From IMG/VR virus record IMGVR_UViG_3300000553_000004, positions 150,734-214,733 of that record: DNA of 64,000 bases; one strand, 5' to 3'. Of the stretch, positions 1 to 64,000 are shown one piece after another. Numbering within the stretch: the stretch's first letter is position 1; every line of letters begins with the position of its first letter. Under the pieces are notes generated by a model. It had not been told where the DNA came from. It ran no database searches and saw only the letters and a list, made by a program, of their open reading frames with translations. The translations under genes were made by a program, and so were the position numbers.

Positions 1-267
1 CAGACCCCCGTGAAGATGGAAGATGCAATCAATACATTTCTTGAACAATTTCAAGGCGAAACCTCACATCTGAAACTTCTTCAAAGTCAATCCAACGCCG
101 AGGTAATAATTACAATCTTTTATTAATATGATTTATAAACTCTTAATGGCATTGAAGTGTTTCGTGTTCGGTGGTTGTTTCCATCAGTGGGATAAGTGGA
201 TTACGACAAGTTCCTGTTATCAACATAGATATTGCAAACTATGCAATAAAATGAGTGAAAGGGAAGT

Positions 268-699
268 ATGATTAATTTAAAAGTCAGTGTAGACGCCGCA
301 AAGGCATTACCTTTACAAACCCGAGTGGTTGAGTGTGTTACAAAATCATCCTCATTACATCCGACATTTGGAAAAATCACTTGTTGGCGTGGTGCGTTGA
401 AAGACGAATACTTTTACATTGTCTTCATCGGTGGTGTAGTTGTGGTGTCAGTCGCCGAGTGTGAATTTCAATTGGGTCAGATATCCGTGAACTACGCCGA
501 ATCTGAATCGTTGTTGAAGTCGGCAGAAATTATCAAGGCGGCAGATAAAGAATTTAAACAACAGTTACAATCCGATTACACCAACATTATTGCAAAACAA
601 GAACAGGACGAAATCACGTTTGACGATGTTATGATTATTCTCGATTGGAGATATGCTGACTTGGCCAGAGTTGATGAATCTGATTTGTTTGGAGTATAA
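268..699 (+). CDS. hypothetical protein
   Basis: 143-aa ORF with upstream purine-rich RBS (gaaaggg). Confidence 0.6.
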   Translation: MINLKVSVDAAKALPLQTRVVECVTKSSSLHPTFGKITCWRGALKDEYFYIVFIGGVVVVSVAECEFQLGQISVNYAESESLLKSAEIIKAADKEFKQQLQSDYTNIIAKQEQDEITFDDVMIILDWRYADLARVDESDLFGV

Positions 700-1012
700 T
701 CATTATGCCCCTCTTCATTCTCCTAATGGTTTTTGGTTGGGGTGGATTCAACGCATTTAGTGGATTCACTTGTTTTATTATTTGTCTTTGTACCGTGTTT
801 TGTTTTTCCTACGAAAAGTAACCTTTAAAAATTATGGCAACTGAATATGTAACAAATGTGGTGGTTAGTCATCACAACACTTGGACGTTGATTAAACACG
901 TCGCAGGTACAATCAATAAGACCGCGCCTATAAAATCGTTTGATACTAATTCATTCGGTTGGGAAAATAGAACACCGCTTGACAAAACTCCATAACATGA
1001 TAAACTGTTGAT

Positions 1013-1984
1013 ATGAAATTAGACCACATTGAAAATCTTTATAGGCCGGAAGCCCAAATCATCTTGATGTTTCGTGAGTGTTATGCCCTGGAAAAAATTC
1101 ATGGCACGGCGGCGGGGTTCTCATTCGACCAATCGACAAACGAAATTTCATTTCAATCTGGAGGCGAATCATATTCACGTTTCGTTTCTCTATTCAATCA
1201 AGAACAAATAATCCAAGGTATCAAGAATCTGGGAATTCCTGTTGACAAGATTATTGAAATTTATGGTGAGGCGTATGCAGGTAGCCAACAAGGAATGTCA
1301 CATACCTACGGAAAAACCTTAAAATTTATCGTTTTCGACGTTAAGATTGGAGATAATTTCTTGAATGTTCCTGACGCCGAGGATGTGGCAAAGAAACTCG
1401 GGTTGGAATTTGTTTACTATACCAAGGTTCCATTGATTCGAGCAGTTCAAAACGAATTGGGTATTTTAGTTACTGAAACCTATCTCGGTGGTATTGACGC
1501 ACAACGTGACTTACCGAGTATGCAGGCAGTTCGCAACGGAGTTTCTACGCCTGAAGCCTTTACAAAGGGCGAAGGCCCGAAACGTGAAGGTGTTGTTCTC
1601 CGCCCATTGGTTGAGATGACTCTGAACAACGGAAGTCGTATCATCACCAAACACAAGGGAGATGCGTTTAAGGAGACTGCCACCGCACGTCCTGTCGTCG
1701 ACCCGTCCAAACTGATTGTCTTGGAAGAGGCGACAGCCATCGCAAATGAATGGGTCACAAATCACCGATTGGGACATATTTTACAGAAAATCCAACCGGT
1801 CTATCTCAAAGGCGAAATTCCCATCTTTGATATGTCACAAATTCCACAAATAATCACGGCAATGACCAATGACGTGATTCGAGAAGCCGAAGGTGAAATC
1901 GTGGTATCTGACGCCGCTAAGAAAGCCATTGGCAAAAAGGCAGTCGAATTGTTCAGGGGATATCTGAATTCTCAAGTCAAGTAA
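1013..1984 (+). CDS. RNA ligase, Rnl2-like nucleotidyltransferase
   Basis: Motif I EKIHG, then EIYGE, FIVFDV, REGVVLRP, ITKHK; leaderless start after promoter at 977. Confidence 0.85.
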   Translation: MKLDHIENLYRPEAQIILMFRECYALEKIHGTAAGFSFDQSTNEISFQSGGESYSRFVSLFNQEQIIQGIKNLGIPVDKIIEIYGEAYAGSQQGMSHTYGKTLKFIVFDVKIGDNFLNVPDAEDVAKKLGLEFVYYTKVPLIRAVQNELGILVTETYLGGIDAQRDLPSMQAVRNGVSTPEAFTKGEGPKREGVVLRPLVEMTLNNGSRIITKHKGDAFKETATARPVVDPSKLIVLEEATAIANEWVTNHRLGHILQKIQPVYLKGEIPIFDMSQIPQIITAMTNDVIREAEGEIVVSDAAKKAIGKKAVELFRGYLNSQVK

Positions 1985-1985
1985 A

Positions 1986-2291
1986 ATGAGTAAGCCAAAA
2001 TTCAAAAGAGGTGAGACTGTAACCGTTCTTTCTAGGAAAAATTCCAAGGGAGAATGTTCGTGGGAGAATAATCATGTAGGCGGCAATGCTATTATCACCG
2101 GTGATAACAAACTGAAAAATAAGATTGACACATTATGTTATACTTTAGAATTACCACATCAATATTCTCTCCTTTTGTTAAATGAAGATGGTGGGCCTGA
2201 TAGGACGTGTAAATGGTTTGAGGAAAAATTTCTCGAATCATATTGTACAAATGTGGAGAGAGGATTGAAATTTCTTGAACCGTTGAATTAA
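1986..2291 (+). CDS. hypothetical protein (paralogous to 9559 and 9951)
   Basis: Shared KPKF(K)xG(E/Q)TV start and YC(T/S)NxxRG end. Confidence 0.65.
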   Translation: MSKPKFKRGETVTVLSRKNSKGECSWENNHVGGNAIITGDNKLKNKIDTLCYTLELPHQYSLLLLNEDGGPDRTCKWFEEKFLESYCTNVERGLKFLEPLN

Positions 2292-2407
2292 TTTATGTTA
2301 CTCACCGCTCTTATTATTGTGGTTATGTGTTGTCTTCTGTTTTCTTGTGAAGAATTTGGTGGATAACCAACGCTTGACTTATCGTGAGATGAGTATATTC
2401 TTTCTAT

Positions 2408-2926
2408 ATGGTAACAACACAACCACGGAACATCATCAGGTTTATCGATAGTGATATCGGTAAACAGGTAATATTTTCACCACACGAAGATTCTCTCCTT
2501 TATGAACGGTGGTTGGATGGGAAAGTTGGAACAATCAAGAAAATCAAAAATAGTCTATTTGACCAACAAATCACAGTTGATTTCAATTATCTTTTACAAT
2601 TTTCACCCACACCGAACATTCGTTCATCCGTTTTTAAAACTTCGGATAGAGATTCGGTTATTAAATCCATTGTTGGTAGAAAGATTACTTTTTGCCATGA
2701 GAAATCGAAGTGGAACACAGAACGGAATGTTCCCGTAAACGGTATGTTCCTCAGCGAAATTGGTGGTAGAGAATATGATTTTGTTGAAGAAAATGTTGTT
2801 GGTGGTAGTATCTATTTTGGTCTGAATACACCCACAACCGAGGTGAAGTTTGTTAATAGTTATTACCAATCGTCTCCTATTGGACCTGAATTCACCATCT
2901 CCGGCAACAATTTAATTTTCAAATAA
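2408..2926 (+). CDS. hypothetical protein
   Basis: ORF directly after promoter at 2372. Confidence 0.65.
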   Translation: MVTTQPRNIIRFIDSDIGKQVIFSPHEDSLLYERWLDGKVGTIKKIKNSLFDQQITVDFNYLLQFSPTPNIRSSVFKTSDRDSVIKSIVGRKITFCHEKSKWNTERNVPVNGMFLSEIGGREYDFVEENVVGGSIYFGLNTPTTEVKFVNSYYQSSPIGPEFTISGNNLIFK

Positions 2927-2927
2927 T

Positions 2928-3485
2928 ATGTCATACATTGTCGTTCGTGATTATTCACGCACAGATAAACAATATCTGTTGAAAGTCCTTTCAAGGAACA
3001 TGGTAAATCTCCAATCGGCAACCGATTGGGCGGATTCTATGAAGAAGTCGGACATTAGAGGCGCCAAGACAAGGAGACAGAAAAAACACCTTGAACACAC
3101 CGATTATTACGTTGTTCAAAGTGTTGAGGAAAATGTTGAAATAAAAGCAGAACGGTTGATGTTTCAGGGGCATAAAATTTCTTTCAGTATTGACGACCTC
3201 TCCACGGTCTGTGTGAGTGAGAAACATAACCAAAATACCGGCCTTACTCATATATTTGAGGGTCGTGGTAGAAGTATGAACGAGGCATTTGATGATTGCC
3301 GATTGAAAATTTGGGAATTGGAAGCAGTTATTCCTGCCGGTTGGCTCCGGTTGGCTCCTACGGATTTTGTTAAAACAACCGACAAAAAATTTAATGGTTA
3401 CTATTGGGTAACGGCGACGGATAGAAATGATTTGTGGAACATCAAATATCTTAATTATAAAACCTTGTTTATCCGAAAAGTATGA
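2928..3485 (+). CDS. hypothetical protein
   Basis: 185-aa ORF coupled to neighbours. Confidence 0.65.
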   Translation: MSYIVVRDYSRTDKQYLLKVLSRNMVNLQSATDWADSMKKSDIRGAKTRRQKKHLEHTDYYVVQSVEENVEIKAERLMFQGHKISFSIDDLSTVCVSEKHNQNTGLTHIFEGRGRSMNEAFDDCRLKIWELEAVIPAGWLRLAPTDFVKTTDKKFNGYYWVTATDRNDLWNIKYLNYKTLFIRKV

Positions 3486-3702
3486 AATTTGACAACAACT
3501 CGGGTCTGATAATCGAAGAACTTCGCAACGGCTTCTTGGGCCGTAAAGTCACCTATTTTCTCTGGCATGGTAAACGTCTCATCGCCACGTCGATTGATAG
3601 AACAAATTGGAAGATGGCTTCATGGGCGAATAAGGTTACTAATGTCAGCCTGAAACAAATCGATGATGGAATGTTCAAAGGATTGTCACAAACTATTGAC
3701 GT

Positions 3703-4083
3703 ATGAAAGTTAAAATAACATTTGAATTGGATTTGAAGGATACTCACTACAACATCAAAAAAGTGAAGTTGATTCCGGTTTGTTTGATGAATTTGGGTAT
3801 GTGGTTTTCCAAACTCAACTGTCACTATTTGTCAGATAAATGTGATAGGATAGTTGCCAACTCCGCCAAGGATTGCCCTTACAACGATGTAATGAAGAAG
3901 GCATTGTTGGAACAGGTCGACCAAAATATAACATTGAGTGGACAATTGTTTAACAATTACAGAATTGAAGGAATCACCGAAGACGGGTATAAATTTGAAT
4001 TTACTCACCAAGACCCCGGCTATAAGGAAAAAACTTTGGTCGATGGTGTTGAAGTTCATCTCGAATCGTATGACGGAGACTAA
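3703..4083 (+). CDS. hypothetical protein
   Basis: ATGA-coupled ORF. Confidence 0.6.
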   Translation: MKVKITFELDLKDTHYNIKKVKLIPVCLMNLGMWFSKLNCHYLSDKCDRIVANSAKDCPYNDVMKKALLEQVDQNITLSGQLFNNYRIEGITEDGYKFEFTHQDPGYKEKTLVDGVEVHLESYDGD

Positions 4084-5210
4084 CGCTTGACTTACTATAA
4101 CCATCTGATAATCTACCCACATGAAACGAGTTATTTACACCGGCGGGCCCATACGAGTTGAAGTCTGGAATCAAGGACAACAGCCTGATTACAATCTGAC
4201 TTACGGTATGACAGGCGAATACATCGGCAATACATTTATTCCCGATGACAAGGAATGTCCTTCCTTTAACATCAAGTCGAAACATTTTTATTTCCCCAGA
4301 CGATAATTGTATGAAATTGAAAATTGGAGATGTGGTAGAATTGAAAATCACCAGAGAACTGCAGGTGGTTATCGATGTCCCTTCATCTGACCGAATCGAT
4401 ATCAGACCGCTTGGGACTGATAAGGGGAAAGTTGGAATCCCTAATTATTGGGTAAAACGGGTGGTTACTGAAATTAAATAATTTATGAGTTCCAAACTAA
4501 AAAGAACCGTTGATATAAAATTTACAGTTGATTACTGTGTATATTATATCGGCGGTGGAAAGCTCATTGCGTCGACTGCTGCTCCGACACGTTCAATATT
4601 GTTAAAAGGAATGAAGACAATTCGTGAACGGTACAAAGACGAGGCAGAAATCATAACATTTGAATCAATCAAAAAGAATGTGACGACGAAAGAGGCGAAA
4701 GGAAAATACACCGTATTCAGACCGGCCTCAATGACTCACGATAATTTAAAAAAGTTTTACAACGAAGTCTAATTTATGTGGAAATTCAAATTCACCAAAC
4801 CCAAACCTGTGTTGAGTGTTGCGCCCGAGACAGTAGTGGCCGAGGCGTCTACGATAAACATTGATTGTGTGTATCTATCCATACTTAATGATTTGGAACC
4901 GGCAAATGTTAATGATTGGGCCTGTAACCATAATTGGTATGGAAACCAAAGAAAAGGTTATATAATCTTATGCAATTCAGACCTTAAAACCGCAACTGTG
5001 GCTAGGATGTTTAATAATATTTTTACCACATCACAAGAACGGACAATTTACAAAAAGTGTAAGGATATGGAACGTCTAAAAGACGAAGAAAAATCGATTC
5101 GTGACCATCTAGCAGACCTTGAAACCTTAAAATCCAATTTTCCTCATTGTGTCTCACCGACAACCAAGTGACGCTTGACAATTCTTAAACATCAACTATA
5201 ATTTTAATAC

Positions 5211-5909
5211 ATGAAAACATTACTCATTACCTCACTGTTAGTTCTCGTCGCCCTCACAACTGTTCCGGCAGTTCGAGCGGAAGTCAATCCTGTCTCTGTC
5301 GTTACCAACGCAGTCGAACAGGCCAAACGAGCGGTTGCCCAAGCCCAATCAGCCTTGGCATCCATTCAATCGTTGACAGGCGTCGTTATCTCGACGAACC
5401 AAACGGTTGTGTCAACCAATGCCACACAAGTCGCCACGACTAACGGAGTCAAGGCCACCATCAATGAGGCAGTCATCGATATTCTTCACGGTGTCACCAC
5501 GGCGAGTAGTGACATCTATCAGGCATCCAAAACGGCGATTACAAAGGCGGTGGATTTCACTATGACCGAAACTCCGATTGTGGTCAAAGAGTTTCTCCAT
5601 TGGAAAATGGCGGAGGCAATTGTCTACGCCGTCGCTTGGTCTGTCCCCGCCTTCGTCCTATTGTTTGTCGCGCGGGCTTTCAACAAACGTAGTCAGTCGG
5701 TGGAAGTTCCGGCCTCATCCAGAGACAAGACCGACCAAAACGATTACTCCGTCTTGAAGTGGGTATTCCGTAGTCTTGCCGCCTTGGCGTTCATGTATAT
5801 CTTGGTCAATCAGGGGATGGTTATCACGAAGATTGCCTTGGCTCCCCGAGTGTATCTCATTGAATACGTGGTTAGTACGGTTCATAATGGTGTTCCGCCG
5901 AGTCAATAA
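5211..5909 (+). CDS. secreted/membrane protein
   Basis: Signal peptide (…VRA), TN-rich linker, two TM helices; own promoter; terminator downstream. Confidence 0.75.
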   Translation: MKTLLITSLLVLVALTTVPAVRAEVNPVSVVTNAVEQAKRAVAQAQSALASIQSLTGVVISTNQTVVSTNATQVATTNGVKATINEAVIDILHGVTTASSDIYQASKTAITKAVDFTMTETPIVVKEFLHWKMAEAIVYAVAWSVPAFVLLFVARAFNKRSQSVEVPASSRDKTDQNDYSVLKWVFRSLAALAFMYILVNQGMVITKIALAPRVYLIEYVVSTVHNGVPPSQ

Positions 5910-5951
5910 AACTTTTGGTGTATGTTTGTTCTGCTGTAAGTTTGTTCGCAG

Positions 5952-5987
5952 AAATCCCGTAGGTTGAAAAACTTACGGGGTTTTTGT
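5952..5987 (+). terminator. Rho-independent terminator
   Basis: cccgtagg…cttacggg followed by T-run. Confidence 0.75.
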
Positions 5988-7953
5988 TTATATAGAGTCA
6001 CGCTTGACTTATTTTAATCCTCTGATAGTATTGTTATATGAAACGGACTTCCACAAAAACCAAACCACAAAGAATGTCTGGCTTCATGTCGGTATTGCCG
6101 ACTCGACGAATCGTTCATGTCAAAATCATAAACATCAACAGCGGCGAATATCCATTCCAAGTTGTATTGGTGGAAGACGACAAAGTGGTAGCAGAAGATT
6201 TTGAATTTTTCTTCGTGGCAGACCCATCATTAGTTAAACTTTATCCGACCCGAGAATCTGCCGTTCACGGTGAACTTGAACGGTTACACGAAGAATACAG
6301 TAAAGAACGTCGGAAGTTGAGAATTCAACAGCAGAGATACAAGTGGGCATTACGTCAGGTTGAAGATTACAAACACTTCGACGAATTGCAAAATCCAATC
6401 TTTACACAATAAAATATGAAACCCGTTAAATTTGAATCATTTCACAAATCACACCAGCGAATTTTTGGAAGTAAACCCACCTTCCGAGAAATGGCATTAG
6501 GCGATGGAATTAACAGACACCAACGCCGTGTGATTAATACGGAGAATGTGAGTGAGGCGGTTATCACCAGAACCAAACCTACCAAATCTAAAAAGAAAAC
6601 TCTTTGTCCCCACTGCGCCACGACCAATTTGATTAAGGTGGATGCGTACAGCAATGAATGTACTAATTGTGGTTGGAATGAGTTGAGTTGATATGAATAT
6701 CAAAGTAATAAATCTTGTAGAATTTGAAGCCATCGTAAGGGCCAAATTGAAACACAATTGGGACAGAGACATCAAACAACATCAGACTTGTAATTTGATT
6801 GGATACTTGATGACGTCAGGCTTTCCTAAATTGGATGTCAACAACTTTGGTGTATTTCTCAAATCATTACAAGAATCAATCGTCATAGACTCCGTGGCCG
6901 TGGATTTGAATGATGCTACATATTACTATCTAATCAACGGAACTTCACAAGGATTAATCAAGAAATCCGATGTTCAGCCAGTGTGAAATCGTGAAGGCTT
7001 GACTTATTTCATAGGTCTGATAAATTAACTCCAATGAACGAAGAACCAACACCGACAAAAAACGTAGAAAAAGTGACGAACTTTCTATTTTATTACGATT
7101 GTATTCCAGAGACAAATGCAATTCGTCTTAAATTATTGAATTTGGCAGAAATTATTCAAATCAATAAATACGATTTTGTGTTTCAGATGCCTACCGTTCA
7201 CGTCATGGACACCACCAAAAATGTTAAACCGACTATCGAAAAGTATATTAATTGGAGAGGTAAAGAACGTGAACGGGAAGTGTATCCTAAACCTAAACCA
7301 TTCCCATACGCACATTATTTGGTATTTTCCTCACCATTAACAGAAAAAGAATTGGAATTTTGGAGAATTTTTAAATTGGGATATTTATCCCATCGATGCG
7401 GAGTTTATTTATGAAACCTATTAGTCAAAGAGTGGCCGAGAAATTGGAACGAGAAAGAAAGGAACGTATGAGACGTTCTACCGGAGAAAAACGGTATAAA
7501 TCTTTTAGTATTCCACTATACGGATACCCCTACATTGAGACTGAGGGTGATATTCTATTTCTAAAGATGCAGGCCAAGAAATTTGTCGATACGTGTGTAC
7601 ATTTCGCTCCATCTCAATTTTTGCAACTGGTGAAAGATGCCATTCACGAAAAAGAAGAGAACGAGATTACACGGAGAAACACTCCGCCGGTGCCGGAGGT
7701 GTTGTTGATGTCGCCCACTGTGTCGGCATACACAGAACCGACTGTAGCTCCACTGACAGAAGAACAGTTGAATGATTTATCTGAACTATCTGACGCATTA
7801 CGTTCTAATAGAAGTGTCCCCGAGACTCCTCTACCGTCTAGTGTACTACGAGCCACATCCAACTTAGGTGACTATTACACGAGTGCGGCAATCCATTACA
7901 CAGCCATAGGGTGAGAGGCTTGACTTGTTATAATACTGTGTTAGATTGTTGTT

Positions 7954-8292
7954 ATGAAAATTTCACGTTGGCCATCAAATATTATCGACTTTATTCGTAG
8001 TATCGACTTGATTGGGGTTATGATTATCGTTGCCATTATCGGTCTACAGGCGGCGATGCTGCTGCCGGCTTTGGCGAAAGCTAAAGAAAAAGCCAAGAAG
8101 AATAGAGTCATCGAACGGCAGAGAGTAAAATATGGGACGTTCGCCATTGGTGATGTCGTATTTGTCAAGAGTATAAACGTCAAGGGTGGTATCAACAACA
8201 TTGACGGCGATTACATGGATATTTTGACTATTGGTAAGGATGGTCAACCGACGATTCTTAAAGGTATTAACGTATCACTGATAACCAAATGA
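7954..8292 (+). CDS. protein with prepilin-like N-terminal helix
   Basis: LIGVMIIVAIIGLQAAMLLPALAKAKEKA resembles the PVC prepilin-type N-terminal segment. Confidence 0.7.
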   Translation: MKISRWPSNIIDFIRSIDLIGVMIIVAIIGLQAAMLLPALAKAKEKAKKNRVIERQRVKYGTFAIGDVVFVKSINVKGGINNIDGDYMDILTIGKDGQPTILKGINVSLITK

Positions 8293-8474
8293 ATAAAATC
8301 ATTTTCAATGAAGAATCTTGGCCTTATACCGGCAGAAAAGTTCCTGAGGGAGTTCAATTGTCGGTGAGATTTCCTTGTGATAACAAGGGTAAGACGTCAA
8401 GTTGGAAAGACCTTTGTTGGTATAATTCCACAAGGGATATCTGGATTTATCTGTCAACGTTACCTAAATAATTT

Positions 8475-8987
8475 ATGAAAACTAAAATCAAAGACTTTTT
8501 TATCAAAATCGGCAATCTTATTGTAATATCTACCCTCATTGGTATCACAGGATGTATCATCTTTGCCGTGTGGGTCGGAGCGGTCATCAATTCTGTTCTT
8601 GATTGGATTGTCGCCGGTGATGGTTGTAGCCATAATACCACGAAACCAACAACGGAATATATTGAACTATCTCCCAAAGCGATTCCAACTGGCGAACAGG
8701 TTGAATCGGCCTTCGTCAAGAAAGAATTGCCCACCGCATATTCACCGACTGACAATCCCTTATATCAGATGCAAAAGGACTACGACGAGTGGAAGGCCAA
8801 ACCGAAGGTTGGACTTGAAGTTGTTTTCAAGGCGGTGGACGATTCAAACGTCAGAATGTCGGACGCAAAATCTAAAATGGAACGAATTCTGGCTGCTCAG
8901 AAGAACCGTCGTATTCTCCGTGATAGTAAGGGTAGATTTATTAAAGGTACTGGAGTTTCGTTTAGTAAACGTTTCAAAGCCAACTAA
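8475..8987 (+). CDS. membrane-anchored hypothetical protein
   Basis: N-terminal TM; C-terminal RDSKGRF motif. Confidence 0.6.
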   Translation: MKTKIKDFFIKIGNLIVISTLIGITGCIIFAVWVGAVINSVLDWIVAGDGCSHNTTKPTTEYIELSPKAIPTGEQVESAFVKKELPTAYSPTDNPLYQMQKDYDEWKAKPKVGLEVVFKAVDDSNVRMSDAKSKMERILAAQKNRRILRDSKGRFIKGTGVSFSKRFKAN

Positions 8988-8997
8988 CATCATCGTT

Positions 8998-9288
8998 ATG
9001 GAAATGTACAGTATAAACATAAATGAAAGTAAAACCGAAATATTTCGGGTGTTGACAATTCTATTTTCTAAAGGTTATGTGTTTTCGGATAATAGAATTA
9101 ACACGATTGGACAGTTTGACCGGAGTTACGGTGGTGATTCGTTTTCTTATTGGCTGTATTTAGTTATAGGTTCCGAACGGGCGAATGGATGTAAGGTACA
9201 AATGCACGCATTCACCAGTCATCAGATGGGCAGTACGACCGTCGCGGTTGAGGATTTTGTAAATAAAATTCATGAAAAAGAAATATAA
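8998..9288 (+). CDS. ~100-aa paralogue family member 1
   Basis: LFSKGYVF…GCK pattern shared with 9272, 14332, 14637, 14955, 15229, 15863; start moved to MEMYS. Confidence 0.65.
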   Translation: MEMYSININESKTEIFRVLTILFSKGYVFSDNRINTIGQFDRSYGGDSFSYWLYLVIGSERANGCKVQMHAFTSHQMGSTTVAVEDFVNKIHEKEI

Positions 9289-9562
9289 AATAAAATTGAC
9301 GACTAATAATGTAAAGGAAATCATTACGACTTTACTTGGAGTCCATAGTTTCGTTTTTAACCTTGAGAGATATAGAACGTGGGAGTCGGTGGAACTTGAA
9401 ATTATCAAATCTGATAAGGGATTACGTTGGCCTTGGATTCTTTTGGGTTATACTGATAGATGTAGTAAGACGATAATACCGTCGAGGGTTGATTGGGATG
9501 GCCTTGATGATTACAAGGAAATAACTCTTGACGAATTTATTAAAAAGGAATTGACAGTATGA
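9272..9562 (+). CDS. ~100-aa paralogue family member 2
   Basis: YKIKL…FVF…RC…ITLDEF. Confidence 0.65.
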   Translation: MKKKYKIKLTTNNVKEIITTLLGVHSFVFNLERYRTWESVELEIIKSDKGLRWPWILLGYTDRCSKTIIPSRVDWDGLDDYKEITLDEFIKKELTV

Positions 9563-10350
9563 GTTGCATTATTAAACCGGCGGTTATATGTGAGACGGCC
9601 ACATACCAACCAAAATTTAAACTAGGACAGACTGTTAATGTCAATACTAAGTGGGATGCTGACATGACCGATGATGATTCGTTGTTTGTTATAGGAACTC
9701 ATTTAGAATTAAAAAAGTGGATAACGTCCTTGGAGGCTTCCGGCGATTCATATGATAATTCAGATACGACGCATACATTATATTTGACTTATTATATCCG
9801 AGGCGACTATTGCCAATGGAGCTGGGAAGAATCATTGATATTATATTGTAGTAATGAGGCTAGAGGCAAAAAAATATTAGCTAGTGACATAGACAAGGCG
9901 TTTCGCACATTCACCTACACCGATTTTGAGAAATTTAAAAAAGAGTATCTATGCCAACCGTAACCACACAATTTGTCCGCCCTATAATCGGCGTTCCGTC
10001 GCCATATAAACCAAAATATATGACGGGTCAGACGATTGAGATTAAAAATTCAATCAGACCACAATTCGAAATAATCATAGCAACATACTACCAAGTATCA
10101 AAGGTATATTCATCACTACAAAGCGGCCGTTTCGACGATTCATGTTCCAATCGCACATTATACATCACATATAACCAAGAAATGTCGACGTGTGGGTGTC
10201 AGTGGGAAGTTGATTGTGAACTTTATTGTAGTAATACCAATCTGTTACAGTCGGATAAATATTTCAACAAATCAACAATGAGTTATTGGGGTTGGTCGGT
10301 TGGATATGTGACAGATGATGGCGGAATTAACATAATCACTCCATAACACA

Positions 10351-10647
10351 ATGAAAACCAACGCATTCAGTTTAATTGAAACATTGGTGGTAATCGCAAT
10401 CGTGATTTATCTCACATCGGCATTGTCGCTTTGGAACTATTTCCGAATTGTTCATGGCAGAGACGGTGCGTGGTCACACTCGACTCCAGACACGGCTGAT
10501 GTTTTTGTCACACTCATTCCGGTAGTCAATACAGCGTTCTCTTTTCTATTTTGGACGTCATCGCCTCGTAGAGATGGACGTGGGTTTTATTTGAATTTTA
10601 ATAAGATTAATAAAATAATCACAAAATTATTTTGTGTAAAGAAGTGA
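10351..10647 (+). CDS. membrane protein with pilin-like N-terminus
   Basis: MKTNAFSLIETLVVIAI matches class III signal peptide pattern (A/G-F-S/T-L-I-E). Confidence 0.7.
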   Translation: MKTNAFSLIETLVVIAIVIYLTSALSLWNYFRIVHGRDGAWSHSTPDTADVFVTLIPVVNTAFSFLFWTSSPRRDGRGFYLNFNKINKIITKLFCVKK

Positions 10648-12558
10648 AAACTTTAATATCATGACAATTACCAAAGATACAACTGTGACAGTGGTGGATG
10701 GAAACTTCAAAATATTGATGGGGCCTGCTCTAACCACCTTCTACGCCAAGGAAAACACAGGCAGTGAAAACTCAAAGTTTGTGTTACGAACCAACGGTGA
10801 GATTGACAGACTGATAACGATGTTACAGGCAGCTAAAGAGACGATGAAACTGATTATCGTCGCATCTTGAAATATGAACTTTATATTAACATACTTAATG
10901 GTTTTTTTAATCATCGCCGTCATTCTTACAATATCATTTGGCTTGGTCGTTGGTACAATCAGTGGAGTGATGTATTTAATTGCCCACAACCATCCAATTT
11001 GGGCAGTTTTGTTCGCCATAGCCGTTGTATCACTCATCACAACCACGGTAATTGGATTGATTTGGTGAAGCCAAGAAACAATTTGACGATGCTAAAAAAG
11101 AAGACTTAGATTCATTCGGCCATTCTTGGATACCTCAAAGACATACACCCAAGAACATATAACAATTAAATACACATGAAAATTCAAGTAACCATAAAGG
11201 GTAAGGAGATTAAAGTAGAATCTTCAATCTTGTCATACATGCTCACCGCTCACAGTCTCGGTCTTCGAGATTGGGTAGAGTCAGAAAAGAATGGATTTAT
11301 TAAAGGTTTAACCAACGGAGTTGACCGTGAGACAGCAGAAAGAAATCTTGGGTATTTGTATGATGCATTGGATACGATTGCAAGTCACCGAGATGCCAAC
11401 GATAAACTTAAAAAGATTTTGGATGAGGCGTGTAACACCGTTTCCGAAGCTTAGAAATACATTTAATATGAAAAAACGAGCCAGAGACATTAACATTGGT
11501 GATACAGTCAAATTTGAAGTGGTAACGGCGATTGAAATCACTCCGAGAGGTAAATACGTATTCAAATCGGAACGTTGTTATCAATCAGGCGGCATTATGG
11601 GAGCTGGTATCAATCCTGAACAGTGGGTTTCTTTAAATAATTTTGAATTCTTGGATGCTCTCGAAGGAACCGAAATTTCCAAAGGCGGTTATGATGAAGA
11701 ATATAATTCATACCTATACCGAATCTTTGAACATAAGGGTAAGTTCTATAAATTTGAATATGTCAATGGCGAAATGTACAAATCCTACGAAGTCAAAAAG
11801 ACAAGTTGGATGGAGTATAAATGTGATTGGGTAGAAGTATGAAAAAGAAATTCAGCGTGACAATGAACTGGCAAATCTTTATGTCACTCGCCATGGTAAC
11901 ATACAAAGATATTGAGGCTAAAGACGTGGAAGAAGCCAAGGAGATTGCCTTGAATCGATTCAATACATTACACAACTGGACAGAAGGATGGGTTCAACAA
12001 GTTGAAGAATTGTGACGCTTGACCAACGAACCATTTGTGGTAATATAACAACATGAAAACTTTATCGACAAAATACCACACTCTGAACGGCGGTATTCCT
12101 ACCAAGACGCCGGCCAATGTAGGTGAAAATAGTATAGGCATGGACACTGGCTGTCAACGGAATTGGTTGCATTTGTGGATTGGACATCACAGACCTGCCA
12201 CGAAAAAAGAAAAGAAAGATGGTATGGAAGATGACATTTGGGTATCCGAGTCTGTTCATTTGTCCCGTGAAGATGCTCAACACTTAGTTGATGAAATCAA
12301 TGAGCGGTTATTCTAAAATATATCATTTGGTTTTAGAAACCGCCGGTAAGACAAAATGAAAACTATAACAATACATGAGGGTTGAACGTATATACGTTTT
12401 TATGAATATTAAATGTGACATGACAGAGAAGGAATACGCCGCTTGGATTTGTAAAATGATTATGGATGAACTTGAGGAACGGACAGGGAAAAGATGGCCA
12501 CCACGTATAACCGTGAAAGAGGGCTTGACCAATGAAATAAATTTGGTAGGATAAAGGT

Positions 12559-12960
12559 ATGAATTTGCCTACCGAATTAAAGATTGCATGTCCTAATTGT
12601 GACCAGCATATATCATTTCCGATATCCATGATAGGACAAATCATACCATGCCCTAATTGTGAATTGAGTATGTCATTAAATGTTCAAGGTCATTCGTTGG
12701 TAACTCCCAAAGAACCGCCTATTACTCAAGACGGTGTAATATGCCCCCACTGTAAAGGACAAATGGAAAAAACCAAGAGAACCGAATCCAATTTCATCTT
12801 ACAATTGTTAGGGGTTATATTGTTTATTATCGGACTGGGGTTTTGTTTTACATTGATTGGCGCCATCATCGGTATTCCACTCATGATTGTGGCTGGTAGA
12901 ATGGGATTTAAAAAGGAAAAAGTTTGGTTGTGTAATTGTGGTTATTTCTATAAAATATGA
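12559..12960 (+). CDS. Zn-ribbon membrane protein
   Basis: CPNCDQH…CPNC, CPHC, TM hairpin, CNCG. Confidence 0.7.
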   Translation: MNLPTELKIACPNCDQHISFPISMIGQIIPCPNCELSMSLNVQGHSLVTPKEPPITQDGVICPHCKGQMEKTKRTESNFILQLLGVILFIIGLGFCFTLIGAIIGIPLMIVAGRMGFKKEKVWLCNCGYFYKI

Positions 12961-13442
12961 ATAAAATCATTGTCGGTATAATGTTCTCTATTATAGTGTT
13001 TAGTGGATTCATGGTGTATTACAGCCTGACTACACCATACGTTGCCCCTACCACACCCAATGAGTCAGTAACAAGTGAATACTTACAGATATTCCATTCG
13101 GTATCACCCACACCAAAGAGTATGAACGGTGAAAGTGTTAATATAGGAGATTCGATTGGAATTGCCCTTATAGATGACATCTCACCAGAGGATAACGGAT
13201 ACTATATAGAACGTAATCGTTTTGGAGATGATGGAGTATTGAAGGTAGTAGGATATGGTAAGGAATCAGATGATAAGATTACTGATGACTATATGCCTAT
13301 AATCCGACTAACCGATGGTCGGCTTGTTAAGATTTCTGTCTCCATAAAGAGACTGACAGTTAGCCATAATCCGGTTGACCGTAGTCTGTGGAATGACTAT
13401 CAGTGGTTGGGAACTCTACCACACCGATATTACTTTAAGTAA
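12957..13442 (+). CDS. membrane-anchored hypothetical protein
   Basis: N-terminal TM helix, ATGA coupling. Confidence 0.6.
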   Translation: MNKIIVGIMFSIIVFSGFMVYYSLTTPYVAPTTPNESVTSEYLQIFHSVSPTPKSMNGESVNIGDSIGIALIDDISPEDNGYYIERNRFGDDGVLKVVGYGKESDDKITDDYMPIIRLTDGRLVKISVSIKRLTVSHNPVDRSLWNDYQWLGTLPHRYYFK

Positions 13443-14193
13443 ACGTATCCACTTACATCCCCATATACGGAGAGGGTACGACCAGTGAAGTTAAACAAAG
13501 CTAGACCCTATAAGGGGAGGGGTACCCCCAGCGCTACTTACTGCCAGAGGGCTAGGTAGGGGTTTTTATAACCATTAACTACGTGGACAATTATAGACCA
13601 TGTTAAGCGCCTATATATTATCGTTAACGTTATGGCGCAAATAGTGGAAACATTGTAGAAATTTCCCGGCAAGAAAATACGTTTCTCATTTAATACGTAT
13701 AACAATCGTTGGCTCGTCAAAAACCACGTTAATCAAAGTTATCGGTATTGGGTAGGCAAATTCCCTAGTGATGTACCACATCGTTTCTCTTGGCTTCGGG
13801 GTTGAAGTTCTGGCCGACAGGCCAAAAAGTTTAACAGCTTCACTGGGGCATAATTAGTAAAATCCAATTTTGAAAACATTATTATATTTTATTATTTTTA
13901 AGCATGGTAGGAATCAGGCTTGGTAAGGTCGTCCATAAAAAAATAAGGATATTGATAATAAATAAGAACTGCGCTTAGAGCCGGGTTGGATTGTTATTAA
14001 TAATAGGAATTGACCGAATTTTGAAAGGTTAACGTTAAAGTTGGAGAAACTGCGCCATACCACTATATGTGGTGTATCTAAAAATTGGACATACTATAAG
14101 TGGTATATTTTCAGAAATAATACTGAAAACATTAGACAAATCGCCACAGGGGATATGGATTGTATTGGTACGAGCCAGAGAAGATATAGGAAC

Positions 14194-14251
14194 GAACTGC
14201 GCTTCGGGAATTACGGGTCGCGGAACTGCCTTCCGGCTTGGTTCGCCTCAC
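14194..14251 (-). ncRNA. small RNA family A copy 1
   Basis: Minus-strand promoter 14252-14287; transcript GTGAGGCGAACCAAGCCGGAAGGCAGTTCCGC, near-identical to copies at 27031 and 35758. Confidence 0.6.
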
Positions 14252-14331
14252 AACAATAGATTATCAGGTTTTTATAAAACGTCAAGCCTTGCAGCTCTAC
14301 GCTTGACTGTAAAGGATGTCCTGATAAGATA

Positions 14332-14640
14332 ATGGGAAATGTCATGAGTCATCCTAAATACAAGCTAGAACTTAACACGGATTCATTTGAACCCATTATT
14401 ACAGAGTTGTTTAGGCATGGCTTTGTTTTCAGTAACGGTAGATTTAAGACTATGGCTGAAATTAAAGCCTGTCACGGTAATAATCCAGCTTGGGACTACC
14501 TAAATTTTGGCCATCATTTCGAATGTCGGATGGTTGTCTTTGGTAGCTTTTCATCTTGGATGCGTGAAACCGTGACTTTAAAGGAATTTCTAAAGATTAA
14601 GTATTACCAGCGCTTGACTGTAAAGAATAAACCAGTATGA
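14332..14640 (+). CDS. ~100-aa paralogue family member 3
   Basis: ELFRHGFVF…ECRMVV…TLKEFLK. Confidence 0.75.
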   Translation: MGNVMSHPKYKLELNTDSFEPIITELFRHGFVFSNGRFKTMAEIKACHGNNPAWDYLNFGHHFECRMVVFGSFSSWMRETVTLKEFLKIKYYQRLTVKNKPV

Positions 14641-14921
14641 TTCATCCTAGATACAAAATATGTCTTGACGCACATAATAGCTTCGACGCAATTGCGACGG
14701 AGTTGTTTAGGCATGGCTTTGTTTTCGGTCGGTTCCGATTGAAAACCATTGAAGAGATTGACAAGGAGTATAGTCTTAAATGGAGTTGGTCAGACATTAG
14801 TATTGGAATTGATTCCGAGTGTCGAATGGTCTTACATGCAAACGGTTTGAGTATGAATGAGTGTAAACTGATAACTCTTGAAGATTTTCTAAAGATTCCC
14901 TATTACCACCGCTTGACTTAA
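14637..14921 (+). CDS. ~100-aa paralogue family member 4
   Basis: ELFRHGFVF…ECRMVL…TLEDFLK. Confidence 0.75.
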   Translation: MIHPRYKICLDAHNSFDAIATELFRHGFVFGRFRLKTIEEIDKEYSLKWSWSDISIGIDSECRMVLHANGLSMNECKLITLEDFLKIPYYHRLT

Positions 14922-14954
14922 TCCCTTCTTTTGGTATCTTATTCAGACTTATAT

Positions 14955-15236
14955 ATGAGAATCGTTTACATCATCAAGACGCTCAAGCGGGCAGAGTTTA
15001 TCCGAGTTTTTAATAAACTGGCTCGTAAGGGTTACTGTTATGATGCGGATTGGCGCCTCCGCAAAGCCAGTTTGATTATTAAGGCTCGTAATGGACATCC
15101 GTTCCTTTTGTTGTTAAATGCCGACCCTGACTGTAAAATGGTGGTTTGTAACGGAAATCACCAGCGTTTTTCAAGTGACACCAAGGTCTTTACTCTCACG
15201 GTTGAAGACTATCTAAAACTTAAATTGTATGAATAA
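14955..15236 (+). CDS. ~100-aa paralogue family member 5
   Basis: LARKGYCY…DCKMVV…TVEDYLK. Confidence 0.7.
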   Translation: MRIVYIIKTLKRAEFIRVFNKLARKGYCYDADWRLRKASLIIKARNGHPFLLLLNADPDCKMVVCNGNHQRFSSDTKVFTLTVEDYLKLKLYE

Positions 15237-15525
15237 TTTGATAAAACCATACAAAATTGAGTGTACTGACTCTGACCAAGTGAAAGAACGTTTACTCTTT
15301 TTGATAAGTAAGGGTATGGTGTTTACCACTTACCGTCACCGAACTTGGGAAGTCATCTCTACTAAGTGTGGTGACCCGTGGCGGCGGTGGTGTTAGATTG
15401 AAGCTTGCCATGAAAATGATTGTTTGAAGGTTTTGAACACACGTCGATACCGGTTAGATAATGAGACTAAACACACTAAGATTGAGTTTGAAGATTTTGT
15501 GGCTCATGTCTTACCGTTGTTGTAA
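15229..15525 (+). pseudogene. paralogue family member 6 with single in-frame TAG (15394-15396)
   Basis: Manual translation MNNLIKPYKIECT…LISKGMVF…WC*IEACHENDCLKVLN…IEFEDFV; aligns end to end with 15863. Confidence 0.75.
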
Positions 15526-15562
15526 CGCTTGACTTTTTGTAACCTTTGTATAAATTGGAACC

Positions 15563-15856
15563 ATGAAAGGCATATTTGGTTGGTCTTATCCTCCGGGTTG
15601 TTCAGGTCCTCCGGATGATGATTACGTTTCTCACACTCTACGGTGTAAACACTGTAAGGCGTTCATTGGCGGTAAACCAGCCAGAATCGAACCGTGGGAA
15701 AGTTCCTGCCAGTGTGATGGTACAGTTGACGAAATCGGTCTGGCGCAGTGTGGCTTCGCTGTGACAACCCATCCGGCTCATAAAGAAGTCTGGGATGCCG
15801 GTGCGAGTGAGATTTTTGTCTGTAAACGTTGTAAAAAGGAAACCAAGGTTGGTTAA
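15563..15856 (+). CDS. Zn-binding hypothetical protein
   Basis: GWSYPPGCSG, CKHC, CKRC; leaderless. Confidence 0.7.
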   Translation: MKGIFGWSYPPGCSGPPDDDYVSHTLRCKHCKAFIGGKPARIEPWESSCQCDGTVDEIGLAQCGFAVTTHPAHKEVWDAGASEIFVCKRCKKETKVG

Positions 15857-15862
15857 ACTATT

Positions 15863-16153
15863 ATGAACCCAGCTGGATACAGAATTAAATGTCGTAGTAA
15901 TACAGAGTGTATGGCTCACATGGAAGTCCTTTTAAAGAGGGGATTTGTGTTCACTACTGACCGGCATAAAAAGATTAAGGATATTCGGGAAAACTGGCCG
16001 TTTAATTCTTGTGAGTGGAAATACATTTATGCCGGACACGAAGAACATTGCAAACGAGTTTTGAACGCATCCAAAGTGTCAGGTAATTGGAATTTTGATA
16101 TCGGTGAAATGACGGAAGTGTCACTTAACGACTTTTTGAAGTTGGATTTGTAA
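15863..16153 (+). CDS. ~100-aa paralogue family member 7
   Basis: YRIKC…LLKRGFVF…HCKRVL…VSLNDFLK. Confidence 0.75.
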   Translation: MNPAGYRIKCRSNTECMAHMEVLLKRGFVFTTDRHKKIKDIRENWPFNSCEWKYIYAGHEEHCKRVLNASKVSGNWNFDIGEMTEVSLNDFLKLDL

Positions 16154-16191
16154 GGGCTTGACTCTTTCGGAGAGTGTGTTAAGATTTTGGT

Positions 16192-16745
16192 GTTGATACG
16201 GTTTGTTTAGGTTGAACCGAGAAAAATAAACTGGTGGAGTCAGAAGCATAAGGTTGACAGAGTGGAACCAGAAACTCTGTTGGAGCGAGTGTAGATTATT
16301 AGGTCCCAATCGGGTTGGGTGAACAAAAACCCTTCAAACCGACAGGAACGGCGGCCTTTCCAGTCACGATAGGATTGTCTAAGGCCGCCGTCTTCAATTG
16401 ACCGAAGGTGAGTCAGCTCAAAATGACGATAACTTAGGATGGAATAGGTTCACAAAAATCCCCCCAATGAGGGTAGGAGTGCGAGCCTGTTTCATGCGTT
16501 GTTCACTTTATCGATAAAGTGATATGAGTTCTCGTAGTATCGACCACCCGCTTTGACGCTTCGTATCAATAGATTAACAGAGTTATTATAATCGTCAAGC
16601 CTTGGAAACTGTGAGGTAATGTCGAAGATAATGGGAAGAACAATCGGTAATGAGATTGACTTGAAACCCAAGGAACTTGGTCAGTCTGATTAGACCGATA
16701 CAACGATGGTAAATCCAGTTGTAAACGTCACTGTCAACCAATGGT
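16192..16745 (+). ncRNA. candidate large structured ncRNA
   Basis: Own promoter (16156-16185), no credible ORF, many helices incl. 11-bp acggcggcctt/aaggccgccgt. Confidence 0.5.
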
Positions 16746-17185
16746 ATACGAATTCTCATGGGTAAACGGTGATAGTCATCTTGAAGTTAACCACGGGGTT
16801 AATCCCCTTGGCTTTCAAAATTGCCATGGCCTTTGGTAAGGTCAACTTAGACACATTAAACAGATTGTCACATTCTGACTCCCGTTGGTTGTTGTAGAAG
16901 AAATATCCCTTACTGAGATTGGTTCCTTCAACCACGGTTATAAATTTGTAGATTGTGTCACTCACTATGATTGAATACTATCAAGATTCTCTATTATGTC
17001 AAGCGTAGTAATTTTCCATCCTCTGACAATCTTATTGTATTTAATTGCCCAATGAATATTAGATGGGTGGATATGATTGTAAATTTTTATAAAATCTTTT
17101 CTAATTCCTATAAACGTTAAGAAATAGGCGACATCGGTTTTATATCGGCGCTTGACAATTTTTAAATCTTCTGTAAATTGACAAT

Positions 17186-17809
17186 ATGAAAGAAAACATT
17201 ATATTGAAATTTCCGGTCGGTATGTTCACCCATACAGAACTCGCCCTTGTTAATGGTAAAACTAATCAGCAGGTATGGCCGGCCTATCAAAAGGCAATCG
17301 CCGACGGCATCATAGTTTCGGCTGGTAATCGGCCGAATTCTACGGGTAAAGGTAAACCGTCACGAATTTGGACAGTGGTTGTTGGTCAACCGGTTCCACT
17401 TGTGGCCAAGGTTGAAGTGGTTAAAGTTCCCGTGGATTTAGCTCTTCATCATCGTGGAGTTCCGGCCGCCAAAAAGGAAAAGGTTGCCAAGGTAGAAAAG
17501 AATGAAGTCGTGGCCGAAGTCATGCCTACCGTGGCGCCGACCGAAACGGTTGTAACCGAGGTGGTTGCTACCGTCGTGGTTGAAGAGGTTCCCTTTGTCA
17601 GGAATAATGACCGTGAAATTCAGACCATCAAACATCTCTGTTCCGTCTGTAAGTCGCCTCTGTTGGCTCAAAATGACGATACGGGGGTTATGGTATGGTG
17701 TTCGCAACCGAAGTCAATCTGTGACATCCATGAAAACCCGTATGGACACGGCCGGAATATCAATGATGCCTATGAAGCGTTGTGTGATAAATACAAGTTA
17801 AACCGTTAA
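17186..17809 (+). CDS. putative winged-helix DNA-binding protein with V/E/P-rich linker and C-terminal Cys/His domain
   Basis: FPxGxFT start, GKP wing-like motif; paralogous N-terminus to 19247. Confidence 0.55.
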   Translation: MKENIILKFPVGMFTHTELALVNGKTNQQVWPAYQKAIADGIIVSAGNRPNSTGKGKPSRIWTVVVGQPVPLVAKVEVVKVPVDLALHHRGVPAAKKEKVAKVEKNEVVAEVMPTVAPTETVVTEVVATVVVEEVPFVRNNDREIQTIKHLCSVCKSPLLAQNDDTGVMVWCSQPKSICDIHENPYGHGRNINDAYEALCDKYKLNR

Positions 17810-18325
17810 GGCTTGACTTCTATAAATAACCAACTAAACTTTTTATATGAAATTTTCAAAACAATATACCGATGAAGAATGGTTTTCGTTATCGCTTGAA
17901 CAACGAAAAAGATATCCGACATATAAAATGATGTTTCTTCTTCTTGAAGATGTTGGTAGAATTGAACGGGTTGTTTGTCAACTTATCCGATTACCCAAAG
18001 GAGTTTGGTCTGAATTGTATTATATTTCCATGGCGTCTAAACATCATACATTGCCGGGATTCAGTAGTTCAAAAGATGAACTGGGCCGTAGCGTGTTCAC
18101 ATCTACATTAACCGATTCAAACTTGTTTGATACTCATTATTTAGCTCACATTGAACTCGTTAAACGTCATAATACACATATTAACAATTACAAAAAATCC
18201 ATTTCTTTTTTACAAAAAATGCTAAATAGTTCTTTGAAAATATCAAAACGTCTTAAAAAGATAAAAGTGGATAACAAATACAAAAATACATACCGTAAAA
18301 CTCGTTACGGATATTACGCAATTAT

Positions 18326-19078
18326 TTAATGATGTTTTGGTTGTGGTAAAGTCAAAAGTAACCATTCTTTTTTCTTTCCAGTATGTTTTCTTATTCCCCT
18401 AACTAACAATCTTATACCAAAATAAGATAAATGTGGATTTTTAATACTAAAATGAAAACTTGTTCCTTCAAATTTCTCTTTGGTCAACCGATTATAGAAG
18501 ACGTGAACGGTTTTGTCTATAAATCGTTCTCTCATTTCACCCATAAGTTTTTTATTGGTTAAACTTATTTTTCTTTTGGTGTCTTCCGATACCACTTTCC
18601 CTTTAAGTTTATCTGATATTTTCTTTCTAATTTCAGTAGTGAAAACTTGTCGTTCGGCAAGAAAATTTTGGTTGTAACATTTATTCTGTTCCGTCTTGGC
18701 AATGTCAAGATATTTTTGTTCTACCAAGATTAGTTTGTCTATTGGAACTTTTTCAACCACTTGAAATATAAAGTTTTCTTCTCCATACTTGTTCCAAGAT
18801 GACTGTAAATGTGGATTGGTATGTCGGCTCTCTGTCAACATCGTTTGATGTTGTCTCCTTCTATTCCAAAAGTAGTTGGTTGACCCAACATAATATTTCC
18901 CATTAACCTTGTTTATTATCTTGTATATCCCTGACACTTTCTTTCTTTTTGTAATATCGTTGAAGGCTTTCCACTCGCATTCTGTCTTTGTTTTTTTCGT
19001 AAAATCTCTTTCCTCGTTCCCGATTTTGTTCTCTAATCTGTTCAACGGTGAGTCTGTTATTTCGTTTTGGCATATCAT
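18326..19078 (-). CDS. GIY-YIG homing endonuclease
   Basis: SGIYKIINKVNGKYYVGS…HxNxxLQ…WNKYG; NUMOD3-like repeats; start re-called at MICQ. Confidence 0.88.
   Translation of the reverse strand: MICQNEITDSPLNRLENKIGNEERDFTKKTKTECEWKAFNDITKRKKVSGIYKIINKVNGKYYVGSTNYFWNRRRQHQTMLTESRHTNPHLQSSWNKYGEENFIFQVVEKVPIDKLILVEQKYLDIAKTEQNKCYNQNFLAERQVFTTEIRKKISDKLKGKVVSEDTKRKISLTNKKLMGEMRERFIDKTVHVFYNRLTKEKFEGTSFHFSIKNPHLSYFGIRLLVRGIRKHTGKKKEWLLLTLPQPKHH
18903..19073 (-). CDS. small basic endonuclease-associated protein (overlapping, alternative frame)
   Basis: MPKRNNRLTVEQIREQNRERGKRFYEKNKDRMRVESLQRYYKKKESVRDIQDNKQG; homologues at 40496, 55456, 59407. Confidence 0.65.
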   Translation of the reverse strand: MPKRNNRLTVEQIREQNRERGKRFYEKNKDRMRVESLQRYYKKKESVRDIQDNKQG

Positions 19079-19246
19079 AATGTTCCTTTCAGATAATAAG
19101 TATGTTGTTGAACATCTAAACGTTAAGAAATCTTTGGAATTCATTTTTATATTGACGCTTGACTTCTTAAAACAATGGTATAGAATTTTGTCATAGTTAA
19201 AAACAACAACTACAACAAACAAACAAACAAAAACAAATAACAAACT

Positions 19247-19789
19247 ATGAAAAACAACAAACAAAACAAGTCGAATCGTAAAAGCATGAAGGGTCGTTGG
19301 GGGAAAGTCGGAGCCCCGCCCAAGGCCACCAAGTTCCCCCGTGGAGCGTTCACGATGGAATCCCTGTTCAACATGAACCAAAATCAGTGTGAGCTGTCCC
19401 TCCGCACCAAGGTGGATATCGGAGTGGAATCCGGCGCCCTCATCGCCCTCAAAGCCCGTAAACAAAAGGGTGGCGCCGTTGGTCGGCCGAAGGCGATTTT
19501 CATCCTGAAGGAAAATTTCGACGCCTCGAAACACGAACTGGCCCCGCCGAAGTCGACGAAGACCAAGGTTGTCAAGCCCCAGACCGTGGCTGTCGTTGAA
19601 GTCGCCCAGCCGACTGTGGCTCCCGTCGCCCCCGAGGCTCTGGCGCCGGTTGTCGAAACGATTGTCGAAGCGGTTGTCAATCAACCCGTTCCGGTGAATG
19701 AAGTGATTTCTACCGAACCGGCCGCCGCGCCCGCTGTGGTTCTCGCCCCCGTCACGGCCGAGACTCTCGTTGAAATGTTGGTGAGTTAA
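19247..19789 (+). CDS. putative winged-helix protein with A/V/P/E-rich tail
   Basis: FPRGAFT…GRPKAIF; C-rich codon usage; terminator at ~19811-19841. Confidence 0.65.
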   Translation: MKNNKQNKSNRKSMKGRWGKVGAPPKATKFPRGAFTMESLFNMNQNQCELSLRTKVDIGVESGALIALKARKQKGGAVGRPKAIFILKENFDASKHELAPPKSTKTKVVKPQTVAVVEVAQPTVAPVAPEALAPVVETIVEAVVNQPVPVNEVISTEPAAAPAVVLAPVTAETLVEMLVS

Positions 19790-19885
19790 TCCGACTCTGT
19801 TGTGACACAAGGCCCGCAGTTTAACGACTGTGGGTCTTTTTCTTGCGACGCTTGACAATTCTTAAATGTTTGGTAATCTACGTAT

Positions 19886-19947
19886 GGGTGGTTAGCTCAT
19901 TGGCAGAGCCCTTTGTATGATGGGTTCGATTCCCATACCATCCACCA
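19886..19947 (+). ncRNA. tRNA-like RNA lacking anticodon arm (G3-U70, A73, CCA)
   Basis: GGGTGGT/ACCATCC acceptor, GCTC/GAGC D arm, 10-nt linker, ATGGG-TTCGATT-CCCAT T arm, ACCA; own promoter. Confidence 0.75.
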
Positions 19948-20400
19948 ATTTTATGCTTGATATACGTCAACCAATGGAAACTCGCATTGAACGTCGTGAA
20001 CGGCGCAAGAATGAACGTCGTCGTACGCAGTTCAATGAACGCACTCGCACGTGTCATTCATGTGGTGGGACTGAGCGTTGGTGTACTTGCTGTGAAGTAT
20101 TTTCATGCTATGGTTCATGCAATGACGGATACGGAACTTGCCAGTGTTCGTAACGCTTGACTTGTGGTAAATTTCCTATAAATTAAAATCATGTTCAGGC
20201 TCGACTATAACGGCGGCGATGTTCAATGCCCACATTGTAAACAATCTTTTGGGATTGAATGGGATACTGAATATGGTGACCCGTTAATGAGCGACCAAAC
20301 AACCGAATGTCTTGAATGCAAGAAAACTTTCACATTTCAGGCTCTTTTAACCTATTCGACTTGGGCTTGACATTTTAATAATCTTTAGTATTCTCTTCAT

Positions 20401-21855
20401 ATGAGTTTTAACACTGACAATTTACTTGAACCGCAAAAACCACACGCCGAGTTACTTTCGGCCTCACTCGCCGCCAACGGTATTTCGTGGGATGCGTCTG
20501 GAACTGGTATGGGAAAAACGTTCGTTGGCGCCGCCATCGCTCGCCATCGCAATAAAAAGTTCGCCGTCATCTCTCCGAAGCTGAACATTCCGAAGTGGAA
20601 GGCGACGCTTGACACGTTCGGTATGAAACCCGAATTTATCATCAATTACGAAAAATTGGCCCGTGGTAACACGGATTACTATCACTATCGTACCAAGGGA
20701 ATGACCAAGCAGGAAGTCCCCCATTTTCTCCGTGGCGAATTCAAACTTCCCCGTGGTTGCAAAGACATGGAAATTTATTTCGACGAAAGCCACCGCATGA
20801 AAGGCTACGAGTCATTAAACGCTGGTTTACTCTACTCGGCAAGCGAACAGGGAATTCCGATTCACCTTATGTCTGCTACGCAGGCTATGACACCGCTTGA
20901 CATGCGAGCCTTTGGTTACGCCGCCGGTCTTCACAAGGGAATGAATCATGTGAAGCTTGATAACTTTGGGATGCGCAAGTTTAAATCGTTCATGGAAGAA
21001 GCGGGAGCAGAATATACCGGCCGTTGGGGTTCCATGTTTTTCGACTGTAATAAGCCGGAGTCAATCACAAAGTTGCAGGAAATTCGTCGCCAGTTGTTTG
21101 ACGTTAAAAAGATTGCCAGTCGCATGAAACGTGAAGACTTTGGTGACATCTTTCCTAATAATCAGATTGAATGCACGCCTTACGACATGGGTGCGAATGG
21201 CGACAAGATTTCCCGTGTGTATGAAGATATGCAGAATGAGCTTGCCAGATTGGAAAAATTCTCTGAAAACTATTCTCAACATATCTTCGCCGTCCTGACC
21301 AAGGCTCGCCGACTGGCCGAATTGTATAAGGTTCCTACTCTCTGTGAACTCGCCGAGGATATGATTGAAGAGGGCAAGTCTGTTCTCATCTTCGTCAACT
21401 ATACTGATAGTATCGACGCGCTTTATGCTCGTTTGTCAAAGGTTTTCGGCGAGGAAATGATTGGACGTATTTACGGTGGCCAGACATTCAACGCTCGCCA
21501 CTCCGACATCGCCGACTTTCAATCCGACAAAAAACGGATTATGCTTGCCAACCTCACCGCTGGTGGTGAATGTATTGATTTGCAAGACATTACGGGAAAA
21601 CATCCTCGGGTGTCTTTCATCAATCCCTCATATCGAGCCATCTCGGTTTTACAGTGTATCGGTCGCCATGACCGCGCAGGTGCAAAGTCTGATTGTCTCA
21701 CTAACTTAGTCTTAGCGCATGGGACAATTGAGTCAAGCGTTGGCGCCAAGTTCAACGGTAAAAAGGGACACTTGGATATTCTGAATGACGGTGACTTTGT
21801 ACCGGATGGGATTAGTTTCACGACGTCACGCATCGTCGCAGGAATGGATGTCTGA
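20401..21855 (+). CDS. superfamily 2 (SNF2-like) helicase/ATPase
   Basis: GTGMGKT, DESH, SAT, QCIGRHDRAG. Confidence 0.88.
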   Translation: MSFNTDNLLEPQKPHAELLSASLAANGISWDASGTGMGKTFVGAAIARHRNKKFAVISPKLNIPKWKATLDTFGMKPEFIINYEKLARGNTDYYHYRTKGMTKQEVPHFLRGEFKLPRGCKDMEIYFDESHRMKGYESLNAGLLYSASEQGIPIHLMSATQAMTPLDMRAFGYAAGLHKGMNHVKLDNFGMRKFKSFMEEAGAEYTGRWGSMFFDCNKPESITKLQEIRRQLFDVKKIASRMKREDFGDIFPNNQIECTPYDMGANGDKISRVYEDMQNELARLEKFSENYSQHIFAVLTKARRLAELYKVPTLCELAEDMIEEGKSVLIFVNYTDSIDALYARLSKVFGEEMIGRIYGGQTFNARHSDIADFQSDKKRIMLANLTAGGECIDLQDITGKHPRVSFINPSYRAISVLQCIGRHDRAGAKSDCLTNLVLAHGTIESSVGAKFNGKKGHLDILNDGDFVPDGISFTTSRIVAGMDV

Positions 21856-22830
21856 GGCTTGATTTTTGGTAAACATCGTATAAATTAAACCTATGTTTGA
21901 TAGAATCCATTTGACCAGAACCGAACAGGCCGTTTCAGATTCGTTGGCTCATGCCCGAATTCAACAGGATTACATACATGACACGTTGAGGGTGGTACAT
22001 CACGGCAGTAATGATTGGGACGGTGACGTGGATATTAACATCTATGAAGAACACGTTGCCGATGCTGTAAAGGTCGTTGAAGACCACACTGGTACAAAGT
22101 GTACGTCAACGTTTTTGAAAATCGGTAAGAAAACTGGCCGAAGGATTTGGAAAATCACCGCAAAGGGATACATCAATGGTCCGTGTGGCCACTACGCCCG
22201 AGTTGAATGGGAAAAGAAAAATGGAAAGCCGTATCCGATGGAACTTGTGGTCGAGGCTTGACGGTAAACAAATAACTGTTAGTATAACAATACAAAATTT
22301 ATGCCATGTCGTTGTGATTATCCCGATACGTGTAACGAGGACCCAGGTCTTCGTGATTCCGCCAACAAATCCACCCGCGCAGCTTGTGACATGAGGACAA
22401 TCCTCCGTCGTCACAATCTCGAACTTGAATTGACGCTCGAGACTCGGAAGTGGATTAAGAAACACGATGACAAAGATGCCGCTCGCATCGCCGTGGAAAC
22501 TCGGAAAGGGTTGCGTCAACGTGTCAAACAAGCCGCACTCGACAAGCTGAGTCTCGAAGAGCGCCGTGTGTTGGGGTTGTGAGGTATGAATCGTTACACC
22601 GAGTTGACCTGTAAGTTTTGGCCCCATTACAATATCACGGCAGGCTTAACAAACCTTGCCTTTTGGTTGCCATCTGTTATATATTGGACACCGCCGGTAA
22701 TATTTCCAATTATAACATCGTCAATGGGAATGCTTTGTGTCTATTGGGGAATACAGGGAATTCTACATCATCGTCACCAGCGTAAACAACGCTTGACTAA
22801 AAGTAATCCGTTGGTATAGTTATTTGTGTC

Positions 22831-22909
22831 GCGGATGTAGCTGAGTTGGATTTCAAGCAGTGGTTTTCTAAACCACGTTACGTGGGTTCAAATCCCACCA
22901 TCCGCACCA
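22831..22909 (+). tRNA. tRNA-Arg(UCU)
   Basis: Cloverleaf; GTGGT-TTTCTAA-ACCAC; CCA encoded. Confidence 0.9.
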
Positions 22910-22916
22910 ATTTTAA

Positions 22917-23015
22917 TGGCCTTTAGCTCAATGGCAGAGCAGAGCACTCACGCGGGCAGTTACGCCTGCATCGTTAATGCTTTGGTTGACAGTTCGAGTC
23001 TGTCAAGGCCAACCA
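22917..23015 (+). tRNA. tRNA (probably CAU, Ile2/Met) with 24-nt insertion in anticodon loop
   Basis: TGGCCTT/AAGGCCA acceptor, canonical D and T arms, 31-nt anticodon loop CTCA[24 nt]TAA. Confidence 0.75.
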
Positions 23016-23622
23016 TTTTATTATTAGGATAATGTAATTCCATGTGACAGTTATGACATAATAATTGACATTTATTAACTTCAATTTGTAATTTATTGAA
23101 GGAATATCCCGACATTTTTCTTAAATCCAATCCACTTTCTTTTTCATTTGGATTTTTGTGATGAAACGTTAATGCTGAATAATTTCTGTTGTATCCACAA
23201 TTACTACATTTACCACCCAATTGTTTAATAAAAAATAATTTTCGTTCAATCCCACGATTTTTATTTTTAGTATAATTATTTTTTTCATTTTGAAAATTAA
23301 ATTGACTTTTACTAACTTTATATGTTCCTTCACTCATCGCAATAGTTTTTAAGTTATACTTTTTTAACCAATATCTTATGTTTGTTTGAGAAGATGACAA
23401 CATTTTGGCTATTTGATATGTTGATTTGTTTTGATTTATTAACTCTTTTAATTTATCAAGTGGAATTTCAACGTGGTCATAAGGAGAATTTATTGTTTTA
23501 ATTCCAAGTTTTTTCATATATCGTTTTGTCGTAGTCACCGGCATATTCAATTCTTTGGCAATTTTATAGTATCCATATCCTTTTTTAGATAGTTCTTTAT
23601 ATTTTTCTATTAGATGCTCCAT
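22960..23622 (-). CDS. HTH + HNH homing endonuclease
   Basis: Two HTH-like repeats; CSNCGY…FHH…CQLLCHNCH. Confidence 0.85.
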   Translation of the reverse strand: MEHLIEKYKELSKKGYGYYKIAKELNMPVTTTKRYMKKLGIKTINSPYDHVEIPLDKLKELINQNKSTYQIAKMLSSSQTNIRYWLKKYNLKTIAMSEGTYKVSKSQFNFQNEKNNYTKNKNRGIERKLFFIKQLGGKCSNCGYNRNYSALTFHHKNPNEKESGLDLRKMSGYSFNKLQIEVNKCQLLCHNCHMELHYPNNKMVGLDRLELSTKALTMQA

Positions 23623-23952
23623 AGTTTAATTTATGTTTATACTCATAAGTAGTAAACTATGAACCAAAACAACAATAAATCCACGCTTGACATTATTTTA
23701 TTTTGGTTGTAATGTTTGGTATGGGAATCGAATACATAAAAGACGGAAATGGTCAAATCATTGGAAGTAAAAACGGCGACTGGATTAGAGATAAATCGGG
23801 TCGCCAAATTGCCCGTTTCAATGAAGGAACAAATCAGACTTTGACGGCTGATGGTAAGAGATTCGGACAAGGCAATCAATTGACGGCCGCCTTGAAGTCA
23901 AAAGGAAAATAACGACGCTTGACATTTTTGGTTTCTTTGTTAGTATGTATTT

Positions 23953-24330
23953 GTTGTTCGTAAGTAAAGAATTGGTGAAAACCAGAGTGTTGAAAGCGAA
24001 CAAACTGGTCGGTCTGAGATGAACGGTAAGAGTCACTTAAATCATGTGATGTTTCCGTTCTGTACTGGTAGAGCCCGTAGATTGGTCCGATACGGCTACA
24101 AATTTGGCCTCTTGTTCCACCCTCAATGGGTGTTGGTGAAAGTCATCACGACTCCTTTGTTGGGGTTTTAACAATGCTGATAATTTTTGGTGAATGAAAC
24201 CCCGCGGGGTGGAGTTCGCAAATTGGCCTCTTGTTTCATCATCCTCAATGGGTGGTGATGGTGTAAGAAAACATGAAGACCTTCGGTTTAAGAAGGGATA
24301 ACAAAGCTAATTCGATTTCCCGAAAGGGGC
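23953..24330 (+). ncRNA. candidate structured ncRNA with internally duplicated motif
   Basis: Own promoter 23917-23946; no credible ORF; aaat(t)tggcctcttgtt + TCAAT-loop hairpin occurs twice. Confidence 0.55.
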
Positions 24331-24363
24331 TTGACAGACTAAGAAGTTCTGTTAAGATAAGTT

Positions 24364-24610
24364 TGTTCCGTGACTGAGTAACTGCTACTGTTAGCAGTAA
24401 GGTGATGGCAGGGTGAAGAATCCTGTTAGACACGAAAGTAACTCGGAGTAGGTAAGGCAGAGAAACTGATGGGTCGTACAACCGTTGAGGTTTTTCGTAG
24501 ACACGTATATATGCTATAACAGCGTGTCTTAGGTGGCGACGGCTGCCAGCTGGCTGAATAACCGAAAGAGTGAGGATAGTCGAGAGTAACAAGCGAGTCT
24601 CTCCGGAACA
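24364..24610 (+). ncRNA. candidate structured ncRNA
   Basis: Own promoter at 24329; ends pair (tgttccg/cggaaca); internal hairpins. Confidence 0.55.
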
Positions 24611-24672
24611 TTAAATTTCAACGCTTGACAACGGGTCAAGTCGTGGTAAGATAGTTTTGTTGGTTTTAGGAT

Positions 24673-24756
24673 TGCGGAGACAAGCCGAGGGACGCTGGCC
24701 ACGCTCATAACGTGGGTTAATAACTATGAATGGTTCGACTCCATTCTCCGCTACCA
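24673..24756 (+). tRNA. atypical tRNA-Met(CAU), initiator-like 1:72 mismatch
   Basis: GCGGAG/CTCCGC with T.T at 1:72; CCACG-CTCATAA-CGTGG; aberrant D arm, long variable region. Confidence 0.7.
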
Positions 24757-25066
24757 AATTTCGATTAGATAAGGCTGGAGAAAATCAGTCTCGGGCGCTT
24801 GCCGCCTCAAAAGTCGGTAGTTACGATACGTAAGTTGTGGCAACACAATGTAACCGGAAATAACTTCTAATTAGAATGAGTCAGTTGTCCCGTTGGTGGG
24901 ATAAGTCGGCGAAAGCCGATGGTGGGGAAGGTCCACGATTGACAAGAACCCTGAGTTAAGGTCCAAACCGTAATGAATCCAGATATACTTGGATGACATT
25001 CGCCTTCAACTCACGGGACATTTTTTGTAAGTGTTTTCAAAGTTTGAGGACTACTTATTTGTAGAT

Positions 25067-25142
25067 GCGGGTTTCATATAATTAGAAGTATGGGATTCAT
25101 CCGAATTCACGTCCGGTCGAGCATTACCCGGAACTCGCTCCA
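25067..25142 (+). tRNA. atypical tRNA-Gly(UCC)-like
   Basis: GCGGGTT/AACTCGC, U73, CCA; TCC in anticodon loop; no GG in D loop, no TTC in T loop. Confidence 0.55.
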
Positions 25143-25545
25143 ATTTCTTCTCAGTGGTGGTTTACAAACATATCTTGAAGTCGGGCAATCTCTTCATTCA
25201 ATTCCGTTTCAACTTTATTCACCGCGTTCAAACATTCAAGCGGCATAAAGCAGTTGTATTTCTCATTCCAGAATCCTTCCTGACGTTTACTGACTCCGGT
25301 CGAAGCTGCCGTGTCATCACCGCTGGCAGCATATTGAAGCGCCTTATCATCACTTGAAAACCGCTTGGTGTGAGTTGCGTTGGTATACGGAGGAAAGAAT
25401 TTGTATGTTTTTTTCATATGGTTAGTTTAACAAATTACTTTGAATAGTCAAGCCTCACACCGGTATGGTGGTACCACCAGCGCATAAAATTAGGATACCC
25501 CACCCGTATAGGATGGAGTACCCCTAGCGCTTGAATCACCGGCCC

Positions 25546-25983
25546 TTATTCCACCGGCTGATAGGATGTCAGTGTGATGCCACTTGCCCGACTCCGTAGA
25601 AATTTCTTGAACTTGTAGGTGGCCTTACCATCCTTGAATTGGATATCCAATCCGGTCAAGTAATCTGAATTCATTGAAATTAATCGAACATTGTGGAATT
25701 TTGAATCTGCGGCAGAATAAGAATTCTTCCAGTAAGTGAACGTGACGTGAGGTACATTCTTGGGAGTGTTACTCGTGTTCACGACTCCGCTCTTGGGAAT
25801 CCGAATGGTGACGGTCTTGGCGGTATGTTTCCGACGAAAGACGTTGTAAAAGAAACATTCACTGACTTCCTGACCGATTGAATGTTTAACTGACTTTACT
25901 TGTGACGACCCACGGGCCGTATACAAGTCGCCCTTACGAATAATTTCGTTTGGTTTCAATTGCCGATGATTATCAAGTTTCAT
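25546..25983 (-). CDS. hypothetical protein
   Basis: ORF directly after minus-strand promoter at 26016. Confidence 0.7.
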   Translation of the reverse strand: MKLDNHRQLKPNEIIRKGDLYTARGSSQVKSVKHSIGQEVSECFFYNVFRRKHTAKTVTIRIPKSGVVNTSNTPKNVPHVTFTYWKNSYSAADSKFHNVRLISMNSDYLTGLDIQFKDGKATYKFKKFLRSRASGITLTSYQPVE

Positions 25984-26058
25984 AATTTTATTATTATACC
26001 GATTTTGTTTTGTTTGTCAAGCCCCGACTAGGGGCGAGTACCCCTAGCGCTGACAGAT

Positions 26059-26919
26059 TTATAACCCAATGCTCTTAGTTTTTGGATGTTTGAGTTTACC
26101 ATAGCCGCCCATTCCACGTTTTTTAAGAGCAGACCAAGCCTTGGCGAAAACGCCGCCTGCAGGCTGTTGGCCGTGAACTACAAGCGCAAATGACTTGTCA
26201 CCAGAATAACAATGTGAATCGTCATGGTCAATAGATAAACCAAGGCTTGCCGCTTCTTCCGGTGACGTTACAACCTTGGCAAATTTCAGATTGTGTTTTG
26301 CTATCAGGTGGTCATGCGTTCCCCCGTAAGAGGCGGTGAGCTTAAAATTGGCCGGAATTGTTCCCAGACGTTTCACCCAGAACGGTAAAGCTTTAGTATA
26401 GGAATAGAATAACCGAGTGGGATTGCGACGAGCAACTTCCATCCAAGCGTCAAAATATTTTTGAGTAAAGTAGTCACCGGAGACATGAACCCGAGTCGGC
26501 TTACCCCACCGAGCGACGGGCAAACTGCGTTCAATCAATTCGACGGTTGCTTGCTTTCCTTTTGTCAAAGCATGAAGCAAGGTTAGAAAATTCCACCAGC
26601 GAGCAGCACGGACGCCGGGACGTAGAACTTCATCAATTGCGGTGAAGCAACGGAATTCTGTATCCGGGCCGTCCTGAATCCCGAAGCCGCTGAATGTTCC
26701 TTTGGCGCTTGCCGTGTTAGTGCTTCGCGCCGCTTTCAACGTCGCACAGGAACGACAATCTTTGGCAAAGGGACAACTATGCCCAGCCGGCATGGAAAAG
26801 GTGATAATGTCATCCAGTTTATTGTTGCGGTCAGCAAATTTGAGGTCAGCCGTCGCAGCGTCAAAACCTTTTGACTGGAGAAAATTCTCCATGAAGTTTT
26901 TCATTTTCGTATCAATCAT
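26059..26919 (-). CDS. Gp88-like protein (radical-SAM-like fold)
   Basis: FSMPAGHSCPFAKDC…CFTA, RVHVSGDYF, FYSYTK. Confidence 0.75.
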   Translation of the reverse strand: MIDTKMKNFMENFLQSKGFDAATADLKFADRNNKLDDIITFSMPAGHSCPFAKDCRSCATLKAARSTNTASAKGTFSGFGIQDGPDTEFRCFTAIDEVLRPGVRAARWWNFLTLLHALTKGKQATVELIERSLPVARWGKPTRVHVSGDYFTQKYFDAWMEVARRNPTRLFYSYTKALPFWVKRLGTIPANFKLTASYGGTHDHLIAKHNLKFAKVVTSPEEAASLGLSIDHDDSHCYSGDKSFALVVHGQQPAGGVFAKAWSALKKRGMGGYGKLKHPKTKSIGL

Positions 26920-26974
26920 ATTTACAATTTATATTATTAAAAGGAAATGTCAAGCGTGCTGACCTCGACCAAAT

Positions 26975-27031
26975 ATTAACGATAAAGTGATTTGGGGTGG
27001 CGGAACTGCCTTCCGGCTTTGTTCGCCTCAC
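26975..27031 (-). ncRNA. small RNA family A copy 2
   Basis: Promoter 27032-27067; GTGAGGCGAACAAAGCCGGAAGGCAGTTCCGC. Confidence 0.6.
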
Positions 27032-28023
27032 ATAGATAATTTATCAAAAGTATTGCAGAAGTCAAGCCTCACCCGATTTTCACAGGTGAGGCTTGGTGAG
27101 AGTGTGGATTAAATTTTGTTCTGTTTTCGACAGACATACAGGGCCTGAAAGACGCCCATCATTTTAGGAAATGTCGTAATAAGATAATCACGAGCGATTT
27201 CAGGATTTTTCAATCCATAAACAAATCGTGGCAAGCCACGGGAATCATCACGGGCTGCCAATTCTAGTTGGCGTTCGGCTGTTGTGAGAGGACGACGGAA
27301 AAGGCCGACCTTGCGAGCGATGGCCGGAAACCCCTTCGAGTATTCACGCCACATCGGGTCAGGCCGTTCATTATCCGAACAGATTTTGTTCAACCGGCTG
27401 CCGACATAATTGACATCGTAATTCATGTTCAACACTGAACTCATAGTCGAACAGAGAATAACGACGGTGGGCGCCGTCTGGCAAAATGTCATCACGGCCA
27501 ACGTGGTATCTCGCCATGGCAATGAATAAGGAACTTTTTGTCTCGAACCAGTTAATTCACGACTGTTACGAAGTATGTTCACTGTTTGGTTGTCTTCCAT
27601 AAAAGATAATGGAAGATTGGTGTTATTTTGACACATATTATTTTTTGTTTGTTGTTTGTTTGTTACGAAATCAATTTATCAAAGTTTGTAGAAATGTCAA
27701 GCGACGTCAGGGAACTGAAATAGTTCCTGTAAGGTGGGAGTGAACCCAAGTTCGGTGGTGATTTTATTCTTCTTCACCATGAGACGTGTGGCGATTTGGC
27801 GAGCCATATAGGCCGGACGTTCACCATCTTGGTAAAGGTTTTCAGGTGAGAGTTGTCCTTCAATGTCCCGTAGTTCATCAAAGAGTTGTTCTTTTCGTGT
27901 AGCAGTCATGTCTGTAAATTATCAAAACATTGTAGTAAGTCAAGCGGTGGTTAACCGAGGCTTGACAATATTAATATGTTTGGTAACTTATCAATATGAA
28001 ATACATCACTGTTTCACCAACAC

Positions 28024-28755
28024 TTGAAAAAGGCCGTAAGGGCCAAAATGGAAGCCACTCTCGACATCTGTCGAGCCAAGTATCAAAAACATATTCCCAC
28101 CCCGATTCTCAAATTTCGCCAATTGGGTCGAACCGCTGGAGTGTGTGATTATAGTCTCAACGATATGGCGTCAACCAAAATCGTAATCAATCCCGACTTT
28201 TTCAAAAATCATTATGACGACATGATGAACGATACCGTTCCACATGAAGTCGCACATTACATCGCAGTGTTCATTCACGGACGGGCTGGCCACGGACACG
28301 GTTGGTTATGGAAGAATGTCATGGCGGTCGTTGGTATTAGTGGCGCAGACCGTTGTCACCAATACAGTCTCGAAGGGGTCAAGGCCCGTAACATGGATAA
28401 ACCTTACAAATATTCGTGTGGTTGTGATGGCGAACGTGGTGTTCATATGCTCACCAAAACGAAACACAAACGTCACCAAGACTCGGTGACGATGACGTGT
28501 AAGGGTTACATCTGTCGCCGGTGTCGTGGTAGTTTGACCTACGAAGGATTTACGATGGGAGGTCAATACGTTCCCGCCAAGAAACCGTTTGTGGTTCAAC
28601 CTACAACTGTTCCCGTGGTGGAAATCCACCCAAAGACAGTCATACCGATTCAGATGGTTCCGATACCGTTAACGGAGACGGAAGGCGCCTATCGAATGAT
28701 GACACGATTTGTTAATGGGTCGCTCGTGAACGTTAAAGTTCCCGTGATGGCCTAA
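28024..28755 (+). CDS. SprT-like zinc metalloprotease
   Basis: TVPHEVAH…HGWLWK, YxCxC, CRRC; start uncertain (see findings). Confidence 0.85.
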   Translation: MKKAVRAKMEATLDICRAKYQKHIPTPILKFRQLGRTAGVCDYSLNDMASTKIVINPDFFKNHYDDMMNDTVPHEVAHYIAVFIHGRAGHGHGWLWKNVMAVVGISGADRCHQYSLEGVKARNMDKPYKYSCGCDGERGVHMLTKTKHKRHQDSVTMTCKGYICRRCRGSLTYEGFTMGGQYVPAKKPFVVQPTTVPVVEIHPKTVIPIQMVPIPLTETEGAYRMMTRFVNGSLVNVKVPVMA

Positions 28756-28809
28756 CGCAAAAGGGAAGCTGGAGTGTGATGACTCCGGCTTTCTTCTTTT
28801 TCATTTACA

Positions 28810-28874
28810 TTAACGTTAAAGGAATTAACGCACTCGCCGATACCCTACTCTTGGTTTTTGACAACCTCATCAAC
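28810..28874 (-). ncRNA. small RNA family C copy 1
   Basis: Promoter 28875-28910; GATGAGGTT…AACCAAGAGTAGGGTATCGGCG…TGCGTT shared with 39186. Confidence 0.5.
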
Positions 28875-28904
28875 AAAGATAGGTTAACAAATTGTTTAGG
28901 GAAG

Positions 28905-29285
28905 TCAAGCGGCGAGAGCTTTCTTGACTTCGGAGATGGTTGCCAAAGGCTTGATGATTTTTGGCTTGCCTCTGGGATTTAATGAGAACCCTTTACTTCG
29001 TTCAAGAACTTCTTTACGAGACAGACACAAAGTTTCTAACTTTGACCGTCCGTGATTACAAGCATAACACGCAATTACTTTTCTCTGTTCTCCATGACGT
29101 TTTTTCTTCCATCGGGAAAGATTGTAACGTGAAATTACGTGCTCTATTGTTGCCGAATTTGGTGGTAAAGTTTGACCAGATGGAATATTTTTAATGTCAG
29201 TTAAAATTGTAAGGCACCCACAATAAAAACAATTTGGATTGTTTGCGTGAAGTTTAAGTTTTAACGTCCGATTACTCATCGTCAT
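28905..29285 (-). CDS. HNH endonuclease
   Basis: CFYCG…ATIEHV…ACYACNH. Confidence 0.85.
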   Translation of the reverse strand: MTMSNRTLKLKLHANNPNCFYCGCLTILTDIKNIPSGQTLPPNSATIEHVISRYNLSRWKKKRHGEQRKVIACYACNHGRSKLETLCLSRKEVLERSKGFSLNPRGKPKIIKPLATISEVKKALAA

Positions 29286-30866
29286 CGATTTCAGTGTTCG
29301 GTGGAATTCCGTGAATGATACACGCAGTCCACTTGACTACGCCTACCAAAGTCTGACCTGCAATCAGAAGCATGAAGAATGTCAACCAAGGATTCTCGGT
29401 GGCAAATTTGAAGAATGAGTCAAGCATATTATTTTTGTTTGTCGCATAGTATAAGGACAAAGAAATATATCCCAAGTCCAATATACAGTATTGTCACGTT
29501 GAAGAAAGTGTATCAGAGTTTTTATAGAAGTCAAGCCTCAAACTTCACCATCGGCTTTGCCGCCCATTAATCGGTGATTCTCGGATATTAGACTGTCATT
29601 ATCTTTTTTGAGTTCCGTCCACGCCTCACTTAAATCCCGAATCGTTTCGGCGTTAATCGCCATACTCCGACAGAGTGGACATGGAATATGGTGATTTTCG
29701 TCTCTGATGAATGAAATTTCATCGTGTCCTTGTGAACATTTAGTAAACATACAGACGCCGTTCTCCGTTCAATACGGGGTTGTCGTGACCCCCACGACTG
29801 AAATCAGACTCTTGTGAATCGTTATGTTTCGGTTTGTTTCCGTTGGACTTCCGTGGTTTGTCGTTACGGTATTTACCGAACTTGTCTGTATTTCTGGATT
29901 TTCCCATAAAATTAACGAGGTGTGGTTGGTTTCACCGGTTCGGTGGATACTTCGGTGACATCCTTGGTGGCAACTGTGACCACTTTGGGTGTATTCTTGA
30001 CGAGTTTGTCTACCGCCTCTTCGATGTCAATGACGTATTGATGCATCACCGACTCGTGTTTCTTCACTCCGGTACGATGGTCGATGATGGCTTGAATCCG
30101 CCACTTCTGAGGGCGGCAGTCATCGTCAAGGTCTTTGTGGTATCTGGCAAAAACCAAATCCTGAGCCTGTCTGTAAATGTCAGCAGTCATGGTCATCTTT
30201 CTTGTCAAATTTCGGTTTACGAACGTGTTTCTTTTTGGACGGAACCACTCGGGTCTTGATGTCACATCCTTTACGACGTTCGGTGATTAACTCCATTTGA
30301 GTTTTCAATTTCGGTTTCTTCGCTTTTTTCATATAGTTAATTTATCAAAGAATTAACAAATGTCAAGCGGGCGTCAAAAATTAAAGGGCTTCGGAGATGA
30401 TTTCACGATTGGTCATTAACCTTCCGTCCCAAGTGGCAGGGCTCGAACCGGCGGCGTGGCCCTATAAACTGGGTAACAAAGAAGATAAATAAATTACAAT
30501 TTTTTTACCGATTTCTTTTTCGTAGGTTTCACGTCACCCGTAGATTCGGTAGACGGAATCCGTTTAGTTACGGCAACCTCCAATTGTTTTTGAAGTTTTT
30601 TTCTTTGTTTTGCGCTTCCATTCTCGATGAGGGTGGAGAATTTCTCCGCGATGGTCATCCCATCATACTTGTCCTGACGGGCATACGCCTCATGACGTTT
30701 ACGGTCCTGCTTGGCGTGGGCCTTGTTCTGGCTGTAACCGTTTTTCTTCGTCGCAATGACGTGCGTTTTACGTTTCTCGCCGGTGGATGAAATCGTCGCG
30801 GCCTGTGGATATTTTTGTTTACTCATAATGGTTTAAAGTTATCAGATGTTTATAAAAAGTCAAGCC

Positions 30867-31004
30867 TTAACGAACACAGGCGTAGTAGATGACGTAGAAC
30901 CAACCGAAAATCCCATGAAGGATTGCCCAGCCGATTGATTTATTGATGGTGAACGAGATGGCAATTGCCATCGCCGAACCGAATCCAATTACTGATTTAA
31001 TCAT
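30867..31004 (-). CDS. 45-aa membrane protein
   Basis: MIKSVIGFGSAMAIAISFTINKSIGWAILHGIFGWFYVIYYACVR; after promoter at 31063; below ORF-track cutoff. Confidence 0.7.
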   Translation of the reverse strand: MIKSVIGFGSAMAIAISFTINKSIGWAILHGIFGWFYVIYYACVR

Positions 31005-33056
31005 ATTTTTGTTTTGTTGTTTGTTTTATTAACGACTTCAATTTATCACAGTAATCTATTTAGTCAAGCGGTCAGTCCCACCACATACGAGTCACATTGT
31101 CGAAGGGATATTTGTGTTCAATGTAATCACAATAATCGGCCCCACACACGTTTTTAACCTTGCCGGTGACATACATACAGACACTTAACTCACGAGCGAG
31201 GATGATTTTACAATCATCGGGGAGGGATTCCAACATGGACGGTGTGAATTCGTTGTATTCAGGACAAGCCTCTTCCATGATTCGGATTGCGGTCACTTTG
31301 TCCACGGGTGAGACAGCCCGAAAATCCAATTGACGAGTCTCTTCGTTGTAGGCAATCAGAACCGAACGGCGAACGGTTTCATTGATGAATTTTTGGTTAA
31401 TAATCATGACTTAAATTTATCAAATGTTTATTGTAAGTCAAGCCTCATACATCTACGCTTGACATTATGGTAATGTTTGATATTTTAACCACATGAATTT
31501 GAAGTCCACTATTACCGATGTTTGTTCCGCCATCCTCACTCAACATCTTGGGTCCATTGAAAACGTCGTGATTGATTCGGCCTGTAAGACTGTTATTACC
31601 GAGTGGAATACTCATCACACCGAACAGATTGACACTCGCCACGAACTCGCCGAGTGGAGTCGGACGATGGATGGTATCAGAACCGAACAGCTCGGATGTG
31701 GTAATTGTGAACATTGTTCATGTGGCGAATCCCATTAATTTTATGTCAGTACAATACATTGAAAACGAAATCGTTCATCTCAATGGTGAACTCGTAACCG
31801 TAGTCCGTCAATTCACTCAGACTCAGAGTGATTCATGGAACGGTCAACTATCCGTAATCAAGGTCGGTGAGAATCGGTATAAGTATCTCATCACTGCGAT
31901 GGATGGCAAGTCGACGTTATTTTCAATGTGTGATGTTCTCCGAGTCGAACCGTCTCTATCAGTCAGTGTGGGAACTTCCCAAATAATCCGACTGAAAGGT
32001 TCAATGTAATGTGTATTATTGTTTTATTCGCTCTATTAGGTTTACCGATAGGCGCAGTCGGTTTGTTCTGTCTCATCTACTTCTTCTTTTTCATGAGTCG
32101 GTGACGCTTGACATTAATTAAATGTTTGGTATTTTAATCACATGAATAACAATTTACTTTTACAGGCTCAGAAATGGTTGGCTACTATCGGCATCAAATC
32201 CGAAGCATGTCAGACCTTTCTCAAAGTCAGTCGCAAAGATGTCGACGACAGTGGCCTTTTCGAAACCGATTCATTTCTTCGTGAATTGAAACTTGGTATC
32301 GGTAGTAATAAACTCTATCTCGGATTGGATGATGTGGCGAACTATCACATCAAAGCATTCTAACCCCACACGGGGAGTGGGTACCCCCAGCGCATTACCT
32401 TTTTGGGACCCCCAGCGCTGTTTCACCCGCTACCCGCGCCTGAATACTGCGCTGGTGACGCTTGACAATTAAAACAAACAATGTAGTATTTCAATATGAA
32501 TGAATACATCGTCAATCTCACTTGGTCTGTAACCGGCTCGGTCAAGGTCAAGGCAAACTCACCCGAAGAAGCTGCCGAACTAGCTAAGGGCCCTACGGTT
32601 TCCTTGCCCGAATCCAATTATTATCTCGAAGATTCAATCACCTGTAACCCTGATGCCGACGTCCGGTTAATATCGTAATACTATGAAACAACTACTGACA
32701 TGGTTACGTAAACGTACACCGTCGTTTATTTGCGCAGTAATAGGTCACGGGCATCTTTCAACAGTCGAACCGTATCAAACGATATGGACATACAAAAATT
32801 ATAAGGGACTGACCGTAGAGGATTTAACGAAGACCGATAACGTATCCGAAGTATCAGTCCGCGGAAAGTTAAAATGTAAACGTTGTGGACAGATTTCCAT
32901 CGGTAACGTTAAATATAAAAACTATTGTTAGTTTAACGTTAAAGGACACCAATACACAATAAACCATATGGCGCCTAATAGGCGGTCATACATGCGCAGA
33001 ATTGTGGCGTACTTGAAGTATATTACCATTTTTTATCGCAACGTCAAGCGCCAGGA

Positions 33057-33132
33057 GTTAACGTTAAAGGAATTAACGCAGGCCTTGGTCCCACATTCTC
33101 GGCGCCTTTCGGTCGGCCTCATCATCTCTCAC
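33057..33132 (-). ncRNA. small RNA family C copy 2
   Basis: Promoter 33133-33168; GTGAGAGATGATGAGGCCGA…CGCCG…TGCGTT. Confidence 0.5.
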
Positions 33133-33345
33133 ATGAATAGTTTAACAAATAAGACCGAGAAGTCAAGCGGTGGGAAAACGTGTGAGTTTTATTGGCAAAG
33201 TTTGGATACGTCCAAACACAATCCAATGGTTCACTCACATGAATAGTTTAACAAATAAGACCGAGAAGTCAAGCGGTGGGAAAACGTGTGAGTTTTATTG
33301 GCAAAGTTTGGATACGTCCAAACACAATCCAATGGTTCACTCACA
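33128..33345. repeat. exact tandem duplication, 106-bp unit (promoter + hairpin RNA)
   Basis: ctcaca at 33128, 33234, 33340; identical units. Confidence 0.92.
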
Positions 33346-34404
33346 ACCCGTAAGAGTTAGCCAGTCTGAATCCGTTAACAGAGGTCGAGCTGAGGAAGTG
33401 GTTATCTAGAAACCTTAAACTGTCATTTCGTTAAACATAATACGGAAACCGAACTGCTTTTGTGTCCCTTACATTGTCTTTCCTTTACACCATCAATCTA
33501 TCATACTATCCAAAAGAGTCAAGCGTGGTCTGACACCGCTTGACAATAGTTAAAACAATGATAGTATTCAATTATGAACGGAAAGATTAAATTCGACGAA
33601 CTGAGTGACTTGGCAGAGTTTCTCAAACACTTCACCGGTAGCTCGGCTATCTTTGAAGTCCGCCAAGACATGACGACGAAACGGTGGATACTTGAATTTA
33701 CCGGAGGCTTTTAATTATGAAAATTACAACAGTTGTCGAGAATAATCCGGCGAACGTATGAAAACCGGCCGCAAAGTCGCCGTCATTACATATATCCAAG
33801 TCATGATGTTCAAGGCTTGACATTAGTTAAACATTTGGTAAACTTTTTATATGAAGAAATTCTGTATGGTTGCCATTTCCAACCTGTCATTCACAAGGGG
33901 AAAGCGGTGGGCTGAAAAGTATGTGGAGTTGCGAATGGAATTTCATCGTAAACACGGCCACGGGTTGATTCTGTCAACGTGGCATGGCGTCGAATTTTTC
34001 GACAACGTGTTAAAGGCCCTCAATGGCGATATGTGTAAGGAACCCAAAGGGGAATACCGAAATAATTTCCTCAAACTGATTGAGATTGGTTCGAGGGAGG
34101 CTTGACATTAGTTAAACATTTGATACAATTTCTATATGACAAAAACCACCTTAGTCTTTATTGGGACGAACATCAGCCCGAAAGTCGGCGACATTCTGAC
34201 TGACTTCCGAGGCGATACCGAAATTTTCTGCTCGTCGAATCCGCCCTACGAGCCCGAGGACAGTCTCAACCGCGGCGCCAAGGTATACACCCGCAAGGCC
34301 GGAAAGACAAGTCAAAATCACAGTTATCCTTCCGTGTATGGGTTGGAATTTGTCCTGACGCCCGAGGCTTGACAATCCAAGACAAATGTGGTATGATTCA
34401 GCCA

Positions 34405-34845
34405 ATGAAAAAAGAATTGTCTGCAATGATTTTCCCGGTTGAGAACTATACCGATAAAATCCATTTTGGTGTTAAAAGTCAAATGGAAAAATATTCCCAC
34501 TTGTCTTTTACCATCGGACAGCTCAAGCCATATCTTCAAAGTGGTTACCCTTGGTTGAAAGATTTAAGTGAACGTCAAGACATTCTTCTCAAACAAATTA
34601 TAAAAACGGGGCTTGCCAAATTGGTTCAATTGGGTATGGTTAAGAAAGTCACAAGTAAGGTTCAAGTGGAACCACAATGGCAATGGGCTTCAAAGGTCGC
34701 CGAGAGTGGCTACACGAATATCACCAACGAGAACGAAGTCGCACAGACTGACGAAGCCCGCAAGGCCGCCAGTCGTCGGGCAATTGGTGGACGTTCCCTT
34801 CACAGACTCAACGGTAAAGCTAAGCTCGGACAGCTACACGCTTGA
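34405..34845 (+). CDS. hypothetical, possibly winged-helix
   Basis: Start after promoter at 34366; GLAKLVQLGMVKKV. Confidence 0.6.
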   Translation: MKKELSAMIFPVENYTDKIHFGVKSQMEKYSHLSFTIGQLKPYLQSGYPWLKDLSERQDILLKQIIKTGLAKLVQLGMVKKVTSKVQVEPQWQWASKVAESGYTNITNENEVAQTDEARKAASRRAIGGRSLHRLNGKAKLGQLHA

Positions 34846-34875
34846 CAATAGTTAAATATTTGGTAGTATTTCTAT

Positions 34876-35223
34876 ATGAAATTACTCACCAAACAAATCG
34901 AAAAAGCTCTGGCCAATCCCACCCTCAACGGCCAAAACGCTCAATATCCCATCTGTAAGTTTTTCAATCCGTGTGGAGCTGCAACGTGGCTCATCTTCGC
35001 CCGTGAAACTGGCGACTCGGCAGACATCCTTTGGGGTGTGGCTGACCTCGGGTTCGGTTGCGTCGAATATGGGACAATCAGCTTGTCAGAGCTCCAAAAT
35101 CTCCGTCTCCCTTTCGGTCTGACCATTGAACGTGATTTACATTGGGCGCCCAAGACTCACGCCAACGGTGACAAGTGGAACCTCGCCGACTATCTGAAAC
35201 TCAACTCTCTGTCGTCAATCTGA
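34876..35223 (+). CDS. DUF2958-like protein
   Basis: KFFNPCGAATWL…DLGFGCVEYGTISLSEL…GLTIERDLHW. Confidence 0.8.
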   Translation: MKLLTKQIEKALANPTLNGQNAQYPICKFFNPCGAATWLIFARETGDSADILWGVADLGFGCVEYGTISLSELQNLRLPFGLTIERDLHWAPKTHANGDKWNLADYLKLNSLSSI

Positions 35224-35757
35224 CACCGCTTGACAATTCTCAAACATTTGATAAAATACTTTTATGATTAATTTCATTATCCCAAAAACCTCCATGTGTG
35301 TCGTCATTTCCTATCGGGACGGCAACAAAACCGAAACTCTCATTCCTACTCCGTGTAACAACGCGGATTTGCGGAATACAATGTTGATGAAACATCGAGT
35401 GGGCTTCTCCGAGATTCGGGGAATCAAGTCCGTCGAGGCCGGCGAGATGTTTCGCGGCCGGTGACACGCTTGACAATTACCGAATGTTTGGTAACTTGTT
35501 TAGGTAAGAAGAATTTAAAAATCATGGTTGTTGGTTGGTTCGGGGCTTTTCTTTTTTCTCCCCGATGGTCCCTATATTTTGGGAAACCAACCAACAATCG
35601 AATCTGGTGGCTGTTTGGGACTATCCGTGATATAATCGTGGGTCGCACGGGACCTCGTTACCAAAACTCTAATAGCTACCGTTACACGGAGTCAAGCCTC
35701 ATTCCGAGTATATGGAGTGGGGCTTGACTCCTGCAAATCTTTTGTTAAACTATTCAT

Positions 35758-35815
35758 GTGAGGCGAATCAAGCCGGAAGGGAGTTACGCGACCCGTAATT
35801 CCTTTATCGATAAAG
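35758..35815 (+). ncRNA. small RNA family A copy 3
   Basis: Promoter 35722-35757; GTGAGGCGAATCAAGCCGGAAGGGAGTTACGC. Confidence 0.6.
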
Positions 35816-36506
35816 ATGGGACGCTTGACAATAGTTAAATGTTTGGTATATTGTATTTACATATGACACCTGAACAGACCAAACTAATCTCCGACTTGGC
35901 CGCCGACTTGAAACCAATGGTTAAAGATATTGAGGCCGGCATACCTACCACCCAAAACAATTACGGCCGTTATGGGTCGCTCATCAGTCAATTGTCAAAG
36001 GGTGACAAACGAGTCGGCGCCATCATCGCTCTGGCGCTGATTGAAGCCGGTGCGAATCGTGTTGGTGTTCAAAACGCACTGAAACTCTTTGTGTAAGGCT
36101 TGACATTTCTTTAACATTTGATACACTTTCTATATGAAAAAACTATTCAAACAAAAACCGCGCAACCAAGTTGGGTATCGTTACAGTAACAATTACATTG
36201 GAACTGTCACTGTCACGCCGGAAAATCTGAAACGACTCTCGGAGTTTCGTCAAGCCGTCCGTGAAATCGGTCGCTCGACTTCGATTCGTGGCCGGTCAGC
36301 CAATCGTCGGGCTCTTGCCGAACGCCATGGTTTGATATATAACATGGTCTTGTCAGACGTTCCCGCCAAGTTCGCAACGTCGCTCGATGTTTACTGGCGT
36401 TAATAATTTGTCAAGCGTTGTGTCGCAGTAAACGTCACCATTATTCAGTGTGATGATTGAAAGATGCAACGCTTGACAATAGTTAAAACAATGGTATTCT
36501 TTGGTT

Positions 36507-36941
36507 ATGAATAACACAATCGACCTCGACAAACAATTTTTCTTCGGTGGTAACGCCACCTTCACCGTTGAATCCGAAAAATCGGGCGAACATAAGACCT
36601 ACAAAATCCGCCGGACGAAGCCCACCCCGCGTTTCCCGAACCCGTCGCTCATGTTGTCACTCCTCAGTGGCCCGTGTAATGAAACGAATTACAGTTATAT
36701 CGGTATCGTTAACGAAGAAACCGGCTCGCTCCGTCTGACCAAGGCGAGTAAACGGAATGAACAGAGTCCCGACGTTTTAACCTTCAATTGGTTAATGAAA
36801 CATCTCTTTACCGATAAAGTTCTAATGAATGCAAAGGTACACCACGAAGGGAAGTGTGGAGTCTGCGCAAGAAAATTGACAGTTCCCGAATCAATTTTGA
36901 GAGGCATAGGTCCCGAATGTTGGAGCCGGATTGCCGGTTGA
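36507..36941 (+). CDS. DUF6011-like Zn-finger protein
   Basis: CGVCARKLTVPESILRGIGPEC. Confidence 0.8.
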   Translation: MNNTIDLDKQFFFGGNATFTVESEKSGEHKTYKIRRTKPTPRFPNPSLMLSLLSGPCNETNYSYIGIVNEETGSLRLTKASKRNEQSPDVLTFNWLMKHLFTDKVLMNAKVHHEGKCGVCARKLTVPESILRGIGPECWSRIAG

Positions 36942-37014
36942 GGCTTGACAAGTCCCCGTGTATAACAGCGGGGATTTTGTCCTGCGGTAAACTTTCGGGC
37001 TAAAAATCAATGCA

Positions 37015-37069
37015 GGTGTAGTATCGACGTTCCGCTTGTTCAGCTCTCTTTTGACTCCGTATGTCTCAC
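37015..37069 (-). ncRNA. small RNA family B copy
   Basis: Promoter 37070-37105; GTGAG…AAGCGGAACGTCGATACTAC. Confidence 0.5.
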
Positions 37070-38736
37070 ATGGATACTATAACAAACTATCCCGCCGAGT
37101 CAAGCGTCGTAGAGTGAGGCTTGACATTCCTTTAACATTTGATACACTTTTTATATGATTAAAGGAATTACAATTTTAAGCCGCGATGGAAAACATAAAG
37201 GTCACTATACAGGCGGCGTCCGGCCCTGTCAAATGGAAGGTTGTCGTGGGAGTCGAATGGCTATCAGATGGGACGATGGAAAACTAACATATCCTTGTAG
37301 CACTTTGACTAAAGCCATTTCGTCGACCACGCATAAAATAATGTGACGCTTGACATTCCTTTAACATTTGATAATCTATCTATATGATTTTAACAGCTAA
37401 CGAGGAAACTCGGTTTAATTTATTGGAGGAAAAGTTTTCCAAGGGACAATGCACCGAGCCTGAAATTATCGAACTGCAAGAACTGCTCGACCGTTATTAC
37501 AACAATTGTCACGCTTGACATTAGTCAAACATTTGATACACTTTCTTTATGACAATTTCACAACTCGCCAAATTGAATAAGAAACACGGCGGCCATTTTT
37601 TCGACCATGACAACATGAAGGTTGCCGGTGATACACAGAAAAGTTATCGGATTGAATCCGACGAACTGAATAAGACCGTGATTCTCACTCGCAAACGGGA
37701 TAACCATCAATGGGAATTTTCCGCCAAGACCGGCCGCGTTACTCACGCTTGACATTTCACCAAACAACCCTATAATCATTTTACATATGCCACCTATCAA
37801 AAAGATGACTTTTAATGAGTGTATGGACGGTTATATCGCCGCCCTCGACACTATCACACAACAACAGATTGACGCCCTCGCCTATATCTTCGGCGCAAGT
37901 GGGTGTGGTTGGACGAAGGAAAAGGCTATCGCCGAATTGGGATTCGAGAAACACGACGCAGGTGATGAACTCGACGACAACGCTTGACATTCCTTTAACA
38001 ATTGATACACTTTCTATATGACAAAATCATACACACACGAACAAGTCACTTATGGGGCCAAGGGCCGCCGGTGGGAATTTACCGCCCCCAATTATCAATT
38101 TGCGACGCCGACGATGCCGGGAGGGGTCATTACGGCCCACAAGGTTGCCCGAGTCATCAACGGCTCGCATAAACGGTGTGACGGGATGGACAATCTGGCG
38201 CGGGGGAAGATGTCCACCATTTTCCACAAGGCCGCAACGGCGGCCAGCCGGAGGATTCGGTAAAAACAAACAAGGGGCGAACGGTGGGCGCAGTTCCACT
38301 TCGCAAGATGAAAACATTAAACGTTCGCCCCTCTTTCTTCACCGCTTGACAATTTTTAAATGGTTGGTAATATTCAGATATGAAAACAACCAAGGAAATC
38401 AAAAACTTTTTAAAGGAAATGGGCCTCACTGTCAGAGGTAACACGGGTACCGGAAAGTCTAAATGGCAATCTTTCCATGTTCCGTCTGACATCATTCCCA
38501 TTAGCCAGCTTCAAGTAATGAAATTCAGTCTGCCGGAGTTTCCGGTGGAGTTTCGCAAACTCTGTATCCGAACGGTTTATCCTGATTCTGAAACTCTTTA
38601 CTCGCAGGACACGGCCGGAAATGTCGGAAAGTATAGCATCGCCATGTTGCCCCACCAATGGGAACACGTCATGGCGGTCTGGCCGCTGAAGTTCATCGCT
38701 TGACATTTCTCAAAACAACTGTAAACTGTCTTTGTC

Positions 38737-39105
38737 ATGAAAAACAAAATTATCGCCTTCGCCGCCTTGGTTCAAGCCGAAACCGAGGCACGCATGAAAG
38801 CCGGAGGCAGTCACGAATCCACCATCGACGTCCACGCAAAGACGACGGTGAAAGAAGGCAAGAAATATGCCAAGGTTGACATCGGCCAGAGCGGCCGTTA
38901 CATGGTCGAGATGAGCACGGGCAACATCTTCGGCATCAAGGCTTACGGTCAAATCCACAAGGGGCATTTTTACGGGACTGTGGACACGATTAACGATTAT
39001 TACTGGGGCGAATACTACCCGATTCACAAGACCAACCCCGTCGGATGTTGCAAGTGGTCGGTGCCCAAACTCACTTTCGCTCCCCAGCCTGTTGCTGGGG
39101 CGTGA
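38737..39105 (+). CDS. hypothetical phage protein
   Basis: Start after promoter at 38698; GKKYAKVD…GNIFGIKAYG. Confidence 0.7.
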   Translation: MKNKIIAFAALVQAETEARMKAGGSHESTIDVHAKTTVKEGKKYAKVDIGQSGRYMVEMSTGNIFGIKAYGQIHKGHFYGTVDTINDYYWGEYYPIHKTNPVGCCKWSVPKLTFAPQPVAGA

Positions 39106-39185
39106 GGTTCGGTCAATCGGCATCAAGCCTCCCCGAGAAATTGGGCGAGGCTTGACTGCTGCGGTGAATATGTTAAACTTTCCTT

Positions 39186-39249
39186 GTGAGAGACGATGTG
39201 GCTGAAATACGCCGGAGAGTAGGGTAACGGCGGCTGCGTTCGTTTTTTT
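39186..39249 (+). ncRNA. small RNA family C copy 3
   Basis: Promoter 39150-39185; GTGAGAGACGATGTGGC…GCCGGAGAGTAGGGTAACGGCG; T-run after. Confidence 0.55.
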
Positions 39250-39337
39250 GAGTGTATAGGAATGAGACACGCTTGACAATTCATTTAAGTATTGTATTCT
39301 GTATTTGTAAACGGTAAACATCAAAACAAATAACAAT

Positions 39338-39796
39338 ATGAACGCTAACGAAATTATCTCACAAGTCGAGTCTCGCAGAGGCCGTCACGTCAAGGTTACA
39401 TGGCAACGTGTGGCCAAAGTCCTAAAGGGTGCTTCCTCACTCTTAATTGTCAAGCGCACTTCCGCTTGGGTTCGTTCAGGAATTGATTACGCAAATCTCA
39501 ACGTAGTTAAAGAAGGCATCGCAAATGGTGAACGTGGCGAAGTCCAACCTTTGCCTTGGGGTGAATGGATTCAATTCCCCTTTATCATCGGCCACAAGGG
39601 GACTGAATATGTTCGCCTTTATCCGGCGACGTTTGACAACCTTAAACCGGAAGTTGAATGGTCAATTAACGGAAGACCGGCAAGCTATGAAAGTTGTGAG
39701 CAGTATCTTCTTTCGTCTGAAAAACGGAAGGATGAAGATGACCGCCCGCTTTGTTTTACTGTCAAGGCCGAATCGGTCATTGACATTGCAGATTAG
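39338..39796 (+). CDS. hypothetical phage protein
   Basis: 152-aa ORF, A/C-rich leader. Confidence 0.75.
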   Translation: MNANEIISQVESRRGRHVKVTWQRVAKVLKGASSLLIVKRTSAWVRSGIDYANLNVVKEGIANGERGEVQPLPWGEWIQFPFIIGHKGTEYVRLYPATFDNLKPEVEWSINGRPASYESCEQYLLSSEKRKDEDDRPLCFTVKAESVIDIAD

Positions 39797-39802
39797 TTCG
39801 GT

Positions 39803-40501
39803 TCATATTGTAACCAGCCCCGATGAAAGACTCTGGGTCTGGTTTTTTTTCTTTTTATGGGCAAGACTCATTTTAAGTCTTGTTTCTGCTGAACGTTTCT
39901 TTCCCCAATGTGGACTATTAGGACCTGTGTTTACATTTCTTAAATGTTCTTTTTCATTTTCTGTTAGTTTTCTATGTGGTGAAGAATTAGACATTTTTAA
40001 TTTGACTTCATCGGAATATTTTTTGCCTATTTTGGCAATAGACATTTTCTCTCTTGCATAATCACTAAAAAATTGTTCGGTTGATTCAAATTTTAGATTG
40101 TAACATTTGTCTTGTTCATTTCTGGCAATGTCAAGATATTTTTGTTCTACTAATATTCTTTTATTAGGTTCGGTAATTTCTACTATTAGAAATTCAAAAT
40201 TATCCTTACCATATTTATTCCACGCACGCTGTAAGTAATCATTATAGTGTTTATTTTCAATTAAACAATTCTTATGTTCTCTCCATCGTCGTTGAATACT
40301 ATTAGCACTTCCAACATAATACTTGCCATTAGTCTTGTTTACTATCTTGTAAATTCCCGATACGTTTCTTTTCGTGGTAGTCGGCAAGTTTTTCTTTTCT
40401 AATTCTGTCTTTGTGTCGTTCGTAAAATCGTTTGGCACGTTCATTGTTTCGTTTTCTTTGTTCGTCAAGTGTAAGTTTGTCGTTTCGTTTTGGCATATCA
40501 T
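39803..40501 (-). CDS. GIY-YIG homing endonuclease
   Basis: SGIYKIVNKTNGKYYVGS; NUMOD3-like repeats. Confidence 0.88.
   Translation of the reverse strand: MICQNETTNLHLTNKENETMNVPNDFTNDTKTELEKKNLPTTTKRNVSGIYKIVNKTNGKYYVGSANSIQRRWREHKNCLIENKHYNDYLQRAWNKYGKDNFEFLIVEITEPNKRILVEQKYLDIARNEQDKCYNLKFESTEQFFSDYAREKMSIAKIGKKYSDEVKLKMSNSSPHRKLTENEKEHLRNVNTGPNSPHWGKKRSAETRLKMSLAHKKKKNQTQSLSSGLVTI
40329..40496 (-). CDS. small basic endonuclease-associated protein (overlapping)
   Basis: MPKRNDKLTLDEQRKRNNERAKRFYERHKDRIRKEKLADYHEKKRIGNLQDSKQD. Confidence 0.65.
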   Translation of the reverse strand: MPKRNDKLTLDEQRKRNNERAKRFYERHKDRIRKEKLADYHEKKRIGNLQDSKQD

Positions 40502-40559
40502 AAGTTATCCTTTCATTTAATAAGTATAATATGAAATTTGATAACGATAGAAAATTTAC

Positions 40560-40626
40560 AATTATCGTTAAAGGAATCAACGCACTCGTAGTATCGACCT
40601 CCCGCTTTTACGCTTCGTTATCTCAC
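40560..40626 (-). ncRNA. small RNA family B copy
   Basis: Promoter 40627-40662; GTGAGATAACGAAGCGTAAAAGCGGGAGGTCGATACTACGAG, near-identical to 16564 copy. Confidence 0.55.
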
Positions 40627-41335
40627 ACCAATAGTTTAACAAATAACCCAGATAAGTCAAGCGTCGGAGAGTGAGGCTTGACAATTTCTATTAGTAATAT
40701 AAACTACCTATATGAAAAAGTTCACGCACGTCGGTCATGTGGTTGGAACGGGAGACTTATATCCCAGCTACAACACCAAGCTCCGCGAAACTAAAACTCT
40801 GTGGGTGACGCCCAAGGGCATCAAGTTCCGCAAGTCTGATGGGTTCAAGCCGAATGATGAATGGCCGAAAACTCACTTGGACTTGGCCACGGTTATGTCG
40901 CAGGTCACCATCTGATATTGATTGAGGCTTGACGTTTCTTTAACATTTGATACACTTTCTATATGAAAAAAACAACTGACCAACTTATCGCCGAATACAA
41001 ATCCGAATTCATCCGCACCAACGGAAAAGAAATTTTCTGCTGCTGTTACACCAACGGCTGGTTCCGTGTCGGTAACTCGGATAAAGTTCGCCGTGTCAAA
41101 TTCGAGGAAATGATTGCCACTTTACAGAGTCGCCCGACCGTCAGCGACCGCACCGAAATGGTGAATGGTGTTCCGACCGTCATCAAGGCTAGCCAACACG
41201 TCGTCCGGTCCTATCTGGCGCCGCACTCCGATATTGTCGAAGAGCGTGACACTCCGCACTGCTGCTCCCCTTCTAACGAAACGTATTGGTCCATGTGAGG
41301 CTTGACAATACTCAAACAATCTATATCATTTAAAC

Positions 41336-41794
41336 ATGAGAACAAAATACTTCAAAAATATACGGGCATTTGACGCCATCAAACGGCTCGCTAACGATAG
41401 TCTCACCGCCCCATACGAGCAGACCGATTCGTGGAAGCCGTCCGCATACTCAATCTCGGAAGTATACAACCGCAACGACTTCCAACAAATCACTCGCCAA
41501 GAGGCGCGGAAGTTACGCCCGACGGCCTTCCGCACTCCGTTTTCTAAGGCTTGATTTCTTAAACAATTGTGGTAATCTAACCATATGAGAACAAAATATT
41601 TTACGAAACAATCGTCCTTCATCCGTGTGTGGCGAATCAGGAACAATTTCGTCGCATACTTTTCACGCGGACGGGGTTATGTGTGGTGTCGGTCGGCGTG
41701 TGATAACCTCGAAGACTGTATCGCCGGCAGCCTGACTCCCGTCACCCGCGACCAAGCTCGCAAGATGGAACCCAAGGCTTTCCGCAAGGCTTGA
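41336..41794 (+). other. two paralogous ~70-aa ORFs (41336-41554, 41585-41794; third member 43302-43520)
   Basis: MRTKYF…(I/V)TRxxARKxxPxAFR; each with own promoter. Confidence 0.7.
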
Positions 41795-43969
41795 CATTCC
41801 TTTAACATTTGATACACTTTCTATATGAAAAAGAAACTATCCAAAGCTCTTCAGGCCGCAATCAAACGTTATCTTGACAATCGTGACAATCGTGACAGTC
41901 AATCGGCAACGTTCGTCTGGGACAAGCCGGCTGACCAAAAAGCAATCTCTGAAATTGCTTTCACTGAAAAGTCAATGGTTCGTGTCGAACAATCATCTGG
42001 TCGTTGGTGGTTCACCGTGAAACGTGGCGCCCAACGTTGGACGTTCTACGCCCATGAAGACAATTACACGCAGACACTCACCGGCACGCAGGCAACGTCC
42101 TGTAGCCCGCTGACAACACTGTTCGGCAGGGCTTGATTTAGTTAAAACTTTCGGTAAACTGGCTTTATGAGAATGTTATCATCTACGCCGCCCCCGGAAG
42201 AGGAAACTCAAGCAGACCGTGACCGGCTGACTCGTCAAGGCCCGCCACTAGGCAAGCATCGTATCAATCTCGGGCCGCTCGGTTATGTGACCAAAGGCCA
42301 CTGGGGACGCAAGCCTGATTGGGCATTCGCAAATTGTGTCTTGGTGCTGGAGTTGGTGCTGGGTTCGGCTATGTGGGTTCGGTATCCTCGCCATGATATC
42401 GTCGCTTGACTTGTGGTAAACTTTCTATAAATTAAGTGTATGAGTTGCCCTTGTCCATGTTGTAAGACAGATTCCGACAATTTCGGTAAGCCACCGGTAA
42501 ACTGTCCAAAATGTAATAAACCAATGTGGAAGTGTTCCACAAGTTATGGCGCCGTTTGGGCGTTGCCGCCTATGTTAAAACATTTACGGGCTGGTAGTCT
42601 TCATGCTATTGTTTATGAATGTTACGAATGTAATGTGATTATACCAACAAATGTGAATCGTCACGATTATCATAAACGTCGTGACCCTGCTGATGGTGAA
42701 CTAAAACGTATGCTCACGGTAACATTATACCATGAGCCTGATTTTCAGACTTTTACCAAGTTTGGGCCATTTGCTAAGTCCGCTTGACTTTCTACAAACT
42801 TTCTATAAATTAAGTGTATGACGAAGACCGCACAAGAAGCTGAAGCACTCTCCAAGAAGCTACGGGTTGCTTTCGAGAAAGTCCAGAACAAGGAACACTG
42901 GAAGAATCCGATTGATGCCGTCATTCACAAGTCTGAAATGGATATCACCGGCGATGCCATTCAATTCTTCACCGGAACACAAGCCTTTTTCAGCTCCAAC
43001 AAACTGACTTTGGCCGAATGTGAGGCCGGCATGGTTCGTGTCACCGCTGCCGGTTACTACGCCGGCCCATGTAATTGATTTATGTTAATCACCAAACAAT
43101 TTGACGAAATCATCGTCGAACGAACACACTGCCCAAGTTGTCGGGCGCCAAGAGGCCATAACTGTTGCTCGGCCTTCGGTAACTTTGTCTCTCCACACAA
43201 AGACCGTGTGAAGGATTTTCAAAAGAGGTTCGATGTCAAGTTCACGGTGCTACCAAAGCTGAAGGCTTGATTTGTCAAAACAATCGTGGTAATCTAACAA
43301 CATGAAACGAGCCAAATATTACAAGATAGCCGGACTGTTCGCAGTGTTGCTTTGTCCTGCTGGTGGTGACAAGGGCTTCACTGTCCATGCTAACGGATTG
43401 CTTGGCGAACATTACAATCTGTCAACCGACTTCCCGAATGGTGGTATCAGCCGGATTAGTCGTGACGAAGCCGAACGGATTGCCCCTCGCTCAGCTCTCC
43501 GTCAATACAAGATAACATGACACTCGCCGACTTACAACATTTCAAATATGCTGGTGGTTATTTCAGAGACGCCAGAGTGCCAAAGGGCAAGACAGCTCCC
43601 GTGCTTCATGGTAGTGAAATCATTGAGGTTATACAGAAGCACCTGAATCCTCCAGTCGAACGACCTGGCAATGACCAGGCTTGTGTGGATGCTCAATGCC
43701 CTTGATACGCTTGACTTGAGCAAAGTTCTTGGTATCTTATCTATATGAAATTGATTCTCACCAAACACGCCGACCATGTTGAGGTTGAAGTGATGGACGG
43801 TAGCCTTCGCCTTCATTGCTACACTTTCAACAACATGAAACTTGCCGAGGCCTTTTGCACCGGCTTCCACTGTGCCAAGACTGTAATCAACGGCATGGTT
43901 CAATCTCTGCCACTCGGTTACGAGAAGCGGAAGGCTTGACCGGTGGGATTGGTGTGATATGATGTGGGT

Positions 43970-44016
43970 GTGAGGTTCCGATGGGTATGTTCCCTTACCG
44001 AAAGGTAGAGCCTCAA
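43970..44016 (+). ncRNA. small three-way-junction RNA
   Basis: Promoter 43934-43969; GAGGTTC/GAGCCTC enclosing GGG/CCC and TACC-GAAA-GGTA. Confidence 0.45.
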
Positions 44017-45165
44017 CACCACCCTACCGCGGGGGCTTGCCAAGGGGTTAAAACAGCCCTACATTCCCCCCTACCGTGGGGTGGGGAGTGGCCTTCTGGA
44101 CACCCCTTTTTGACACCCCCCGCGACCCTCGCATGTCCATTCTCGACGGGGACGCCATTTCCCGTTGGAAAAAAGAATACGTATCCACGTTCTATAATAA
44201 CTTGATTTTACCGTTTTCTATGGTAGACTTTTGTTCACATGTTAAACGAAGTTGAAAAAAATCCCGGAGAAATTTTAAATCTAAAAGACCGATGAAACTG
44301 ATTGAAAATTGGATTAGAAATTCGTCACACAGTCCTTGGTGTGAAGAGGCCGATGGAAACATCTATTCAAGTGGTGGAGATTGTAATTGTGGTAGAGTCG
44401 ATGTTTTGGATGCTATGAAATCGTCATATTTAAATGCTTTCAAAGATGGTATGAAACATGCCGCCTCTATCTGTGATGGTCATGAAGATTGGATGCCTGC
44501 CGATAATGAGGAATGTAGGGATGCAATTTTAAATGCGGTCAAAACTATAAAATTATGAATAAATTCAGAATTACAGCATTTAAAGGAAGTTGTTGGTCAA
44601 CTCCGGCCTTTGCGTGGTATGATTATAGTAAAATGAAAAATTCATATACATCTTGGGATTTGGTTTTCAGTATTCTTTGTTGGGAAATTGCCTTTGGAAA
44701 GATAAAACATTTATGAACGAAGAAACAATCACAATAACAAAAAAAGAATATGATTCTCTTAAAGAGGATGCTAAATTCATGAGAGCTCTGGAAGCAGCAG
44801 GGGTTGATAATTGGGAAGGTTATGACTTTGCGCTAGATGCGATGAAAGAACGTAAAGATGAAAAAACGAAAGCCGAGACAAATATAACACTTGGCTTTTT
44901 AAATAAAACTTAAACAAAATAAGGATAACACAAATGATTGCATCAATATGGATAACAATGTCACTGGGGTCGTGTCTCGAAGTAATTGTCGTTGGCATGG
45001 TCGTCGGGTTCGTCGTCGTAAGTATTCTCTGGAAGAAGTTCTTTTGAGTTATTATAAAACTGGGAATGTGATGCCAGCGGGGCGAGTCAACGTTCGTTGA
45101 CACGTAATTCCTTACTACTATCGGTTGAATGGGTATATTCGATGTCTTAGCGGATGTCCGTGGCG

Positions 45166-46068
45166 TCAAGAAACACCTTCGAAGAATGATTTTAGTATTG
45201 TATTATCACCGAATTCAAATTTAAGTCTGCGTATTAGATTCTCCGGAACATTCTTTATATCCGTATTATCTACATTGAATCTACCCAAATCGGATGATTT
45301 TCTATATTCGCCCATATCCACGATTGAAATCATATTCTTATCTGCATCATACCGGCCTTCAAAATCACTTCTGGTAGACGGGCCGTGGCATCTATCGGCA
45401 GGTCTTACGTGGAGTTCTTCGGTATCATTGTACCACCACCATATCTTATTTTTCTTATTTTTATAATTATGTCCAATATCATTATATGAGATGACTTCTT
45501 GTACGGCTTTCTTTGGATATTGTTTAACTACGTTCTGAATCTTATTCTTTATAGCATCCACGTCACCGCCTATTATGTAGATGTATTTGTGTTTCATTGA
45601 ACCCATTCCCAAGTAAATTGCGTTGGTTGCCTGATAGATGGTTCCTTTATGACCTTGATTGTCATCGGCAAACGTTACCACCACTTTTATAGATGGTTCA
45701 TCTCTCTTCAATAGTTTTAAAGATTGTCCAATTACGAAGGATTCTAGGTTCTTTATACCAATATCATCTATGAATAGTCTTTTAAGTTCGAGTATTTCTG
45801 TCGGTTTTACTTCTGGTTCGAGAAATCTACCAACAGTATAAAAAGGTACGCCGTAGATTATTACTCCAATCATTTGTCTATTTCCATCTATTTTTTTGTA
45901 TATACCGTAAATTCTTTTTATGCCGGATGGGAATGTTTCAAGGTAATGTTTAAGGACGAACGGTTCGGATTCCTGCCTACTTGTGGGTAAAATTTCAAAA
46001 TCATCCTTCATTTTCTCAAGGATGACAAATTCTTTTAATATTTTGACCACGGCATTTTTTATGCTCAT
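45166..46068 (-). CDS. Mom-like (GNAT-fold) DNA modification protein with C-terminal extension
   Basis: KHYL…GVIIYG…LELKRL…ESFVIGQSLK…VVTFAD..QGHKGTIYQATN..YLG. Confidence 0.8.
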   Translation of the reverse strand: MSIKNAVVKILKEFVILEKMKDDFEILPTSRQESEPFVLKHYLETFPSGIKRIYGIYKKIDGNRQMIGVIIYGVPFYTVGRFLEPEVKPTEILELKRLFIDDIGIKNLESFVIGQSLKLLKRDEPSIKVVVTFADDNQGHKGTIYQATNAIYLGMGSMKHKYIYIIGGDVDAIKNKIQNVVKQYPKKAVQEVISYNDIGHNYKNKKNKIWWWYNDTEELHVRPADRCHGPSTRSDFEGRYDADKNMISIVDMGEYRKSSDLGRFNVDNTDIKNVPENLIRRLKFEFGDNTILKSFFEGVS

Positions 46069-46119
46069 AGGTATAAATAGTCACGATTTATTGTTAATTT
46101 GATTCTATTTATTCTTTAT

Positions 46120-46812
46120 ATGAATGTTCATCAACTAAAAAAATTAATAAGAGAAGTCATCCAGGAAGTGGAAACGGATGTAGAATCAGACATAGAAGAC
46201 CCGAAAGATAATTCTGGCGAGTCAGAACCTATATCACCAGCAGATTTACGTAAAAAACAGTTTGGAACCAAGGGTACGGTTCTTTCATTGTCATTGGGTG
46301 GTATGAATAAAAATAATTCTAAAACTCTAAGAGATTTTATTGGAATGATAGCATATGAAGCCGGCAAACGTCAATTGGACATTATCCATGCCGAATTGGA
46401 AAAAGATGGTAAGATTGGTATGGAAATGGATACCAGAGAAATTGATAAAGTAGAACCAAAGACAAACGTTCCACCGGCCAAAACTGGTCCGTTGCCAAAA
46501 GGATGGAAGAGAACTCCACCGGATGCTGCAACATGGAACGCTATGAGTCCTGAAGAGAGAAGTTCATTTTTAGTTCCAAACTCTCACGAAGAGGATTGGA
46601 AAGCAGCTACCGACGCGGATGTAGCCAAAGCTAAGAGTAAACCTTCTAAGATTACAAAGGACACTCCTATGTATAATTTCGGAAGAGAAGGTAAATTACC
46701 TAAAGATAATGAATTGTGGACGGACAACGATTGGAAGACGTGGGAAAGATTGAATCCAATTCAAAAGAAACAGGTCAGATTTAACATTCCAAAATACGAA
46801 CCGGTTGACTGA
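46120..46812 (+). CDS. hypothetical (possibly virion-associated) protein
   Basis: N-terminal LKKLIREVIQE; upstream CTATTTAT; terminator at ~46838-46869. Confidence 0.65.
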   Translation: MNVHQLKKLIREVIQEVETDVESDIEDPKDNSGESEPISPADLRKKQFGTKGTVLSLSLGGMNKNNSKTLRDFIGMIAYEAGKRQLDIIHAELEKDGKIGMEMDTREIDKVEPKTNVPPAKTGPLPKGWKRTPPDAATWNAMSPEERSSFLVPNSHEEDWKAATDADVAKAKSKPSKITKDTPMYNFGREGKLPKDNELWTDNDWKTWERLNPIQKKQVRFNIPKYEPVD

Positions 46813-46911
46813 TTTAGTAATGGTATATTCATATTATAAAGGACATCCTTAATTGAGGGTGTCCTTTTTAATTTAATACGTTAAATGGACTTTATTAATA
46901 GTTATACTCAT

Positions 46912-48621
46912 ATGCAACGCACTGTCATAAACAAAGGTAAGAAATATCGTGTAAATGTAGCAGATTTTGATGGAGTTGGGCCATCTAGTGATTTTGGAAC
47001 ATTGTGGATGCAATCCACCGACCTAAATTGGTATGCTGTAAACGTCTCGGGGTCAGGTCTACCTGCTACCATTTATATAAATCAAACTCCACTCACTTGG
47101 CAATCTATAGGTGGTCAGGATTTCGGATATCAATTACTATACTGCGCCGACAACGGAAATGTATATAAAACGTATTTGAGTGGAAGTGCGGGAAATGTCA
47201 CCATGTCTATCAGTCAGACTCCTGCTCCCTCCAATTTAGATTATAAACCATATCTTTTATTAAAATCTATAACCGATGGATTTTCTTATCCTGTATATGC
47301 TAAGAGCGGTTCCATTTATCTATTTACTGATACCAATCATCCGATATTTATGAATGGTGGTAATACATATCACCCATTGCCAATCTCCCCCATCTCAGGA
47401 ACATTGATTGCCGATAAAGACGGATACTACCCGATTGACATCCATATACCAAATACATCATCGTGGAATATCAGTAATGGTGGTTATGGTTACGTATCAG
47501 TATATGGATGTAATTTATTAAAGAATCTAAATGCCTCCAACAATAATTTGTCCCAACCATTTATTAACACTATCTTATCGTCGTTGGTGACGGGTGGATT
47601 GAATAGTGGTTCGGTTTATTTGACGGGTAGTAACAATGGATATCCTACGGATTTGACTAATGTTACCACGCTTCAAAATAGACATTGGAATGTCAGTGTT
47701 AATCCAACTCCTATTACACCTTTGTCTGGAAGACTCATGGCAGATGCCGATGGGTATCTTCCGGTTGATGTAAACATTGCCGACCAAGCATCTTGGAGTG
47801 TAGGTTATGGTGGGTATACTTTCATTTCAGCATTAAATTGTCCTATTCTCTCCACGTTACATTGTGGTGGCAACAATCTTTCATCTATAATTTTGACGGG
47901 TGCGACTTCTTTAAATTATTTGGATGCTCCGAATGACCATCTTTCCTATATCGACCTAGCAACTAATACCGCATTGACTCAATTAGTATTGAGTAATAAC
48001 CAATTTACATCAATAGATTTATCTCACAATCCAATATTGGATTATTTGGCAGTGGATAATAATCTATTTACTACTCTAAGTTTACCGCATAATCCGATAC
48101 TTACAGGTTTAGTTTGTAACAGTAATCCAAACTTAGTATCCTTGGATTTATCATATAATCCGCTCATCAATGGAACGTTGAATTTTTCAAATAATCTTTC
48201 TCTTACCACGTTAAATATGAGTAATAATACAGGATTGGGTGCGACATTTACATATGACAGTGGTGGATTGCAAAATATTCAAAACTTAATTCTTGAAAAT
48301 ACCCAATGTGTATGGATATACGCCCAACTGAATCATCTAACCAACTTGGACGCATCTAATAATTCACAATTGACTGATTTGGAATGTTATAGTAACAATT
48401 TAACTTCACTAGACGTATCTAATGATGTGGCATTGACTAGATTGGATTGTTCTGATAATCAATTAACTCAAACATCCATTGATGGTATATTAGCATCCTT
48501 GGTTGCTCATGGATTAAGCGGAGGAACGGTTATTTTAGCTGGCGGAACGAATTCGCCACCAACAGATTTGACCAATGTAACTATACTTCGAAGTAGAGGA
48601 TGGACAGTAACCACAAACTAA
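46912..48621 (+). CDS. leucine-rich repeat protein
   Basis: LxxLxxxNNxLxxLD repeats, internally duplicated cap/SGxLxADxDGY modules. Confidence 0.85.
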   Translation: MQRTVINKGKKYRVNVADFDGVGPSSDFGTLWMQSTDLNWYAVNVSGSGLPATIYINQTPLTWQSIGGQDFGYQLLYCADNGNVYKTYLSGSAGNVTMSISQTPAPSNLDYKPYLLLKSITDGFSYPVYAKSGSIYLFTDTNHPIFMNGGNTYHPLPISPISGTLIADKDGYYPIDIHIPNTSSWNISNGGYGYVSVYGCNLLKNLNASNNNLSQPFINTILSSLVTGGLNSGSVYLTGSNNGYPTDLTNVTTLQNRHWNVSVNPTPITPLSGRLMADADGYLPVDVNIADQASWSVGYGGYTFISALNCPILSTLHCGGNNLSSIILTGATSLNYLDAPNDHLSYIDLATNTALTQLVLSNNQFTSIDLSHNPILDYLAVDNNLFTTLSLPHNPILTGLVCNSNPNLVSLDLSYNPLINGTLNFSNNLSLTTLNMSNNTGLGATFTYDSGGLQNIQNLILENTQCVWIYAQLNHLTNLDASNNSQLTDLECYSNNLTSLDVSNDVALTRLDCSDNQLTQTSIDGILASLVAHGLSGGTVILAGGTNSPPTDLTNVTILRSRGWTVTTN

Positions 48622-48629
48622 TACCAACT

Positions 48630-49310
48630 ATGTTACAACAAAACCTAAAAATAAAAACCGAACACATGGCAGAGAATAACTATCTCTTCATCCATATCCC
48701 CAAAACAGGCGGCAGAAGCGTATTATCCGCTATGGGTATCAAATTCCATTGTGAACACAAATCTTTACAGGAATACATAAAAGACCTAACCGAACCCGTG
48801 GTAAGAAGTAGATACAAATTCACCATCATCCGCAACCCTTGGGATAGAGCAGTATCATGGTATAGATTCTTCTATAAACCAATGCCCAACGAAATACCCC
48901 TAACCTTTGAACAATGGGTGTTATCTAAAACTGGCGGCAAAATGAACAACCGAACCGATAACCCATCCTTCAATAGAGTTAAAATCCCCTTGGATGTCCT
49001 CTCCTATTGCAGAAACGCCAGCGGTGAACTCCTAATGGATAAATACCTACGCTTCGAACACCTCAACGAAGACTTTAAAGAAATTGCCACCAAATTCAAT
49101 ATCACTACCCCATTACCCACCATCGGTAATCAAGACCAAAAACACGCCATCCAAACTGCCACTCACCTCATAAAGATGAATAAACAAGCAGAAGGATTCA
49201 TCCTTGATACCTCTACTAATTATAAAGACCTCTACAAATCCCAAGAATCAATTGATACTATCGCCAATATGAACCAAGAGTTAATCACAAAATTCAACTA
49301 TTCTTTCTAA
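48630..49310 (+). CDS. sulfotransferase family 2 protein
   Basis: FIHIPKTGG (5'PSB), IIRNPWDRAVSWY (3'PB). Confidence 0.85.
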   Translation: MLQQNLKIKTEHMAENNYLFIHIPKTGGRSVLSAMGIKFHCEHKSLQEYIKDLTEPVVRSRYKFTIIRNPWDRAVSWYRFFYKPMPNEIPLTFEQWVLSKTGGKMNNRTDNPSFNRVKIPLDVLSYCRNASGELLMDKYLRFEHLNEDFKEIATKFNITTPLPTIGNQDQKHAIQTATHLIKMNKQAEGFILDTSTNYKDLYKSQESIDTIANMNQELITKFNYSF

Positions 49311-49384
49311 TTCTTCATATGTATACAGATGGGTAACACATGAAGTGTTGCCAATAAAAAATAAATCAACAGGAAAACAAAATT

Positions 49385-49885
49385 ATGGCCATTACTACTA
49401 CAACCCCAATCTCCGCCTCGGTATTCAACCTCTGGTGGATTAAGAATGCAAACCTCTTCACTAACATACCAGTGTCAGGTAGCAGCACAACCAATCTCAA
49501 CTTAGCATTCGTTCCATTCAACGGCACCTATGCTCTAAGCACTACCCCATCAAGATTGAATCTTAATGTCGATGCTTTGAAAACAACTGATGCTACCTTC
49601 AATGGTGTCTATAACGGATTGGTCACGGAAATCCAACGTCAATATACCGTTAAGAATCCCGGTGCAGTATCAACCTTTGTTATCAAAACCTTGAACGTCA
49701 TGGCACAGAACCCTGATAGACCAGTATCTATCTTCGTTCAAGCATTAGTCAATGGAGCAGTAAAAACCTTCATGATTAATGACGTGTTCGCCCTCGCTGG
49801 CACAGACTCAACCTTCGCAGTCGTTCTTAATAATACTATGAACGAATTCGGTAGACAAGGTAAAGTGGCCGGAATCATCTCCTAA
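49385..49885 (+). CDS. hypothetical protein
   Basis: RBS acagga; terminator at ~49903-49934. Confidence 0.7.
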   Translation: MAITTTTPISASVFNLWWIKNANLFTNIPVSGSSTTNLNLAFVPFNGTYALSTTPSRLNLNVDALKTTDATFNGVYNGLVTEIQRQYTVKNPGAVSTFVIKTLNVMAQNPDRPVSIFVQALVNGAVKTFMINDVFALAGTDSTFAVVLNNTMNEFGRQGKVAGIIS

Positions 49886-49978
49886 ACAATATATCCACAA
49901 ACAAAAAGACACCCGATTATGGGTGTCTTTTTTTATAATTTGACATATGACATAAATTGGATATACTTATTTTTATAT

Positions 49979-50370
49979 GGGCTCGTAATGGTTTCGACAT
50001 GATGTTGAAGATAAACGAAGCACGCCGAGGATGTTATCAGGACTCGTAAAAAGATAACAAAAACATAAATGCTAACCTTAACCGTTTGGCCAACCTCGAT
50101 TTTTCATTCTCGGTGAATGAAGTTGAGGTCGCAGTAGCTTAATAACTACTCCGTCGCACTGACCGACTTCCTCTAAGTTGGATGTGGCGTAAAATAGAGG
50201 AAGAACTGCTTGTAGTTTAAATTATAAGACTGATACGAAAGGCCAGTATGCCAATCTATGACATGTAGGTTGTTCATTACCGATAATGTCGAATTCACCA
50301 AAATGAAATAAGCGTGTAGCGTCGGTTGTTAGATATGTTATGGACGTTGGTTCAACTCCAACCGAGTCCA
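49979..50370 (+). ncRNA. ssrA: tmRNA
   Basis: 5' GGGCTCG…TTCGAC; tag ORF 50071-50142 ANLNRLANLDFSFSVNEVEVAVA*; 3' GGAC-GTTGG-TTCAACT-CCAAC-CGAGTCC-A with G3-U70. Confidence 0.92.
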
Positions 50371-50391
50371 GGGAACAGTAGAATACAACCT

Positions 50392-50976
50392 TCACGGTGG
50401 TTGTTCCTGAGTAATGCTAATAGTATTCTTATGAGAAGAGATGATTTCTTTAATAAAAGATTTCATCTCTTCTTTTTTAAAATTACTTTTGGCATTATTG
50501 ATTGCCATACATACAAATTCAACATTTCCTCTAATATATCCCTTCGACGAATCTATTCTATCTAAACTAGCTTTTTTTAAAGATTTTAGTTTGTGATTTT
50601 GAGATGACGTTTTCATCAATTCCATTTTTATTCCTGTGTATGGACATATTCCATTTTGTTTATTCCATAATTCTTTTAAATATTTTTCGTCTATATCAAT
50701 ATCATTTTTGTGTTTTATTATCGATGCCCTACCTTTTCTAAGATATATTTTAAATGGTGTATATTCGGTTAATCTATTTCCTGAATATTTTTTTATATTA
50801 GTGTTAGATGGAATAGTTTTCCAGAATTCTTCACTCATATTTTTATTTCTGTGAGACGTTGAACACGATTGATTGCAAAAATGTTTCATTTCTTTTTTCT
50901 CACATCTTTTAAATTCTTTTAATAATTTTTCGAATGGAATTCCACAATTCTCACATTTTATTTTAATGGTTTTCAT
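50392..50976 (-). CDS. Zn-finger + HNH-like homing endonuclease
   Basis: CENC, FCNQSC; CPYTG…ASLDRIDSSKGY..GNVEFVC..IN.AK. Confidence 0.8.
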   Translation of the reverse strand: MKTIKIKCENCGIPFEKLLKEFKRCEKKEMKHFCNQSCSTSHRNKNMSEEFWKTIPSNTNIKKYSGNRLTEYTPFKIYLRKGRASIIKHKNDIDIDEKYLKELWNKQNGICPYTGIKMELMKTSSQNHKLKSLKKASLDRIDSSKGYIRGNVEFVCMAINNAKSNFKKEEMKSFIKEIISSHKNTISITQEQPP

Positions 50977-51312
50977 ATAAATAAATAGTGGAGACGGCAG
51001 GTAATCCGATTAATATATCCGTCTCCACCATTAAAATATATAGAATTTAGAAAATTCTCAATATATATCGATATGAAAAAAGAAGAATTAAAAGACACAA
51101 TAACCAATGCCGTTTTAAACTTCTTGAATGATGATAGAATTGTAAAAAATTCTAAAGATAATCAACCCACCGAACGTCCTATATTTAAAAAGATAGACGG
51201 TAATACTTTCGGTTTAAATAAAAAAGATAATTAACGTTTTTACTTTCTTTTCTATATCTATTGTTGTAGGACACAATACAGTGTTCACATAACACACACA
51301 GAAAGGTTAATT

Positions 51313-51927
51313 ATGTCACAAAAAGACTCTACTAGTTCCCAATATTATCCAATGGATAATTCTACAGACCAAATCATTTCAGTTTACGAAAATAAACTAA
51401 GTCAGAATATTGCCGCAAAAACTATATCTGCATCGAAACGGGGAGAGAATCCTGATTTCACAAAGGAAGAACTTCTATATCTAAACAAAAAGGCATGTGA
51501 ATTAGATGACTCAGAATTGAATGTCATCACTCCACCTCCGGTAATCACTCTTAAAAAAGGTAAAACTGAATTGAACATTAGACATGCTGCGGCATTGGTT
51601 CAAAAAATGGAAGAAAAATATCCAACAGGAACGGGCATTGTATCTTCGAAAGAAAATATACTTCCACCGTATCACGAAGAACAAGCCGATTATACGATTC
51701 ATCAAATTCAAAAAGAAGAACCTCTAAAAATTCCTGGAGGATTTGAACAACCAATTAAAACAATGAATAAGAATGCGTATGAAATTCGTGAAGCTGTTCT
51801 ATCCCATGCTCTGGGATGGGTTCAATACACCCACGAATTTAAATCCTTCCCAAAATCAGCTCCAACCGAAGATGACGTTTTAAACGTTGCCCAAAAGTTC
51901 TACAAATTCGTCGAGAATCGAAAATAA
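51313..51927 (+). CDS. hypothetical protein
   Basis: RBS gaaagg; C-terminal NAYEIR…AQKFYKFV domain. Confidence 0.65.
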   Translation: MSQKDSTSSQYYPMDNSTDQIISVYENKLSQNIAAKTISASKRGENPDFTKEELLYLNKKACELDDSELNVITPPPVITLKKGKTELNIRHAAALVQKMEEKYPTGTGIVSSKENILPPYHEEQADYTIHQIQKEEPLKIPGGFEQPIKTMNKNAYEIREAVLSHALGWVQYTHEFKSFPKSAPTEDDVLNVAQKFYKFVENRK

Positions 51928-51972
51928 TTCCAGTATTGACATCACACTAAAATTGTGGTAGTATAGGTTGTT

Positions 51973-52710
51973 ATGGAATTAAAAGAACTCATCAATGAAG
52001 CTAAATACGTCGTTGCATTTACAGGTGCGGGTCTGTCAACGGAGTCTGGTATTCCAGATTTCCGGTCAAGTAGCGGACTTTATTTAAGTGGAAAATACGA
52101 AGGATATACTCCTGAACACATCTTGAGTAATCGTTTCTTTCGTTCAAATAAAGAAATCTTCTTTTCATTCTACAAGGAAAGAATTATGGCGATGTCTGAC
52201 AAACAACCCAGCCGTGCGCATTTTGCATTGAAAAAGATGCAGGACGTTGGAAAGTTGAAATCGGTAATTAATCAAAACATTGACAATCTAATTCAAAAAG
52301 CTGGCACCACCAACGTTTTTGATTTACATGGAAATATTTCATCGTTCAGATGTGTCAGCGCTTGTGGTAAAGATTATACAGGCGAAGAATTCATGAAGAT
52401 GATGGAAGACAAGCCGGTTCCTCGTTGTGAATGTGGTGGAGTCGTAAGACCGAACACCGTTCTATTCGATGAATGGTTGAATGATGACATCTATGATGGT
52501 GCCTATCACGAAGCCAAGAAGGCTGATTTGATGATTGCAATTGGTTCATCGTTGGTCGTAAGACCAGCCTGCACATTGTTGTCAGAAATTGGCCCTGATT
52601 GTAAATTGGTAATTCTCAATAGGGATGAAACTCCCTATGACAAGAAAGCCACATTGATTCTTCGTGAACCGTGTGGTGAAGTGTTGGAGAATTTGGCAAA
52701 GGAATTATGA
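51973..52710 (+). CDS. cobB: Sir2/CobB NAD-dependent deacylase
   Basis: GAGLSTESGIPDFR, NQNID, LHG, CxxxC/CxC Zn site, GSSL. Confidence 0.93.
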   Translation: MELKELINEAKYVVAFTGAGLSTESGIPDFRSSSGLYLSGKYEGYTPEHILSNRFFRSNKEIFFSFYKERIMAMSDKQPSRAHFALKKMQDVGKLKSVINQNIDNLIQKAGTTNVFDLHGNISSFRCVSACGKDYTGEEFMKMMEDKPVPRCECGGVVRPNTVLFDEWLNDDIYDGAYHEAKKADLMIAIGSSLVVRPACTLLSEIGPDCKLVILNRDETPYDKKATLILREPCGEVLENLAKEL

Positions 52711-52879
52711 ACAGTAGTGAATATAAAACTCCCGATAGCATATTCACTTTTGGTGAAATAGGTGATTTCTATAAAGAAACTTGGATTGATGCCGAAACTC
52801 ATTTGAGAAGTTTTGATAACAGAACATTCCATTTGGAAAAGGTTGTTCAGTTTCTTGAGAATAGTAAAAAATACGTTAT

Positions 52880-53263
52880 ATGAATCCTCTGGCTCAAAAA
52901 TGGGATAAGACAGGTCTGTTAGATGGAATGACAGACTTTAGAAAAAATGGATGTGCAGTGATTCTGGAAGATGTTGCTAGAATATTAATTGAAACAACTC
53001 CTAAAGAAAATAAAGAACGGTCAAGACATGAACATTTTTGTGGTTACATATTGCCTATGGTTAAAGTAGGGTATAATTTGTTATATCCACAAAAATTTCC
53101 TGATGTTGTTGTCTTTGTAAAAGACTTTGAGGAATTTTTTAATAAAAATGAATCAGTGACCGAAGTTTTAAAATCATCCTCAAATGAGGATGTAGATGTA
53201 TTTTGTGAATTGTATGAACCGTATTTTATCAAAACGTTTATGAAACTTAGAATGGCAGAATGA
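52880..53263 (+). CDS. protein resembling N-terminus of gp23-type major capsid protein
   Basis: LAQKWDKTGLLDG…AVILED.A..L…ILPMV. Confidence 0.5.
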   Translation: MNPLAQKWDKTGLLDGMTDFRKNGCAVILEDVARILIETTPKENKERSRHEHFCGYILPMVKVGYNLLYPQKFPDVVVFVKDFEEFFNKNESVTEVLKSSSNEDVDVFCELYEPYFIKTFMKLRMAE

Positions 53264-53264
53264 T

Positions 53265-54008
53265 ATGAACGCATTTGTAAAAACAACCAATGGTAAGTTT
53301 CCCAATCCAAACTTTTGTTATGCTTGGAAGGGGCTTACCGAACTGCAATACAATGTAATTACATTTGAAGACGCCGACTTACAAGACCCGTCTTTCTGGA
53401 TGAGTTGCAATAGAACCACGCCGGTTTTTGCCGGCGTAATTGTATTCGATGAAATCTTGGAGAAATTAGGGGTCGATTACAAAAAGATTGACACCTATCC
53501 TACCATCCTACGTTCATATCTCAATCGTTATGTCGAGAAAACCACACTTGGAGAGTATAGAAAAGTGTGGGACAAAGATGAAGATAATCGTCCTCTTATG
53601 TTCATGAAACCCATTAAACAGAAACAGTTTAACGGTAGAGTCATGAAAAGTATTCTTGATTGGATTTGTATGACTAAATTTGCCGATGATACGGAAGTTT
53701 ACATTTCCGAGCCTGTTAATTTTCTCACCGAGTATAGAGTCTATATTCGTAATGGTAAAATTCTACTTGGAAGAAACTATCGCGGTGATTGGACAAAAGG
53801 CATAGACATTAATGTGGTTAAAGATGCAGTGGAAACATTTGCAGATGAAGCCCCTTGCGCTTATGCTTTGGACTTTGGGTTGACTGATGATGGTAAAACA
53901 TCCTTGGTAGAATTCAATGATGCAACCAGTCTTGGAAATTATGGATTGGATGCTGTAAACTTCGCTGATATGATTGTCAGTAGATGGGTTGAGATTTGTA
54001 ATCCATGA
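53265..54008 (+). CDS. ATP-grasp (R2K-like) protein
   Basis: FMKP..QKQFNG, SEPV.F.TEYRVY, YALDFG, LVEFND. Confidence 0.8.
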   Translation: MNAFVKTTNGKFPNPNFCYAWKGLTELQYNVITFEDADLQDPSFWMSCNRTTPVFAGVIVFDEILEKLGVDYKKIDTYPTILRSYLNRYVEKTTLGEYRKVWDKDEDNRPLMFMKPIKQKQFNGRVMKSILDWICMTKFADDTEVYISEPVNFLTEYRVYIRNGKILLGRNYRGDWTKGIDINVVKDAVETFADEAPCAYALDFGLTDDGKTSLVEFNDATSLGNYGLDAVNFADMIVSRWVEICNP

Positions 54009-54258
54009 ACGATACAAAGCCACAATGTTCTGTCTGTAACTGGACCGATTACGAAGGTGATTGGGGAGGTTGTAGATGGATTAGAGGGTTTAGAACTGTA
54101 TGTCCTGAATGTAAAAGACATTTTAGTGGATGTCATGATGCTCCAATATTGAGTGACCCACATCCATTTTTGGCTCACCGATTTAAAAGAAGAAATAGTT
54201 GGTGGTCAAAATTTAAAAAGAAATTCTTGGATGTTATAGACATGCTAGGATATTATCC

Positions 54259-54732
54259 ATGAAATATAAATTAATTAATAAGACTAAGATTTCTACAAAT
54301 GTTCTTAAAACGTTGATAGAGTTGGCTGCTCCAAAAGGAATTGATGAAGTCGACATTTCAATAAAATATGATTATTCTGGAGAGTCGGCTTGGCATGCAG
54401 TGGCATATGCATTTAAGAAAAAGAAATCCATTAATTTGTGGATAATGGATGGAGATTTAAACCTACCTAAATATAGTAACCCGTCTGCCTTAAAAAAGGT
54501 CGGTTATAGTCCCAGATTTTTAATTAAAAACCAAAATGAAGTATTAGTATCTCTGCTAGCTCATGAACTTAGGCACATATGGCAAGGAAATGTCAGTAAA
54601 CAGAATTTCTTAAAAAGTAAATTACACTATTACAAATCTTGGGATGGACTGACATATTCTAGCGTATATAAAATGGAATTAGATGCATGTAAATATGCAA
54701 AAAAAATATTAGACAAATATAGAAAATTATGA
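54259..54732 (+). CDS. putative zincin metallopeptidase
   Basis: LAHELRHIWQ…E.DA. Confidence 0.65.
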   Translation: MKYKLINKTKISTNVLKTLIELAAPKGIDEVDISIKYDYSGESAWHAVAYAFKKKKSINLWIMDGDLNLPKYSNPSALKKVGYSPRFLIKNQNEVLVSLLAHELRHIWQGNVSKQNFLKSKLHYYKSWDGLTYSSVYKMELDACKYAKKILDKYRKL

Positions 54733-55335
54733 TGTGTTTCGCATTTTATTTACAAATTGTAGAACTTCTTCTTTTGAATAATCATGTTTCGCAAAGTTTA
54801 TTCCTTGACAAACAAACTCTGCATTTCCTTTGATATATCCTTTTGATGAATCAATTCTATCTAAACTTGCCTTTTCTATTGAACGACATTTTCTAAAACT
54901 TAATTTGCTTTCTGGAAGTATCATTTTAATACCAGTATAAGGACATTTGCCGTTTTGAAATTCCCACAATTCTTTTAGAAAGTCTATATCTATATTAGAT
55001 TCCCACGAACCTCGATTCTTACTTTTATCTACAAAATATCCAAATGGAGATTTTCCTGTTTTATGTATATCATAACAAGATTTATTACAATAATGAATTC
55101 CTTTATTTTCTCTATGACGTGATGTGTATTTTCCACGTTTCATTTCAAATTCTTTACCGCATCCATTACATTTCACCTTTATCATTGTGATTGGTCTAAA
55201 ATAATTTAATTTACAAGTTCCACTACAAAAATGTCGTCCATTTCTCTCTTTTAGAGTATTTAAAAATACTTTACGAGATTTTTCAAATTGCTTATTACAT
55301 ACCATACAATTAACACTTATTATTTGATTTTTCAT
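54727..55335 (-). CDS. Zn-finger + HNH-like homing endonuclease (paralogue of 50392)
   Basis: CPYTG…ASLDRIDSSKGY. Confidence 0.8.
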   Translation of the reverse strand: MKNQIISVNCMVCNKQFEKSRKVFLNTLKERNGRHFCSGTCKLNYFRPITMIKVKCNGCGKEFEMKRGKYTSRHRENKGIHYCNKSCYDIHKTGKSPFGYFVDKSKNRGSWESNIDIDFLKELWEFQNGKCPYTGIKMILPESKLSFRKCRSIEKASLDRIDSSKGYIKGNAEFVCQGINFAKHDYSKEEVLQFVNKMRNTS

Positions 55336-55456
55336 AATAATTTTTTAAATTTTTCTTTCTTATTTGTTTTTTATTTCGTCGGTAATACCGCATTGATTTT
55401 TTGCAATTCGCTTGACGTTTTTCTTCTTCTGTGTTATATTTTTTATGTCTTCCCAT
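55310..55456 (-). CDS. small basic endonuclease-associated protein
   Basis: MGRHKKYNTEEEKRQANCKKSMRYYRRNKKQIRKKNLKNYYEKSNNKC. Confidence 0.65.
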   Translation of the reverse strand: MGRHKKYNTEEEKRQANCKKSMRYYRRNKKQIRKKNLKNYYEKSNNKC

Positions 55457-55513
55457 ATACAATAAATAGTGAAATGGAAAGAAAAAGTAATAAAAAAGTA
55501 ATAAAATAATTTT

Positions 55514-56380
55514 ATGTTAGGTGCTATTATCGGCGATATAGTAGGCTCTCCGTATGAAGGGTCTTCTTTAAATTGGGTGGATGATAAATCATTCCCTCTA
55601 TTTGCAAATGAACTTTCGAGATTCACAGACGACACAATCTTGACCTGCGCTACCGCAGACGCATTATTGAAAATCAGTGATAATAGATGTGATGATAACA
55701 CAGAGTCGTTGATGTCAATGGATAAGATATTTGCCGAGAAATACATAGAATGGAATTTAAAATATCCTGGTCGTGGATATGGAAGTGGATTTCAACAGTG
55801 GGTTGATAACGGTGGAATCGACATAAATCCAAGTTATGCAAATGGATGTATGATGCGTTGTAGTCCAATACCGTTATTTTATATAGATTCATATATGGCA
55901 AGATATACGGCATATGATAGTATTAAAATGACACATAATTCTCCTGAATCGCATCGAGGCGTATGTTCAATCGTGTCTGCTATTCATATGGCTTTACAAG
56001 GTTCTACCAAACTTCAAATCAAAGCTTATGTAGAAGAACAATTCGGTCATATGTTAGATTTAACGGTAGAACAATGGAGAGAACATCCTAAGACTTCGAT
56101 TAGGTGTAATCTCTCAGCTCCACAATCATTAGTATGTTTTATGGAATCTACTGATTATGAATCTACCATCAGAAATGCCGTTTATACTAAAGGTGATACT
56201 GATACTACTGCTGCAATTGCCGGTTCTATTGCAGAAGCTTTCTACGGAGTTAAGTCGATTCCACAAGAGATGATTGATGGAGCTAAATCGAGAATGACGC
56301 CTGAGATGATAGAATTGGTAAATAAATATTATTCAATAATTGGGGAACGTAGAGAACAATATAAAGGATTTAAAATATGA
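55514..56380 (+). CDS. ADP-ribosylglycohydrolase (DraG/ARH family)
   Basis: GAIIGD..GS.YE, FTDDT, NG.MMR, GDTDTTAAIAG. Confidence 0.92.
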   Translation: MLGAIIGDIVGSPYEGSSLNWVDDKSFPLFANELSRFTDDTILTCATADALLKISDNRCDDNTESLMSMDKIFAEKYIEWNLKYPGRGYGSGFQQWVDNGGIDINPSYANGCMMRCSPIPLFYIDSYMARYTAYDSIKMTHNSPESHRGVCSIVSAIHMALQGSTKLQIKAYVEEQFGHMLDLTVEQWREHPKTSIRCNLSAPQSLVCFMESTDYESTIRNAVYTKGDTDTTAAIAGSIAEAFYGVKSIPQEMIDGAKSRMTPEMIELVNKYYSIIGERREQYKGFKI

Positions 56381-56913
56381 AATATGTAAAAACATTAACA
56401 TTAATAACATTCACGTCGTTATTAACTGCAACCGCAGCCCCATCAACCAATCTTTTATCATCTACAAAAAGTGATATAGGACTTTGGGCATTTTCATTTA
56501 GTGGCAAAGGCAATTCAACTCTAAACAATACTCATACGAATAACAATTCCACGGTCGGTGTAGAATTTCAAATTGGTTATAATACCAAACTTATTCTTCC
56601 TACGGAAGTCGGAGTTCGTCAGTCAATTGGATATTCAAATTCAAAAGTAGAATCTTGGAATTTATCGACTAAAGTATATTCCGATTGGAATGTTATTAGA
56701 GTTGGTAATCTAGAAACGGATGCCGGAGCAAATTTCGGCGTATCGTATGGAAGTCAAGTTGGTGATTGGAGTATTTCTCCTGAAATTATCGGTAGACTTT
56801 ATTTAAAGAAGGATGTAGATTTATTTTGTAGAATTGAATATCCATACGACCTCACCTATGGTTCCTTTCAGAACAATTTAGCGTATAATTTTGGATTGCG
56901 ATTGCGGTTTTAG
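56377..56913 (+). CDS. outer-membrane beta-barrel-like protein
   Basis: Signal peptide, amphipathic strands, C-terminal YNFGLRLRF. Confidence 0.7.
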   Translation: MKYVKTLTLITFTSLLTATAAPSTNLLSSTKSDIGLWAFSFSGKGNSTLNNTHTNNNSTVGVEFQIGYNTKLILPTEVGVRQSIGYSNSKVESWNLSTKVYSDWNVIRVGNLETDAGANFGVSYGSQVGDWSISPEIIGRLYLKKDVDLFCRIEYPYDLTYGSFQNNLAYNFGLRLRF

Positions 56914-57067
56914 AAGTTCAAAAACGGTTACAATTAAAATTAAATAAGAGTTGACTTTTTCACTAACTCTGATATAGTTATTTACATGAAGAACAAACAA
57001 ACATAGGTTACTACAAACGACGATAACATCGCCTTCGTAATTTCTTTGTCTTCATATCTTCCTTTAT

Positions 57068-57143
57068 ATCCCATTAACTCAGCGGCCAGAGTGATGCTCT
57101 CTAAAAGCTTTCGTCATCGGTTCGAATCCGATATGGGATACCA
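57068..57143 (+). tRNA. amber suppressor tRNA (CUA)
   Basis: 76-nt cloverleaf, loop CT-CTA-AA with CTA at 57101-57103 (positions 34-36), CCA encoded. Confidence 0.85.
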
Positions 57144-57154
57144 ATTTTCTTTAC

Positions 57155-57209
57155 GGTCGAGATATACATTCAGTGTGTTCTTTTGGCTCAAGACCAAACT
57201 CGACCACCA
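57155..57209 (+). ncRNA. 55-nt tRNA-like RNA lacking anticodon arm
   Basis: GGTCGAG/CTCGACC-A-CCA, one small hairpin, TTTGG-CTCAAGA-CCAAA T-like arm. Confidence 0.65.
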
Positions 57210-57216
57210 TTTTAAC

Positions 57217-57294
57217 GGTCTGATAGCTCAATTGGCAGAGCGCTGGGAGGATAAAACCGACCGGAGGTTAGAGGTTCAAGTCCTTTTCAGACCA
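57217..57294 (+). tRNA. tRNA-like gene with aberrant extended anticodon arm
   Basis: Canonical acceptor, D, T arms; anticodon arm CTGG-GA-GG-ATAAAA-CC-GA-CCGG. Confidence 0.65.
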
Positions 57295-57361
57295 CTTTTT
57301 AAATATTAATAGAATACGAACTTGACGTTTTCGAATTTTGTGTTATAGTTATTGACAGTAA

Positions 57362-57446
57362 GCGAGTGTGATGTAATTGGCAGCCATCCGAGTCTTAGAA
57401 ATTCGGGGAGAAATCCGTGTAGGTTCAAATCCTATCACTCGTACCA
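57362..57446 (+). tRNA. tRNA-Leu(UAG)
   Basis: CT-TAG-AA loop, long variable arm, CCA. Confidence 0.9.
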
Positions 57447-57452
57447 ATTTAC

Positions 57453-57528
57453 GGGGTCTTAGCTCATCTGGTAGAGCGTCTGATTTGCATTCAGAAGGTG
57501 GCGAGTTCGAGTCTCGCAGGCTCCACCA
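57453..57528 (+). tRNA. tRNA-Ala(UGC)
   Basis: G3-U70, TT-TGC-AT loop, CCA. Confidence 0.93.
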
Positions 57529-57650
57529 AATTTTGGTGATTTAATAAAATCATCTGGTGGAATGGACAGTTTAACTGCTCCCAGTTTGTCGGTGTCGAAT
57601 AACCGACTATTTTCATAGGAAGTTTCAATAAATTCTTCATATTTATACGC

Positions 57651-58055
57651 ATGGAACACATTAAATCAAAACGTCCATTTGTAAAAATCTGCGCATATTG
57701 TCAGGGCATAAATAAACCACAGATGTCGAATTTCTCCACGGGTATAGATTCTAAAGTTAAAGATGAGATGAAACAGGTTGATGCTCAAGTAAAATCCAAA
57801 TCCGATGAATTAACATTTAGTCATGGAATTTGTGAACCACATTTAATACAAACATTACAAGAAATTCCTGGAATGACAAAAGAACGTATTAATTCTATGG
57901 TCAGTAAATTGACTGACTCGGCGCCGTGTTTATTAAATAATGACCAACTCCGACATTCTTACATGCGTGGTATATTTACGCCAGAACAGGTGAAACAGGT
58001 CCAACAATCAAATCAACATTTGACGGAACGATTTAAAAAACTTGCCGGAATCTAA
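57651..58055 (+). CDS. hypothetical protein
   Basis: CAYC, SHGICEPH, C-terminal RFKKLAGI; upstream ATATTTATA. Confidence 0.7.
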   Translation: MEHIKSKRPFVKICAYCQGINKPQMSNFSTGIDSKVKDEMKQVDAQVKSKSDELTFSHGICEPHLIQTLQEIPGMTKERINSMVSKLTDSAPCLLNNDQLRHSYMRGIFTPEQVKQVQQSNQHLTERFKKLAGI

Positions 58056-58277
58056 TCCTGAGTTATAATACAGTCCATGTTCACTAATGAATTGTCAGGA
58101 TTGTTTATCCCACTTATTATATATGGAATAATTGTAGGCATACTTTTATGTGGAGTTGGCGCCGGTGGATGTGTATTAATCCATCATTACAAAATTTCCA
58201 TAGAAGAACGTCAATCCAATGCCGTGATAGTAACAAACGTAGTATACGTTACAAATTCAATTTCAAAATAATTTAAT

Positions 58278-58574
58278 ATGTCACTAAAAATGGAACAATG
58301 TGTATTTTGTAAATTAACCACGTTAACCCGTGGACATCATATTATCCCAAAATGCAAATCAGGTACAACCATCGTACAGACATGCGAGAGTTGTGAATCA
58401 TTTATTCATTCCACTTGGACGCACAATGAATTAAGAGACGTCTATAATACAGTAGAAAGTATAATTGAAAACGAAAAGTTTGAAAAATTCTTAAAGTGGA
58501 GATGGAAACAGCCTGTGACCACAGTATTCAAATCTACTCTCGGTAAATCCAGAGATAAAAATAAATATCATTGA
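58278..58574 (+). CDS. small HNH endonuclease
   Basis: CVFC…HHIIPK…CESC..FIH. Confidence 0.75.
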   Translation: MSLKMEQCVFCKLTTLTRGHHIIPKCKSGTTIVQTCESCESFIHSTWTHNELRDVYNTVESIIENEKFEKFLKWRWKQPVTTVFKSTLGKSRDKNKYH

Positions 58575-58587
58575 ATATGGACACAAT

Positions 58588-59448
58588 TTAATATATTAAT
58601 TTCCATCCTTTCGTTTGTTTAATTTTATTTTTAATAAGTAACCATACACAACTATGATGTAAATCATATTTTATTCTAAAATCAAAACGAGTTCCTGTAA
58701 ATACTTCGCCTGTATATTGATTTTTAAAAGTATATATAGTTTTGTTATATTGAGAATGATTGTGACCAGAGCATTTATTTTTAATTTTATCTATAACACA
58801 TTGAAGACGTTTCTTTCCTTTCCATATAGATGAGAGACTAGATTTTGTTTGGTTTGAATGATGTTTTCCTAAAAATGGAGGATTGAGTTTATTATTTTTT
58901 ATCAATTGATTTAGATGGGGTATTGAATGAATTCTGCCTTTGTTGCTATTACTTATTTTCTTTTTTATTTCATCGGTCATATCTACTCTATCAGAGATAA
59001 ATGATATATTATAGCATTTACTTCTTTCTGTTTTAGCCATATCCAAATATTTTTGTTCTGTGTCTTTTAGTGTTTTGAAGTTTGCTGTTGTTTGCTCTAT
59101 TATTAGAAAATTAAAATTATTTTTACCGTGTTTATTCCACGAATTTTGAAGATAATTATTTTTGTGGTTGTTTTTATTTAAATGATAAATATGATTACTT
59201 CGTCTTTTATGAAAATTTTTTGTTGAACCAATATAATACTTACCATTAATTTTATTTATTATCTTGTAAATTCCGCTTACCTTTGTGGTATCGTTCGAGA
59301 TTTTCTTTTTTAATTCTTCTTTTGTGTCGGTTATAATACCGCATACGTCTAATTCTCCACTGCTCTCGGATTTCATCTGTGGTTCTATTAAGTTTTTTTC
59401 TCCCCATATAACATTTTCTTTTTTGATTGTTGACATTTCTCCGTTCAT
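58588..59448 (-). CDS. GIY-YIG homing endonuclease
   Basis: SGIYKIINKINGKYYIGS; NUMOD3-like repeats; start uncertain. Confidence 0.88.
   Translation of the reverse strand: MNGEMSTIKKENVIWGEKNLIEPQMKSESSGELDVCGIITDTKEELKKKISNDTTKVSGIYKIINKINGKYYIGSTKNFHKRRSNHIYHLNKNNHKNNYLQNSWNKHGKNNFNFLIIEQTTANFKTLKDTEQKYLDMAKTERSKCYNISFISDRVDMTDEIKKKISNSNKGRIHSIPHLNQLIKNNKLNPPFLGKHHSNQTKSSLSSIWKGKKRLQCVIDKIKNKCSGHNHSQYNKTIYTFKNQYTGEVFTGTRFDFRIKYDLHHSCVWLLIKNKIKQTKGWKLIY
59252..59407 (-). CDS. small basic endonuclease-associated protein (overlapping)
   Basis: MGRKKLNRTTDEIREQWRIRRMRYYNRHKRRIKKENLERYHKGKRNLQDNK. Confidence 0.65.
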   Translation of the reverse strand: MGRKKLNRTTDEIREQWRIRRMRYYNRHKRRIKKENLERYHKGKRNLQDNK

Positions 59449-59504
59449 ATGATATAAATAGAGTTGAAATTATTCAAAGTGACAAAAATCGTGATAAAAT
59501 AAAT

Positions 59505-59810
59505 ATGGAAAAATCTTATTGTTATATACTTCAAACTATAGAAAATACGTTATATTGCGGATGGACGCTTGATTTAGATAGACGAGTTATAGAACACAAT
59601 TCCCCAGATAGTAAAACAAAACATACAAGAATTCGTCAACCAGTAAAATTGGTTTATTTTGAAGAATTTGATACGAGGGCAAAAGCGGCCCAACGAGAAT
59701 GTCAAATAAAACGATTATCAAGAAAACAAAAAATCGAATTAATTAAACTAAAATATCCAGAATTTACTATTCCTAATTTTGTTAAGAAACCACCATTTAT
59801 AAAAATATGA
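59505..59810 (+). CDS. small GIY-YIG nuclease (UPF0213/YhbQ-like)
   Basis: YCYIL…LYCGWT.DL.RR..EHN…PVKLVYFE…A.QRE..IKRLSR. Confidence 0.85.
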   Translation: MEKSYCYILQTIENTLYCGWTLDLDRRVIEHNSPDSKTKHTRIRQPVKLVYFEEFDTRAKAAQRECQIKRLSRKQKIELIKLKYPEFTIPNFVKKPPFIKI

Positions 59811-60721
59811 CATTACGAGAAAGATATAGAGGCGCCATGTTAGGTTTGGCGGTTGGAGATGCGTTGGGCGTTCCAGCAGAATTTCAAGAACGAGGAACAT
59901 TTCCAAAGATTACTGAAATGATTGGCGGTGGCCCATTTCGTTTAAATCCTGGCGAGTGGACGGATGACACGACTATGGCATTATGTTTGGCAAATAGTTT
60001 GCTTGAAACAAATGAATTCAATGCAAAAGACCAAATGGATAAATACTGGCGATGGGTAGAGGATGGATATATGTCAAGTAATGGTAAAATGTTTGACATT
60101 GGAGATACTACATCAGAAGCACTTTGTAGATACAGAAAAACTGGCAATCCAATGGCAGGCAGCGACGACCCAAAATCTGCTGGTAATGGTTCTATAATGA
60201 GACTGGCACCAATACCACTTTTCTTTAAGGAAGATGACCAAGGATATCTTTTGACGGCAGCAAGATTAAGTTCAAAAACCACACATGGAGCCAAAACCTG
60301 TATTGATTCTTGTGTTTTATTATCTCTAGCAATTTATTTTGCTTTGAGAGAATTTCCTAAAGAACATTTGTTAAATATATTTACAGAACCGCCGCCATAT
60401 ACATCACCGGAGGTAATAGACATAGCAAAGGGTTCTTATAAAACCAAAACCGAAGACCAAATCAAATCAACGGGATACGTCATCCATACTCTTGAGGCGG
60501 CTTTGTGGTGTTTTCATAATACCGATACATTCGAGGATGGTTTGATAAAGGCGGTCAATCTTGGTCATGATTCAGATACCACAGGCGCCGTATATGGTCA
60601 ACTGGCAGGCGCTTATTACGGAGTTCAGGCGATTCCCCAAAGATGGCTTGACAAGATAGTGAAACGTGATATTATAATAACCGTCGCAGATAATCTGTTC
60701 GACAATAGACCATGCAATTAA
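59807..60721 (+). CDS. ADP-ribosylglycohydrolase (DraG/ARH family)
   Basis: GLAVGDALG, WTDDT, AGNGSIMR, DSDTTGAV.GQLAG. Confidence 0.94.
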   Translation: MTLRERYRGAMLGLAVGDALGVPAEFQERGTFPKITEMIGGGPFRLNPGEWTDDTTMALCLANSLLETNEFNAKDQMDKYWRWVEDGYMSSNGKMFDIGDTTSEALCRYRKTGNPMAGSDDPKSAGNGSIMRLAPIPLFFKEDDQGYLLTAARLSSKTTHGAKTCIDSCVLLSLAIYFALREFPKEHLLNIFTEPPPYTSPEVIDIAKGSYKTKTEDQIKSTGYVIHTLEAALWCFHNTDTFEDGLIKAVNLGHDSDTTGAVYGQLAGAYYGVQAIPQRWLDKIVKRDIIITVADNLFDNRPCN

Positions 60722-61073
60722 CATTTACACAAACCGAATTTGACAAACTGAGGACGTTCCAAAACCGAATGAATAAGGAATTCGGTGATACGGCGTATGT
60801 TGGAACCAACAACGCTGTTGTATTGGTGGAATACTCTCCACAATTGACGGCCATGCTACGCCCTATGGCGGAAGTAAAACAGTATGATTATGAACTTTTA
60901 CAACTTTCCTGTCAGGATTGTAAAACCAAGAGGATGTATTTGGCGGTTTCCGGTGAAACCACATACGTCTGTGAAGACTGCGTGGTAAGACGGAAGAAAA
61001 AAGGAGCCAATTAAGAATTGGTTTAAGGTGAAAATAATAGTTCGTTTCGGTTGTATAATACCTATTTATAGGT

Positions 61074-61874
61074 ATGAAAACGACGGAATTATTATGTAAT
61101 AAATGTGGAAAATCGTTTTTGATGATAGTAAAATACTATAATCAAAAAATTAAAAATGGTCAAAAAGAATTTTATTGTAGTAGAAATTGTTTTATTGATA
61201 ATGTAAAAAGAAAACCAATAAAGAAAATTTGTTTATATTGTCATAAAGAATTTGATTCGACGACATTTAAAGACGCTAAAAACTGTTGTTCTAATGTTTG
61301 TTCTTCAAGATATTCTCAATCATTTGTAAATAAAGATAACATTTCAAAATCTATGAAAAGATTTTGGAAAAACAATCCACAATTACATAAAAAAACAATT
61401 CCGGTTTTGTGTATTTTTTGTAAAGCCGAATTTATTCCAAATGGACAAGAAAAGTGTTGTAGTATAGAATGCAGAAAAAACAAAATGAGATTAAATGGGT
61501 TACTTTCTGTCCAAGTTCAAAAAGAAAATAGACGTAGTAAAAATGAAATTTATTTCGCTGAATTGTGTAAAAAACATTTTCAAAACGTAGAATTTAATAT
61601 ACCAAAATTTAATGGGTGGGATTGTGATGTAATTCTCAATGACCAAAAAGTTGCGGTTATGTGGAATGGTAAATGGCACTATGAGAAGATTACAAGAAAA
61701 CATTCGGTCAATCAAGTTCAAAATAGAGACAAGATAAAATTGAATGAAATCATTAAATGTGGATACACTCCATATGTAATAAAAGACCTTGGAAGAGAAG
61801 ATAATGTGTTTGTAGAATCTGAATTTAAAAAGTTTACAAAATTTTTGTTGACAGATTGTAAAAATGGTATATAG
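61074..61874 (+). CDS. Zn-finger + Vsr/DUF559-like endonuclease (probable homing endonuclease)
   Basis: Repeated CxxC/YCS modules; SKNE…DVIL…WNGKWHY…RDKIK. Confidence 0.7.
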   Translation: MKTTELLCNKCGKSFLMIVKYYNQKIKNGQKEFYCSRNCFIDNVKRKPIKKICLYCHKEFDSTTFKDAKNCCSNVCSSRYSQSFVNKDNISKSMKRFWKNNPQLHKKTIPVLCIFCKAEFIPNGQEKCCSIECRKNKMRLNGLLSVQVQKENRRSKNEIYFAELCKKHFQNVEFNIPKFNGWDCDVILNDQKVAVMWNGKWHYEKITRKHSVNQVQNRDKIKLNEIIKCGYTPYVIKDLGREDNVFVESEFKKFTKFLLTDCKNGI

Positions 61875-61892
61875 TTATATACAGTTAAGTTT

Positions 61893-61966
61893 GCCTGTGT
61901 CTTCTAATGGTAGGAACGTCGTTTCATAAGCGATTAATATGGGTTCAATTCCCGTCATAGGCACCA
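61893..61966 (+). tRNA. tRNA-Met(CAU)
   Basis: TT-CAT-AA loop, CCA. Confidence 0.88.
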
Positions 61967-61968
61967 AC

Positions 61969-62044
61969 GCTCCAGTGGTGAAATTGGATATCACACAAAG
62001 CTACGAACTTTGAATTTTAGGTTCAAATCCTAACCGGAGCACCA
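61969..62044 (+). tRNA. tRNA-Arg(ACG)
   Basis: CAAAG-CTACGAA-CTTTG, CCA. Confidence 0.9.
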
Positions 62045-62207
62045 ATTTTATGAAAACATCTTTTCAACAAGCGGATGAAATAAAAGATGCAAGAGACAAA
62101 GAGTTTCTTGACCAGTTTGAAAGAATTAGAGATGATAAACGAGAACGTGATAAAAAGACACGTCAATGGTCAAAACAGTTTGAAAAGTATTTTAAAGAAA
62201 ATTTAAT

Positions 62208-62282
62208 TGGCGTATAACTCAATGGATAGAGTATTGGTCTTCGAAACCAAGAATTTCGGTTCAAGTCCGAATATGCCTACCA
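62208..62282 (+). tRNA. tRNA-Arg(UCG)
   Basis: TTGGT-CTTCGAA-ACCAA, CCA. Confidence 0.88.
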
Positions 62283-62288
62283 AATTTT

Positions 62289-62360
62289 GCCTCTGTAGTT
62301 CAATGGTTAGAACGGGAATTTTGTAAATTTCAGATAAGCGTTCGATTCGCTTTTGAGGCT
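62289..62360 (+). tRNA. tRNA-Thr(UGU)
   Basis: TT-TGT-AA loop; CCA not encoded. Confidence 0.85.
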
Positions 62361-62361
62361 C

Positions 62362-62436
62362 GCTCCTATAGTATAATGGGTATTATTCGTGTTCGGTAAA
62401 CATGAGACGTGAGTTCAATTCTCACTGGGAGCTCCA
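62362..62436 (+). tRNA. tRNA-Thr(GGU)
   Basis: CGTGT-TCGGTAA-ACATG (C33 instead of U33), CCA. Confidence 0.85.
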
Positions 62437-62443
62437 AAATTTT

Positions 62444-62517
62444 GCCCGTTTAGTATAGTGATATTATGACGGTTTCGTAAACCGAAGACAGGAGTTTGAT
62501 TCTCCTAACGGGCTCCA
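62444..62517 (+). tRNA. tRNA-Thr(CGU)
   Basis: TT-CGT-AA loop, CCA. Confidence 0.85.
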
Positions 62518-62565
62518 AAATTTATATACGCTTGACAAAAAGTTTTGTTCGTGTATAGTTATTAA

Positions 62566-62630
62566 TGTTCGGTAGTTTAACGGAAGAACACTTAATCACA
62601 GTGATGTTGGCTCTAATCCAACTCGAACAA
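62566..62630 (+). ncRNA. tRNA-like RNA with truncated anticodon arm
   Basis: TGTTCGG/TCGAACA, D arm, 3-bp anticodon stem, GTTGG-CTCTAAT-CCAAC; own promoter at 62530. Confidence 0.5.
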
Positions 62631-62638
62631 GAATTTAT

Positions 62639-62713
62639 GGTGGGAAAGCCAAACGGTCAGGCAAGACTCTGCAAAAGTCTTTTTAGTTAGTTCGACTCTA
62701 ACTCTCACCTCCA
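62639..62713 (+). tRNA. tRNA-Cys(GCA)
   Basis: AGACT-CTGCAAA-AGTCT, U73, CCA. Confidence 0.9.
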
Positions 62714-62886
62714 GATTTTGCCGTTAGTGTAACAGACGTGAGAAAGCACAGTCGGAGTGTTATCTATAACGATTGGATGATATAGACCATCATAAAGGCT
62801 TGACAGAGAAGTAATTCGATTGTATGTTAAGCGAATAATGAGACAGAGACGGTGACATAACGGAGTTCCGTCACGGTGATTATTGT

Positions 62887-63210
62887 ATGAGTGATTCGAT
62901 TCAGAAAGACGATGAAAAGTTTAATGATTTAATCACTAAACAACATCCAACGTATGAATCATTTGCCGAATCGTTGCCATCTACAAATGACAACATTGAA
63001 AATGATGACGCCAAGTTAGAAACTTTGGTATATCTTCAAGACATAACGCAAGGGCCGAGAGAACATGATTCACTTGAAGAAAAGTATGAAGAAGAAATCA
63101 TGATTAACGAAGTCACGAAGATGCTTGATAACGATTTTAAAAGACGGTTGCAGCAAGGTGAAGACCCATTCGCCGAATTCTTTAGAAAAAAGGAAGACGA
63201 GCAATGGTGA
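62887..63210 (+). CDS. acidic hypothetical protein
   Basis: 107-aa D/E-rich ORF. Confidence 0.6.
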   Translation: MSDSIQKDDEKFNDLITKQHPTYESFAESLPSTNDNIENDDAKLETLVYLQDITQGPREHDSLEEKYEEEIMINEVTKMLDNDFKRRLQQGEDPFAEFFRKKEDEQW

Positions 63211-63605
63211 ACCAAGACGACAAGCGGTTCCTCGAATTACTGTGTAAGCAGAAAATTCACGAAAAAAGAAAGGCCGCTGTTGCCAAATACCCCGAAAGGG
63301 TATATGTTAGATGTGAAGATTTTAGAAATTGTGTGAAAAACACAATAAAAACGGTAGTTTGAAATAAAAAACAAAAAAAAGCGCAAACGCTTGACAGAAA
63401 CAAAAACTCTGATATACTTATTGACAGATGAAGACAGCATTACAAAATAATAAAGATAAGAAACACAACCCGCAGGGGTTGCCTAAGATGCTCGTATCGT
63501 CTAAAAAATCTGTGTGGCATACGTCATATAGTTATCAATTTAATGATACAAATATTGAAAGGAGCGGCGGACGCTCATAAAGTAGTAATAACAAAACTTT
63601 AAGAA

Positions 63606-63640
63606 CACCGCCCTCAAGAAAATGAGAGGCGGTTTTTCAT
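63606..63640 (+). terminator. terminator/attenuator after 50-aa leader ORF 63428-63580
   Basis: accgcc-ctca…tgag-a-ggcggt-tttt. Confidence 0.65.
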
Positions 63641-63942
63641 TTTAGAATTTAGAGTCAAGCTGGACTTAAAACGAAGTAACGGATAGCACCGTTTAAACGC
63701 TGTATAGTCGGTTGGTCGATGAACCAATTACTACACCTTACAAGGGAGTAGGTTAGACTATAAAAATCATGATATAAATCGGTGAATGCAAGTCCGTGTT
63801 TCATGACTTCAAAGAGAAAGCATTTTGTAGAAGGAAAGCCCCTAACGATGAAGGCTTGACTAATGTGGAGAGACACATAAATTTTTATGGGAAAGCCGCC
63901 CGAGCCAGGCTTGACAGTTCGGAGAGACGAACACAATTTTAT

Positions 63943-64000
63943 AGGCGGGCCGCTGGGCGGTGCCGAAACTCCAAATCTTGGCTTCGTCGGTTCAATTCCG
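63943..64000 (+). tRNA. tRNA-Trp(CCA), truncated by window end
   Basis: CT-CCA-AA loop followed by T arm gtcgg-ttcaatt-ccg. Confidence 0.7.

What the first reader, a model, noticed from the sequence alone, without database searches (positions are those of the whole stretch)
977..43970. Promoter-bounded gene cassettes: the -35 box is also the Ala-stop of the upstream gene, and mRNAs are leaderless
Seen: >80 GCTTGAC promoters with a 16-nt spacer, with ATG typically 6 nt after the -10 (no room for an SD). In at least 17 ORFs the last codon and stop are GCT-TGA, i.e. the next promoter's -35 (e.g. 21893 VEA*, 33851 REA*, 34136 PEA*, 34405 LHA*, 37549 THA*, 37787 DNA*, 38380 FIA*, 41336 SKA*, 41585 RKA*, 41825 GRA*, 42167 IVA*, 42440 KSA*, 43082 LKA*, 43745 RKA*, 27697 DVA*, 28905 LAA*). 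Known: T4-type phages shuffle early genes via repeated promoter cassettes. Inference: this is a self-punctuating cassette array in which recombination at the promoter supplies the start, stop and expression signal for any captured ORF. The imposed C-terminal Ala might also act as a weak ssrA-like degron.
Basis: partly seen in the sequence, partly recalled or inferred. Interest (0 to 1): 0.75.

Follow-up and report, generated by a model that had tools for sequence, protein, structure and literature searches.

The report
Leaderless promoter-per-gene array in phage
A large bog-lake phage carries about 85 small early genes and RNAs in 43 kb, each behind its own near-consensus promoter placed so that the transcript should begin at the ATG, and packed so tightly that the previous gene often stops inside the next promoter; this is an unusual, probably new variant of the promoter cassettes known from T4-type phages.

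Summary
GCTTGAC occurs 97 times in the window, against 4.8 expected. Between 977 and 43970 there are 82 promoters of the form YRAS-GCTTGAC, 16-nt spacer, TGn-TAnnnT.

- In 46 of them an ATG opening a real ORF (median 86 aa) starts exactly 6 nt after the -10, which is the expected +1. No Shine-Dalgarno motif occurs anywhere in the genome.
- The previous ORF's stop sits at two positions: the TGA of TTGAC, giving a GCT-TGA ending (17 promoter-started ORFs; all 16 reader examples verified), or T[GA]A one base before GCTTGAC.
- The same anatomy recurs in relatives from bog and peat metagenomes. One of these is a complete 365-kb genome. Their proteins are 60-70% identical to the window's and most cassette genes differ.

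- The GC, and so the C-terminal Ala, is promoter-intrinsic. The degron idea has no support.
- Leaderless expression is strongly inferred but unproven, because no RNA data were listed.
- Promoter-mediated shuffling has real but indirect support: promoter-limited near-identical repeats in front of unrelated genes, two indels running exactly from GCTTGAC to GCTTGAC, and one solo -35 scar.

There are no stem-loops, terminators or integrase. It works like T4 PeSL cassettes but is not a member of that family. The host is unknown.

The parts
977..43970 (.). Hyperplastic early-type region: 82 promoter-headed units (61 on +, 21 on -), median spacing 373 bp (273 bp in 33.5-44 kb)
33815..34105 (+). Typical unit. 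Promoter has GCTTGAC at 33815-33821 and -10 TAAACT at 33839-33844. The leaderless ORF 33851-34105 (84 aa) ends REA*, and its TGA (34103-34105) is the TGA of the next -35 (GCTTGAC 34100-34106).
34100..34846 (+). Two further butt-jointed units: ORFs 34136-34372 (PEA*) and 34405-34845 (LHA*), each stopping in the next -35. The LHA* ending and the following promoter are conserved in relative L175.
34840..35227 (+). One whole unit (promoter plus the DUF2958 ORF 34876-35223) that is present here but absent between the same two neighbour genes in relative L175. The indel runs from GCTTGAC to GCTTGAC.
36507..36949 (+). Conserved anchor ORF (144 aa, phrog_20259) ending TGA + G + GCTTGAC (the stop + 1 nt class). 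The GCTTGAC at 36943-36949 has no -10 behind it, so it is a solo -35 scar.
36950..37981 (.). Block of about 1.03 kb: a minus-strand ncRNA unit, a divergent promoter pair, and four small ORF units starting at 37155, 37384, 37549 and 37787. It lies between GCTTGACA at 36943 and GCTTGACA at 37982. In relative L158 the two flanking genes are separated only by one promoter, and L160 holds different content there.
37119..37158 (+). Member of a subfamily of 9 near-identical 40-nt promoters, with GCTTGAC starting at 33815, 34100, 36098, 37119, 37348, 37513, 37982, 40927 and 41789. They drive unrelated proteins, and the homology stops at the promoter edges.
37099..37125 (.). Back-to-back divergent promoter pair, GTCAAGC-N13-GCTTGAC. 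Other pairs are at 14281-14307, 27939-27966 (N14), 31437-31463, 33518-33544 and 40656-40682.
41300..42787 (+). Run of five leaderless ORFs (starting at 41336, 41585, 41825, 42167 and 42440), each ending xxA* in the next -35. Two of these -35 elements are the variant GCTTGAT.
35758..35822 (+). ncRNA family A unit, a transcript predicted to start GUGAGGCGAA. Copies also lie downstream of the promoters at 14287(-) and 27067(-). The first ~45 nt are identical between the window copy downstream of the 14287(-) promoter and relative L158.
39186..39257 (+). ncRNA family B unit: a variable hairpin, then AGAGUAGGG, then UGCGUU..AUUCCUUUAACGUUAA. Copies at 33058-33132(-) and 28810-28884(-). Conserved in G006, L158 and L175, with one compensatory pair.
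19885..19947 (+). tRNA-like element with acceptor stem, D-like and T-arm sequences and CCA but no anticodon arm. It begins at the predicted +1 of the promoter at 19850.
22791..23012 (+). Promoter unit driving tRNA-Arg (22831-22906, 4 nt after the predicted +1) and a second, 96-nt tRNA (22917-23012).
19193..19246 (+). CA-rich leader without a Shine-Dalgarno motif (ACAAACAAACAA type) in front of ORF 19247-19789. Similar leaders at 27637-27666(-), 31005-31033(-) and 39307-39337(+).
39803..40501 (-). GIY-YIG/NUMOD3 homing-endonuclease-like gene inside the array. Paralogous DNA at 18663-19103 and 59096-59329.

Best explanation
The window is the early, host-takeover (hyperplastic) region of a distantly T4-related jumbo phage from an anoxic bog lake. 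Its family has genomes of about 365 kb, and the host is unknown.

Transcription (inferred from sequence). The host's housekeeping RNA polymerase recognises about 85 strong promoters in this window. Each has an extended -35 (YRAS-GCTTGAC-w), a 16-nt spacer and an extended -10 (TGn-TAnnnT).

Leaderless expression (inferred from geometry). The -10 is fixed 6 nt before the ATG, so transcripts should start at the A of AUG and be translated as leaderless mRNAs.

One promoter per gene (inferred). This phage uses no Shine-Dalgarno sites. Genes that lack their own promoter are either abutted to the previous stop or have CA-rich leaders. A 5'-terminal AUG is therefore one of the few ways to start translation, which would explain why nearly every small gene has its own promoter.

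Packing (shown). Units are butt-jointed without terminators. The upstream ORF runs up to the next promoter and uses promoter-intrinsic bases for its stop. One class uses the TGA of TTGAC, which forces a [K/N/H/D/E]-Ala C-terminus. The other uses T[GA]A ending on the conserved A four bases before TTGAC.

Other cargo (shown). The same promoters also launch tRNAs with almost no 5' leader and several conserved small RNAs.

Turnover (partly shown, mechanism inferred). The 40-nt promoters are the only repeated DNA in the array. They probably serve as portable homology for recombination that inserts, deletes and swaps whole promoter-to-promoter units.
For: - Promoter statistics and position matrix.
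- Orientation always matches the downstream gene or RNA.
- ATG at exactly +6 in 54 of 114 promoters, with T at -1 and A at +1; 53 of 54 ORFs are at least 30 codons long.
- tRNA and tRNA-like 5' ends lie 0-6 nt from the predicted +1.
- No Shine-Dalgarno motif: GGAG upstream of 2 of 94 conserved genes, AGGAG upstream of none.
- No sigma-factor gene in this contig or in the complete relative.
- Terminator-like sites are not enriched: 24 found against 19.1 expected.
- Stop positions are bimodal in three genomes.
- The A and S before GCTTGAC are conserved in 85 and 115 of 116 promoters, including divergent pairs where no ORF ends.
- The architecture is replicated in G006/G011 and L158.
- Promoter-limited repeats.
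- 42 promoter pairs are identical at 22 or more of 30 variable positions, against 0.36 expected, and their genes are unrelated.
- Unit-precise indels and a solo -35.
Against: - No transcription start site data exist: no RNA run was listed. The leaderless claim rests on spacing alone.
- Without terminators, read-through transcripts must also exist, and internal initiation on AU-rich promoter sequence cannot be excluded.
- The host, and therefore its promoter and translation rules, is unknown.
- The closest relative covering the array has only 63-71% protein identity. Most breakpoints therefore cannot be placed to the base, and any gene-wise indel would fall at a promoter because promoters fill the gene boundaries.
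- Comparing promoters of orthologous genes between genomes gave no signal.
- Four population samples showed no structural variants.
Confidence: 0.7

Rival explanations
1. The sites are real promoters and the layout reflects compaction only. Strong selection for near-consensus promoters and for minimal intergenic DNA produces the stop-in-promoter overlaps. Gene turnover happens by ordinary illegitimate recombination and homing endonucleases, with selection keeping only gene-precise outcomes. The promoters play no special recombination role.
For: Every gene boundary is a promoter, so unit-wise indels are expected under any mechanism. The comparison with G001 at 70-80% nucleotide identity shows block edges at promoters no more often than at gene starts in general. 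The orthologue-promoter test was uninformative. GIY-YIG endonuclease genes lie in the array.
Against: Near-identity at all 30 non-consensus positions among 9 promoters, with no flanking homology and unrelated genes, is not explained by consensus selection. There is a solo GCTTGACA scar, and an inserted block is flanked by GCTTGACA on both sides.
Confidence: 0.25
2. The promoters are real, but translation is mostly from read-through polycistronic RNA. The A/T-rich -10 and discriminator in front of each ATG would act as an unstructured, Shine-Dalgarno-independent ribosome landing site, so the mRNAs are not functionally leaderless.
For: There are no terminators between units. The phage clearly translates genes that lack a Shine-Dalgarno motif, from CA-rich leaders or by stop-start abutment such as TGAtttATG at 43076-43084.
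Against: A landing site would not need an invariant 6-nt distance between the -10 and the ATG with T at -1 and A at +1. Units on the minus strand and divergent pairs cannot be served by read-through. The same geometry places tRNA 5' ends at the predicted +1.
Confidence: 0.15
3. The repeated 40-mer is primarily a mobile or recombination element (like an integron attC site or a MITE), not a promoter.
For: It is the only repeated DNA in the array and bounds the indels.
Against: It has bipartite sigma70 geometry with an extended -10, and conservation is limited to the consensus positions across relatives. Its orientation is tied to the downstream gene. There is no tyrosine integrase, no inverted-repeat or stem-loop signal and no terminal repeats.
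Confidence: 0.03
4. The imposed C-terminal Ala is a selected degron that shortens the life of early proteins.
For: About 30% of cassette proteins end in Ala. The phage encodes its own tmRNA, whose tag ends AVA.
Against: The GC that encodes the Ala is as conserved where no ORF ends. The endings are K/N/H/E/D-Ala, with only one AA. By general knowledge, ssrA-type recognition needs a hydrophobic LAA-like tail. Two thirds of the cassette proteins lack the Ala.
Confidence: 0.05

Closest known systems
PeSL (promoter-early stem-loop) cassettes of T4-type phages RB49 and phi1 (Arbiol et al. 2010, PMC2839356)
   Same: Dozens of repeated strong sigma70-like early promoters are concentrated in a hyperplastic region, mostly in front of small ORFans. 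The upstream stop codon lies at the cassette edge. The cassettes are the shared homology between otherwise unrelated genes and bound the indels between relatives.
   Different: There is no stem-loop or terminator. [quoted passage not shown] There is no Shine-Dalgarno motif: the cassette ends at the ATG, which lies at +1. The stop is often inside the -35 itself. The same cassettes also drive ncRNAs and tRNAs. Mini-circles were not demonstrated.
Leaderless genes with the -10 adjacent to the ORF (Deinococcus-Thermus, PMC12340547; lambda cI; middle and late genes of Thermus phage phiYS40, Sevostyanova et al. 2007, known to me and listed in that paper's references)
   Same: The -10 element lies a fixed few nucleotides before an AUG, there is no Shine-Dalgarno motif, and a phage uses the mode on a large scale.
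   Different: Here the promoters have a strong, extended -35 (early type, host holoenzyme alone) rather than -10-only promoters. Each gene is a separate butt-jointed unit. The host is not known to be Deinococcus-Thermus: the environment is a cold bog lake and GC is 38%.
Clustered early promoters of T4, T5 and SPO1-type phages (general knowledge)
   Same: Many near-consensus host-type promoters drive small host-takeover genes at one genome end or region.
   Different: Those genes have leaders with Shine-Dalgarno sites and intergenic spacers. No stop-in-promoter rule has been described for them.
Integron gene-cassette arrays
   Same: An array of small, unrelated, exchangeable single-gene units bounded by a repeated element.
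   Different: There is no integrase and no attC-like inverted repeats. Every unit carries its own promoter, whereas integron cassettes are promoterless.

Membership tests
T4-type PeSL regulatory cassettes | Repeated strong sigma70-like early promoters concentrated in a hyperplastic region upstream of ORFans | tested here: met
   82 promoters in 43 kb. Most downstream ORFs have no Pfam or PHROG function.
T4-type PeSL regulatory cassettes | Stem-loop (terminator or attenuator) as part of each cassette | tested here: not met
   Terminator-like sites: 24 found, 19.1 expected. Folding of 70-nt promoter segments gave a mean z of -0.44 against -0.09 for controls.
T4-type PeSL regulatory cassettes | [quoted passage not shown] | tested here: not met
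   The upstream positions are Y-R-A-S-G-C. The ATG lies 6 nt after the -10, and GGAG-type motifs are absent.
T4-type PeSL regulatory cassettes | Indels and replacements between relatives bounded by the cassettes | tested here: inconclusive
   There are two clean GCTTGAC-to-GCTTGAC indels and one solo -35. However, the relatives have only 60-70% protein identity, and promoters occupy nearly all gene boundaries.
T4-type PeSL regulatory cassettes | Mini-circles formed by recombination between neighbouring cassettes | not testable with these tools
   Only assembled contigs were available. One contig in run X12 joins the sequence upstream of the 40927 promoter to the 36134 gene, but this could be an assembly artefact across a 37-nt shared stretch.
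Leaderless mRNA genes | -10 element ending about 6-7 nt before an AUG start codon, with no room for a leader | tested here: met
   ATG at exactly +6 in 54 of 114 promoters genome-wide, and 46 units in 977-43970.
Leaderless mRNA genes | Absence of a Shine-Dalgarno sequence | tested here: met
Leaderless mRNA genes | Mapped 5' end of the transcript at the A of AUG | not testable with these tools
   No RNA run was listed for this sequence.
Sigma70-type housekeeping promoters | TTGACA-like -35 and TATAAT-like -10 separated by 16-18 nt, optionally with an extended -10 TGn | tested here: met
   TTGAC is invariant by selection. TA...T is in place, the spacer is 16 nt in 126 of 142 sites, and TG is present in about 77%.
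Integron cassette array | Tyrosine-recombinase integrase and attC sites, with promoterless cassettes | tested here: not met
   There is no PF00589 match in this contig or in the complete relative. There is no inverted-repeat signal. Each unit has its own promoter.

The most novel reading that the evidence does not exclude
A family of roughly 365-kb phages has evolved a self-contained 40-nt expression module. It combines an extended -35 holding a stop codon, a fixed spacer, an extended -10, and an ATG at +1. This module would terminate the preceding ORF, start transcription, and supply a 5'-terminal start codon for leaderless translation. As the only repeated DNA in the array, it would also be the recombination substrate through which whole genes and small RNAs are captured, lost and swapped. 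That would make it a terminator-less, leader-less counterpart of T4 PeSLs, used for more than 100 units per genome.
Probability: 0.35. Interest if true: 0.75.

Novelty: new variant of a known kind. Interest (0 to 1): 0.62.

Why it matters
If the predicted starts are confirmed, this would be, to my knowledge, the largest array of leaderless genes described in any phage. It would be a natural example of a minimal 40-nt module that carries stop, promoter and start together.

It would show how a virus organises early expression in a host that ignores Shine-Dalgarno sites. It would also offer a mechanism for the very fast turnover of early and anti-host genes in jumbo phages: only about a third of the units are shared at 60-70% protein identity.

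The module and its YRAS-GC extension are directly testable with synthetic DNA and purified RNA polymerase. The conserved small RNAs launched from the same promoters are new candidates for phage-host interference.

Tried and rejected
- Relatives among named phages. Megablast of 20 kb against the phage collection found nothing. The best named polymerase relative is Microcystis phage Mel-JY01 at 41%, and no paper on it is held.
- Relatives via the array helicase: none found.
- A loose promoter pattern in viral contigs gave mostly single chance hits, but it led to G006.
- Orthologue versus non-orthologue promoter similarity between this genome and G006 showed no signal; the divergence is too great.
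- The closer relative G001 (polymerase 89%) does not cover the window. Its block edges touch promoters at 65.7, 80.5 and 88.3 kb of the contig, but no more often than gene starts in general.
- RNA evidence: none was listed.
- Population variants. Four DNA runs are about 99% identical. The loose ends are mostly paralogous promoter or ncRNA copies.
- Host inference.
  - The phage has no sigma factor, S21 or S1 gene.
  - The genome-collection scan with the promoter pattern gave about 100 single hits. An apparent excess in Elusimicrobiales turned out to be one repeated element of those genomes.
  - NAPRTase look-alikes are commonest in Bacteroidota, which is only a weak hint.
- Known RNA families for the promoter-driven RNAs: none apart from tRNAs. 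Single-sequence folds are unremarkable. A hammerhead-like reading of family B was considered and dropped because the core residues do not fit.
- The integron reading was rejected.
- The degron reading was rejected as unsupported.

Full report
**What the window is**

The window is the last 64 kb of a 214,733-bp viral contig. The contig comes from a Trout Bog Lake hypolimnion assembly (contig name) and is held by many freshwater metagenome runs.

The contig encodes:
- a DnaB-type helicase, a ribonucleotide reductase and a T4-like family-B DNA polymerase;
- a Ro60/TROVE-like protein, NAD-salvage enzymes, and PARP and ART domains;
- a tmRNA and 13 tRNAs in the window, including a CUA-anticodon suppressor.

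The best named polymerase relative is Microcystis phage Mel-JY01 at 41%. Unnamed relatives are common in IMG/VR and in JGI bog and peat metagenomes.

One relative, G011, is a 365,299-bp record rated 100% complete. This contig is rated 62% complete, so it is a fragment of a roughly 340-365 kb jumbo phage genome. No structural genes were found among the large ORFs I scanned.

Motif counts:
- GCTTGAC occurs 97 times in the window, against 4.8 expected.
- It occurs 142 times in the contig, peaking at contig positions 170-195 kb.

Aligning 116 sites gives the consensus Y-R-A-S-G-C-T-T-G-A-C-w-TTT...AAA..T.TG-r-TA-a-a-n-T, then five bases, T, ATG-A.
- The spacer between the hexamers is 16 nt in 126 of 142 sites.
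- TG of an extended -10 is present in about 77% of sites.

Counts of promoters and start codons:
- The window has 81 canonical and 7 variant promoters; shuffles give 0 and 0.8.
- In 54 of 114 canonical promoters genome-wide the ATG starts exactly 6 nt after the -10.
- 53 of those 54 ATGs open 30 or more codons, against 37% of random ATGs. These are real genes, with a median of 86 aa.
- A -10 hexamer at -12 to -7 followed by six bases puts the A of ATG at +1, with the usual pyrimidine at -1 (T in 70 of 116).

For promoters with a long open frame arriving from upstream, the stop falls at two discrete places.
- Class 1 is the TGA of TTGAC, giving ...GCT-TGA.
- Class 2 is T[GA]A ending on the conserved A, followed by S and then GCTTGAC.

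| Genome | Class 1 | Class 2 | Promoters assessed |
|---|---|---|---|
| This contig | 23 | 19 | 80 |
| G006 | 28 | 12 | 72 |
| L158 | 10 | 5 | 21 |

ORFs in the third frame are fewer. They stop a little upstream or run into the spacer.

In the window, 17 promoter-started ORFs belong to class 1 and 7 to class 2.

As a result TGA is 59% of stops in the array, against 33% in conserved genes elsewhere in the contig.

**The GC and the preceding A-S are promoter-intrinsic, not coding by-products**
- S is C or G in 115 of 116 promoters, and A is present in 85 of 116.
- The same bases occur in the six back-to-back divergent promoter pairs (GTCAAGC-N13-GCTTGAC), where no ORF ends.
- The terminal dipeptide of class 1 proteins is therefore dictated by the promoter: codon [A/G/C]A[C/G] followed by GCT.
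- This gives K/N/H/D/E-Ala in 14 of 23 cases here and 22 of 28 in G006.
- That explains the Ala without invoking a degron. Only one protein ends in Ala-Ala.

**Translation signals**
- Upstream of 94 genes conserved with G006, whose starts are confirmed by alignment, GGAG occurs twice and AGGAG never.
- Genes that are not leaderless fall into two groups.
  - Some have CA-rich leaders such as ACAAACAAACAA...ATG (19193, 27666-, 31033-, 39307).
  - Others abut the previous stop, as in TGAtttATG at 43076-43084.
- Terminator-like hairpins are not enriched: 24 found against 19.1 expected.
- The phage and its complete relative encode no sigma70-family protein, S21 or S1.

My reading is that host holoenzyme fires at each promoter. 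In a translation system that ignores Shine-Dalgarno pairing, a 5'-terminal AUG is an efficient way to be translated. This would explain the one-promoter-per-gene layout. That step is inference.

**Not all units are protein genes**

Twenty-three promoters in the window have no ORF.
- Some drive tRNAs whose 5' ends lie 0-14 nt from the predicted +1 (22831, 24673, 57362).
- One drives a 63-nt tRNA-like RNA without an anticodon arm, starting at the predicted +1 (19885).
- Others drive small RNAs beginning GUGAG.
  - Family A is almost identical in L158, although proteins there are only about 67% identical.
  - Family B recurs in the window, G006, L158 and L175 with a compensatory change in its hairpin. 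It consists of a variable hairpin, then AGAGUAGGG, then a 3' hairpin CGUUAA-UUCCU-UUAACG.
- Rfam recognises none of these small RNAs.

**The architecture is a family trait**
- G006 is 189 kb, 34% GC and collinear with this contig in inverted orientation. Its core proteins are 50-80% identical. It has 93 promoters of the same form, dense over about 28 kb.
- G011 has the leaderless form spread over 122-278 kb.
- L158 has 31 promoters in 20 kb.
- The consensus positions are conserved across these genomes. The non-consensus positions are not.

**Does recombination at promoters shuffle the units?**

Evidence within the genome:
- Self-comparison shows that nearly all repeats in the array start 0-6 nt before GCTTGAC and end 39-47 nt after it. 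They cover the promoter through ATGA and nothing else.
- 42 promoter pairs match at 22 or more of 30 non-consensus positions, against 0.36 in column-shuffled controls.
- Nine nearly identical promoters stand in front of nine unrelated proteins.

Evidence between genomes:
- Shared genes stay collinear in the window, L158, L160 and L175, but only about a third of units are shared.
- Case 1. The 144-aa gene (36507-36941) and the 81-aa gene (38018-38263) are separated by a single promoter in L158.
  - In the window they are separated by 1.03 kb holding five units.
  - That block is flanked by GCTTGACA at 36943 and GCTTGACA at 37982.
  - The left copy has no -10, so it is a solo -35.
  - L160 has yet another filling at this position.
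- Case 2. The 146-aa gene ends LHA* in the -35 in both the window and L175.
  - In L175 the next gene is the homologue of 35264.
  - In the window one extra unit sits between them (34840-35227, a DUF2958 protein), running from GCTTGAC to GCTTGAC.

These results fit promoter-mediated exchange as described for PeSLs in RB49 and phi1 (PMC2839356).

They are not decisive.
- Promoters fill almost every gene boundary, and the relatives are distant.
- The only closer genome, G001, does not reach the array, and its comparison is neutral.
- Four population samples were nearly invariant.
- One contig in run X12 joins the sequence upstream of the 40927 promoter to the 36134 gene. That is the junction expected of a circle or a rearrangement between two promoters sharing 37 nt. 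An assembler could produce the same join.

**Comparison with known systems**

The array works like PeSL cassettes but fails their defining features.
- It has no stem-loop or terminator.
- It has no AT-rich upstream region.
- It has no Shine-Dalgarno motif.

It shares the -10-next-to-ORF logic of Deinococcus-Thermus genes (PMC12340547) and of Thermus phage phiYS40. The phiYS40 comparison rests on my own knowledge and on that paper's reference list. Unlike those, it has a strong extended -35 and a butt-jointed, stop-in-promoter layout.

It is not an integron: there is no integrase and no attC-like structure.

**Host**

The host is unknown.
- The lack of Shine-Dalgarno motifs and the Bacteroidota neighbours of the NAPRTase are weak hints.
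- The promoter form is classical sigma70, not the Bacteroidetes -33/-7 type (general knowledge).

**Verdict**

- Promoter identity is very likely.
- Leaderless expression is likely.
- The stop overlap is shown, and it is explained by compaction onto promoter-intrinsic bases.
- The shuffling role is plausible, with some direct examples.
- The degron idea is unsupported.

I class this as a new variant of known kinds, of moderate to high interest.

Noticed in passing
window 35758-35822(+), 14207-14251(-), 26990-27031(-); L158 11265 onward: Small RNA family A, predicted to start GUGAGGCGAA..GCCGGAAGGC... The first ~45 nt are identical between the window copy at 14207-14251(-) and relative L158, whose proteins are only about 67% identical. 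There is no Rfam match.
   Followed up: partly
window 39186-39257(+), 33058-33132(-), 28810-28884(-); L146 5595-5669, 16380-16454, 7124-7198(-); L147 6444-6518; L158 12339-12413(-), 428-502(-); L175 10458-10532(-), 8968-9042(-): Small RNA family B: a variable hairpin with compensatory changes, an invariant AGAGUAGGG, and a 3' hairpin CGUUAA-UUCCU-UUAACG. A third family, with GUCGAUACUAC, lies at 40540-40626(-), 16480-16564(-) and 36985-37069(-). Their function is unknown.
   Followed up: partly
window 19885-19947(+): tRNA-like RNA with a 7-bp acceptor stem, D-like and T-arm sequences and a 3' CCA, but only 7 nt where the anticodon arm should be. It starts at the predicted +1 and was not called by ARAGORN or Rfam.
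   Followed up: partly
window 49979-50371(+): Phage-encoded tmRNA (Rfam score 131 bits) with an unusually long predicted tag, ANLNRLANLDFSFSVNEVEVAVA.
   Followed up: no
window 57068-57143(+): Suppressor tRNA with a CUA anticodon. TAG is rare as a stop: 1 of 61 array ORFs and 7 of 109 conserved genes. I did not test whether TAG is recoded in late genes.
   Followed up: partly
window 39803-40501(-), 18663-19103, 59096-59329: Three paralogous GIY-YIG/NUMOD3 homing-endonuclease-like genes, two of them inside the promoter array.
   Followed up: partly
window 33125-33345(-): A 106-bp promoter-plus-RNA unit duplicated in tandem at 99% identity. This is the only case where homology extends beyond the promoter.
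   Followed up: partly
window 36096-36530 versus 40760-40927 (run X12, record 4): A metagenome contig joins the sequence upstream of the 40927 promoter to the gene behind the 36098 promoter. It could be a recombinant or circle junction, or an assembly artefact across a 37-nt shared stretch.
   Followed up: partly
contig 66724-68298, 91284-93341, 110423-111616, 115167-116471, 97499-99856 (loci L005-L008): Outside the window the phage encodes a Ro60/TROVE-like protein, a glutamine-dependent NAD synthase, an NAPRTase, a PARP-like protein and an ART domain protein. No Y RNA was found by Rfam.
   Followed up: partly
window 22917-23012(+): A 96-nt tRNA match directly after tRNA-Arg. It is long enough to hold an intron or a long variable arm.
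   Followed up: no
G012 and G014 (Elusimicrobiales MAGs; loci L196, L231, L241, L251): These unrelated bacterial genomes carry about 10 copies each of a promoter-like repeat, GCTTGACTCRTTTTTTTTTTTTGATAAATT, followed by ATG at the leaderless distance. It is not related to this phage.
   Followed up: partly

Follow-up and report, generated by a model that had tools for sequence, protein, structure and literature searches.

New small-RNA gene cassettes among the leaderless genes of an uncultivated giant phage

The protein genes of an uncultivated giant phage almost all lack a 5' leader, with the ATG placed directly behind the promoter, yet at nine promoters this position begins GTGAG instead. We asked what these promoters drive. 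They belong to about a dozen promoter-driven genes for small untranslated RNAs of a previously undescribed superfamily and of unknown function, which also occur in over a hundred related phage fragments from lakes, bogs and soils. The stretch analyzed here (the window) is 64,000 nucleotides of a 214.7-kb metagenomic phage (IMGVR_UViG_3300000553_000004:150734-214733). It contains 82 near-identical sigma-70-type promoters of the form (G/C)GCTTGAC-N17-TAnnnT, 54 of them with ATG exactly 6 nt after the -10 box (leaderless mRNAs); the seventh base after the -10 is A in 54 and G in 22.

The initial annotation had noticed GTGAG at nine promoters, and this observation was confirmed: every site was found at the given coordinate and strand, 6 nt after the -10 hexamer. 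GTGAG is the second commonest initial 5-mer in the window (9 occurrences, after ATGAA with 25), and across the clade it starts 39 of 469 unique non-ATG cassettes, against about 0.1 expected per 100 promoters for any one 5-mer. Four further ORF-less starts named in the annotation, 16564(-), 28874(-), 33013(-) and 33488(-), are also real, and its claim of at least three sequence families was borne out by three families that we call F1, F2 and F3. The annotated lengths of 45–80 nt are inferred from promoter-to-palindrome distances (44–71 nt) and not from mapped ends. The annotated description of these RNAs as structured holds only in part on thermodynamic grounds: z-scores are -2 or below for 5 of 13 RNAs, and the F3 RNAs and some F1 RNAs fold no better than shuffled sequence. 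In the following list, bit scores refer to the covariance model R1.

14207..14287 (-): F1a cassette; promoter 14258-14287, RNA start 14251 (GUGAGGCGAAC...), about 45 nt; no adjacent palindrome, the nearest being at 14029-14038.
16506..16600 (-): F3b cassette; promoter 16571-16600, RNA 16564-16520, starting ACGAAGCG without GTGAG; 14-bp palindrome 16506-16519.
26975..27067 (-): F1b cassette; promoter 27038-27067, RNA 27031-26988, palindrome 26976-26985; the next promoter (26954) drives the GP88-family gene.
28809..28910 (-): F2c cassette; promoter 28881-28910, RNA 28874-28822, starting GUUGAUGAGG; palindrome 28810-28819; 54.5 bits.
33345..33524 (-): first unit of an RNA-gene cluster; promoter 33495-33524 and an ORF-less transcript of about 144 nt from 33488, which folds no better than shuffles (z = +0.8) and of which no homologue was analyzed.
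33172..33344 (-): long-hairpin RNA GUGAGU...ACUCAC in two copies, 33344-33278 without a promoter directly upstream and 33238-33172 with promoter 33245-33274 (z = -3.8).
33057..33168 (-): F2a cassette; promoter 33139-33168, RNA 33132-33070, palindrome 33058-33067; 65.3 bits.
32932..33049 (-): cassette X13; promoter 33020-33049, RNA 33013-32943, palindrome 32933-32942.
35722..35814 (+): F1c cassette; promoter 35722-35751, RNA 35758-35801, palindrome 35804-35813, followed by the next promoter at 35824.
36997..37105 (-): F3c cassette (long form); promoter 37076-37105, back-to-back with the 37120(+) promoter; RNA from 37069 with a U-rich end (UGAUUUUUAG).
39150..39250 (+): F2b cassette; promoter 39150-39179, RNA from 39186 to about 39250, ending in a hairpin plus U7; 55.1 bits, z = -3.1.
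40561..40662 (-): F3a cassette; promoter 40633-40662, back-to-back with 40677(+); RNA 40626-40574, palindrome 40562-40571; it lies 125 nt upstream of the GIY-YIG gene 39803-40501, which has no promoter of its own.
43934..44291 (+): promoter 43934-43963 and a GUGAGG transcript from 43970; the first ~46 nt form a Y-shaped fold with a CCGAAAGG hairpin, followed by a G+C-rich structured region (z = -2.6 for nt 1-51; -2.0 for 322 nt).

Two of the nine GTGAG sites required correction. The start at 33238(-) is one copy of a perfect 106-bp tandem duplication (33128-33345), and a third, promoter-less copy of its hairpin lies at 33278-33344. The start at 43970(+) opens a longer structured region and also has GAGG 6 nt before an ATG; an overlapping 74-aa ORF (43981-44205) was not called as a gene in public assemblies.

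Because GTG occupies the position of ATG, we first considered whether these cassettes are leaderless genes for GTG-initiated micropeptides. F1 frames are open for 14–39 codons, and a real-looking 69-aa ORF starts with GTGAGT at 16965(-). However, the GTG frames run 2–39 aa and are not conserved. The start at 40626 reads GTG-AGA-TAA (2 aa), F3 frames are mostly 2–9 aa, F2 frames range from 2 to 38 aa, and frames run through the palindrome and the next promoter. Only 18 of 59 F2 and 9 of 18 F3 RNAs start with GTG or TTG, and many homologues lack a start codon at +1; F2 homologues start AUAGUAA or AUAAUAA, which contain stop codons. F1 homologues differ by 3- and 4-nt indels, and stems co-vary irrespective of codon position. 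An open reading frame from +1 conserved in length and frame among homologues was not found, and we regard the micropeptide reading as very unlikely.

The same comparisons show that GTGAG is not what unites the cassettes. F2 and F3 homologues in sister phages begin ATAGTAA, ATAATAA, GTTGA, GTGGA, AGATG or ACGAA; only F1 and a set of F1/F3 chimeras always start with GUGAG, where the last G opens the first hairpin, P1. "GT" is the usual start of G-initiated transcripts here, and "GAG" belongs to F1 or to a lineage-specific leader.

We next sought to determine how widely the RNAs are distributed and whether selection acts on the RNA itself. The 45 nt of F1a are identical (45/45) in the sister phage L003/L034, although the neighbouring protein is only 67% identical between the two phages and the flanks no longer align. 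A metagenome scan recovered at least 120 loci, and a search for F2 gave 86 hits (71 distinct) at E≤1e-3 in 71 loci. The clade alignment was collected with a promoter-plus-palindrome pattern, so the frequency of that architecture is biased upward. The family cores are 15–60 times over-represented in clade DNA, and the order F2-then-X13 recurs in L095, L115, L124, L135, L165, L173 and L179. The cassette pattern and the F2 and F3 cores had no true match in 185,579 species genomes.

The related cassettes form one modular superfamily. Each RNA has a short 5' (G)UGA; a hairpin P1, whose stem sequence is free to vary as long as it pairs and which is often capped by a GNRA or UNCG tetraloop; an invariant purine-rich core specific to each family; a variable tail; and an end signal, either the DNA palindrome CTTTAWCGWTAA or a U-rich tract. 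Most of the RNAs end at the palindrome, which is found almost only after RNA cassettes. The core of F2 is AGAGUAGGG(G/U)A(C/U/A)C, partly paired with a downstream CCCUGC or CCCUA; that of F3 is GGAAGGU(C/A)GAUACUAC; and that of F1 is GGAAGGCAGUUCCGCC.

A lack of structural covariation among homologues had been set out in advance as a result that would count against the RNA-gene reading. Instead, covariation was observed. Thirty-six distinct P1 sequences of F2 all fold as the same hairpin, with six stem pair combinations (GGAG/CUCC, GGGA/UCCC, GGGG/CCCC, GGCG/CGCC, GGUG/CACC and GGUU/AACC) and inner CC-GNRA-GG or CU-GAAA-AG. The covariation score is 0.092 against 0.041 for shuffled alignments, with 0 of 500 shuffles as high and three pairs changed on both sides. 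Apart from P1, helices lack two-sided compensatory changes; helix P2 of F2 shows none and is 63% paired. F1 and the chimeras are 100% paired, with one G-C to C-G flip and GAAA/UUCG/UACG/GCAA loop swaps. Thus, P1 behaves as a structured non-coding RNA element.

We then asked whether any described family accounts for these RNAs. As the initial annotation had anticipated when it proposed an Rfam search, none does. Scanning the whole window against Rfam 15 at gathering score returned only tRNAs and a tmRNA, scanning 13–45 kb at E≤5 returned nothing on the cassettes, and short-stretch scans of F2a, F2b and 43970 at E up to 10 gave only chance-level hits. A hammerhead ribozyme (core CUGANGA ... GAAA flanking stem II, with a cleavage-site helix) was not supported: only GAUGA is kept, the two preceding bases vary (AC, UU, GU, GG), the 3' side reads AAGAG, AGAGA or GGAGA, and no Rfam hammerhead hit was obtained. 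A ToxI-like antitoxin of a type III toxin-antitoxin system, a tandem array of short direct repeats next to or mimicking a toxin locus, was not supported either, since the only tandem repeats are the 106-bp duplication and a CA-rich leader, and the family copies are dispersed.

The palindrome raises the possibility that the cassettes act in cis, as punctuation of a very promoter-dense genome. In this view it would bind a dimeric phage or host protein that blocks read-through or regulates the next promoter, and the short RNA would be a by-product or a co-transcriptional signal, such as a put-like polymerase-modifying RNA or an attenuator. The palindrome is strongly enriched in the window (9 against about 0.24 expected), 8 of the 9 sit at RNA-cassette ends, and it is too weak to act as an RNA hairpin. 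Intrinsic terminators are not enriched in the region (24 found against 19.1 expected), and a G+C-rich hairpin followed by a U-tract was seen only at 39186(+); the other cassettes end at the palindrome or at weak U-rich tails. The next GCTTGAC often starts 13–19 nt after the palindrome, which puts its center near -50 or -61 of the next start; three of the window's cassettes sit directly in front of another promoter-gene unit; and 40626(-) forms the 5' UTR of the GIY-YIG gene. However, only 38 of 134 palindromes have a promoter within 75 nt downstream. No fixed cis relationship was seen, as cassettes precede genes, face them, run into converging genes or have nothing downstream on their strand. 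Some copies replace the palindrome with a U-tract but keep the RNA, and a by-product would not keep invariant cores and a co-varying hairpin across more than 70 distinct copies. We therefore consider a cis role unlikely.

The invariant cores could equally be seeds that base-pair with host or phage transcripts, since they are conserved as sequence while the scaffold varies. The complement of the F3 core (13 nt) lies at 7995-8007 inside leaderless gene 7954-8292, and 16564(-) and 16192(+) are convergent, overlapping transcripts. Across 788 kb of clade DNA, however, only that one F3-core copy lies antisense to a gene with no promoter in front of it, about what chance predicts (0.38). No other complementary sites were seen for the F1 or F2 cores, and minus-strand matches to the E. 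coli rRNA operon are at chance level. The host transcriptome is unknown, so host targets are not excluded, but on present evidence the base-pairing reading is doubtful.

Alternatively, the RNAs could mimic protein-binding sites of host stable RNAs (5S rRNA loop E-helix IV for F2; 23S or SRP sites for F3 and F1), diverting ribosomal or assembly proteins, or rRNA-directed defence nucleases, and so favouring leaderless translation. F2 has GAUG(A/U)-hairpin-(G/A)AGAGUAGGG(G/U)AC, the same order as the 5S GAUGGUA-helix IV-GAGAGUAGGGAAC, and one 15-mer matches 14 of 15 positions. One F3 copy carries AAAGCGUAAUAGC, identical to 23S 1088-1100, and one long F3 aligns to 23S 1588-1647 with 0 of 100 shuffles scoring as high; these 23S matches are confined to single members. 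Resemblances to 5S, 23S and 16S rRNA motifs did not pass statistical tests. A profile search (nhmmer) with F2 gave E = 0.8 over 13 nt of 5S, model R1 found no 5S hit at E≤10 in the E. coli rrn operon, Rfam 5S and SSU models do not report these RNAs, and 219 unique cassette RNAs gave 7 non-tRNA BLAST hits to the rRNA operon at E<0.05, where about 11 are expected. On these tests, for which only E. coli rRNA served as the reference, mimicry is unlikely, as is its boldest form, which the data nonetheless do not exclude: that a whole clade of giant phages expressing nearly all genes as leaderless mRNAs deploys a diversified, recombining arsenal of decoy RNAs whose cores imitate such sites, disabling SD-dependent translation, ribosome assembly or RNA-directed defence enzymes so that only the phage's leaderless messages are read, with a dedicated palindrome-binding factor setting the 3' ends of the RNA genes.

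Taken together, the interpretation offered in the initial annotation, an early-expressed arsenal of RNA decoys or sponges carried as cassettes alongside protein cassettes, is partly supported. That these are non-coding RNA genes carried as promoter-bearing cassettes, in families matching none described, is well supported; our analysis establishes the promoters, the non-coding status, the superfamily relationship, the P1 covariation, the conservation across many phages and the RNA-specific palindrome. Beyond this we can only infer, and tentatively propose, that small RNAs of about 45–75 nt, each transcribed by the host sigma-70-type RNA polymerase from its own strong promoter at the +1 position used for the leaderless mRNAs, act in trans. 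The P1 scaffold would present the invariant core to a sequence-specific partner, most likely a protein of the host or of a host defence system, which would be titrated during early takeover while the leaderless genes are expressed from the same promoter class. Trans action, protein binding, timing and 3' end formation at the palindrome (perhaps through a dimeric DNA-binding roadblock) all belong to this inference, and transcript existence, ends and timing were not measured. No binding partner, target or host was identified, and no RNA-binding protein gene was recognized in the window. The neighbourhood is of host-takeover or anti-defence type (T7 Gp5.9-like, Mom, SprT-like, GIY-YIG), and the same promoter class also drives tRNAs and a tRNA-like RNA without an anticodon arm.

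Among known systems, the put RNAs of lambdoid phage HK022 are likewise short (about 60–70 nt, two hairpins), encoded immediately downstream of strong early promoters, transcribed by the host polymerase and conserved as RNA rather than protein. put acts in cis on the transcribing polymerase ahead of long operons with terminators, whereas here many cassettes have no downstream gene, intrinsic terminators are not enriched, each family has three or more copies per genome, and there is no sequence similarity or Rfam hit. Protein-titrating bacterial sRNAs (CsrB/RsmZ, 6S RNA) and phage RNA decoys (solitary CRISPR-repeat RNAs, pseudo-ToxI, extra tRNAs) are also non-coding RNAs with their own promoters, present in several copies, displaying a conserved motif on a variable scaffold and encoded among counter-defence or takeover genes. 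The phage RNAs have no repeated GGA hairpin loops, no 6S-like open-promoter mimic and no tandem antitoxin-type repeats; likeness to a host CRISPR repeat, as expected of an RNA anti-CRISPR, was not assessed, the host being unknown.

With the gamma domain of bacterial 5S rRNA (loop E, helix IV), F2 shares the order GAUG - hairpin - GAGAGUAGGG-AC and a 9–13 nt identity with E. coli 5S nt 98-110, but its 5' strand is 2 nt shorter and it has no partners for helix V or helix I; it is not a 5S gene. All seven weak Rfam hits for F2a are archaeal C/D-box sRNA families (sR32, sR45, sR47 and others), because of the RUGAUGA-like AUGAUGA near its 5' end, and many F2 tails contain NUGAU. The scores are 6.7–11.6 bits against gathering scores of 36–50, the canonical F2b gives no hit, most copies have only 0–3 nt before the box-C-like motif, too close to P1 to form a terminal stem, and there are no guide regions; the RNAs thus do not qualify as C/D-box sRNAs, which require box C RUGAUGA and box D CUGA brought together by a terminal stem, with guide sequences. 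Finally, leaderless expression with the -10 box adjacent to the ORF is described for Deinococcus-Thermus and Thermus phage phiYS40 (PMC12340547). That literature concerns mRNAs, and a parallel set of RNA genes using the same promoter register was not found in our searches; what the two share is the genomic setting, a -10 hexamer 6 nt before ATG for most genes.

The 214.7-kb IMG/VR contig 3300000553_000004, to parts of which the window is 100% identical, belongs to an uncultivated giant phage and occurs in bog-lake and peat metagenomes, and the window has no near relative among 50,697 deposited phage records. It encodes 14 tRNA or tmRNA genes, an RNA ligase, Mom, GIY-YIG endonucleases and two ADP-ribosylglycohydrolases, and public gene calls also show a T7 Gp5.9-like protein, a SprT-like protein and SIR2. 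Between 1 and 45 kb almost every gene has its own promoter, (A/G)A(C/G)GCTTGAC(A/T)-N15-TG-N-TAnnnT. There are 82 such promoters, and the base 7 nt after the -10 hexamer is A in 54 of them, followed by TG, so these are leaderless mRNAs. Other features noted in the window are:

19851-19944 (+), a tRNA-like gene with its own GCTTGAC promoter, in which the anticodon arm (18 model positions) is replaced by 6 nt while the acceptor, D and T arms and an encoded CCA are intact (Rfam tRNA 38.9 bits); neither ARAGORN nor the whole-window Rfam run detected it
22917-23012 (+), a 96-nt Rfam tRNA match (54.7 bits) that ARAGORN did not report, possibly interrupted by an insert, overlapping the 3' end of minus-strand ORF 22960-23622
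49979-50371 (+), a full-length tmRNA gene in a phage genome (Rfam 131 bits), with an unusual predicted tag ending in AVA
57068-57143 (+), a tRNA with anticodon CUA (amber-suppressor type; labelled Pyl by ARAGORN), within a cluster of phage tRNAs at 57-62.7 kb
39803-40501 (-), a GIY-YIG homing-endonuclease-type gene with no leaderless promoter, behind an RNA cassette of family F3 (F3a)
18326-19858 (-), a second GIY-YIG gene of this type, called at half this length in a public assembly
58588-59448 (-), a third GIY-YIG gene of this type
19193-19245 (+), 27632-27666 (-), 31003-31033 (-) and 39307-39337 (+), 30-50 nt leaders made almost only of A and C (AAACAAACAACAAA...), on a few genes that are not leaderless; this looks like a second, SD-free initiation mode, and the same leaders occur in the sister phages

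The initial annotation had listed nine promoters with GTGAG at the position otherwise occupied by ATG, together with four further starts without an ORF, and all thirteen proved to be where it had placed them; the observation is confirmed. Self-comparison sorted these starts into three families and four singletons:

14251 (-), 27031 (-) and 35758 (+), family F1
33132 (-), 39186 (+) and 28874 (-), family F2
40626 (-), 16564 (-) and 37069 (-), family F3
33238 (-), 33013 (-), 33488 (-) and 43970 (+), singletons

GTGAG at +1 is far above chance, occurring at 9 of 82 promoters here and in 39 of 469 unique non-ATG cassettes in the clade. Site 33238 (-) lies in a perfect 106-bp tandem duplication (33128-33345; 2.1 copies) of a promoter plus a long-hairpin RNA, which is either very recent or an assembly effect. 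Downstream of the F1 RNA that starts at 14251, positions 13443-14250 comprise about 800 nt with no convincing ORF; this stretch is AT-rich, contains two copies of the palindrome core described below (13618, 14029) and ends in a G+C-rich stretch. Further promoter-driven transcripts without an ORF at +1, which had not been listed, start at 16192 (+), 23953 (+), 24365 (+), 29500 (-) and 35504 (+). The first of these converges on the F3 RNA from 16564 (-), and related long RNAs occur in L065 and L078, two of the related loci. Back-to-back promoter pairs with a fixed geometry (GTCAAGC-N13-GCTTGAC) are found at 14286/14302, 27944/27961, 31442/31458, 33523/33539, 37104/37120 and 40661/40677. Four of the six pairs launch an RNA cassette on one side. 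Across the clade, RNA promoters have a divergent partner about as often as mRNA promoters (24% against 17%).

We next asked whether these transcripts might encode peptides. Read from the GTG, 40626 gives 2 codons, 37069 gives 9 and 39186 gives 13, and across the clade the frames run from 2 to 39 aa. Most F2 copies and half of the F3 copies do not begin with a start codon at all, and F1 homologues differ by 3- and 4-nt indels. The peptide reading was rejected on this evidence. GTG-initiated, near-leaderless translation may nevertheless exist in this phage, because at 16756-16965 (-) GTGAGT opens a plausible 69-aa ORF 9 nt after a -10 box, overlapping the next ORF by ATGA. A search against Rfam, which had been proposed in advance with the expectation of no hit, returned nothing for these RNAs at gathering score, nothing on the cassettes at E<=5, and only chance-level C/D-box hits on one copy. 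Likenesses to hammerhead and C/D-box RNAs fail on the core features of those families.

In order to identify relatives, we searched IMG/VR, which holds only two further lineages with this architecture (L003/L034/L078, and L035/L036 with their fragments), plus a more distant phage, L014. F1 is 45/45 identical in L034, although the neighbouring 144-aa protein is 67% identical and the flanks no longer align. In these lineages F2 starts AUAGUAA or AUAAUAA rather than GUGAG. Exact-pattern scans of IMG/VR for GTGAG behind the promoter, or for the F3 15-mer, returned mostly chance hits. A palindrome, TTAWCGWTAA, occurs 9 times in the window (about 0.24 expected), and eight of these copies lie at the 3' end of an RNA cassette, in the orientation CTTTAWCGWTAA. 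We used promoter-N{48,78}-palindrome as a family-independent pattern. A single metagenome scan with this pattern returned at least 120 loci, and roughly 100 of the 139 matches are RNA cassettes. The same pattern in 185,579 bacterial and archaeal species genomes gave 42 hits, none containing F2 or the F3 core. Thus, the RNAs appear confined to this phage clade; no host was identified and no host or prophage copies were found. In seven metagenome loci (L104, L138, L151, L155, L184, L187 and L198) we observed another cassette RNA family, (G/A)ACGGUUGAAUAAACUAGGAUAGGGGACCAACGGCUACC, which shares the UAGGGGACC core with F2 and the same palindrome end, but occurs on contigs with few of the GCTTGAC promoters.

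With many copies in hand, the families merge into one modular superfamily. F2 reads (leader)-GAUG(A/U)-P1-(A/G)(A/G)GA(G/A)UAGGG(G/U)A(C/U/A)CGG...(C)UGC(G/A)-tail, where P1 is a hairpin. F1 reads GUGA-P1-GGAAGGCAGUUCCGCC-ACCCC, and F3 consists of a hairpin or a GCG...GCG segment, then GGAAGGU(C/A)GAUACUAC-GAGAG. Chimeras carry the F1 5' domain and the F3 3' domain, and the 3' module UGCGUUGAUUC is shared by F2 and F3.

A lack of structural covariation among homologues had been named beforehand as grounds for dismissing these RNAs, and covariation was found. Thirty-six distinct F2 P1 sequences all fold into the same hairpin, with six different Watson-Crick combinations at stem positions 3-4 and inner CC-GNRA-GG or CU-GAAA-AG extensions. 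On the model-fitted alignment of 71 distinct copies, the covariation score is 0.092 against 0.041 for shuffles (0/500 as high), three pairs change on both sides, and pairing falls from 79% to 28-55% when partners are slid; it is important to note that this alignment leans toward the model. In F1 and the chimeras the helix is 100% paired, with one G-C to C-G flip, and its cap swaps among GAAA, UUCG, UACG and GCAA. P1 is real. A second F2 helix (GUAGGG with CCCUGC, or, in another register, with CCCUA) is plausible, but in our reading it has only one-sided changes. K-turn and terminal-stem models for F2, and a long-range GAUG/CGUU helix, were not consistent across copies. Thermodynamic stability alone is unremarkable for F3 and part of F1. 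A covariance model of F2 (R1) finds exactly the three F2 copies in the window, at 54-65 bits with the next hit at 10.8 bits, and 86 copies in 71 clade loci.

G-initiated transcripts in this clade nearly always begin with GT (GTGAG, GTTAT, GTTGG, GTTGA, GTGAT, GTCAG), and the first two bases therefore reflect the promoter's initiating preference, (A/G)T. In F1 and the chimeras, GUGA precedes P1 and the fifth base opens the helix. In the window's F2 and F3 copies, GUGAGA is a lineage-specific leader, replaced elsewhere by GUCAGA, GUAAGA, AGUGA or nothing. GTGAG is not the feature that unites these RNAs.

The palindrome is too weak to be an RNA hairpin. It occurs in all four W/W combinations, marks RNA cassettes rather than protein cassettes, and can be replaced by a U-rich tail. 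It looks like a site for a dimeric DNA-binding protein that defines the end of RNA genes. Only 28% of copies are followed closely by a promoter, which argues against it being mainly an operator for the next gene.

The RNAs combine a variable but pairing-constrained scaffold with an invariant, largely unpaired core, they have several paralogues per genome and no fixed relation to a downstream gene, and their cassettes use the same strong promoters as presumptive takeover genes. All this points to trans-acting RNAs recognized sequence-specifically. We favor a protein partner (a decoy or sponge) over base pairing, because no complementary sites recur and because the cores stay fixed in phages that have otherwise diverged. 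The search for antisense targets gave a single site, a 13-nt perfect complement of the F3 core (TCGTAGTATCGAC) at 7995-8007 (+), 42 nt into leaderless gene 7954-8292; it is the only such site in 788 kb of clade DNA and is probably chance. Whereas the RNA genes and their membership of a new superfamily rest on the sequence comparisons themselves, trans action and binding to a protein are inferences from this arrangement, and the Pfam annotations of public gene calls across the window show no RNA-binding family that might supply a partner. The interpretation in the initial annotation, an arsenal of RNA decoys or sponges that start with GTGAG, is partly supported, in that these are RNA genes of a new superfamily, but the decoy role is unproven. 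We are highly confident that these are non-coding RNA genes, while the full explanation, including trans-acting protein binding, is offered tentatively.

We tested whether the cores imitate host stable RNAs. F2 shares GAUG-hairpin-GAGAGUAGGG-AC with the 5S loop E-helix IV domain, and single F3 members match 23S 1088-1100 or align to 23S 1588-1647. Short identities thus exist for 5S and 23S, and also for SRP mimicry. However, apart from single members, the nhmmer, covariance-model, Smith-Waterman and BLAST statistics, which for the rRNAs were taken against the E. coli rrn operon, are at chance level, and we therefore report this only as a lead. Mimicry of the 16S 3' end (helix 45/anti-SD) by F2 was not borne out, since the putative helix shows no compensatory change and there is no significant alignment to E. 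coli 16S. The possibility that F3 acts as an SD sponge (GGGAGGU) is not general; other copies read GGGUGGU or GGAAGGU, and F2 often lacks GGAG.

If the RNAs titrate host factors, they would be a new class of takeover or counter-defence tool and a source of compact protein-binding RNA modules. Even if they act in cis, the palindrome-plus-RNA unit would be a new way of punctuating transcription. The finding also gives three ready-made covariance-model seeds for annotating metagenomic phages. Few phage-encoded small RNAs are known, and most were found by RNA-seq in model phages. The superfamily described here is defined by sequence, with clear covariation, several paralogues per genome, chimeric members and its own end-of-gene signal, and it is conserved across more than 100 environmental phage fragments. 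It sits in a genome whose expression logic, one promoter per gene and leaderless translation, is itself unusual, an architecture documented for Deinococcus-Thermus and phage phiYS40 (PMC12340547).

What the first reader, a model, noticed from the sequence alone, without database searches (positions are those of the whole stretch)
18903..59407. A conserved ~50-aa basic ORF overlaps four homing endonuclease genes in a different frame
Seen: MPKRN/MGR(K/H)K…(F/Y)Y.(R/K)(N/H)K..(I/M)…L..Y ORFs at 19073-18903, 40496-40329, 59407-59252 and 55456-55310 (all minus strand). The endonuclease is always in the +1 frame. For the three GIY-YIG genes both frames are open across the whole small ORF, and two share an ATGATATG double start behind one GAAAGGA SD. 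The small-ORF frame looks better conserved than the annotated GIY-YIG N-termini. The same module precedes an unrelated HNH-like gene. Inference: a portable regulator/inhibitor of toxic endonucleases, or the true N-terminus joined by a +1 frameshift near the A-rich RY(Y/H)xK codons.
Basis: partly seen in the sequence, partly recalled or inferred. Interest (0 to 1): 0.75.

Follow-up and report, generated by a model that had tools for sequence, protein, structure and literature searches.

The report
Small gene overlapping homing endonuclease starts
An unannotated gene for a highly basic protein of about 50 residues lies out of frame inside the first part of many phage homing-endonuclease genes, and because selection keeps both reading frames intact and each has its own start codon, this is most likely a pair of overlapping genes and not one gene joined by a ribosomal frameshift.

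Summary
The four small ORFs exist as described. The same 214.7-kb phage record holds two more copies. A profile of the ORFs finds 177 protein clusters, almost all 44-60 residues long, and more than 100 loci in uncultivated, mostly large freshwater phages. One complete 354-kb genome carries 12 copies.

The module is exactly 41 codons in 58 of 60 representatives. It is conserved as protein only in its own frame. AlphaFold models it as a basic N-terminal arm followed by one long helix.

A nuclease ORF always follows in the +1 frame. These ORFs fall into ten unrelated families, and the module shuffles freely among them.

The frameshift idea is not supported:
- The +1 frame stays open across the whole small ORF in 44 of 60 representatives, against 2.2 expected.
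- Every locus has a +1-frame ATG placed just where that frame opens.
- There is no shared slippery site and no RNA structure at the junction.
- One locus has a +1 stop right after the junction.
- In-frame fusions are rare, and the two read at DNA level are truncated.

Best reading: two overlapping genes are expressed from one cassette promoter, probably on leaderless or near-leaderless mRNA. The small protein's function is unknown. I infer that it binds nucleic acid and helps control the cassette's expression.

The parts
18903..19073 (-). Small ORF copy 1 (56 aa, MPKRN subtype). The 41-codon core is followed by a tail that is the other-frame reading of the GIY-YIG motif VSGIYKIINK.
18326..19078 (-). 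GIY-YIG homing-endonuclease ORF 1. It is in the +1 frame relative to small ORF 1, and its ATG lies 5 nt upstream of the small ORF's ATG (class B).
   Evidence: (PF01541, 1.2e-6)
19095..19102 (-). Promoter-like box TACTTATT of cassette 1, 16 nt upstream of the nuclease-frame ATG.
40329..40496 (-). Small ORF copy 2 (55 aa, MPKRN subtype).
39803..40501 (-). GIY-YIG + NUMOD3 homing-endonuclease ORF 2. It is in the +1 frame, with its ATG 5 nt upstream of the small ORF's ATG (class B).
   Evidence: (PF01541 3.6e-11; NUMOD3 2.5e-8)
40519..40526 (-). Promoter-like box TACTTATT of cassette 2.
59252..59407 (-). Small ORF copy 3 (51 aa, MGRKKLNRT subtype).
58588..59448 (-). GIY-YIG homing-endonuclease ORF 3 in the +1 frame. 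Its ATG lies 41 nt upstream of the small ORF's ATG and 4 nt after the box (class B). Residues 1-53, the stretch read across the small ORF, are modelled as disordered.
59453..59460 (-). Promoter-like box TATTTATA of cassette 3.
55310..55456 (-). Small ORF copy 4 (48 aa). It is the first ATG after the box (class C).
54727..55335 (-). HNH/EndoVII-like endonuclease ORF in the +1 frame. Its ATG at 55335 is formed by TAT-GAA of the small ORF's YYE motif. The +1 frame is closed until 9 nt before this ATG, and the overlap with the small ORF is 26 nt.
   Evidence: (phrog_3322 2e-22)
55461..55468 (-). Promoter-like box TATTTATT of cassette 4, 4 nt before the small ORF's ATG.

Best explanation
Each cassette is a free-standing homing-endonuclease gene whose 5' end also encodes, in another frame, a separate small protein. 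That protein has a basic N-terminal arm (MGRKK/MPKRN) followed by one helix of about 34 residues, and its 41-residue core carries a net charge of about +9.

Shown here:
- The small frame is under protein-level selection.
- The nuclease (+1) frame over the same DNA shows no protein-level selection, yet is kept free of stop codons.
- The nuclease frame always has its own ATG.
- The small-ORF head and the nuclease body recombine freely at the junction.

Inferred:
- Both proteins are made from one transcript that starts a few bases after a TAYTTATW box, so the mRNA is leaderless or nearly so, in a system that does not use Shine-Dalgarno sequences.
- Both are made by alternative initiation at two nearby AUGs in different frames. 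The nuclease AUG comes first in class B, and the small-ORF AUG comes first in classes A and C.
- The constant +1 relation is a by-product of inheritance. Any nuclease body joined to the head must stay in frame with the head's nuclease-frame ATG. In class C the ATG can arise only in the +1 frame, from TAT-GAR of the YYE motif.
- The nuclease's N-terminal leader is a disordered spacer that exists only because the small gene lies there.

Most speculative step: the small protein binds nucleic acid and, together with competition between the two overlapping starts, sets the dose or timing of the nuclease. This would be a generic safety catch that works for any nuclease domain.
For: Small-frame coding:
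- A profile search finds 177 clusters, and about 139 of the best 150 hits are at most 100 aa long and start at residue 1.
- The core is exactly 41 codons in 58 of 60 representatives. Nucleotide entropy is highest at codon position 3 and lowest at position 2. Pairwise identity is 0.51 against 0.32 and 0.33 in the other two frames.

The nuclease frame is translated from upstream:
- It is open across the small ORF in 44 of 60 representatives against 2.2 expected (maximum 6 in 300 synonymous randomisations), with 22 stops observed against 157 expected. The +2 control frame is never open.
- In class B, all 150 risky Leu/Ile/Val contexts use the codon that avoids a +1 stop, although 55% of such contexts make a +1 stop in the nuclease bodies.

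The nuclease has its own start:
- Class B: 42 of 44 have a +1-frame ATG upstream of the small ORF's ATG.
- Class A: 10 of 10 have an early internal +1 ATG, against 12 of 44 in class B (p=2.7e-5).
- Class C: the ATG lies at the YY|E site in 4 of 6, against 1 of 54 elsewhere (p=1.5e-4).
- L041 then begins MKISGIYKI, a canonical GIY-YIG N-terminus.

The leader is dispensable:
- AlphaFold gives pLDDT 31-40 for residues 1-53 of the copy-3 nuclease and above 95 for the GIY-YIG domain.
- Three GIY-YIG genes in the same genome lack the module and have the box directly before their ATG.

Promoter and leaderless mRNA:
- The TAYTTATW box is followed by an ATG 3-6 nt downstream about 27 times in the genome, including at non-endonuclease genes.
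- There is no SD enrichment.
- In the cassettes, the first ATG after the box is in the nuclease frame (31 loci) or the small frame (17 loci).

Shuffling: there are ten nuclease-body families. Small-ORF identity is 0.50 within a family and 0.49 between families, and cross-family pairs reach 78%.

Fold: the small protein is modelled as a single helix spanning residues 10-43, with mean pLDDT 89. The core's mean net charge is +9.1.
Against: - There is no direct evidence of transcription or translation. No RNA run was listed, and the family is absent from cultured phages.
- The transcription start is inferred from a sequence motif only.
- In class B the small ORF's AUG is internal, 5-50 nt from the presumed 5' end, with no obvious ribosome-binding signal. 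How it is used is unknown.
- The strict +1 rule (a long ORF in 80 of 87 unique loci, never in +2) is also what a frameshift model predicts.
- Three natural in-frame fusions exist: L012, L086 and P0083/P0153. A fused product is therefore not absurd.
- The functional claim rests only on composition, a single-helix model and the lack of co-variation with nuclease type. No family match supports it.
Confidence: 0.7

Rival explanations
1. Programmed +1 ribosomal frameshift. Ribosomes start at the small ORF's ATG, translate the 41-residue basic helix and then slip +1 near the Y(Y/H/W)xxK codons. The real endonuclease would carry the module as an N-terminal DNA-binding domain, and the 50-aa product would be the non-shifted by-product.
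For: - The nuclease is in the +1 frame in all six genomic copies and in 80 of 87 unique related loci, and never in +2.
- The nuclease domain begins within about 3-10 codons of the end of the module.
- A Lys codon is common three codons after Y(Y/H/W).
- Rare in-frame fusions exist. L086 reads YWKK-WTKKCPDC, exactly where a shift would join the frames.
- Some downstream ORFs carry in-frame repeats of a similar YYxxNKE motif.
Against: - The +1 frame is kept open over the whole small ORF, which a junction frameshift does not need.
- A nuclease-frame ATG is present in 60 of 60 representatives, and its position co-varies with where the frame opens.
- The junction codons share no slippery or hungry-codon pattern. 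Examples are AAG-CGG, AAA-GAA, AAA-CGT, AAC-GTG and AAA-TCA.
- There is no downstream RNA structure (z from -0.67 to +1.2), and the genome makes no use of SD sequences.
- L110 has a +1 stop two codons after the conserved Lys.
- L041 and copy 4 start the nuclease at an ATG inside YYE, with the +1 frame closed just upstream.
- In-frame versions are very rare among 177 clusters, and the two read at DNA level (L012, L086) are truncated.
- Similarity of the module to the in-frame repeats is not significant (hhalign E 0.06-0.16).
Confidence: 0.1
2. The small protein is a dedicated inhibitor (immunity or antitoxin-like partner) that binds its cognate endonuclease and neutralises it.
For: It is tightly linked to nuclease genes and almost never found alone. 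Every cassette keeps its own diverged copy, with up to 12 per genome. The nuclease leader has the opposite charge to the small protein: -2.5 against +9.1.
Against: - The partners belong to ten unrelated nuclease-body families: GIY-YIG subtypes, HNH/EndoVII-like, Zn-ribbon/NUMOD3 types, a PD-(D/E)xK-like type and a repeat type.
- Small-ORF similarity is no higher within a family (0.50) than between families (0.49).
- Class C nucleases lack the leader that could serve as a common docking site.
- Module-less GIY-YIG genes coexist in the same genome.
Confidence: 0.1
3. The small ORF acts only in cis, as a translated leader (a uORF-like attenuator or arrest peptide). The act of translating it matters and the peptide itself has no role in trans.
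For: It overlaps the nuclease start region in every arrangement, so ribosomes in one frame must interfere with initiation in the other. The first codons are nearly invariant at the nucleotide level (ATGGGAAGAAAA in most loci).
Against: - Protein-level conservation runs along the whole 41 residues, with a fixed length and a confident helix.
- Conservation is strongest at the N-terminus and not at the C-terminal, tunnel-proximal end, unlike known arrest peptides (background knowledge).
- The module keeps its sequence whether it lies upstream of, downstream of, or 121 nt away from the nuclease start.
Confidence: 0.08

Closest known systems
Overprinted (out-of-frame embedded) phage genes, such as the MS2 lysis gene over coat/replicase, phiX174 E within D, and lambda Rz1 within Rz (from general knowledge)
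   Same: A short gene lies in another frame inside a longer one. Both frames are maintained, one of them carries little sequence constraint over the shared stretch, and expression is coupled because the starts lie on one mRNA.
   Different: Here the embedded gene is the conserved partner, and the host gene's overlapping part is a dispensable spacer. The small-ORF head is portable among ten unrelated nuclease bodies, and the start-codon order varies (classes A, B and C). No embedded gene linked to homing endonucleases turned up in three keyword searches of the paper library or in Pfam or PHROGs.
IS1 / IS3-family insertion sequences: a small basic OrfA (InsA) regulator overlapping the catalytic orfB, with OrfAB made by a -1 frameshift (from general knowledge)
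   Same: A selfish DNA element encodes a short basic protein, presumed to bind DNA, at the 5' end. This ORF overlaps the ORF for the DNA-cutting enzyme, and the arrangement limits production of the enzyme.
   Different: The frame relation is +1, not -1. No A-AAA-AAG-type slippery heptamer or stimulatory structure is conserved. The nuclease has its own ATG and an open frame upstream. No fused product is required.
prfB (RF2)-type programmed +1 frameshifting (from general knowledge)
   Same: A short zero-frame ORF is followed by the main coding part in the +1 frame.
   Different: There is no conserved shift codon, no in-frame stop at the shift site and no upstream SD-like stimulator. In-frame orthologues are not common, and the +1 frame is open and ATG-initiated upstream.
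Expression control of T4-type free-standing and intron-encoded endonucleases, such as I-TevI autorepression and delayed translation, or mobE (from general knowledge)
   Same: Phage homing-endonuclease genes carry their own promoters and are kept at low or late expression. This suggests what the small gene could be for.
   Different: Those systems use the nuclease's own DNA-binding domain or mRNA hairpins. None is known to use a separate overlapping small protein.
Basic-helix DNA binders (bZIP basic region, AT-hook arm)
   Same: The protein has a long basic helix preceded by a GRKK-type arm. One related ESM-Atlas cluster has AT_hook in 14% of its members.
   Different: There is no significant Pfam match to bZIP or AT_hook. 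The spacing of the conserved N, R and aromatic residues differs from the bZIP signature, and no leucine zipper is present.

Membership tests
Programmed +1 ribosomal frameshift gene | A conserved shift site (a slippery P-site codon and/or a hungry or stop A-site codon) at the frame junction | tested here: not met
   The junction codons of 28+ loci were aligned on the Y(Y/H/W) motif and share no common heptamer. Several have no re-pairing possibility, for example AAG-CGG, AAC-GTG and GAA-AAT.
Programmed +1 ribosomal frameshift gene | A stimulatory element: an upstream SD-like sequence or a downstream RNA structure | tested here: not met
   Folding 91 nt from the junction in all six genomic copies gives z-scores from -0.67 to +1.2. 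The genome shows no SD usage.
Programmed +1 ribosomal frameshift gene | The downstream frame has no independent start and need not be open upstream of the shift site | tested here: not met
   The +1 frame is open across the small ORF in 44 of 60 representatives against 2.2 expected. A +1-frame ATG is present in 60 of 60 and is positioned where the frame opens.
Programmed +1 ribosomal frameshift gene | The trans-frame protein is detected | not testable with these tools
   No RNA or proteomic data are available: no RNA run was listed.
Overlapping (overprinted) gene pair | Both frames are free of stops over the shared stretch more often than synonymous randomisation allows | tested here: met
   (+1 frame: 22 stops against 157 expected; +2 control frame never open)..
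Overlapping (overprinted) gene pair | Protein-level purifying selection on the embedded ORF | tested here: met
   Pairwise identity is 0.51 against 0.32 and 0.33 in the other frames. Third-position entropy is the highest. The core has a fixed length of 41 codons. There are 177 clusters of stand-alone small proteins.
Overlapping (overprinted) gene pair | Each ORF has its own initiation codon | tested here: met
   The small ORF has an ATG at the canonical position in 24 of 27 loci that were found with patterns not including the start. For the nuclease-frame ATGs.
Overlapping (overprinted) gene pair | Both products are actually made | not testable with these tools
   This needs Ribo-seq, MS or reporters.
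GIY-YIG homing endonuclease (the genes that are overlapped) | GIY-YIG catalytic domain, with or without NUMOD3 DNA-binding repeats | tested here: met
   PF01541 matches at 1.2e-6, 3.6e-11 and 4.8e-8, and NUMOD3 at 2.5e-8. AlphaFold gives pLDDT above 95 for the domain.
Toxin-antitoxin or nuclease-immunity pair | The partner protein is specific for, and co-evolves with, its nuclease | tested here: not met
   Small-ORF identity is 0.50 within nuclease families and 0.49 between them. Pairs of up to 78% identity sit on unrelated nucleases.
bZIP / AT-hook DNA-binding proteins | A significant match to the family profile | tested here: not met
   No Pfam hit at or below E 0.01 for any of the four small ORFs. 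The resemblance is in composition and fold only.
NUMOD-type nuclease-associated DNA-binding modules | A match to the NUMOD1, NUMOD3 or NUMOD4 profiles | tested here: not met
   No such hit for the small ORFs. NUMOD3 is found only in the nuclease bodies.

The most novel reading that the evidence does not exclude
The small protein is a new, universal accessory factor of free-standing homing endonucleases. It would be a trans-acting binder of DNA or RNA (or of a host factor) that, together with dual-frame alternative initiation on a leaderless mRNA, forms a self-contained and transferable expression switch. Bolted onto any nuclease domain, this switch would turn it into a tolerated mobile element. 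The shared head would also supply homology through which cassettes exchange nuclease bodies.
Probability: 0.3. Interest if true: 0.8.

Novelty: new variant of a known kind. Interest (0 to 1): 0.62.

Why it matters
Homing endonucleases are the main mobile genes of large phages, yet how a phage tolerates a dozen DNA-cutting genes is poorly understood. This work defines an unannotated small-protein family with at least 177 clusters and up to 12 copies per genome. The family is welded, out of frame, onto the starts of endonuclease genes from ten unrelated families.

It is a clean natural case of dual coding. One frame is selected for its sequence, and the other only for being open. The case also has an unusual property: the dual-coded head is a portable module.

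Practical consequences:
- Automatic gene callers either miss the small gene or give the nuclease an N-terminal extension of about 50 residues that is modelled as disordered and is not conserved.
- If the protein sets nuclease dose, it is a compact, nuclease-independent control element.
- The finding gives a concrete, testable system for alternative initiation on SD-less, possibly leaderless, phage mRNAs.

Tried and rejected
- Pfam and PHROGs scans of the small ORFs gave nothing significant.
- A tblastn search of cultured phage genomes found no match, and megablast of the region also found none.
- The ESM Atlas returned only unnamed small viral clusters.
- Three literature searches found no description of this arrangement.
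- hhalign of the module against the in-frame YYxxNKE repeat arrays of some downstream ORFs was not significant (E 0.06-0.16). Homology to those repeats is therefore not claimed.
- I looked for an RNA structure that could stimulate frameshifting and found none.
- Transcriptional slippage was rejected because no homopolymer run is conserved in position. Copy 2 has no A-run longer than 4.
- A shift or hop at the small ORF's stop codon was rejected because that stop lies downstream of the GIY motif.
- Expression evidence was sought, but no RNA run was listed. DNA contigs from four freshwater runs only confirmed the sequence and showed no presence/absence joints.
- An empty-site comparison using a flanking gene found no homologue in five related phage records.
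- A scan of cellular genomes gave only two short MAG contigs, so no host could be assigned.
- The first all-against-all clustering of nuclease bodies merged everything into one family and was redone with stricter settings.
- An oddly shaped tRNA gene in the window was checked as a possible frameshift-suppressor tRNA. Its loop does not match the junction codons.

Full report
**1. What is in the window**

They align over about 50 residues with invariant M1, T9, R14, R23, Y25, K29, L37 and Y40.

Three of them lie inside the 5' part of GIY-YIG endonuclease ORFs (PF01541; NUMOD3 in copy 2). The fourth overlaps by 26 nt the start of an HNH/EndoVII-like endonuclease ORF (phrog_3322, 2e-22). In all four the nuclease is in the +1 frame. 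Copies 1 and 2 share ATGATATG.

The window is the last 64 kb of a 214.7-kb IMG/VR virus record, estimated to be 62% complete. A profile of the four ORFs finds two further copies elsewhere in that record. One lies in front of another GIY-YIG gene. The other lies in front of a 270-aa Zn-ribbon plus PD-(D/E)xK-like homing endonuclease (phrog_559, phrog_3339). Both nucleases are again in the +1 frame. Window genes such as Mom, GP88, an R2K ATP-grasp enzyme and an RNA ligase mark the record as a large bacteriophage.

**2. How widespread it is**

A profile search of 1.84 billion representative proteins returns 177 clusters at E<=1e-3. About 139 of the best 150 are at most 100 residues long, start at residue 1 with MGRKK or MPK, and carry no annotation. 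Many end in KRN(L/I)Q(D/N)N, which is the other-frame reading of the GIY-YIG strand SGIYKI(I)N. The overlap is therefore conserved well beyond this genome.

Two scans of IMG/VR gave 107 loci, 87 of them unique. One complete 353.8-kb phage has 12 copies. Cultured phages have none. Cellular genomes contribute only two short MAG contigs. The runs that hold the window are freshwater metagenomes, and their contigs reproduce the two cassette junctions laid (copies 3 and 4) without indels.

**3. The regularities**

- In 80 of 87 unique loci a long ORF (147-395 residues beyond the small ORF's stop) lies in the +1 frame, and the +2 frame never exceeds 61 residues. Most of the exceptions are visibly truncated nuclease genes, and one is cut by a contig end.
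- The downstream bodies fall into ten families that are unrelated by BLAST. They include several GIY-YIG subtypes, HNH/EndoVII-like proteins, Zn-ribbon + NUMOD3 proteins, a KYDYSKV-repeat type (phrog_559) and a YYxxNKE-repeat type.
- The module from Met to Y(Y/H/W) is exactly 41 codons in 58 of 60 representatives that share less than 80% identity. Mean pairwise identity is 0.51 in the small frame, 0.32 in the +1 frame and 0.33 in the never-open +2 frame. Nucleotide entropy is highest at the small frame's third codon position.

The small frame is therefore a protein-coding frame. The nuclease frame, over the same DNA, carries no detectable amino-acid constraint.

**4. Frameshift or two genes?**

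The decisive test was synonymous randomisation. I kept each small ORF's amino-acid sequence and drew codons from the usage of the same loci's nuclease bodies. Under this null, the +1 frame should be stop-free across the module in 2.2 of 60 representatives (maximum 6 in 300 trials). It is stop-free in 44. Total +1 stops number 22 against 157 expected, while the +2 frame is never open (237 stops against 333 expected). In those 44 loci all 150 Leu/Ile/Val codons that could create a +1 stop use a safe synonym, whereas 55% of such contexts in the nuclease bodies do create one. A frameshift at the end of the module would not need this. A nuclease ORF that starts upstream would.

Start codons agree with the two-gene reading.
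- Class B (44 representatives): 42 have a +1-frame ATG 5-50 nt upstream of the small ORF's ATG.
- Class A (10 representatives, +1 frame closed at about +19 to +40): all ten have a +1 ATG at +28 to +40, against 12 of 44 in class B (p=2.7e-5).
- Class C (6 representatives, +1 frame closed until about +100 to +140): the ATG is created by TAT-GAR of the YYE motif in 4 of 6, against 1 of 54 elsewhere (p=1.5e-4). The other two have an ATG just after the last stop.

In L041 the ATG at the YYE site gives MKISGIYKI, a textbook GIY-YIG N-terminus. In L110 a +1 stop follows the junction directly, so a shift there is impossible.

The other predictions of a frameshift also fail.
- Junction codons share no slippery or hungry-codon pattern.
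- No RNA structure follows the junction.
- Long A-runs are not conserved in position.
- In-frame fusions are very rare. L012 and L086 are truncated, and P0083/P0153 is an HNH fusion that keeps only the first 29 residues of the module.

I conclude that a programmed +1 frameshift is unlikely to be the way the nuclease is made. A minor trans-frame product cannot be excluded.

**5. The leader and the promoter**

The part of the nuclease read across the small ORF is modelled as disordered. For copy 3, pLDDT is 31-40 for residues 1-53 and above 95 for the GIY-YIG domain. The same genome has three GIY-YIG genes without the module. The leader therefore looks like a spacer that exists because the small gene lies there.

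Upstream of every cassette there is a TAYTTATW box, with a TTGAC-like element about 18 nt further up. In the genome as a whole this box is followed by an ATG 3-6 nt downstream about 27 times, including at ordinary genes. Long ORFs show no Shine-Dalgarno enrichment and have T at position -1 in 71% of cases. I infer sigma70-type promoters that give leaderless or near-leaderless mRNAs in an SD-independent system. This is inference from sequence alone.

In the cassettes, the first ATG after the box is in the nuclease frame in 31 representatives and in the small frame in 17. The order of the two starts therefore differs between cassettes, but both always lie close to the presumed 5' end or within the module.

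**6. The small protein**

AlphaFold, run with a 37-sequence alignment, gives one helix spanning residues 10-43 (mean pLDDT 89) behind an extended basic arm. The core has a mean net charge of +9.1. No Pfam, PHROG or Atlas family names it. Weak hits to Agaricales hypothetical proteins share the N-terminal motif but say nothing about function.

Small-ORF similarity is the same within and between nuclease families (0.50 against 0.49), and pairs of up to 78% identity sit on unrelated nucleases. This argues against a nuclease-specific inhibitor. It argues for a generic role tied to what all cassettes share: their DNA, their mRNA 5' end and their mode of expression.

It also shows that head and body recombine at the junction, which explains the constant +1 relation. 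A new body must stay in frame with the head's nuclease-frame ATG, and in class C the ATG can only arise in the +1 frame from TAT-GAR.

**7. Mechanism proposed, and how sure**

- Two overlapping genes with independent initiation: about 0.7-0.75.
- Leaderless or short-leader transcript from the box: about 0.5.
- The small protein binds nucleic acid and tunes nuclease dose or timing, with competition between the overlapping starts contributing: about 0.35.

The closest analogy in logic is the small basic OrfA/InsA of IS1 and IS3 elements, but without the frameshift. The closest analogy in anatomy is the classical overprinted phage genes. No description of such a gene on homing endonucleases turned up in three keyword searches of the paper library.

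**8. Verdict**

The frameshift interpretation is not supported. The regulator idea is plausible but untested. The feature is a new small-protein family in a new, portable dual-coding arrangement. The kind of arrangement (overlapping genes) is known, but this variant is not.

Noticed in passing
whole genome G000; in the window e.g. 55461-55468(-), 59453-59460(-), 19095-19102(-), 40519-40526(-): The box TAYTTATW is followed by an ATG 3-6 nt downstream about 27 times in the 214.7-kb record, including at non-endonuclease genes. A TTGAC-like element often lies about 18 nt upstream, and a direct repeat of that element often sits in the spacer. Long ORFs have no SD enrichment and have T at -1 in 71% of cases. 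This suggests leaderless mRNAs and SD-independent initiation.
   Followed up: partly
window 57068-57143 (+): A tRNA with anticodon CUA (amber-suppressor type, labelled tRNA-Pyl by ARAGORN) sits in a cluster of tRNA genes. TAG may be recoded in this phage. None of the six small ORFs of this genome ends in TAG.
   Followed up: no
window 57217-57294 (+): A tRNA gene (Rfam tRNA, 52.5 bits) has an enlarged anticodon arm, with 14 nt where the model expects 9. ARAGORN calls it tRNA-Phe(AAA). I checked it as a possible frameshift-suppressor tRNA, but its loop (AUAAAA) does not match the Lys-rich junction codons.
   Followed up: partly
window 49979-50370 (+); 22831-24756; 61893-62713: A phage-encoded tmRNA gene and 13 tRNA genes in all, including three tRNA-Arg (UCU, ACG, UCG) and three tRNA-Thr.
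   Followed up: no
G000:C1 around 77463-77746(-), 89759-90029(+), 17099-17405(-) (outside the window): Three GIY-YIG endonuclease genes lack the small-ORF module. The promoter-like box sits directly before their ATG. One of them begins MNIISGIYK.
   Followed up: partly
L012 1438-1644; L086 1501-1845; proteins P0083/P0153: Rare in-frame versions exist. L012 and L086 read the module straight into a W.K.C..C zinc ribbon but stop soon after, so they are probably decayed genes. P0083/P0153 fuse the first 29 residues of the module to an HNH domain.
   Followed up: partly
L033 1348-1638; protein P0149: The small ORF is fused in frame to the 3' end of an upstream truncated GIY-YIG gene. This indicates tandem or nested endonuclease cassettes.
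   Followed up: no
window 59427-59810 (+): A small stand-alone GIY-YIG (URI/UPF0213-like) gene diverges from cassette 3, and its longest ORF overlaps the 5' end of the cassette-3 nuclease ORF. Two ADP-ribosylglycohydrolase paralogues (55514-56380 and 59807-60721) flank cassettes 3 and 4.
   Followed up: no
proteins P0098, P0122, P0131, P0132, P0150: Hypothetical proteins of Agaricales mushrooms (Pholiota, Collybia, Moniliophthora, Marasmiellus, Candolleomyces) begin with a similar motif, MPR..LY.T.EE.R.AN..KS.RYY.R.K. The profile hits are weak (E about 1e-4), so this could be homology or convergence.
   Followed up: no
window 18326-19858 (-): The 510-aa TTG-initiated ORF listed here is an artefact of an open frame running antisense through the gene at 19247-19789 (+). 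The real nuclease ORF starts at 19078.
   Followed up: yes

What the first reader, a model, noticed from the sequence alone, without database searches (positions are those of the whole stretch)
23953..25020. Cluster of three or four unknown structured RNAs interleaved with tRNAs
Seen: ~1.1 kb without credible ORFs but with three promoters. Unit 1 (23953-24330) repeats AAAT(T)TGGCCTCTTGTT plus a hairpin with TCAAT loop (~24100, ~24220); ATTGG could pair with that loop as a pseudoknot. Unit 2 (24364-24610) is end-paired. Unit 3 (~24886-25020) is closed by tgtcccgt/acgggaca and has a GAAA-loop hairpin. Inference: novel ncRNA motifs (ribozyme, aptamer or protein sponge).
Basis: partly seen in the sequence, partly recalled or inferred. 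Interest (0 to 1): 0.65.

Follow-up and report, generated by a model that had tools for sequence, protein, structure and literature searches.

The report
Novel structured RNAs beside phage tRNAs
A 1.1-kb gene-free stretch of a giant freshwater phage encodes three undescribed, conserved folded RNAs around a tRNA-Met gene; their function is unknown, but one is conserved more strictly than the neighbouring helicase gene.

Summary
The window is part of a 215-kb (about 62% complete) freshwater jumbo-phage contig. Window 23953-25026 is an island of RNA genes. They flank an aberrant tRNA-Met (24673-24756).

The three promoters are real members of a phage promoter family of about 60 copies. The same island is syntenic in more than 15 related metagenomic phage contigs.

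All three RNAs show compensatory base-pair changes. RNAalifold z-scores against column-shuffled alignments are -8 to -11, about 96% of cells are paired, and 16/24 and 18/21 pairs covary. Indels are not multiples of three. No Rfam 15 family matches, in the window or in relatives.

U2 is 75-79% identical between phages whose helicase DNA is only 60-65% identical.

The ATTGG:TCAAT pseudoknot is not conserved, because ATTGGC is one strand of a covarying closing helix. The tgtcccgt/acgggaca helix of Unit 3 is not conserved either. Its 5' strand lies in a variable insert, and ACGGG pairs with CCCUG in a terminator hairpin.

Function is unknown. The closest analogues are the orphan phage RNAs GOLLD and ROOL, which also lie at tRNA islands. 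No expression data exist.

The parts
23919..23946 (+). Promoter P1 (TTGACA, 16-nt spacer, TG-extended TAGTAT) driving U1
   Evidence: Member of the ~60-copy GCTTGACA-N14-TGnTAnnnT family. The -10 and the following GTATTTGT are conserved in more than 20 metagenomic loci.
23953..24328 (+). U1 RNA. It consists of a 5' helix P1 domain with a GNRA hairpin (23953-24008), hairpin H2 and two copies of module M.
   Evidence: Homologues were found in more than 12 loci. The 5' part has an alifold z of -4.7. It is single-copy in the genome. Rfam gives no hit.
24021..24060 (+). U1 hairpin H2. An invariant internal loop UAAGAG/UGUUYC sits between two covarying stems. This is the most deeply conserved part of U1.
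   Evidence: Sequence lists. The outer stem varies as ACGG/CCGU, GCGG/CCGC, ACAG/CUGU and GGUGG/CCACC. The inner stem varies as CCAC/GUGG, UCAC/GUGA, CCAA/UUGG and CCGCC/GGCGG.
24100..24193 (+). U1 module M, copy 1. The closing helix pairs AUUUGGC..UUGUU with AACAA.GCUGAU. It encloses a covarying hairpin, the conserved UGGUGNAAG, and a second hairpin.
   Evidence: (86.8 bits).
24219..24323 (+). U1 module M, copy 2. This tandem duplicate is specific to the window phage.
   Evidence: 73.6 bits. Relatives carry one copy.
24331..24358 (+). Promoter P2 (TTGACA, 16-nt spacer, TG-extended TAAGAT) driving U2
   Evidence: Conserved at the same place in L006, L009, L010, L011 and L017.
24364..24610 (+). 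U2 RNA. It is closed by GUUCCG/CGGAAC and holds at least 6 internal helices. It is the most widely conserved RNA of the island.
   Evidence: 23 of 65 pairs compensatory in 7 sequences. Alifold z is -8.4. It is present down to relatives with 50% helicase identity.
24625..24652 (+). Promoter P3 driving tRNA-Met and RNA-C
24673..24756 (+). tRNA-Met(CAU) number 2. This is a derived 84-nt form with a longer variable region, an altered D arm and a U1-U72 mismatch.
   Evidence: ARAGORN. The only Rfam hit is a 20-bit tRNA-Sec match. Alignment with normal 78-nt orthologues.
24757..24883 (+). RNA-C 5' domain. A long closing helix (AUUUCG..GA with UUCUAAU..GAAU) encloses covarying hairpins.
   Evidence: It has its own promoter in L009 and L011.
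24884..24939 (+). RNA-C variable insert. It holds three small hairpins, including the GAAA-loop hairpin at 24905-24920, and is closed by GUCA/UGAC (24880-24883 with 24940-24943).
   Evidence: It is absent in 6 of 11 homologues. Fold.
24944..25026 (+). RNA-C 3' domain. A long covarying hairpin (24949-24961 with 25003-25017, containing inner helices) is followed by a U-run (25021-25026). It acts as the intrinsic terminator of the island.
   Evidence: 96.3% paired, 16 of 24 pairs compensatory.

Best explanation
Window 23953-25026 is an RNA-gene island of a roughly 350-kb freshwater jumbo phage. It contains three independent genes for structured non-coding RNAs (U1, U2, RNA-C) arranged around a tRNA-Met gene.

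Shown:
- Each RNA begins with its terminal helix a few bases downstream of a strong host-type (sigma-70-like, extended -10) early promoter.
- RNA-C follows directly after the CCA end of the tRNA, and in some relatives has its own promoter.
- The island ends in the RNA-C hairpin plus U-run, facing a convergent protein-gene block.
- The folds are multi-helix junctions with GNRA loops and invariant unpaired nucleotides.
- The RNAs are conserved across a clade of phages. U2 is conserved more strictly than the helicase gene.
- They are not coding and belong to no Rfam family.

Inferred:
- The RNAs are made early and abundantly.
- Their ends are trimmed by the host tRNA-processing enzymes: RNase P at the 5' side of tRNA-Met, which releases U2 or U1, and 3' tRNA processing, which releases RNA-C. 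In relative L099, U2 ends only 10 nt before the tRNA.
- They act in trans as compactly folded RNAs.

My most likely mechanism, at about 0.3-0.35, is a scaffold or decoy that binds a conserved macromolecular partner in the host translation, tRNA-processing or tRNA-targeting defence machinery. Less likely are RNA-only self-assembly as in ROOL/GOLLD (about 0.15), catalysis (about 0.15), a small-molecule sponge (about 0.1) and antisense regulation (about 0.1). The confidence of 0.85 given here is for the statement that these are genuine, independent, previously undescribed structured non-coding RNA genes; it is not for any one mechanism.
For: - Promoters.
- Synteny (helicase, tRNA-Arg, tRNA-Met, U1, optionally U2, tRNA-Met, RNA-C, then a convergent block with a GP88-like gene) in loci.
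- Covariation: U2 has 23 of 65 compensatory pairs. RNA-C has 28 of 53. Module M has 18 of 21 and the RNA-C 3' domain 16 of 24, with about 96% of cells paired against 77-83% in shuffles and 26-50% when partners are slid.
- Alifold z-scores are -8.4, -10.9 and -10.7.
- Covariance models find further divergent members: L013 at 59.8 bits, L017 at 37.5 and 28.5 bits.
- Indels that are multiples of three: 1 of 27 and 7 of 79.
- U2 is 75-79% identical where helicase DNA is 60-65% identical.
- No ORF follows on the same strand.
- No Rfam hit.
- ROOL and GOLLD are described as phage RNAs 'often near tRNA islands', and one GOLLD lies downstream of a tRNA-Met (bioRxiv 10.1101/2024.12.08.627333).
Against: - There is no expression evidence. 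All public runs that hold the sequence are DNA runs.
- Transcript ends are predicted, not mapped.
- U1 has no terminator, and the window's U2 lacks the U-run that relatives have. The units may therefore partly be one read-through transcript.
- No partner protein is consistently adjacent. The small ORF upstream of U1 is conserved in only 3 of 8 loci.
- The alignments used for searches were fitted to the models.
- Only 7 (U2) to about 14 distinct sequences are available.
- Nothing tested here discriminates between the functional sub-hypotheses.
Confidence: 0.85

Rival explanations
1. The stretch is only leader, spacer and trailer RNA of a tRNA operon. Its hairpins would serve transcription termination and tRNA precursor processing, and would have no function once cut off.
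For: The RNAs directly abut tRNA-Met. The RNA-C 3' domain is an intrinsic-terminator-like hairpin with a U-run. U1 has no terminator of its own.
Against: Spacers are not expected to keep 245-380-nt multi-helix folds with invariant unpaired nucleotides. U2 is more conserved than the helicase gene. Each unit has its own conserved promoter. In three relatives U2 has its own U-run.
Confidence: 0.07
2. U2, and perhaps U1, is a cis-acting sensor (riboswitch-like or T-box-like leader). It would control read-through into the downstream tRNA-Met and RNA-C.
For: U2 always lies immediately upstream of tRNA-Met, 10-73 nt away in L099 and L098 with no intervening promoter. It ends in a closing helix followed by a U-run in L043, L037 and L021. 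It has highly conserved unpaired nucleotides, as aptamers do.
Against: In the window and in several relatives a separate promoter sits between U2 and the tRNA, so tRNA expression does not depend on read-through. The terminal helix that precedes the U-run is also the helix that closes the whole fold, and no alternative anti-terminator pairing was seen. I know of no precedent for riboswitch control of a tRNA gene.
Confidence: 0.1
3. The units are highly divergent members of known RNA classes (GOLLD/ROOL, RNase P RNA, group I intron, Y RNA) that the Rfam models fail to recognise.
For: The context is the same as for GOLLD and ROOL: phage, tRNA island, freshwater lake, next to tRNA-Met. From memory, the U1 motif CGGUAAGAGCCAC resembles the GGUAAGAGCGCACC stretch of the bacterial RNase P specificity domain. 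Also from memory, GUUCCGUGACUGAG and GAUAGUC in U2 faintly recall the group I intron R and S elements.
Against: No hit to any of the 4227 Rfam families, even at E<=10, in the window or in relatives. Each unit is 2-3 times smaller than GOLLD or ROOL. The contig has no TROVE/Ro60 gene. The units are not inserted in any gene, so no exons exist. The motif resemblances are short and were recalled, not tested.
Confidence: 0.05
4. The region encodes small proteins, for example the stop-free antisense frame across U2 (window 24245-24592, 115 codons) or the 50-codon ORF at 24019-24171.
For: The minus strand of U2 is free of stop codons over its full length in all five homologues.
Against: The plus strand is purine-rich, so the antisense strand is poor in stop codons. 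L021 has two open antisense frames. Twenty of 27 indels in U2 are single nucleotides and shift the frame between homologues. Substitutions come as compensatory pairs in stems. The ATG of the 24019 ORF is absent in relatives. No promoter of the phage family faces that way inside the region.
Confidence: 0.02

Closest known systems
GOLLD and ROOL RNAs (Rfam RF01998, RF03087). These are large ornate phage and prophage RNAs of unknown function that form RNA-only nanocages.
   Same: They are encoded by phages, 'often near tRNA islands'. One GOLLD lies downstream of a tRNA-Met, tRNAs can sit in the GOLLD linker, and the family was first seen in lake metagenomes. They have elaborate covarying folds and no known protein partner.
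   Different: No sequence or structure match to either Rfam model. The units here are 250-380 nt, against 580 to more than 800 nt. Each has its own promoter. Multimer formation was not tested.
Phage T4 stable RNAs C and D (species 1 and 2) in the T4 tRNA gene cluster (from my own knowledge, not checked here)
   Same: They are small stable RNAs of unknown function, encoded among phage tRNA genes, co-transcribed with the tRNAs and released by the host tRNA-processing enzymes.
   Different: The T4 RNAs are about 120-140 nt. No sequence relation was tested, because T4-like records gave no match to the region. The RNAs here are larger and have their own promoters.
Bacterial and phage Y RNAs (YrlA) with Ro60/Rsr (PMC4201824, listed)
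   Same: They are structured non-coding RNAs linked to tRNA-like elements, and are sometimes phage-encoded.
   Different: No TROVE/Ro60 gene in the 215-kb contig. No Rfam Y RNA hit. No tRNA-like domain is recognisable in U1, U2 or RNA-C.
Catalogue of about 8,500 candidate structured RNAs from IMG/VR (PMC10690425)
   Same: Same approach, and the source contig is an IMG/VR record.
   Different: These families have almost no IMG/VR relatives (only 3 contigs for U2). They may therefore have escaped that survey. Its tables were not available to check.

Membership tests
GOLLD RNA (RF01998) | Match to the family covariance model (conserved 3' domain) | tested here: not met
   No hit at gathering score or at E<=10, in the window or in homologous loci.
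GOLLD / ROOL | Phage-encoded and located at a tRNA island | tested here: met
   tRNA-Arg and two tRNA-Met genes flank the RNAs. The contig is a virus record. The feature is as described.
GOLLD / ROOL | Assembly into homo-oligomeric RNA nanocages | not testable with these tools
   Needs native gels or cryo-EM.
ROOL RNA (RF03087) | Match to the family covariance model; about 580 nt | tested here: not met
   No Rfam hit. The units are 247-376 nt.
Bacterial RNase P RNA (RF00010/RF00011) | Match to the covariance model, including the P4 pseudoknot with CR-I and CR-V | tested here: not met
   No hit at E<=10. Only a short recalled resemblance of the U1 hairpin H2 to GGUAAGAGCGCACC.
Group I intron (RF00028) | Match to the covariance model, and insertion within a host gene with flanking exons | tested here: not met
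   No hit. Each unit starts at a promoter and lies in no gene.
Y RNA / YrlA | Ro60 (TROVE) gene in the same genome, usually adjacent | tested here: not met
   PF05731 is absent from the 215-kb contig. The contig is about 62% complete, so this absence is not absolute.
Retron msr-msd or DGR RNA | Reverse transcriptase gene nearby | tested here: not met
   PF00078 is absent from the contig.
Riboswitch or cis-regulatory leader of an mRNA | Protein-coding gene downstream on the same strand | tested here: not met
   The next genes (25151 onward) are on the opposite strand and convergent. Only tRNA-Met lies downstream of U1 and U2.
Conserved structured non-coding RNA gene (generic) | Compensatory base-pair changes above controls, indels without codon periodicity, own promoter | tested here: met
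tRNA (for 24673-24756) | Cloverleaf recognised by tRNA models | tested here: inconclusive
   ARAGORN calls tRNA-Met(CAT). The Rfam tRNA model does not reach threshold, and the only hit is a 20-bit tRNA-Sec match. Orthologues in relatives score 54-58 bits. The window form has an 8-nt longer variable region and a changed D arm.

The most novel reading that the evidence does not exclude
U2, alone or together with U1 and RNA-C, is a new class of functional RNA machine tied to tRNA-Met. It could be a trans-acting ribozyme, a tRNA-binding RNA, or a self-assembling RNA-only complex. The phage would use it early in infection to reshape or protect the tRNA and translation apparatus. This would explain why it is kept more strictly than the phage's own helicase.
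Probability: 0.2. Interest if true: 0.85.

Novelty: new variant of a known kind. Interest (0 to 1): 0.62.

Why it matters
Orphan structured RNAs of phage tRNA islands (GOLLD, ROOL) have turned out to have unprecedented RNA-only architectures, yet their biology is still unknown. This island offers three smaller and more tractable RNAs in the same genomic niche. They have clear promoters, a defined modular anatomy and graded natural variants: a duplicated module, an optional insert, and presence or absence of U2 and RNA-C. One of them, U2, is under stronger constraint than a core replication protein.

They are ready-made candidates for structure probing, cryo-EM, pull-downs and self-cleavage or ligand screens. 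They may also help explain why jumbo phages carry tRNA islands at all. If they prove to be decoys against tRNA-targeting defences, or tRNA-handling ribozymes, that would be a new counter-defence or translation-takeover principle.

Tried and rejected
- Known families. Rfam at gathering score and at E<=10, on the window and on 13 plus 3 homologous loci, gave only tRNAs and tmRNA.
- Reference phages. blastn against 50,697 phage records gave no match.
- IMG/VR. The GP88-like neighbour gave three non-syntenic contigs without the RNAs. The helicase, the module motif and the U1 promoter pattern gave nothing.
- Bacterial genomes. A 23-nt invariant piece of U2 gave no match. The U1 hairpin pattern gave 50 hits, about the number I estimate chance alone would give. 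Several are GSGKS P-loop codons and none matches the U1 profile.
- Antisense-target idea for GGCCUCUUGUU as an anti-Shine-Dalgarno-like sequence. No complementary site exists in the phage contig. The segment later proved to be helical.
- Population variants. The four runs laid held identical low-depth DNA contigs and no RNA.
- Alternative genetic code. ORF statistics fit the standard code.
- Partner protein. The small ORF upstream of U1 is conserved in only 3 of 8 loci. TROVE, RtcB and reverse transcriptase are absent.
- Distant relatives. At 50-62% helicase identity they lack detectable module M and RNA-C but keep U2 and the U1 hairpin H2.

Full report
CONTEXT
The window is bases 150734-214733 of a single 214,733-bp IMG/VR virus record that CheckV rates about 62% complete. 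The same contig reappears as TBL_comb47_HYPODRAFT_10000011. Near-identical DNA is present in more than 20 freshwater metagenome runs. The contig has 38% G+C and ORF statistics that fit the standard code. It carries many tRNAs and a tmRNA. Related contigs reach 365 kb, so this is a jumbo phage.

THE OBSERVATION
Between the small ORF ending at 23912 and the convergent minus-strand gene ending at 25151 there is no credible ORF. Three promoter-like sites lie at 23919-23946, 24331-24358 and 24625-24652. Each matches 10 of 12 consensus positions and has a TG-extended -10. They are not chance matches. They share the extended motif GCTTGACA-N14-TGnTAnnnT, which occurs about 60 times in the contig, almost always on the coding strand in front of short early-type genes.

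The repeat in Unit 1 is real. Unit 2 is end-paired. The GAAA hairpin exists at 24905-24920. Single-sequence folding is only moderately better than shuffles, with z of -3.3, -3.05 and -2.3. The window alone would therefore not settle the matter.

FINDING RELATIVES
Reference phages and IMG/VR gave almost nothing. The helicase 2 kb upstream (20401-21855) has a graded series of relatives, from 84% down to 44% identity, in the large protein collection. Fetching their contigs showed a conserved arrangement:
- helicase
- tRNA-Arg(TCT)
- tRNA-Met(CAT)
- a gene-free gap of 1-1.3 kb containing a second tRNA-Met(CAT)
- a convergent block with a GP88-like gene.

The U1 promoter and its first transcribed bases are so conserved that a pattern search of JGI metagenomes returned 29 further loci. 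About 17 distinct loci carry recognisable homologues.

U1 (23953-24328)
The predicted start, G23953, is the first base of a terminal helix (GUUGUUCG with CGAACAA). This helix covaries in relatives as GUGAUUCG/CGAAUCA and GUGGUUCG/CGAACCA, and it encloses a GNRA-capped hairpin.

Next comes hairpin H2 (24021-24060). Two covarying stems flank an invariant internal loop, UAAGAG opposite UGUUYC. This motif persists even in relatives with 50-62% helicase identity.

The 3' part is module M. Its closing helix is formed by AUUGGC..UUGUU and AACAA.GCYAAU. Inside are a hairpin whose stem covaries freely and whose loop is variable, a conserved UGGUGUAAG stretch, and a further hairpin. On the model-fitted alignment of 15 distinct sequences:
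- 95.7% of cells are paired, against 77% in shuffles and 29-50% when partners are slid
- 18 of 21 pairs show compensatory changes
- the RNAalifold energy lies 10.7 sd below column-shuffled alignments.

The proposed ATTGG:TCAAT pseudoknot is not supported. The loop is UCAA, AACA, AAA or GAAA elsewhere, and ATTGGC is the 5' strand of the closing helix.

U2 (24364-24610)
Seven distinct homologues align over the full length. The closing helix GUUCCG/CGGAAC stays paired in all of them, identical or with a G-U. Six internal helices carry compensatory changes, 23 of 65 pairs in all. One example is GAGAG/CUCUC becoming GAAGG/CCUUC. The alifold z is -8.4 on five sequences.

Long unpaired stretches are invariant. 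U2 is 75-79% identical between the window and phages whose helicase gene is 60-65% identical at the DNA level and 50-62% at the protein level. In three relatives it ends in CCGGAACAUUUUUU. In L099 it ends 10 nt before tRNA-Met.

The minus strand of U2 is stop-free in all homologues, but this reflects composition:
- the plus strand is purine-rich
- one homologue has two open antisense frames
- 20 of 27 indels are single bases
- substitutions are paired across stems.

RNA-C (24757-25026)
It has three parts.
- A 5' domain (24757-24883) is closed by a 10-bp helix and contains covarying hairpins.
- A short helix, GUCA/UGAC, carries an optional insert (24884-24939). The insert is absent in 6 of 11 homologues. 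In the window it contains the GAAA hairpin and the tgtcccgt segment.
- A 3' domain is a long hairpin (24949-24961 with 25003-25017, plus inner helices) followed by a U-run.

Twenty-eight of 53 pairs are compensatory, and the alifold z is -10.9. The 3' domain is 96.3% paired, with 16 of 24 pairs compensatory.

Where its 5' strand exists it is mostly unpaired. The alternative pairing is kept in 11 of 11, with CCC/GGG exchanged for UUU/AAA. In L009 and L011, RNA-C has its own promoter, with the helix again starting about 7 nt after the -10. In the window it directly follows the CCA of tRNA-Met.

WHAT THE RNAS ARE NOT
- Not a known family. No Rfam 15 family matches at gathering score or at E<=10, in the window or in relatives.
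- Not coding. Indels that are multiples of three are 1 of 27 and 7 of 79.
- Not mRNA leaders. No ORF follows on the same strand.
- Not linked to Ro60, RtcB or a reverse transcriptase, none of which the contig encodes.
- Not seen in bacteria. No bacterial genome in the GTDB representative set carries the invariant U2 23-mer. The U1 hairpin pattern gives only chance hits.
- Each RNA is single-copy in the contig.

HOW IT PROBABLY WORKS
Shown: conserved promoters, conserved folds, a terminator at the end of the island, and adjacency to tRNA-Met in every locus.

Inferred: early, strong transcription by the host RNA polymerase, with maturation by the host tRNA-processing enzymes. RNase P cleavage at tRNA-Met would define the 3' end of the upstream RNA. 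3' processing of the tRNA would define the 5' end of RNA-C. Action would be in trans, as compact tertiary folds, given the GNRA loops, multi-way junctions and invariant unpaired bases.

The data do not discriminate the molecular function. I rank the options as follows:
- a protein- or RNA-binding scaffold or decoy aimed at the tRNA, translation or tRNA-targeting defence machinery, about 0.3-0.35
- RNA-only assembly, about 0.15
- catalysis, about 0.15
- a small-molecule sponge, about 0.1
- antisense regulation, about 0.1.

The rivals are inert operon spacers, a cis-acting sensor of read-through into the tRNA, divergent members of known classes, and coding sequence. They are listed in the Rival explanations section with the evidence against each.

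COMPARISON WITH WHAT IS KNOWN
The closest analogues are GOLLD and ROOL. These are orphan, ornate phage and prophage RNAs 'often near tRNA islands'. One GOLLD lies downstream of a tRNA-Met, and tRNAs sometimes sit in its linker. The genomic niche is the same. Membership fails on the covariance models and on size. From memory, T4 stable RNAs C and D are a second analogue: stable RNAs cut out of tRNA precursors.

These are therefore new RNA families within a known but unexplained kind of system. No expression data exist, and that is the main gap.

VERDICT
Two structural details and the boundaries of Unit 3 do not. I am about 0.85-0.9 confident that these are genuine, previously undescribed structured non-coding RNA genes, and about 0.3 confident in any specific mechanism. 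Interest is 0.62.

Noticed in passing
window 22917-23012 (and 22960-23622, minus strand): The first tRNA-Met(CAT) of the island carries a 24-nt hairpin-forming insert between A35 and U36 of the anticodon. Orthologues in four relatives are uninterrupted. An HNH homing-endonuclease gene on the opposite strand overlaps the 3' half of the tRNA. This could be a mini-intron, a remnant of an endonuclease invasion, or a disabled tRNA.
   Followed up: partly
window 24673-24756: The second tRNA-Met is a derived 84-nt form with an 8-nt longer variable region and a changed D arm. It falls below the Rfam tRNA threshold, and locus L036 shares this form. Most of the aligned orthologues appear to have a mismatch at positions 1:72 (U-U, C-A or A-A) but lack the three G-C pairs of initiator anticodon stems.
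   Followed up: partly
whole contig; densest at window 32000-42000: About 60 copies of one promoter motif, GCTTGACA-N14-TGnTAnnnT, occur every 250-400 bp in front of very short genes. Many of these genes have almost no 5' leader (sequence).
   Followed up: partly
window 57068-57143 and 49979-50370: A tRNA with the amber-reading anticodon CTA, called tRNA-Pyl by ARAGORN, and a phage-encoded tmRNA are present. Stop-to-stop ORF statistics nevertheless fit the standard code in the part of the genome held.
   Followed up: partly
U1 homologues, e.g. L036:620-670, L039, L034, L038, L098: Most relatives carry runs of G-tracts (GGGUAGGGAUAGGG...), which look able to form a G-quadruplex, just upstream of hairpin H2. 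The window copy lacks them.
   Followed up: no
L016:1076-4205: A related phage contig (NCBI MAG assembly) carries Cas7-like and Cas3-like genes a few kb upstream of the same helicase and RNA island.
   Followed up: no
L006:10437-10508, L015:7490-7559, L030, L034, L043, L038, L047: Downstream of RNA-C or tRNA-Met, several relatives have an odd tRNA-like gene that ARAGORN reports with a two-base 'anticodon' (tc), sometimes followed by tRNA-Glu(TTC). In the window, the corresponding 125 nt (25027-25150) has no recognisable gene.
   Followed up: no
L099:13560-13715 and L038: Distant relatives have a further conserved element of about 125 nt (GUUGGUGAAA.C.GUAAGCUGC...UUGUUUCCUCU) between a P2-like promoter and U2. 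It may be a fourth RNA family of the island.
   Followed up: no
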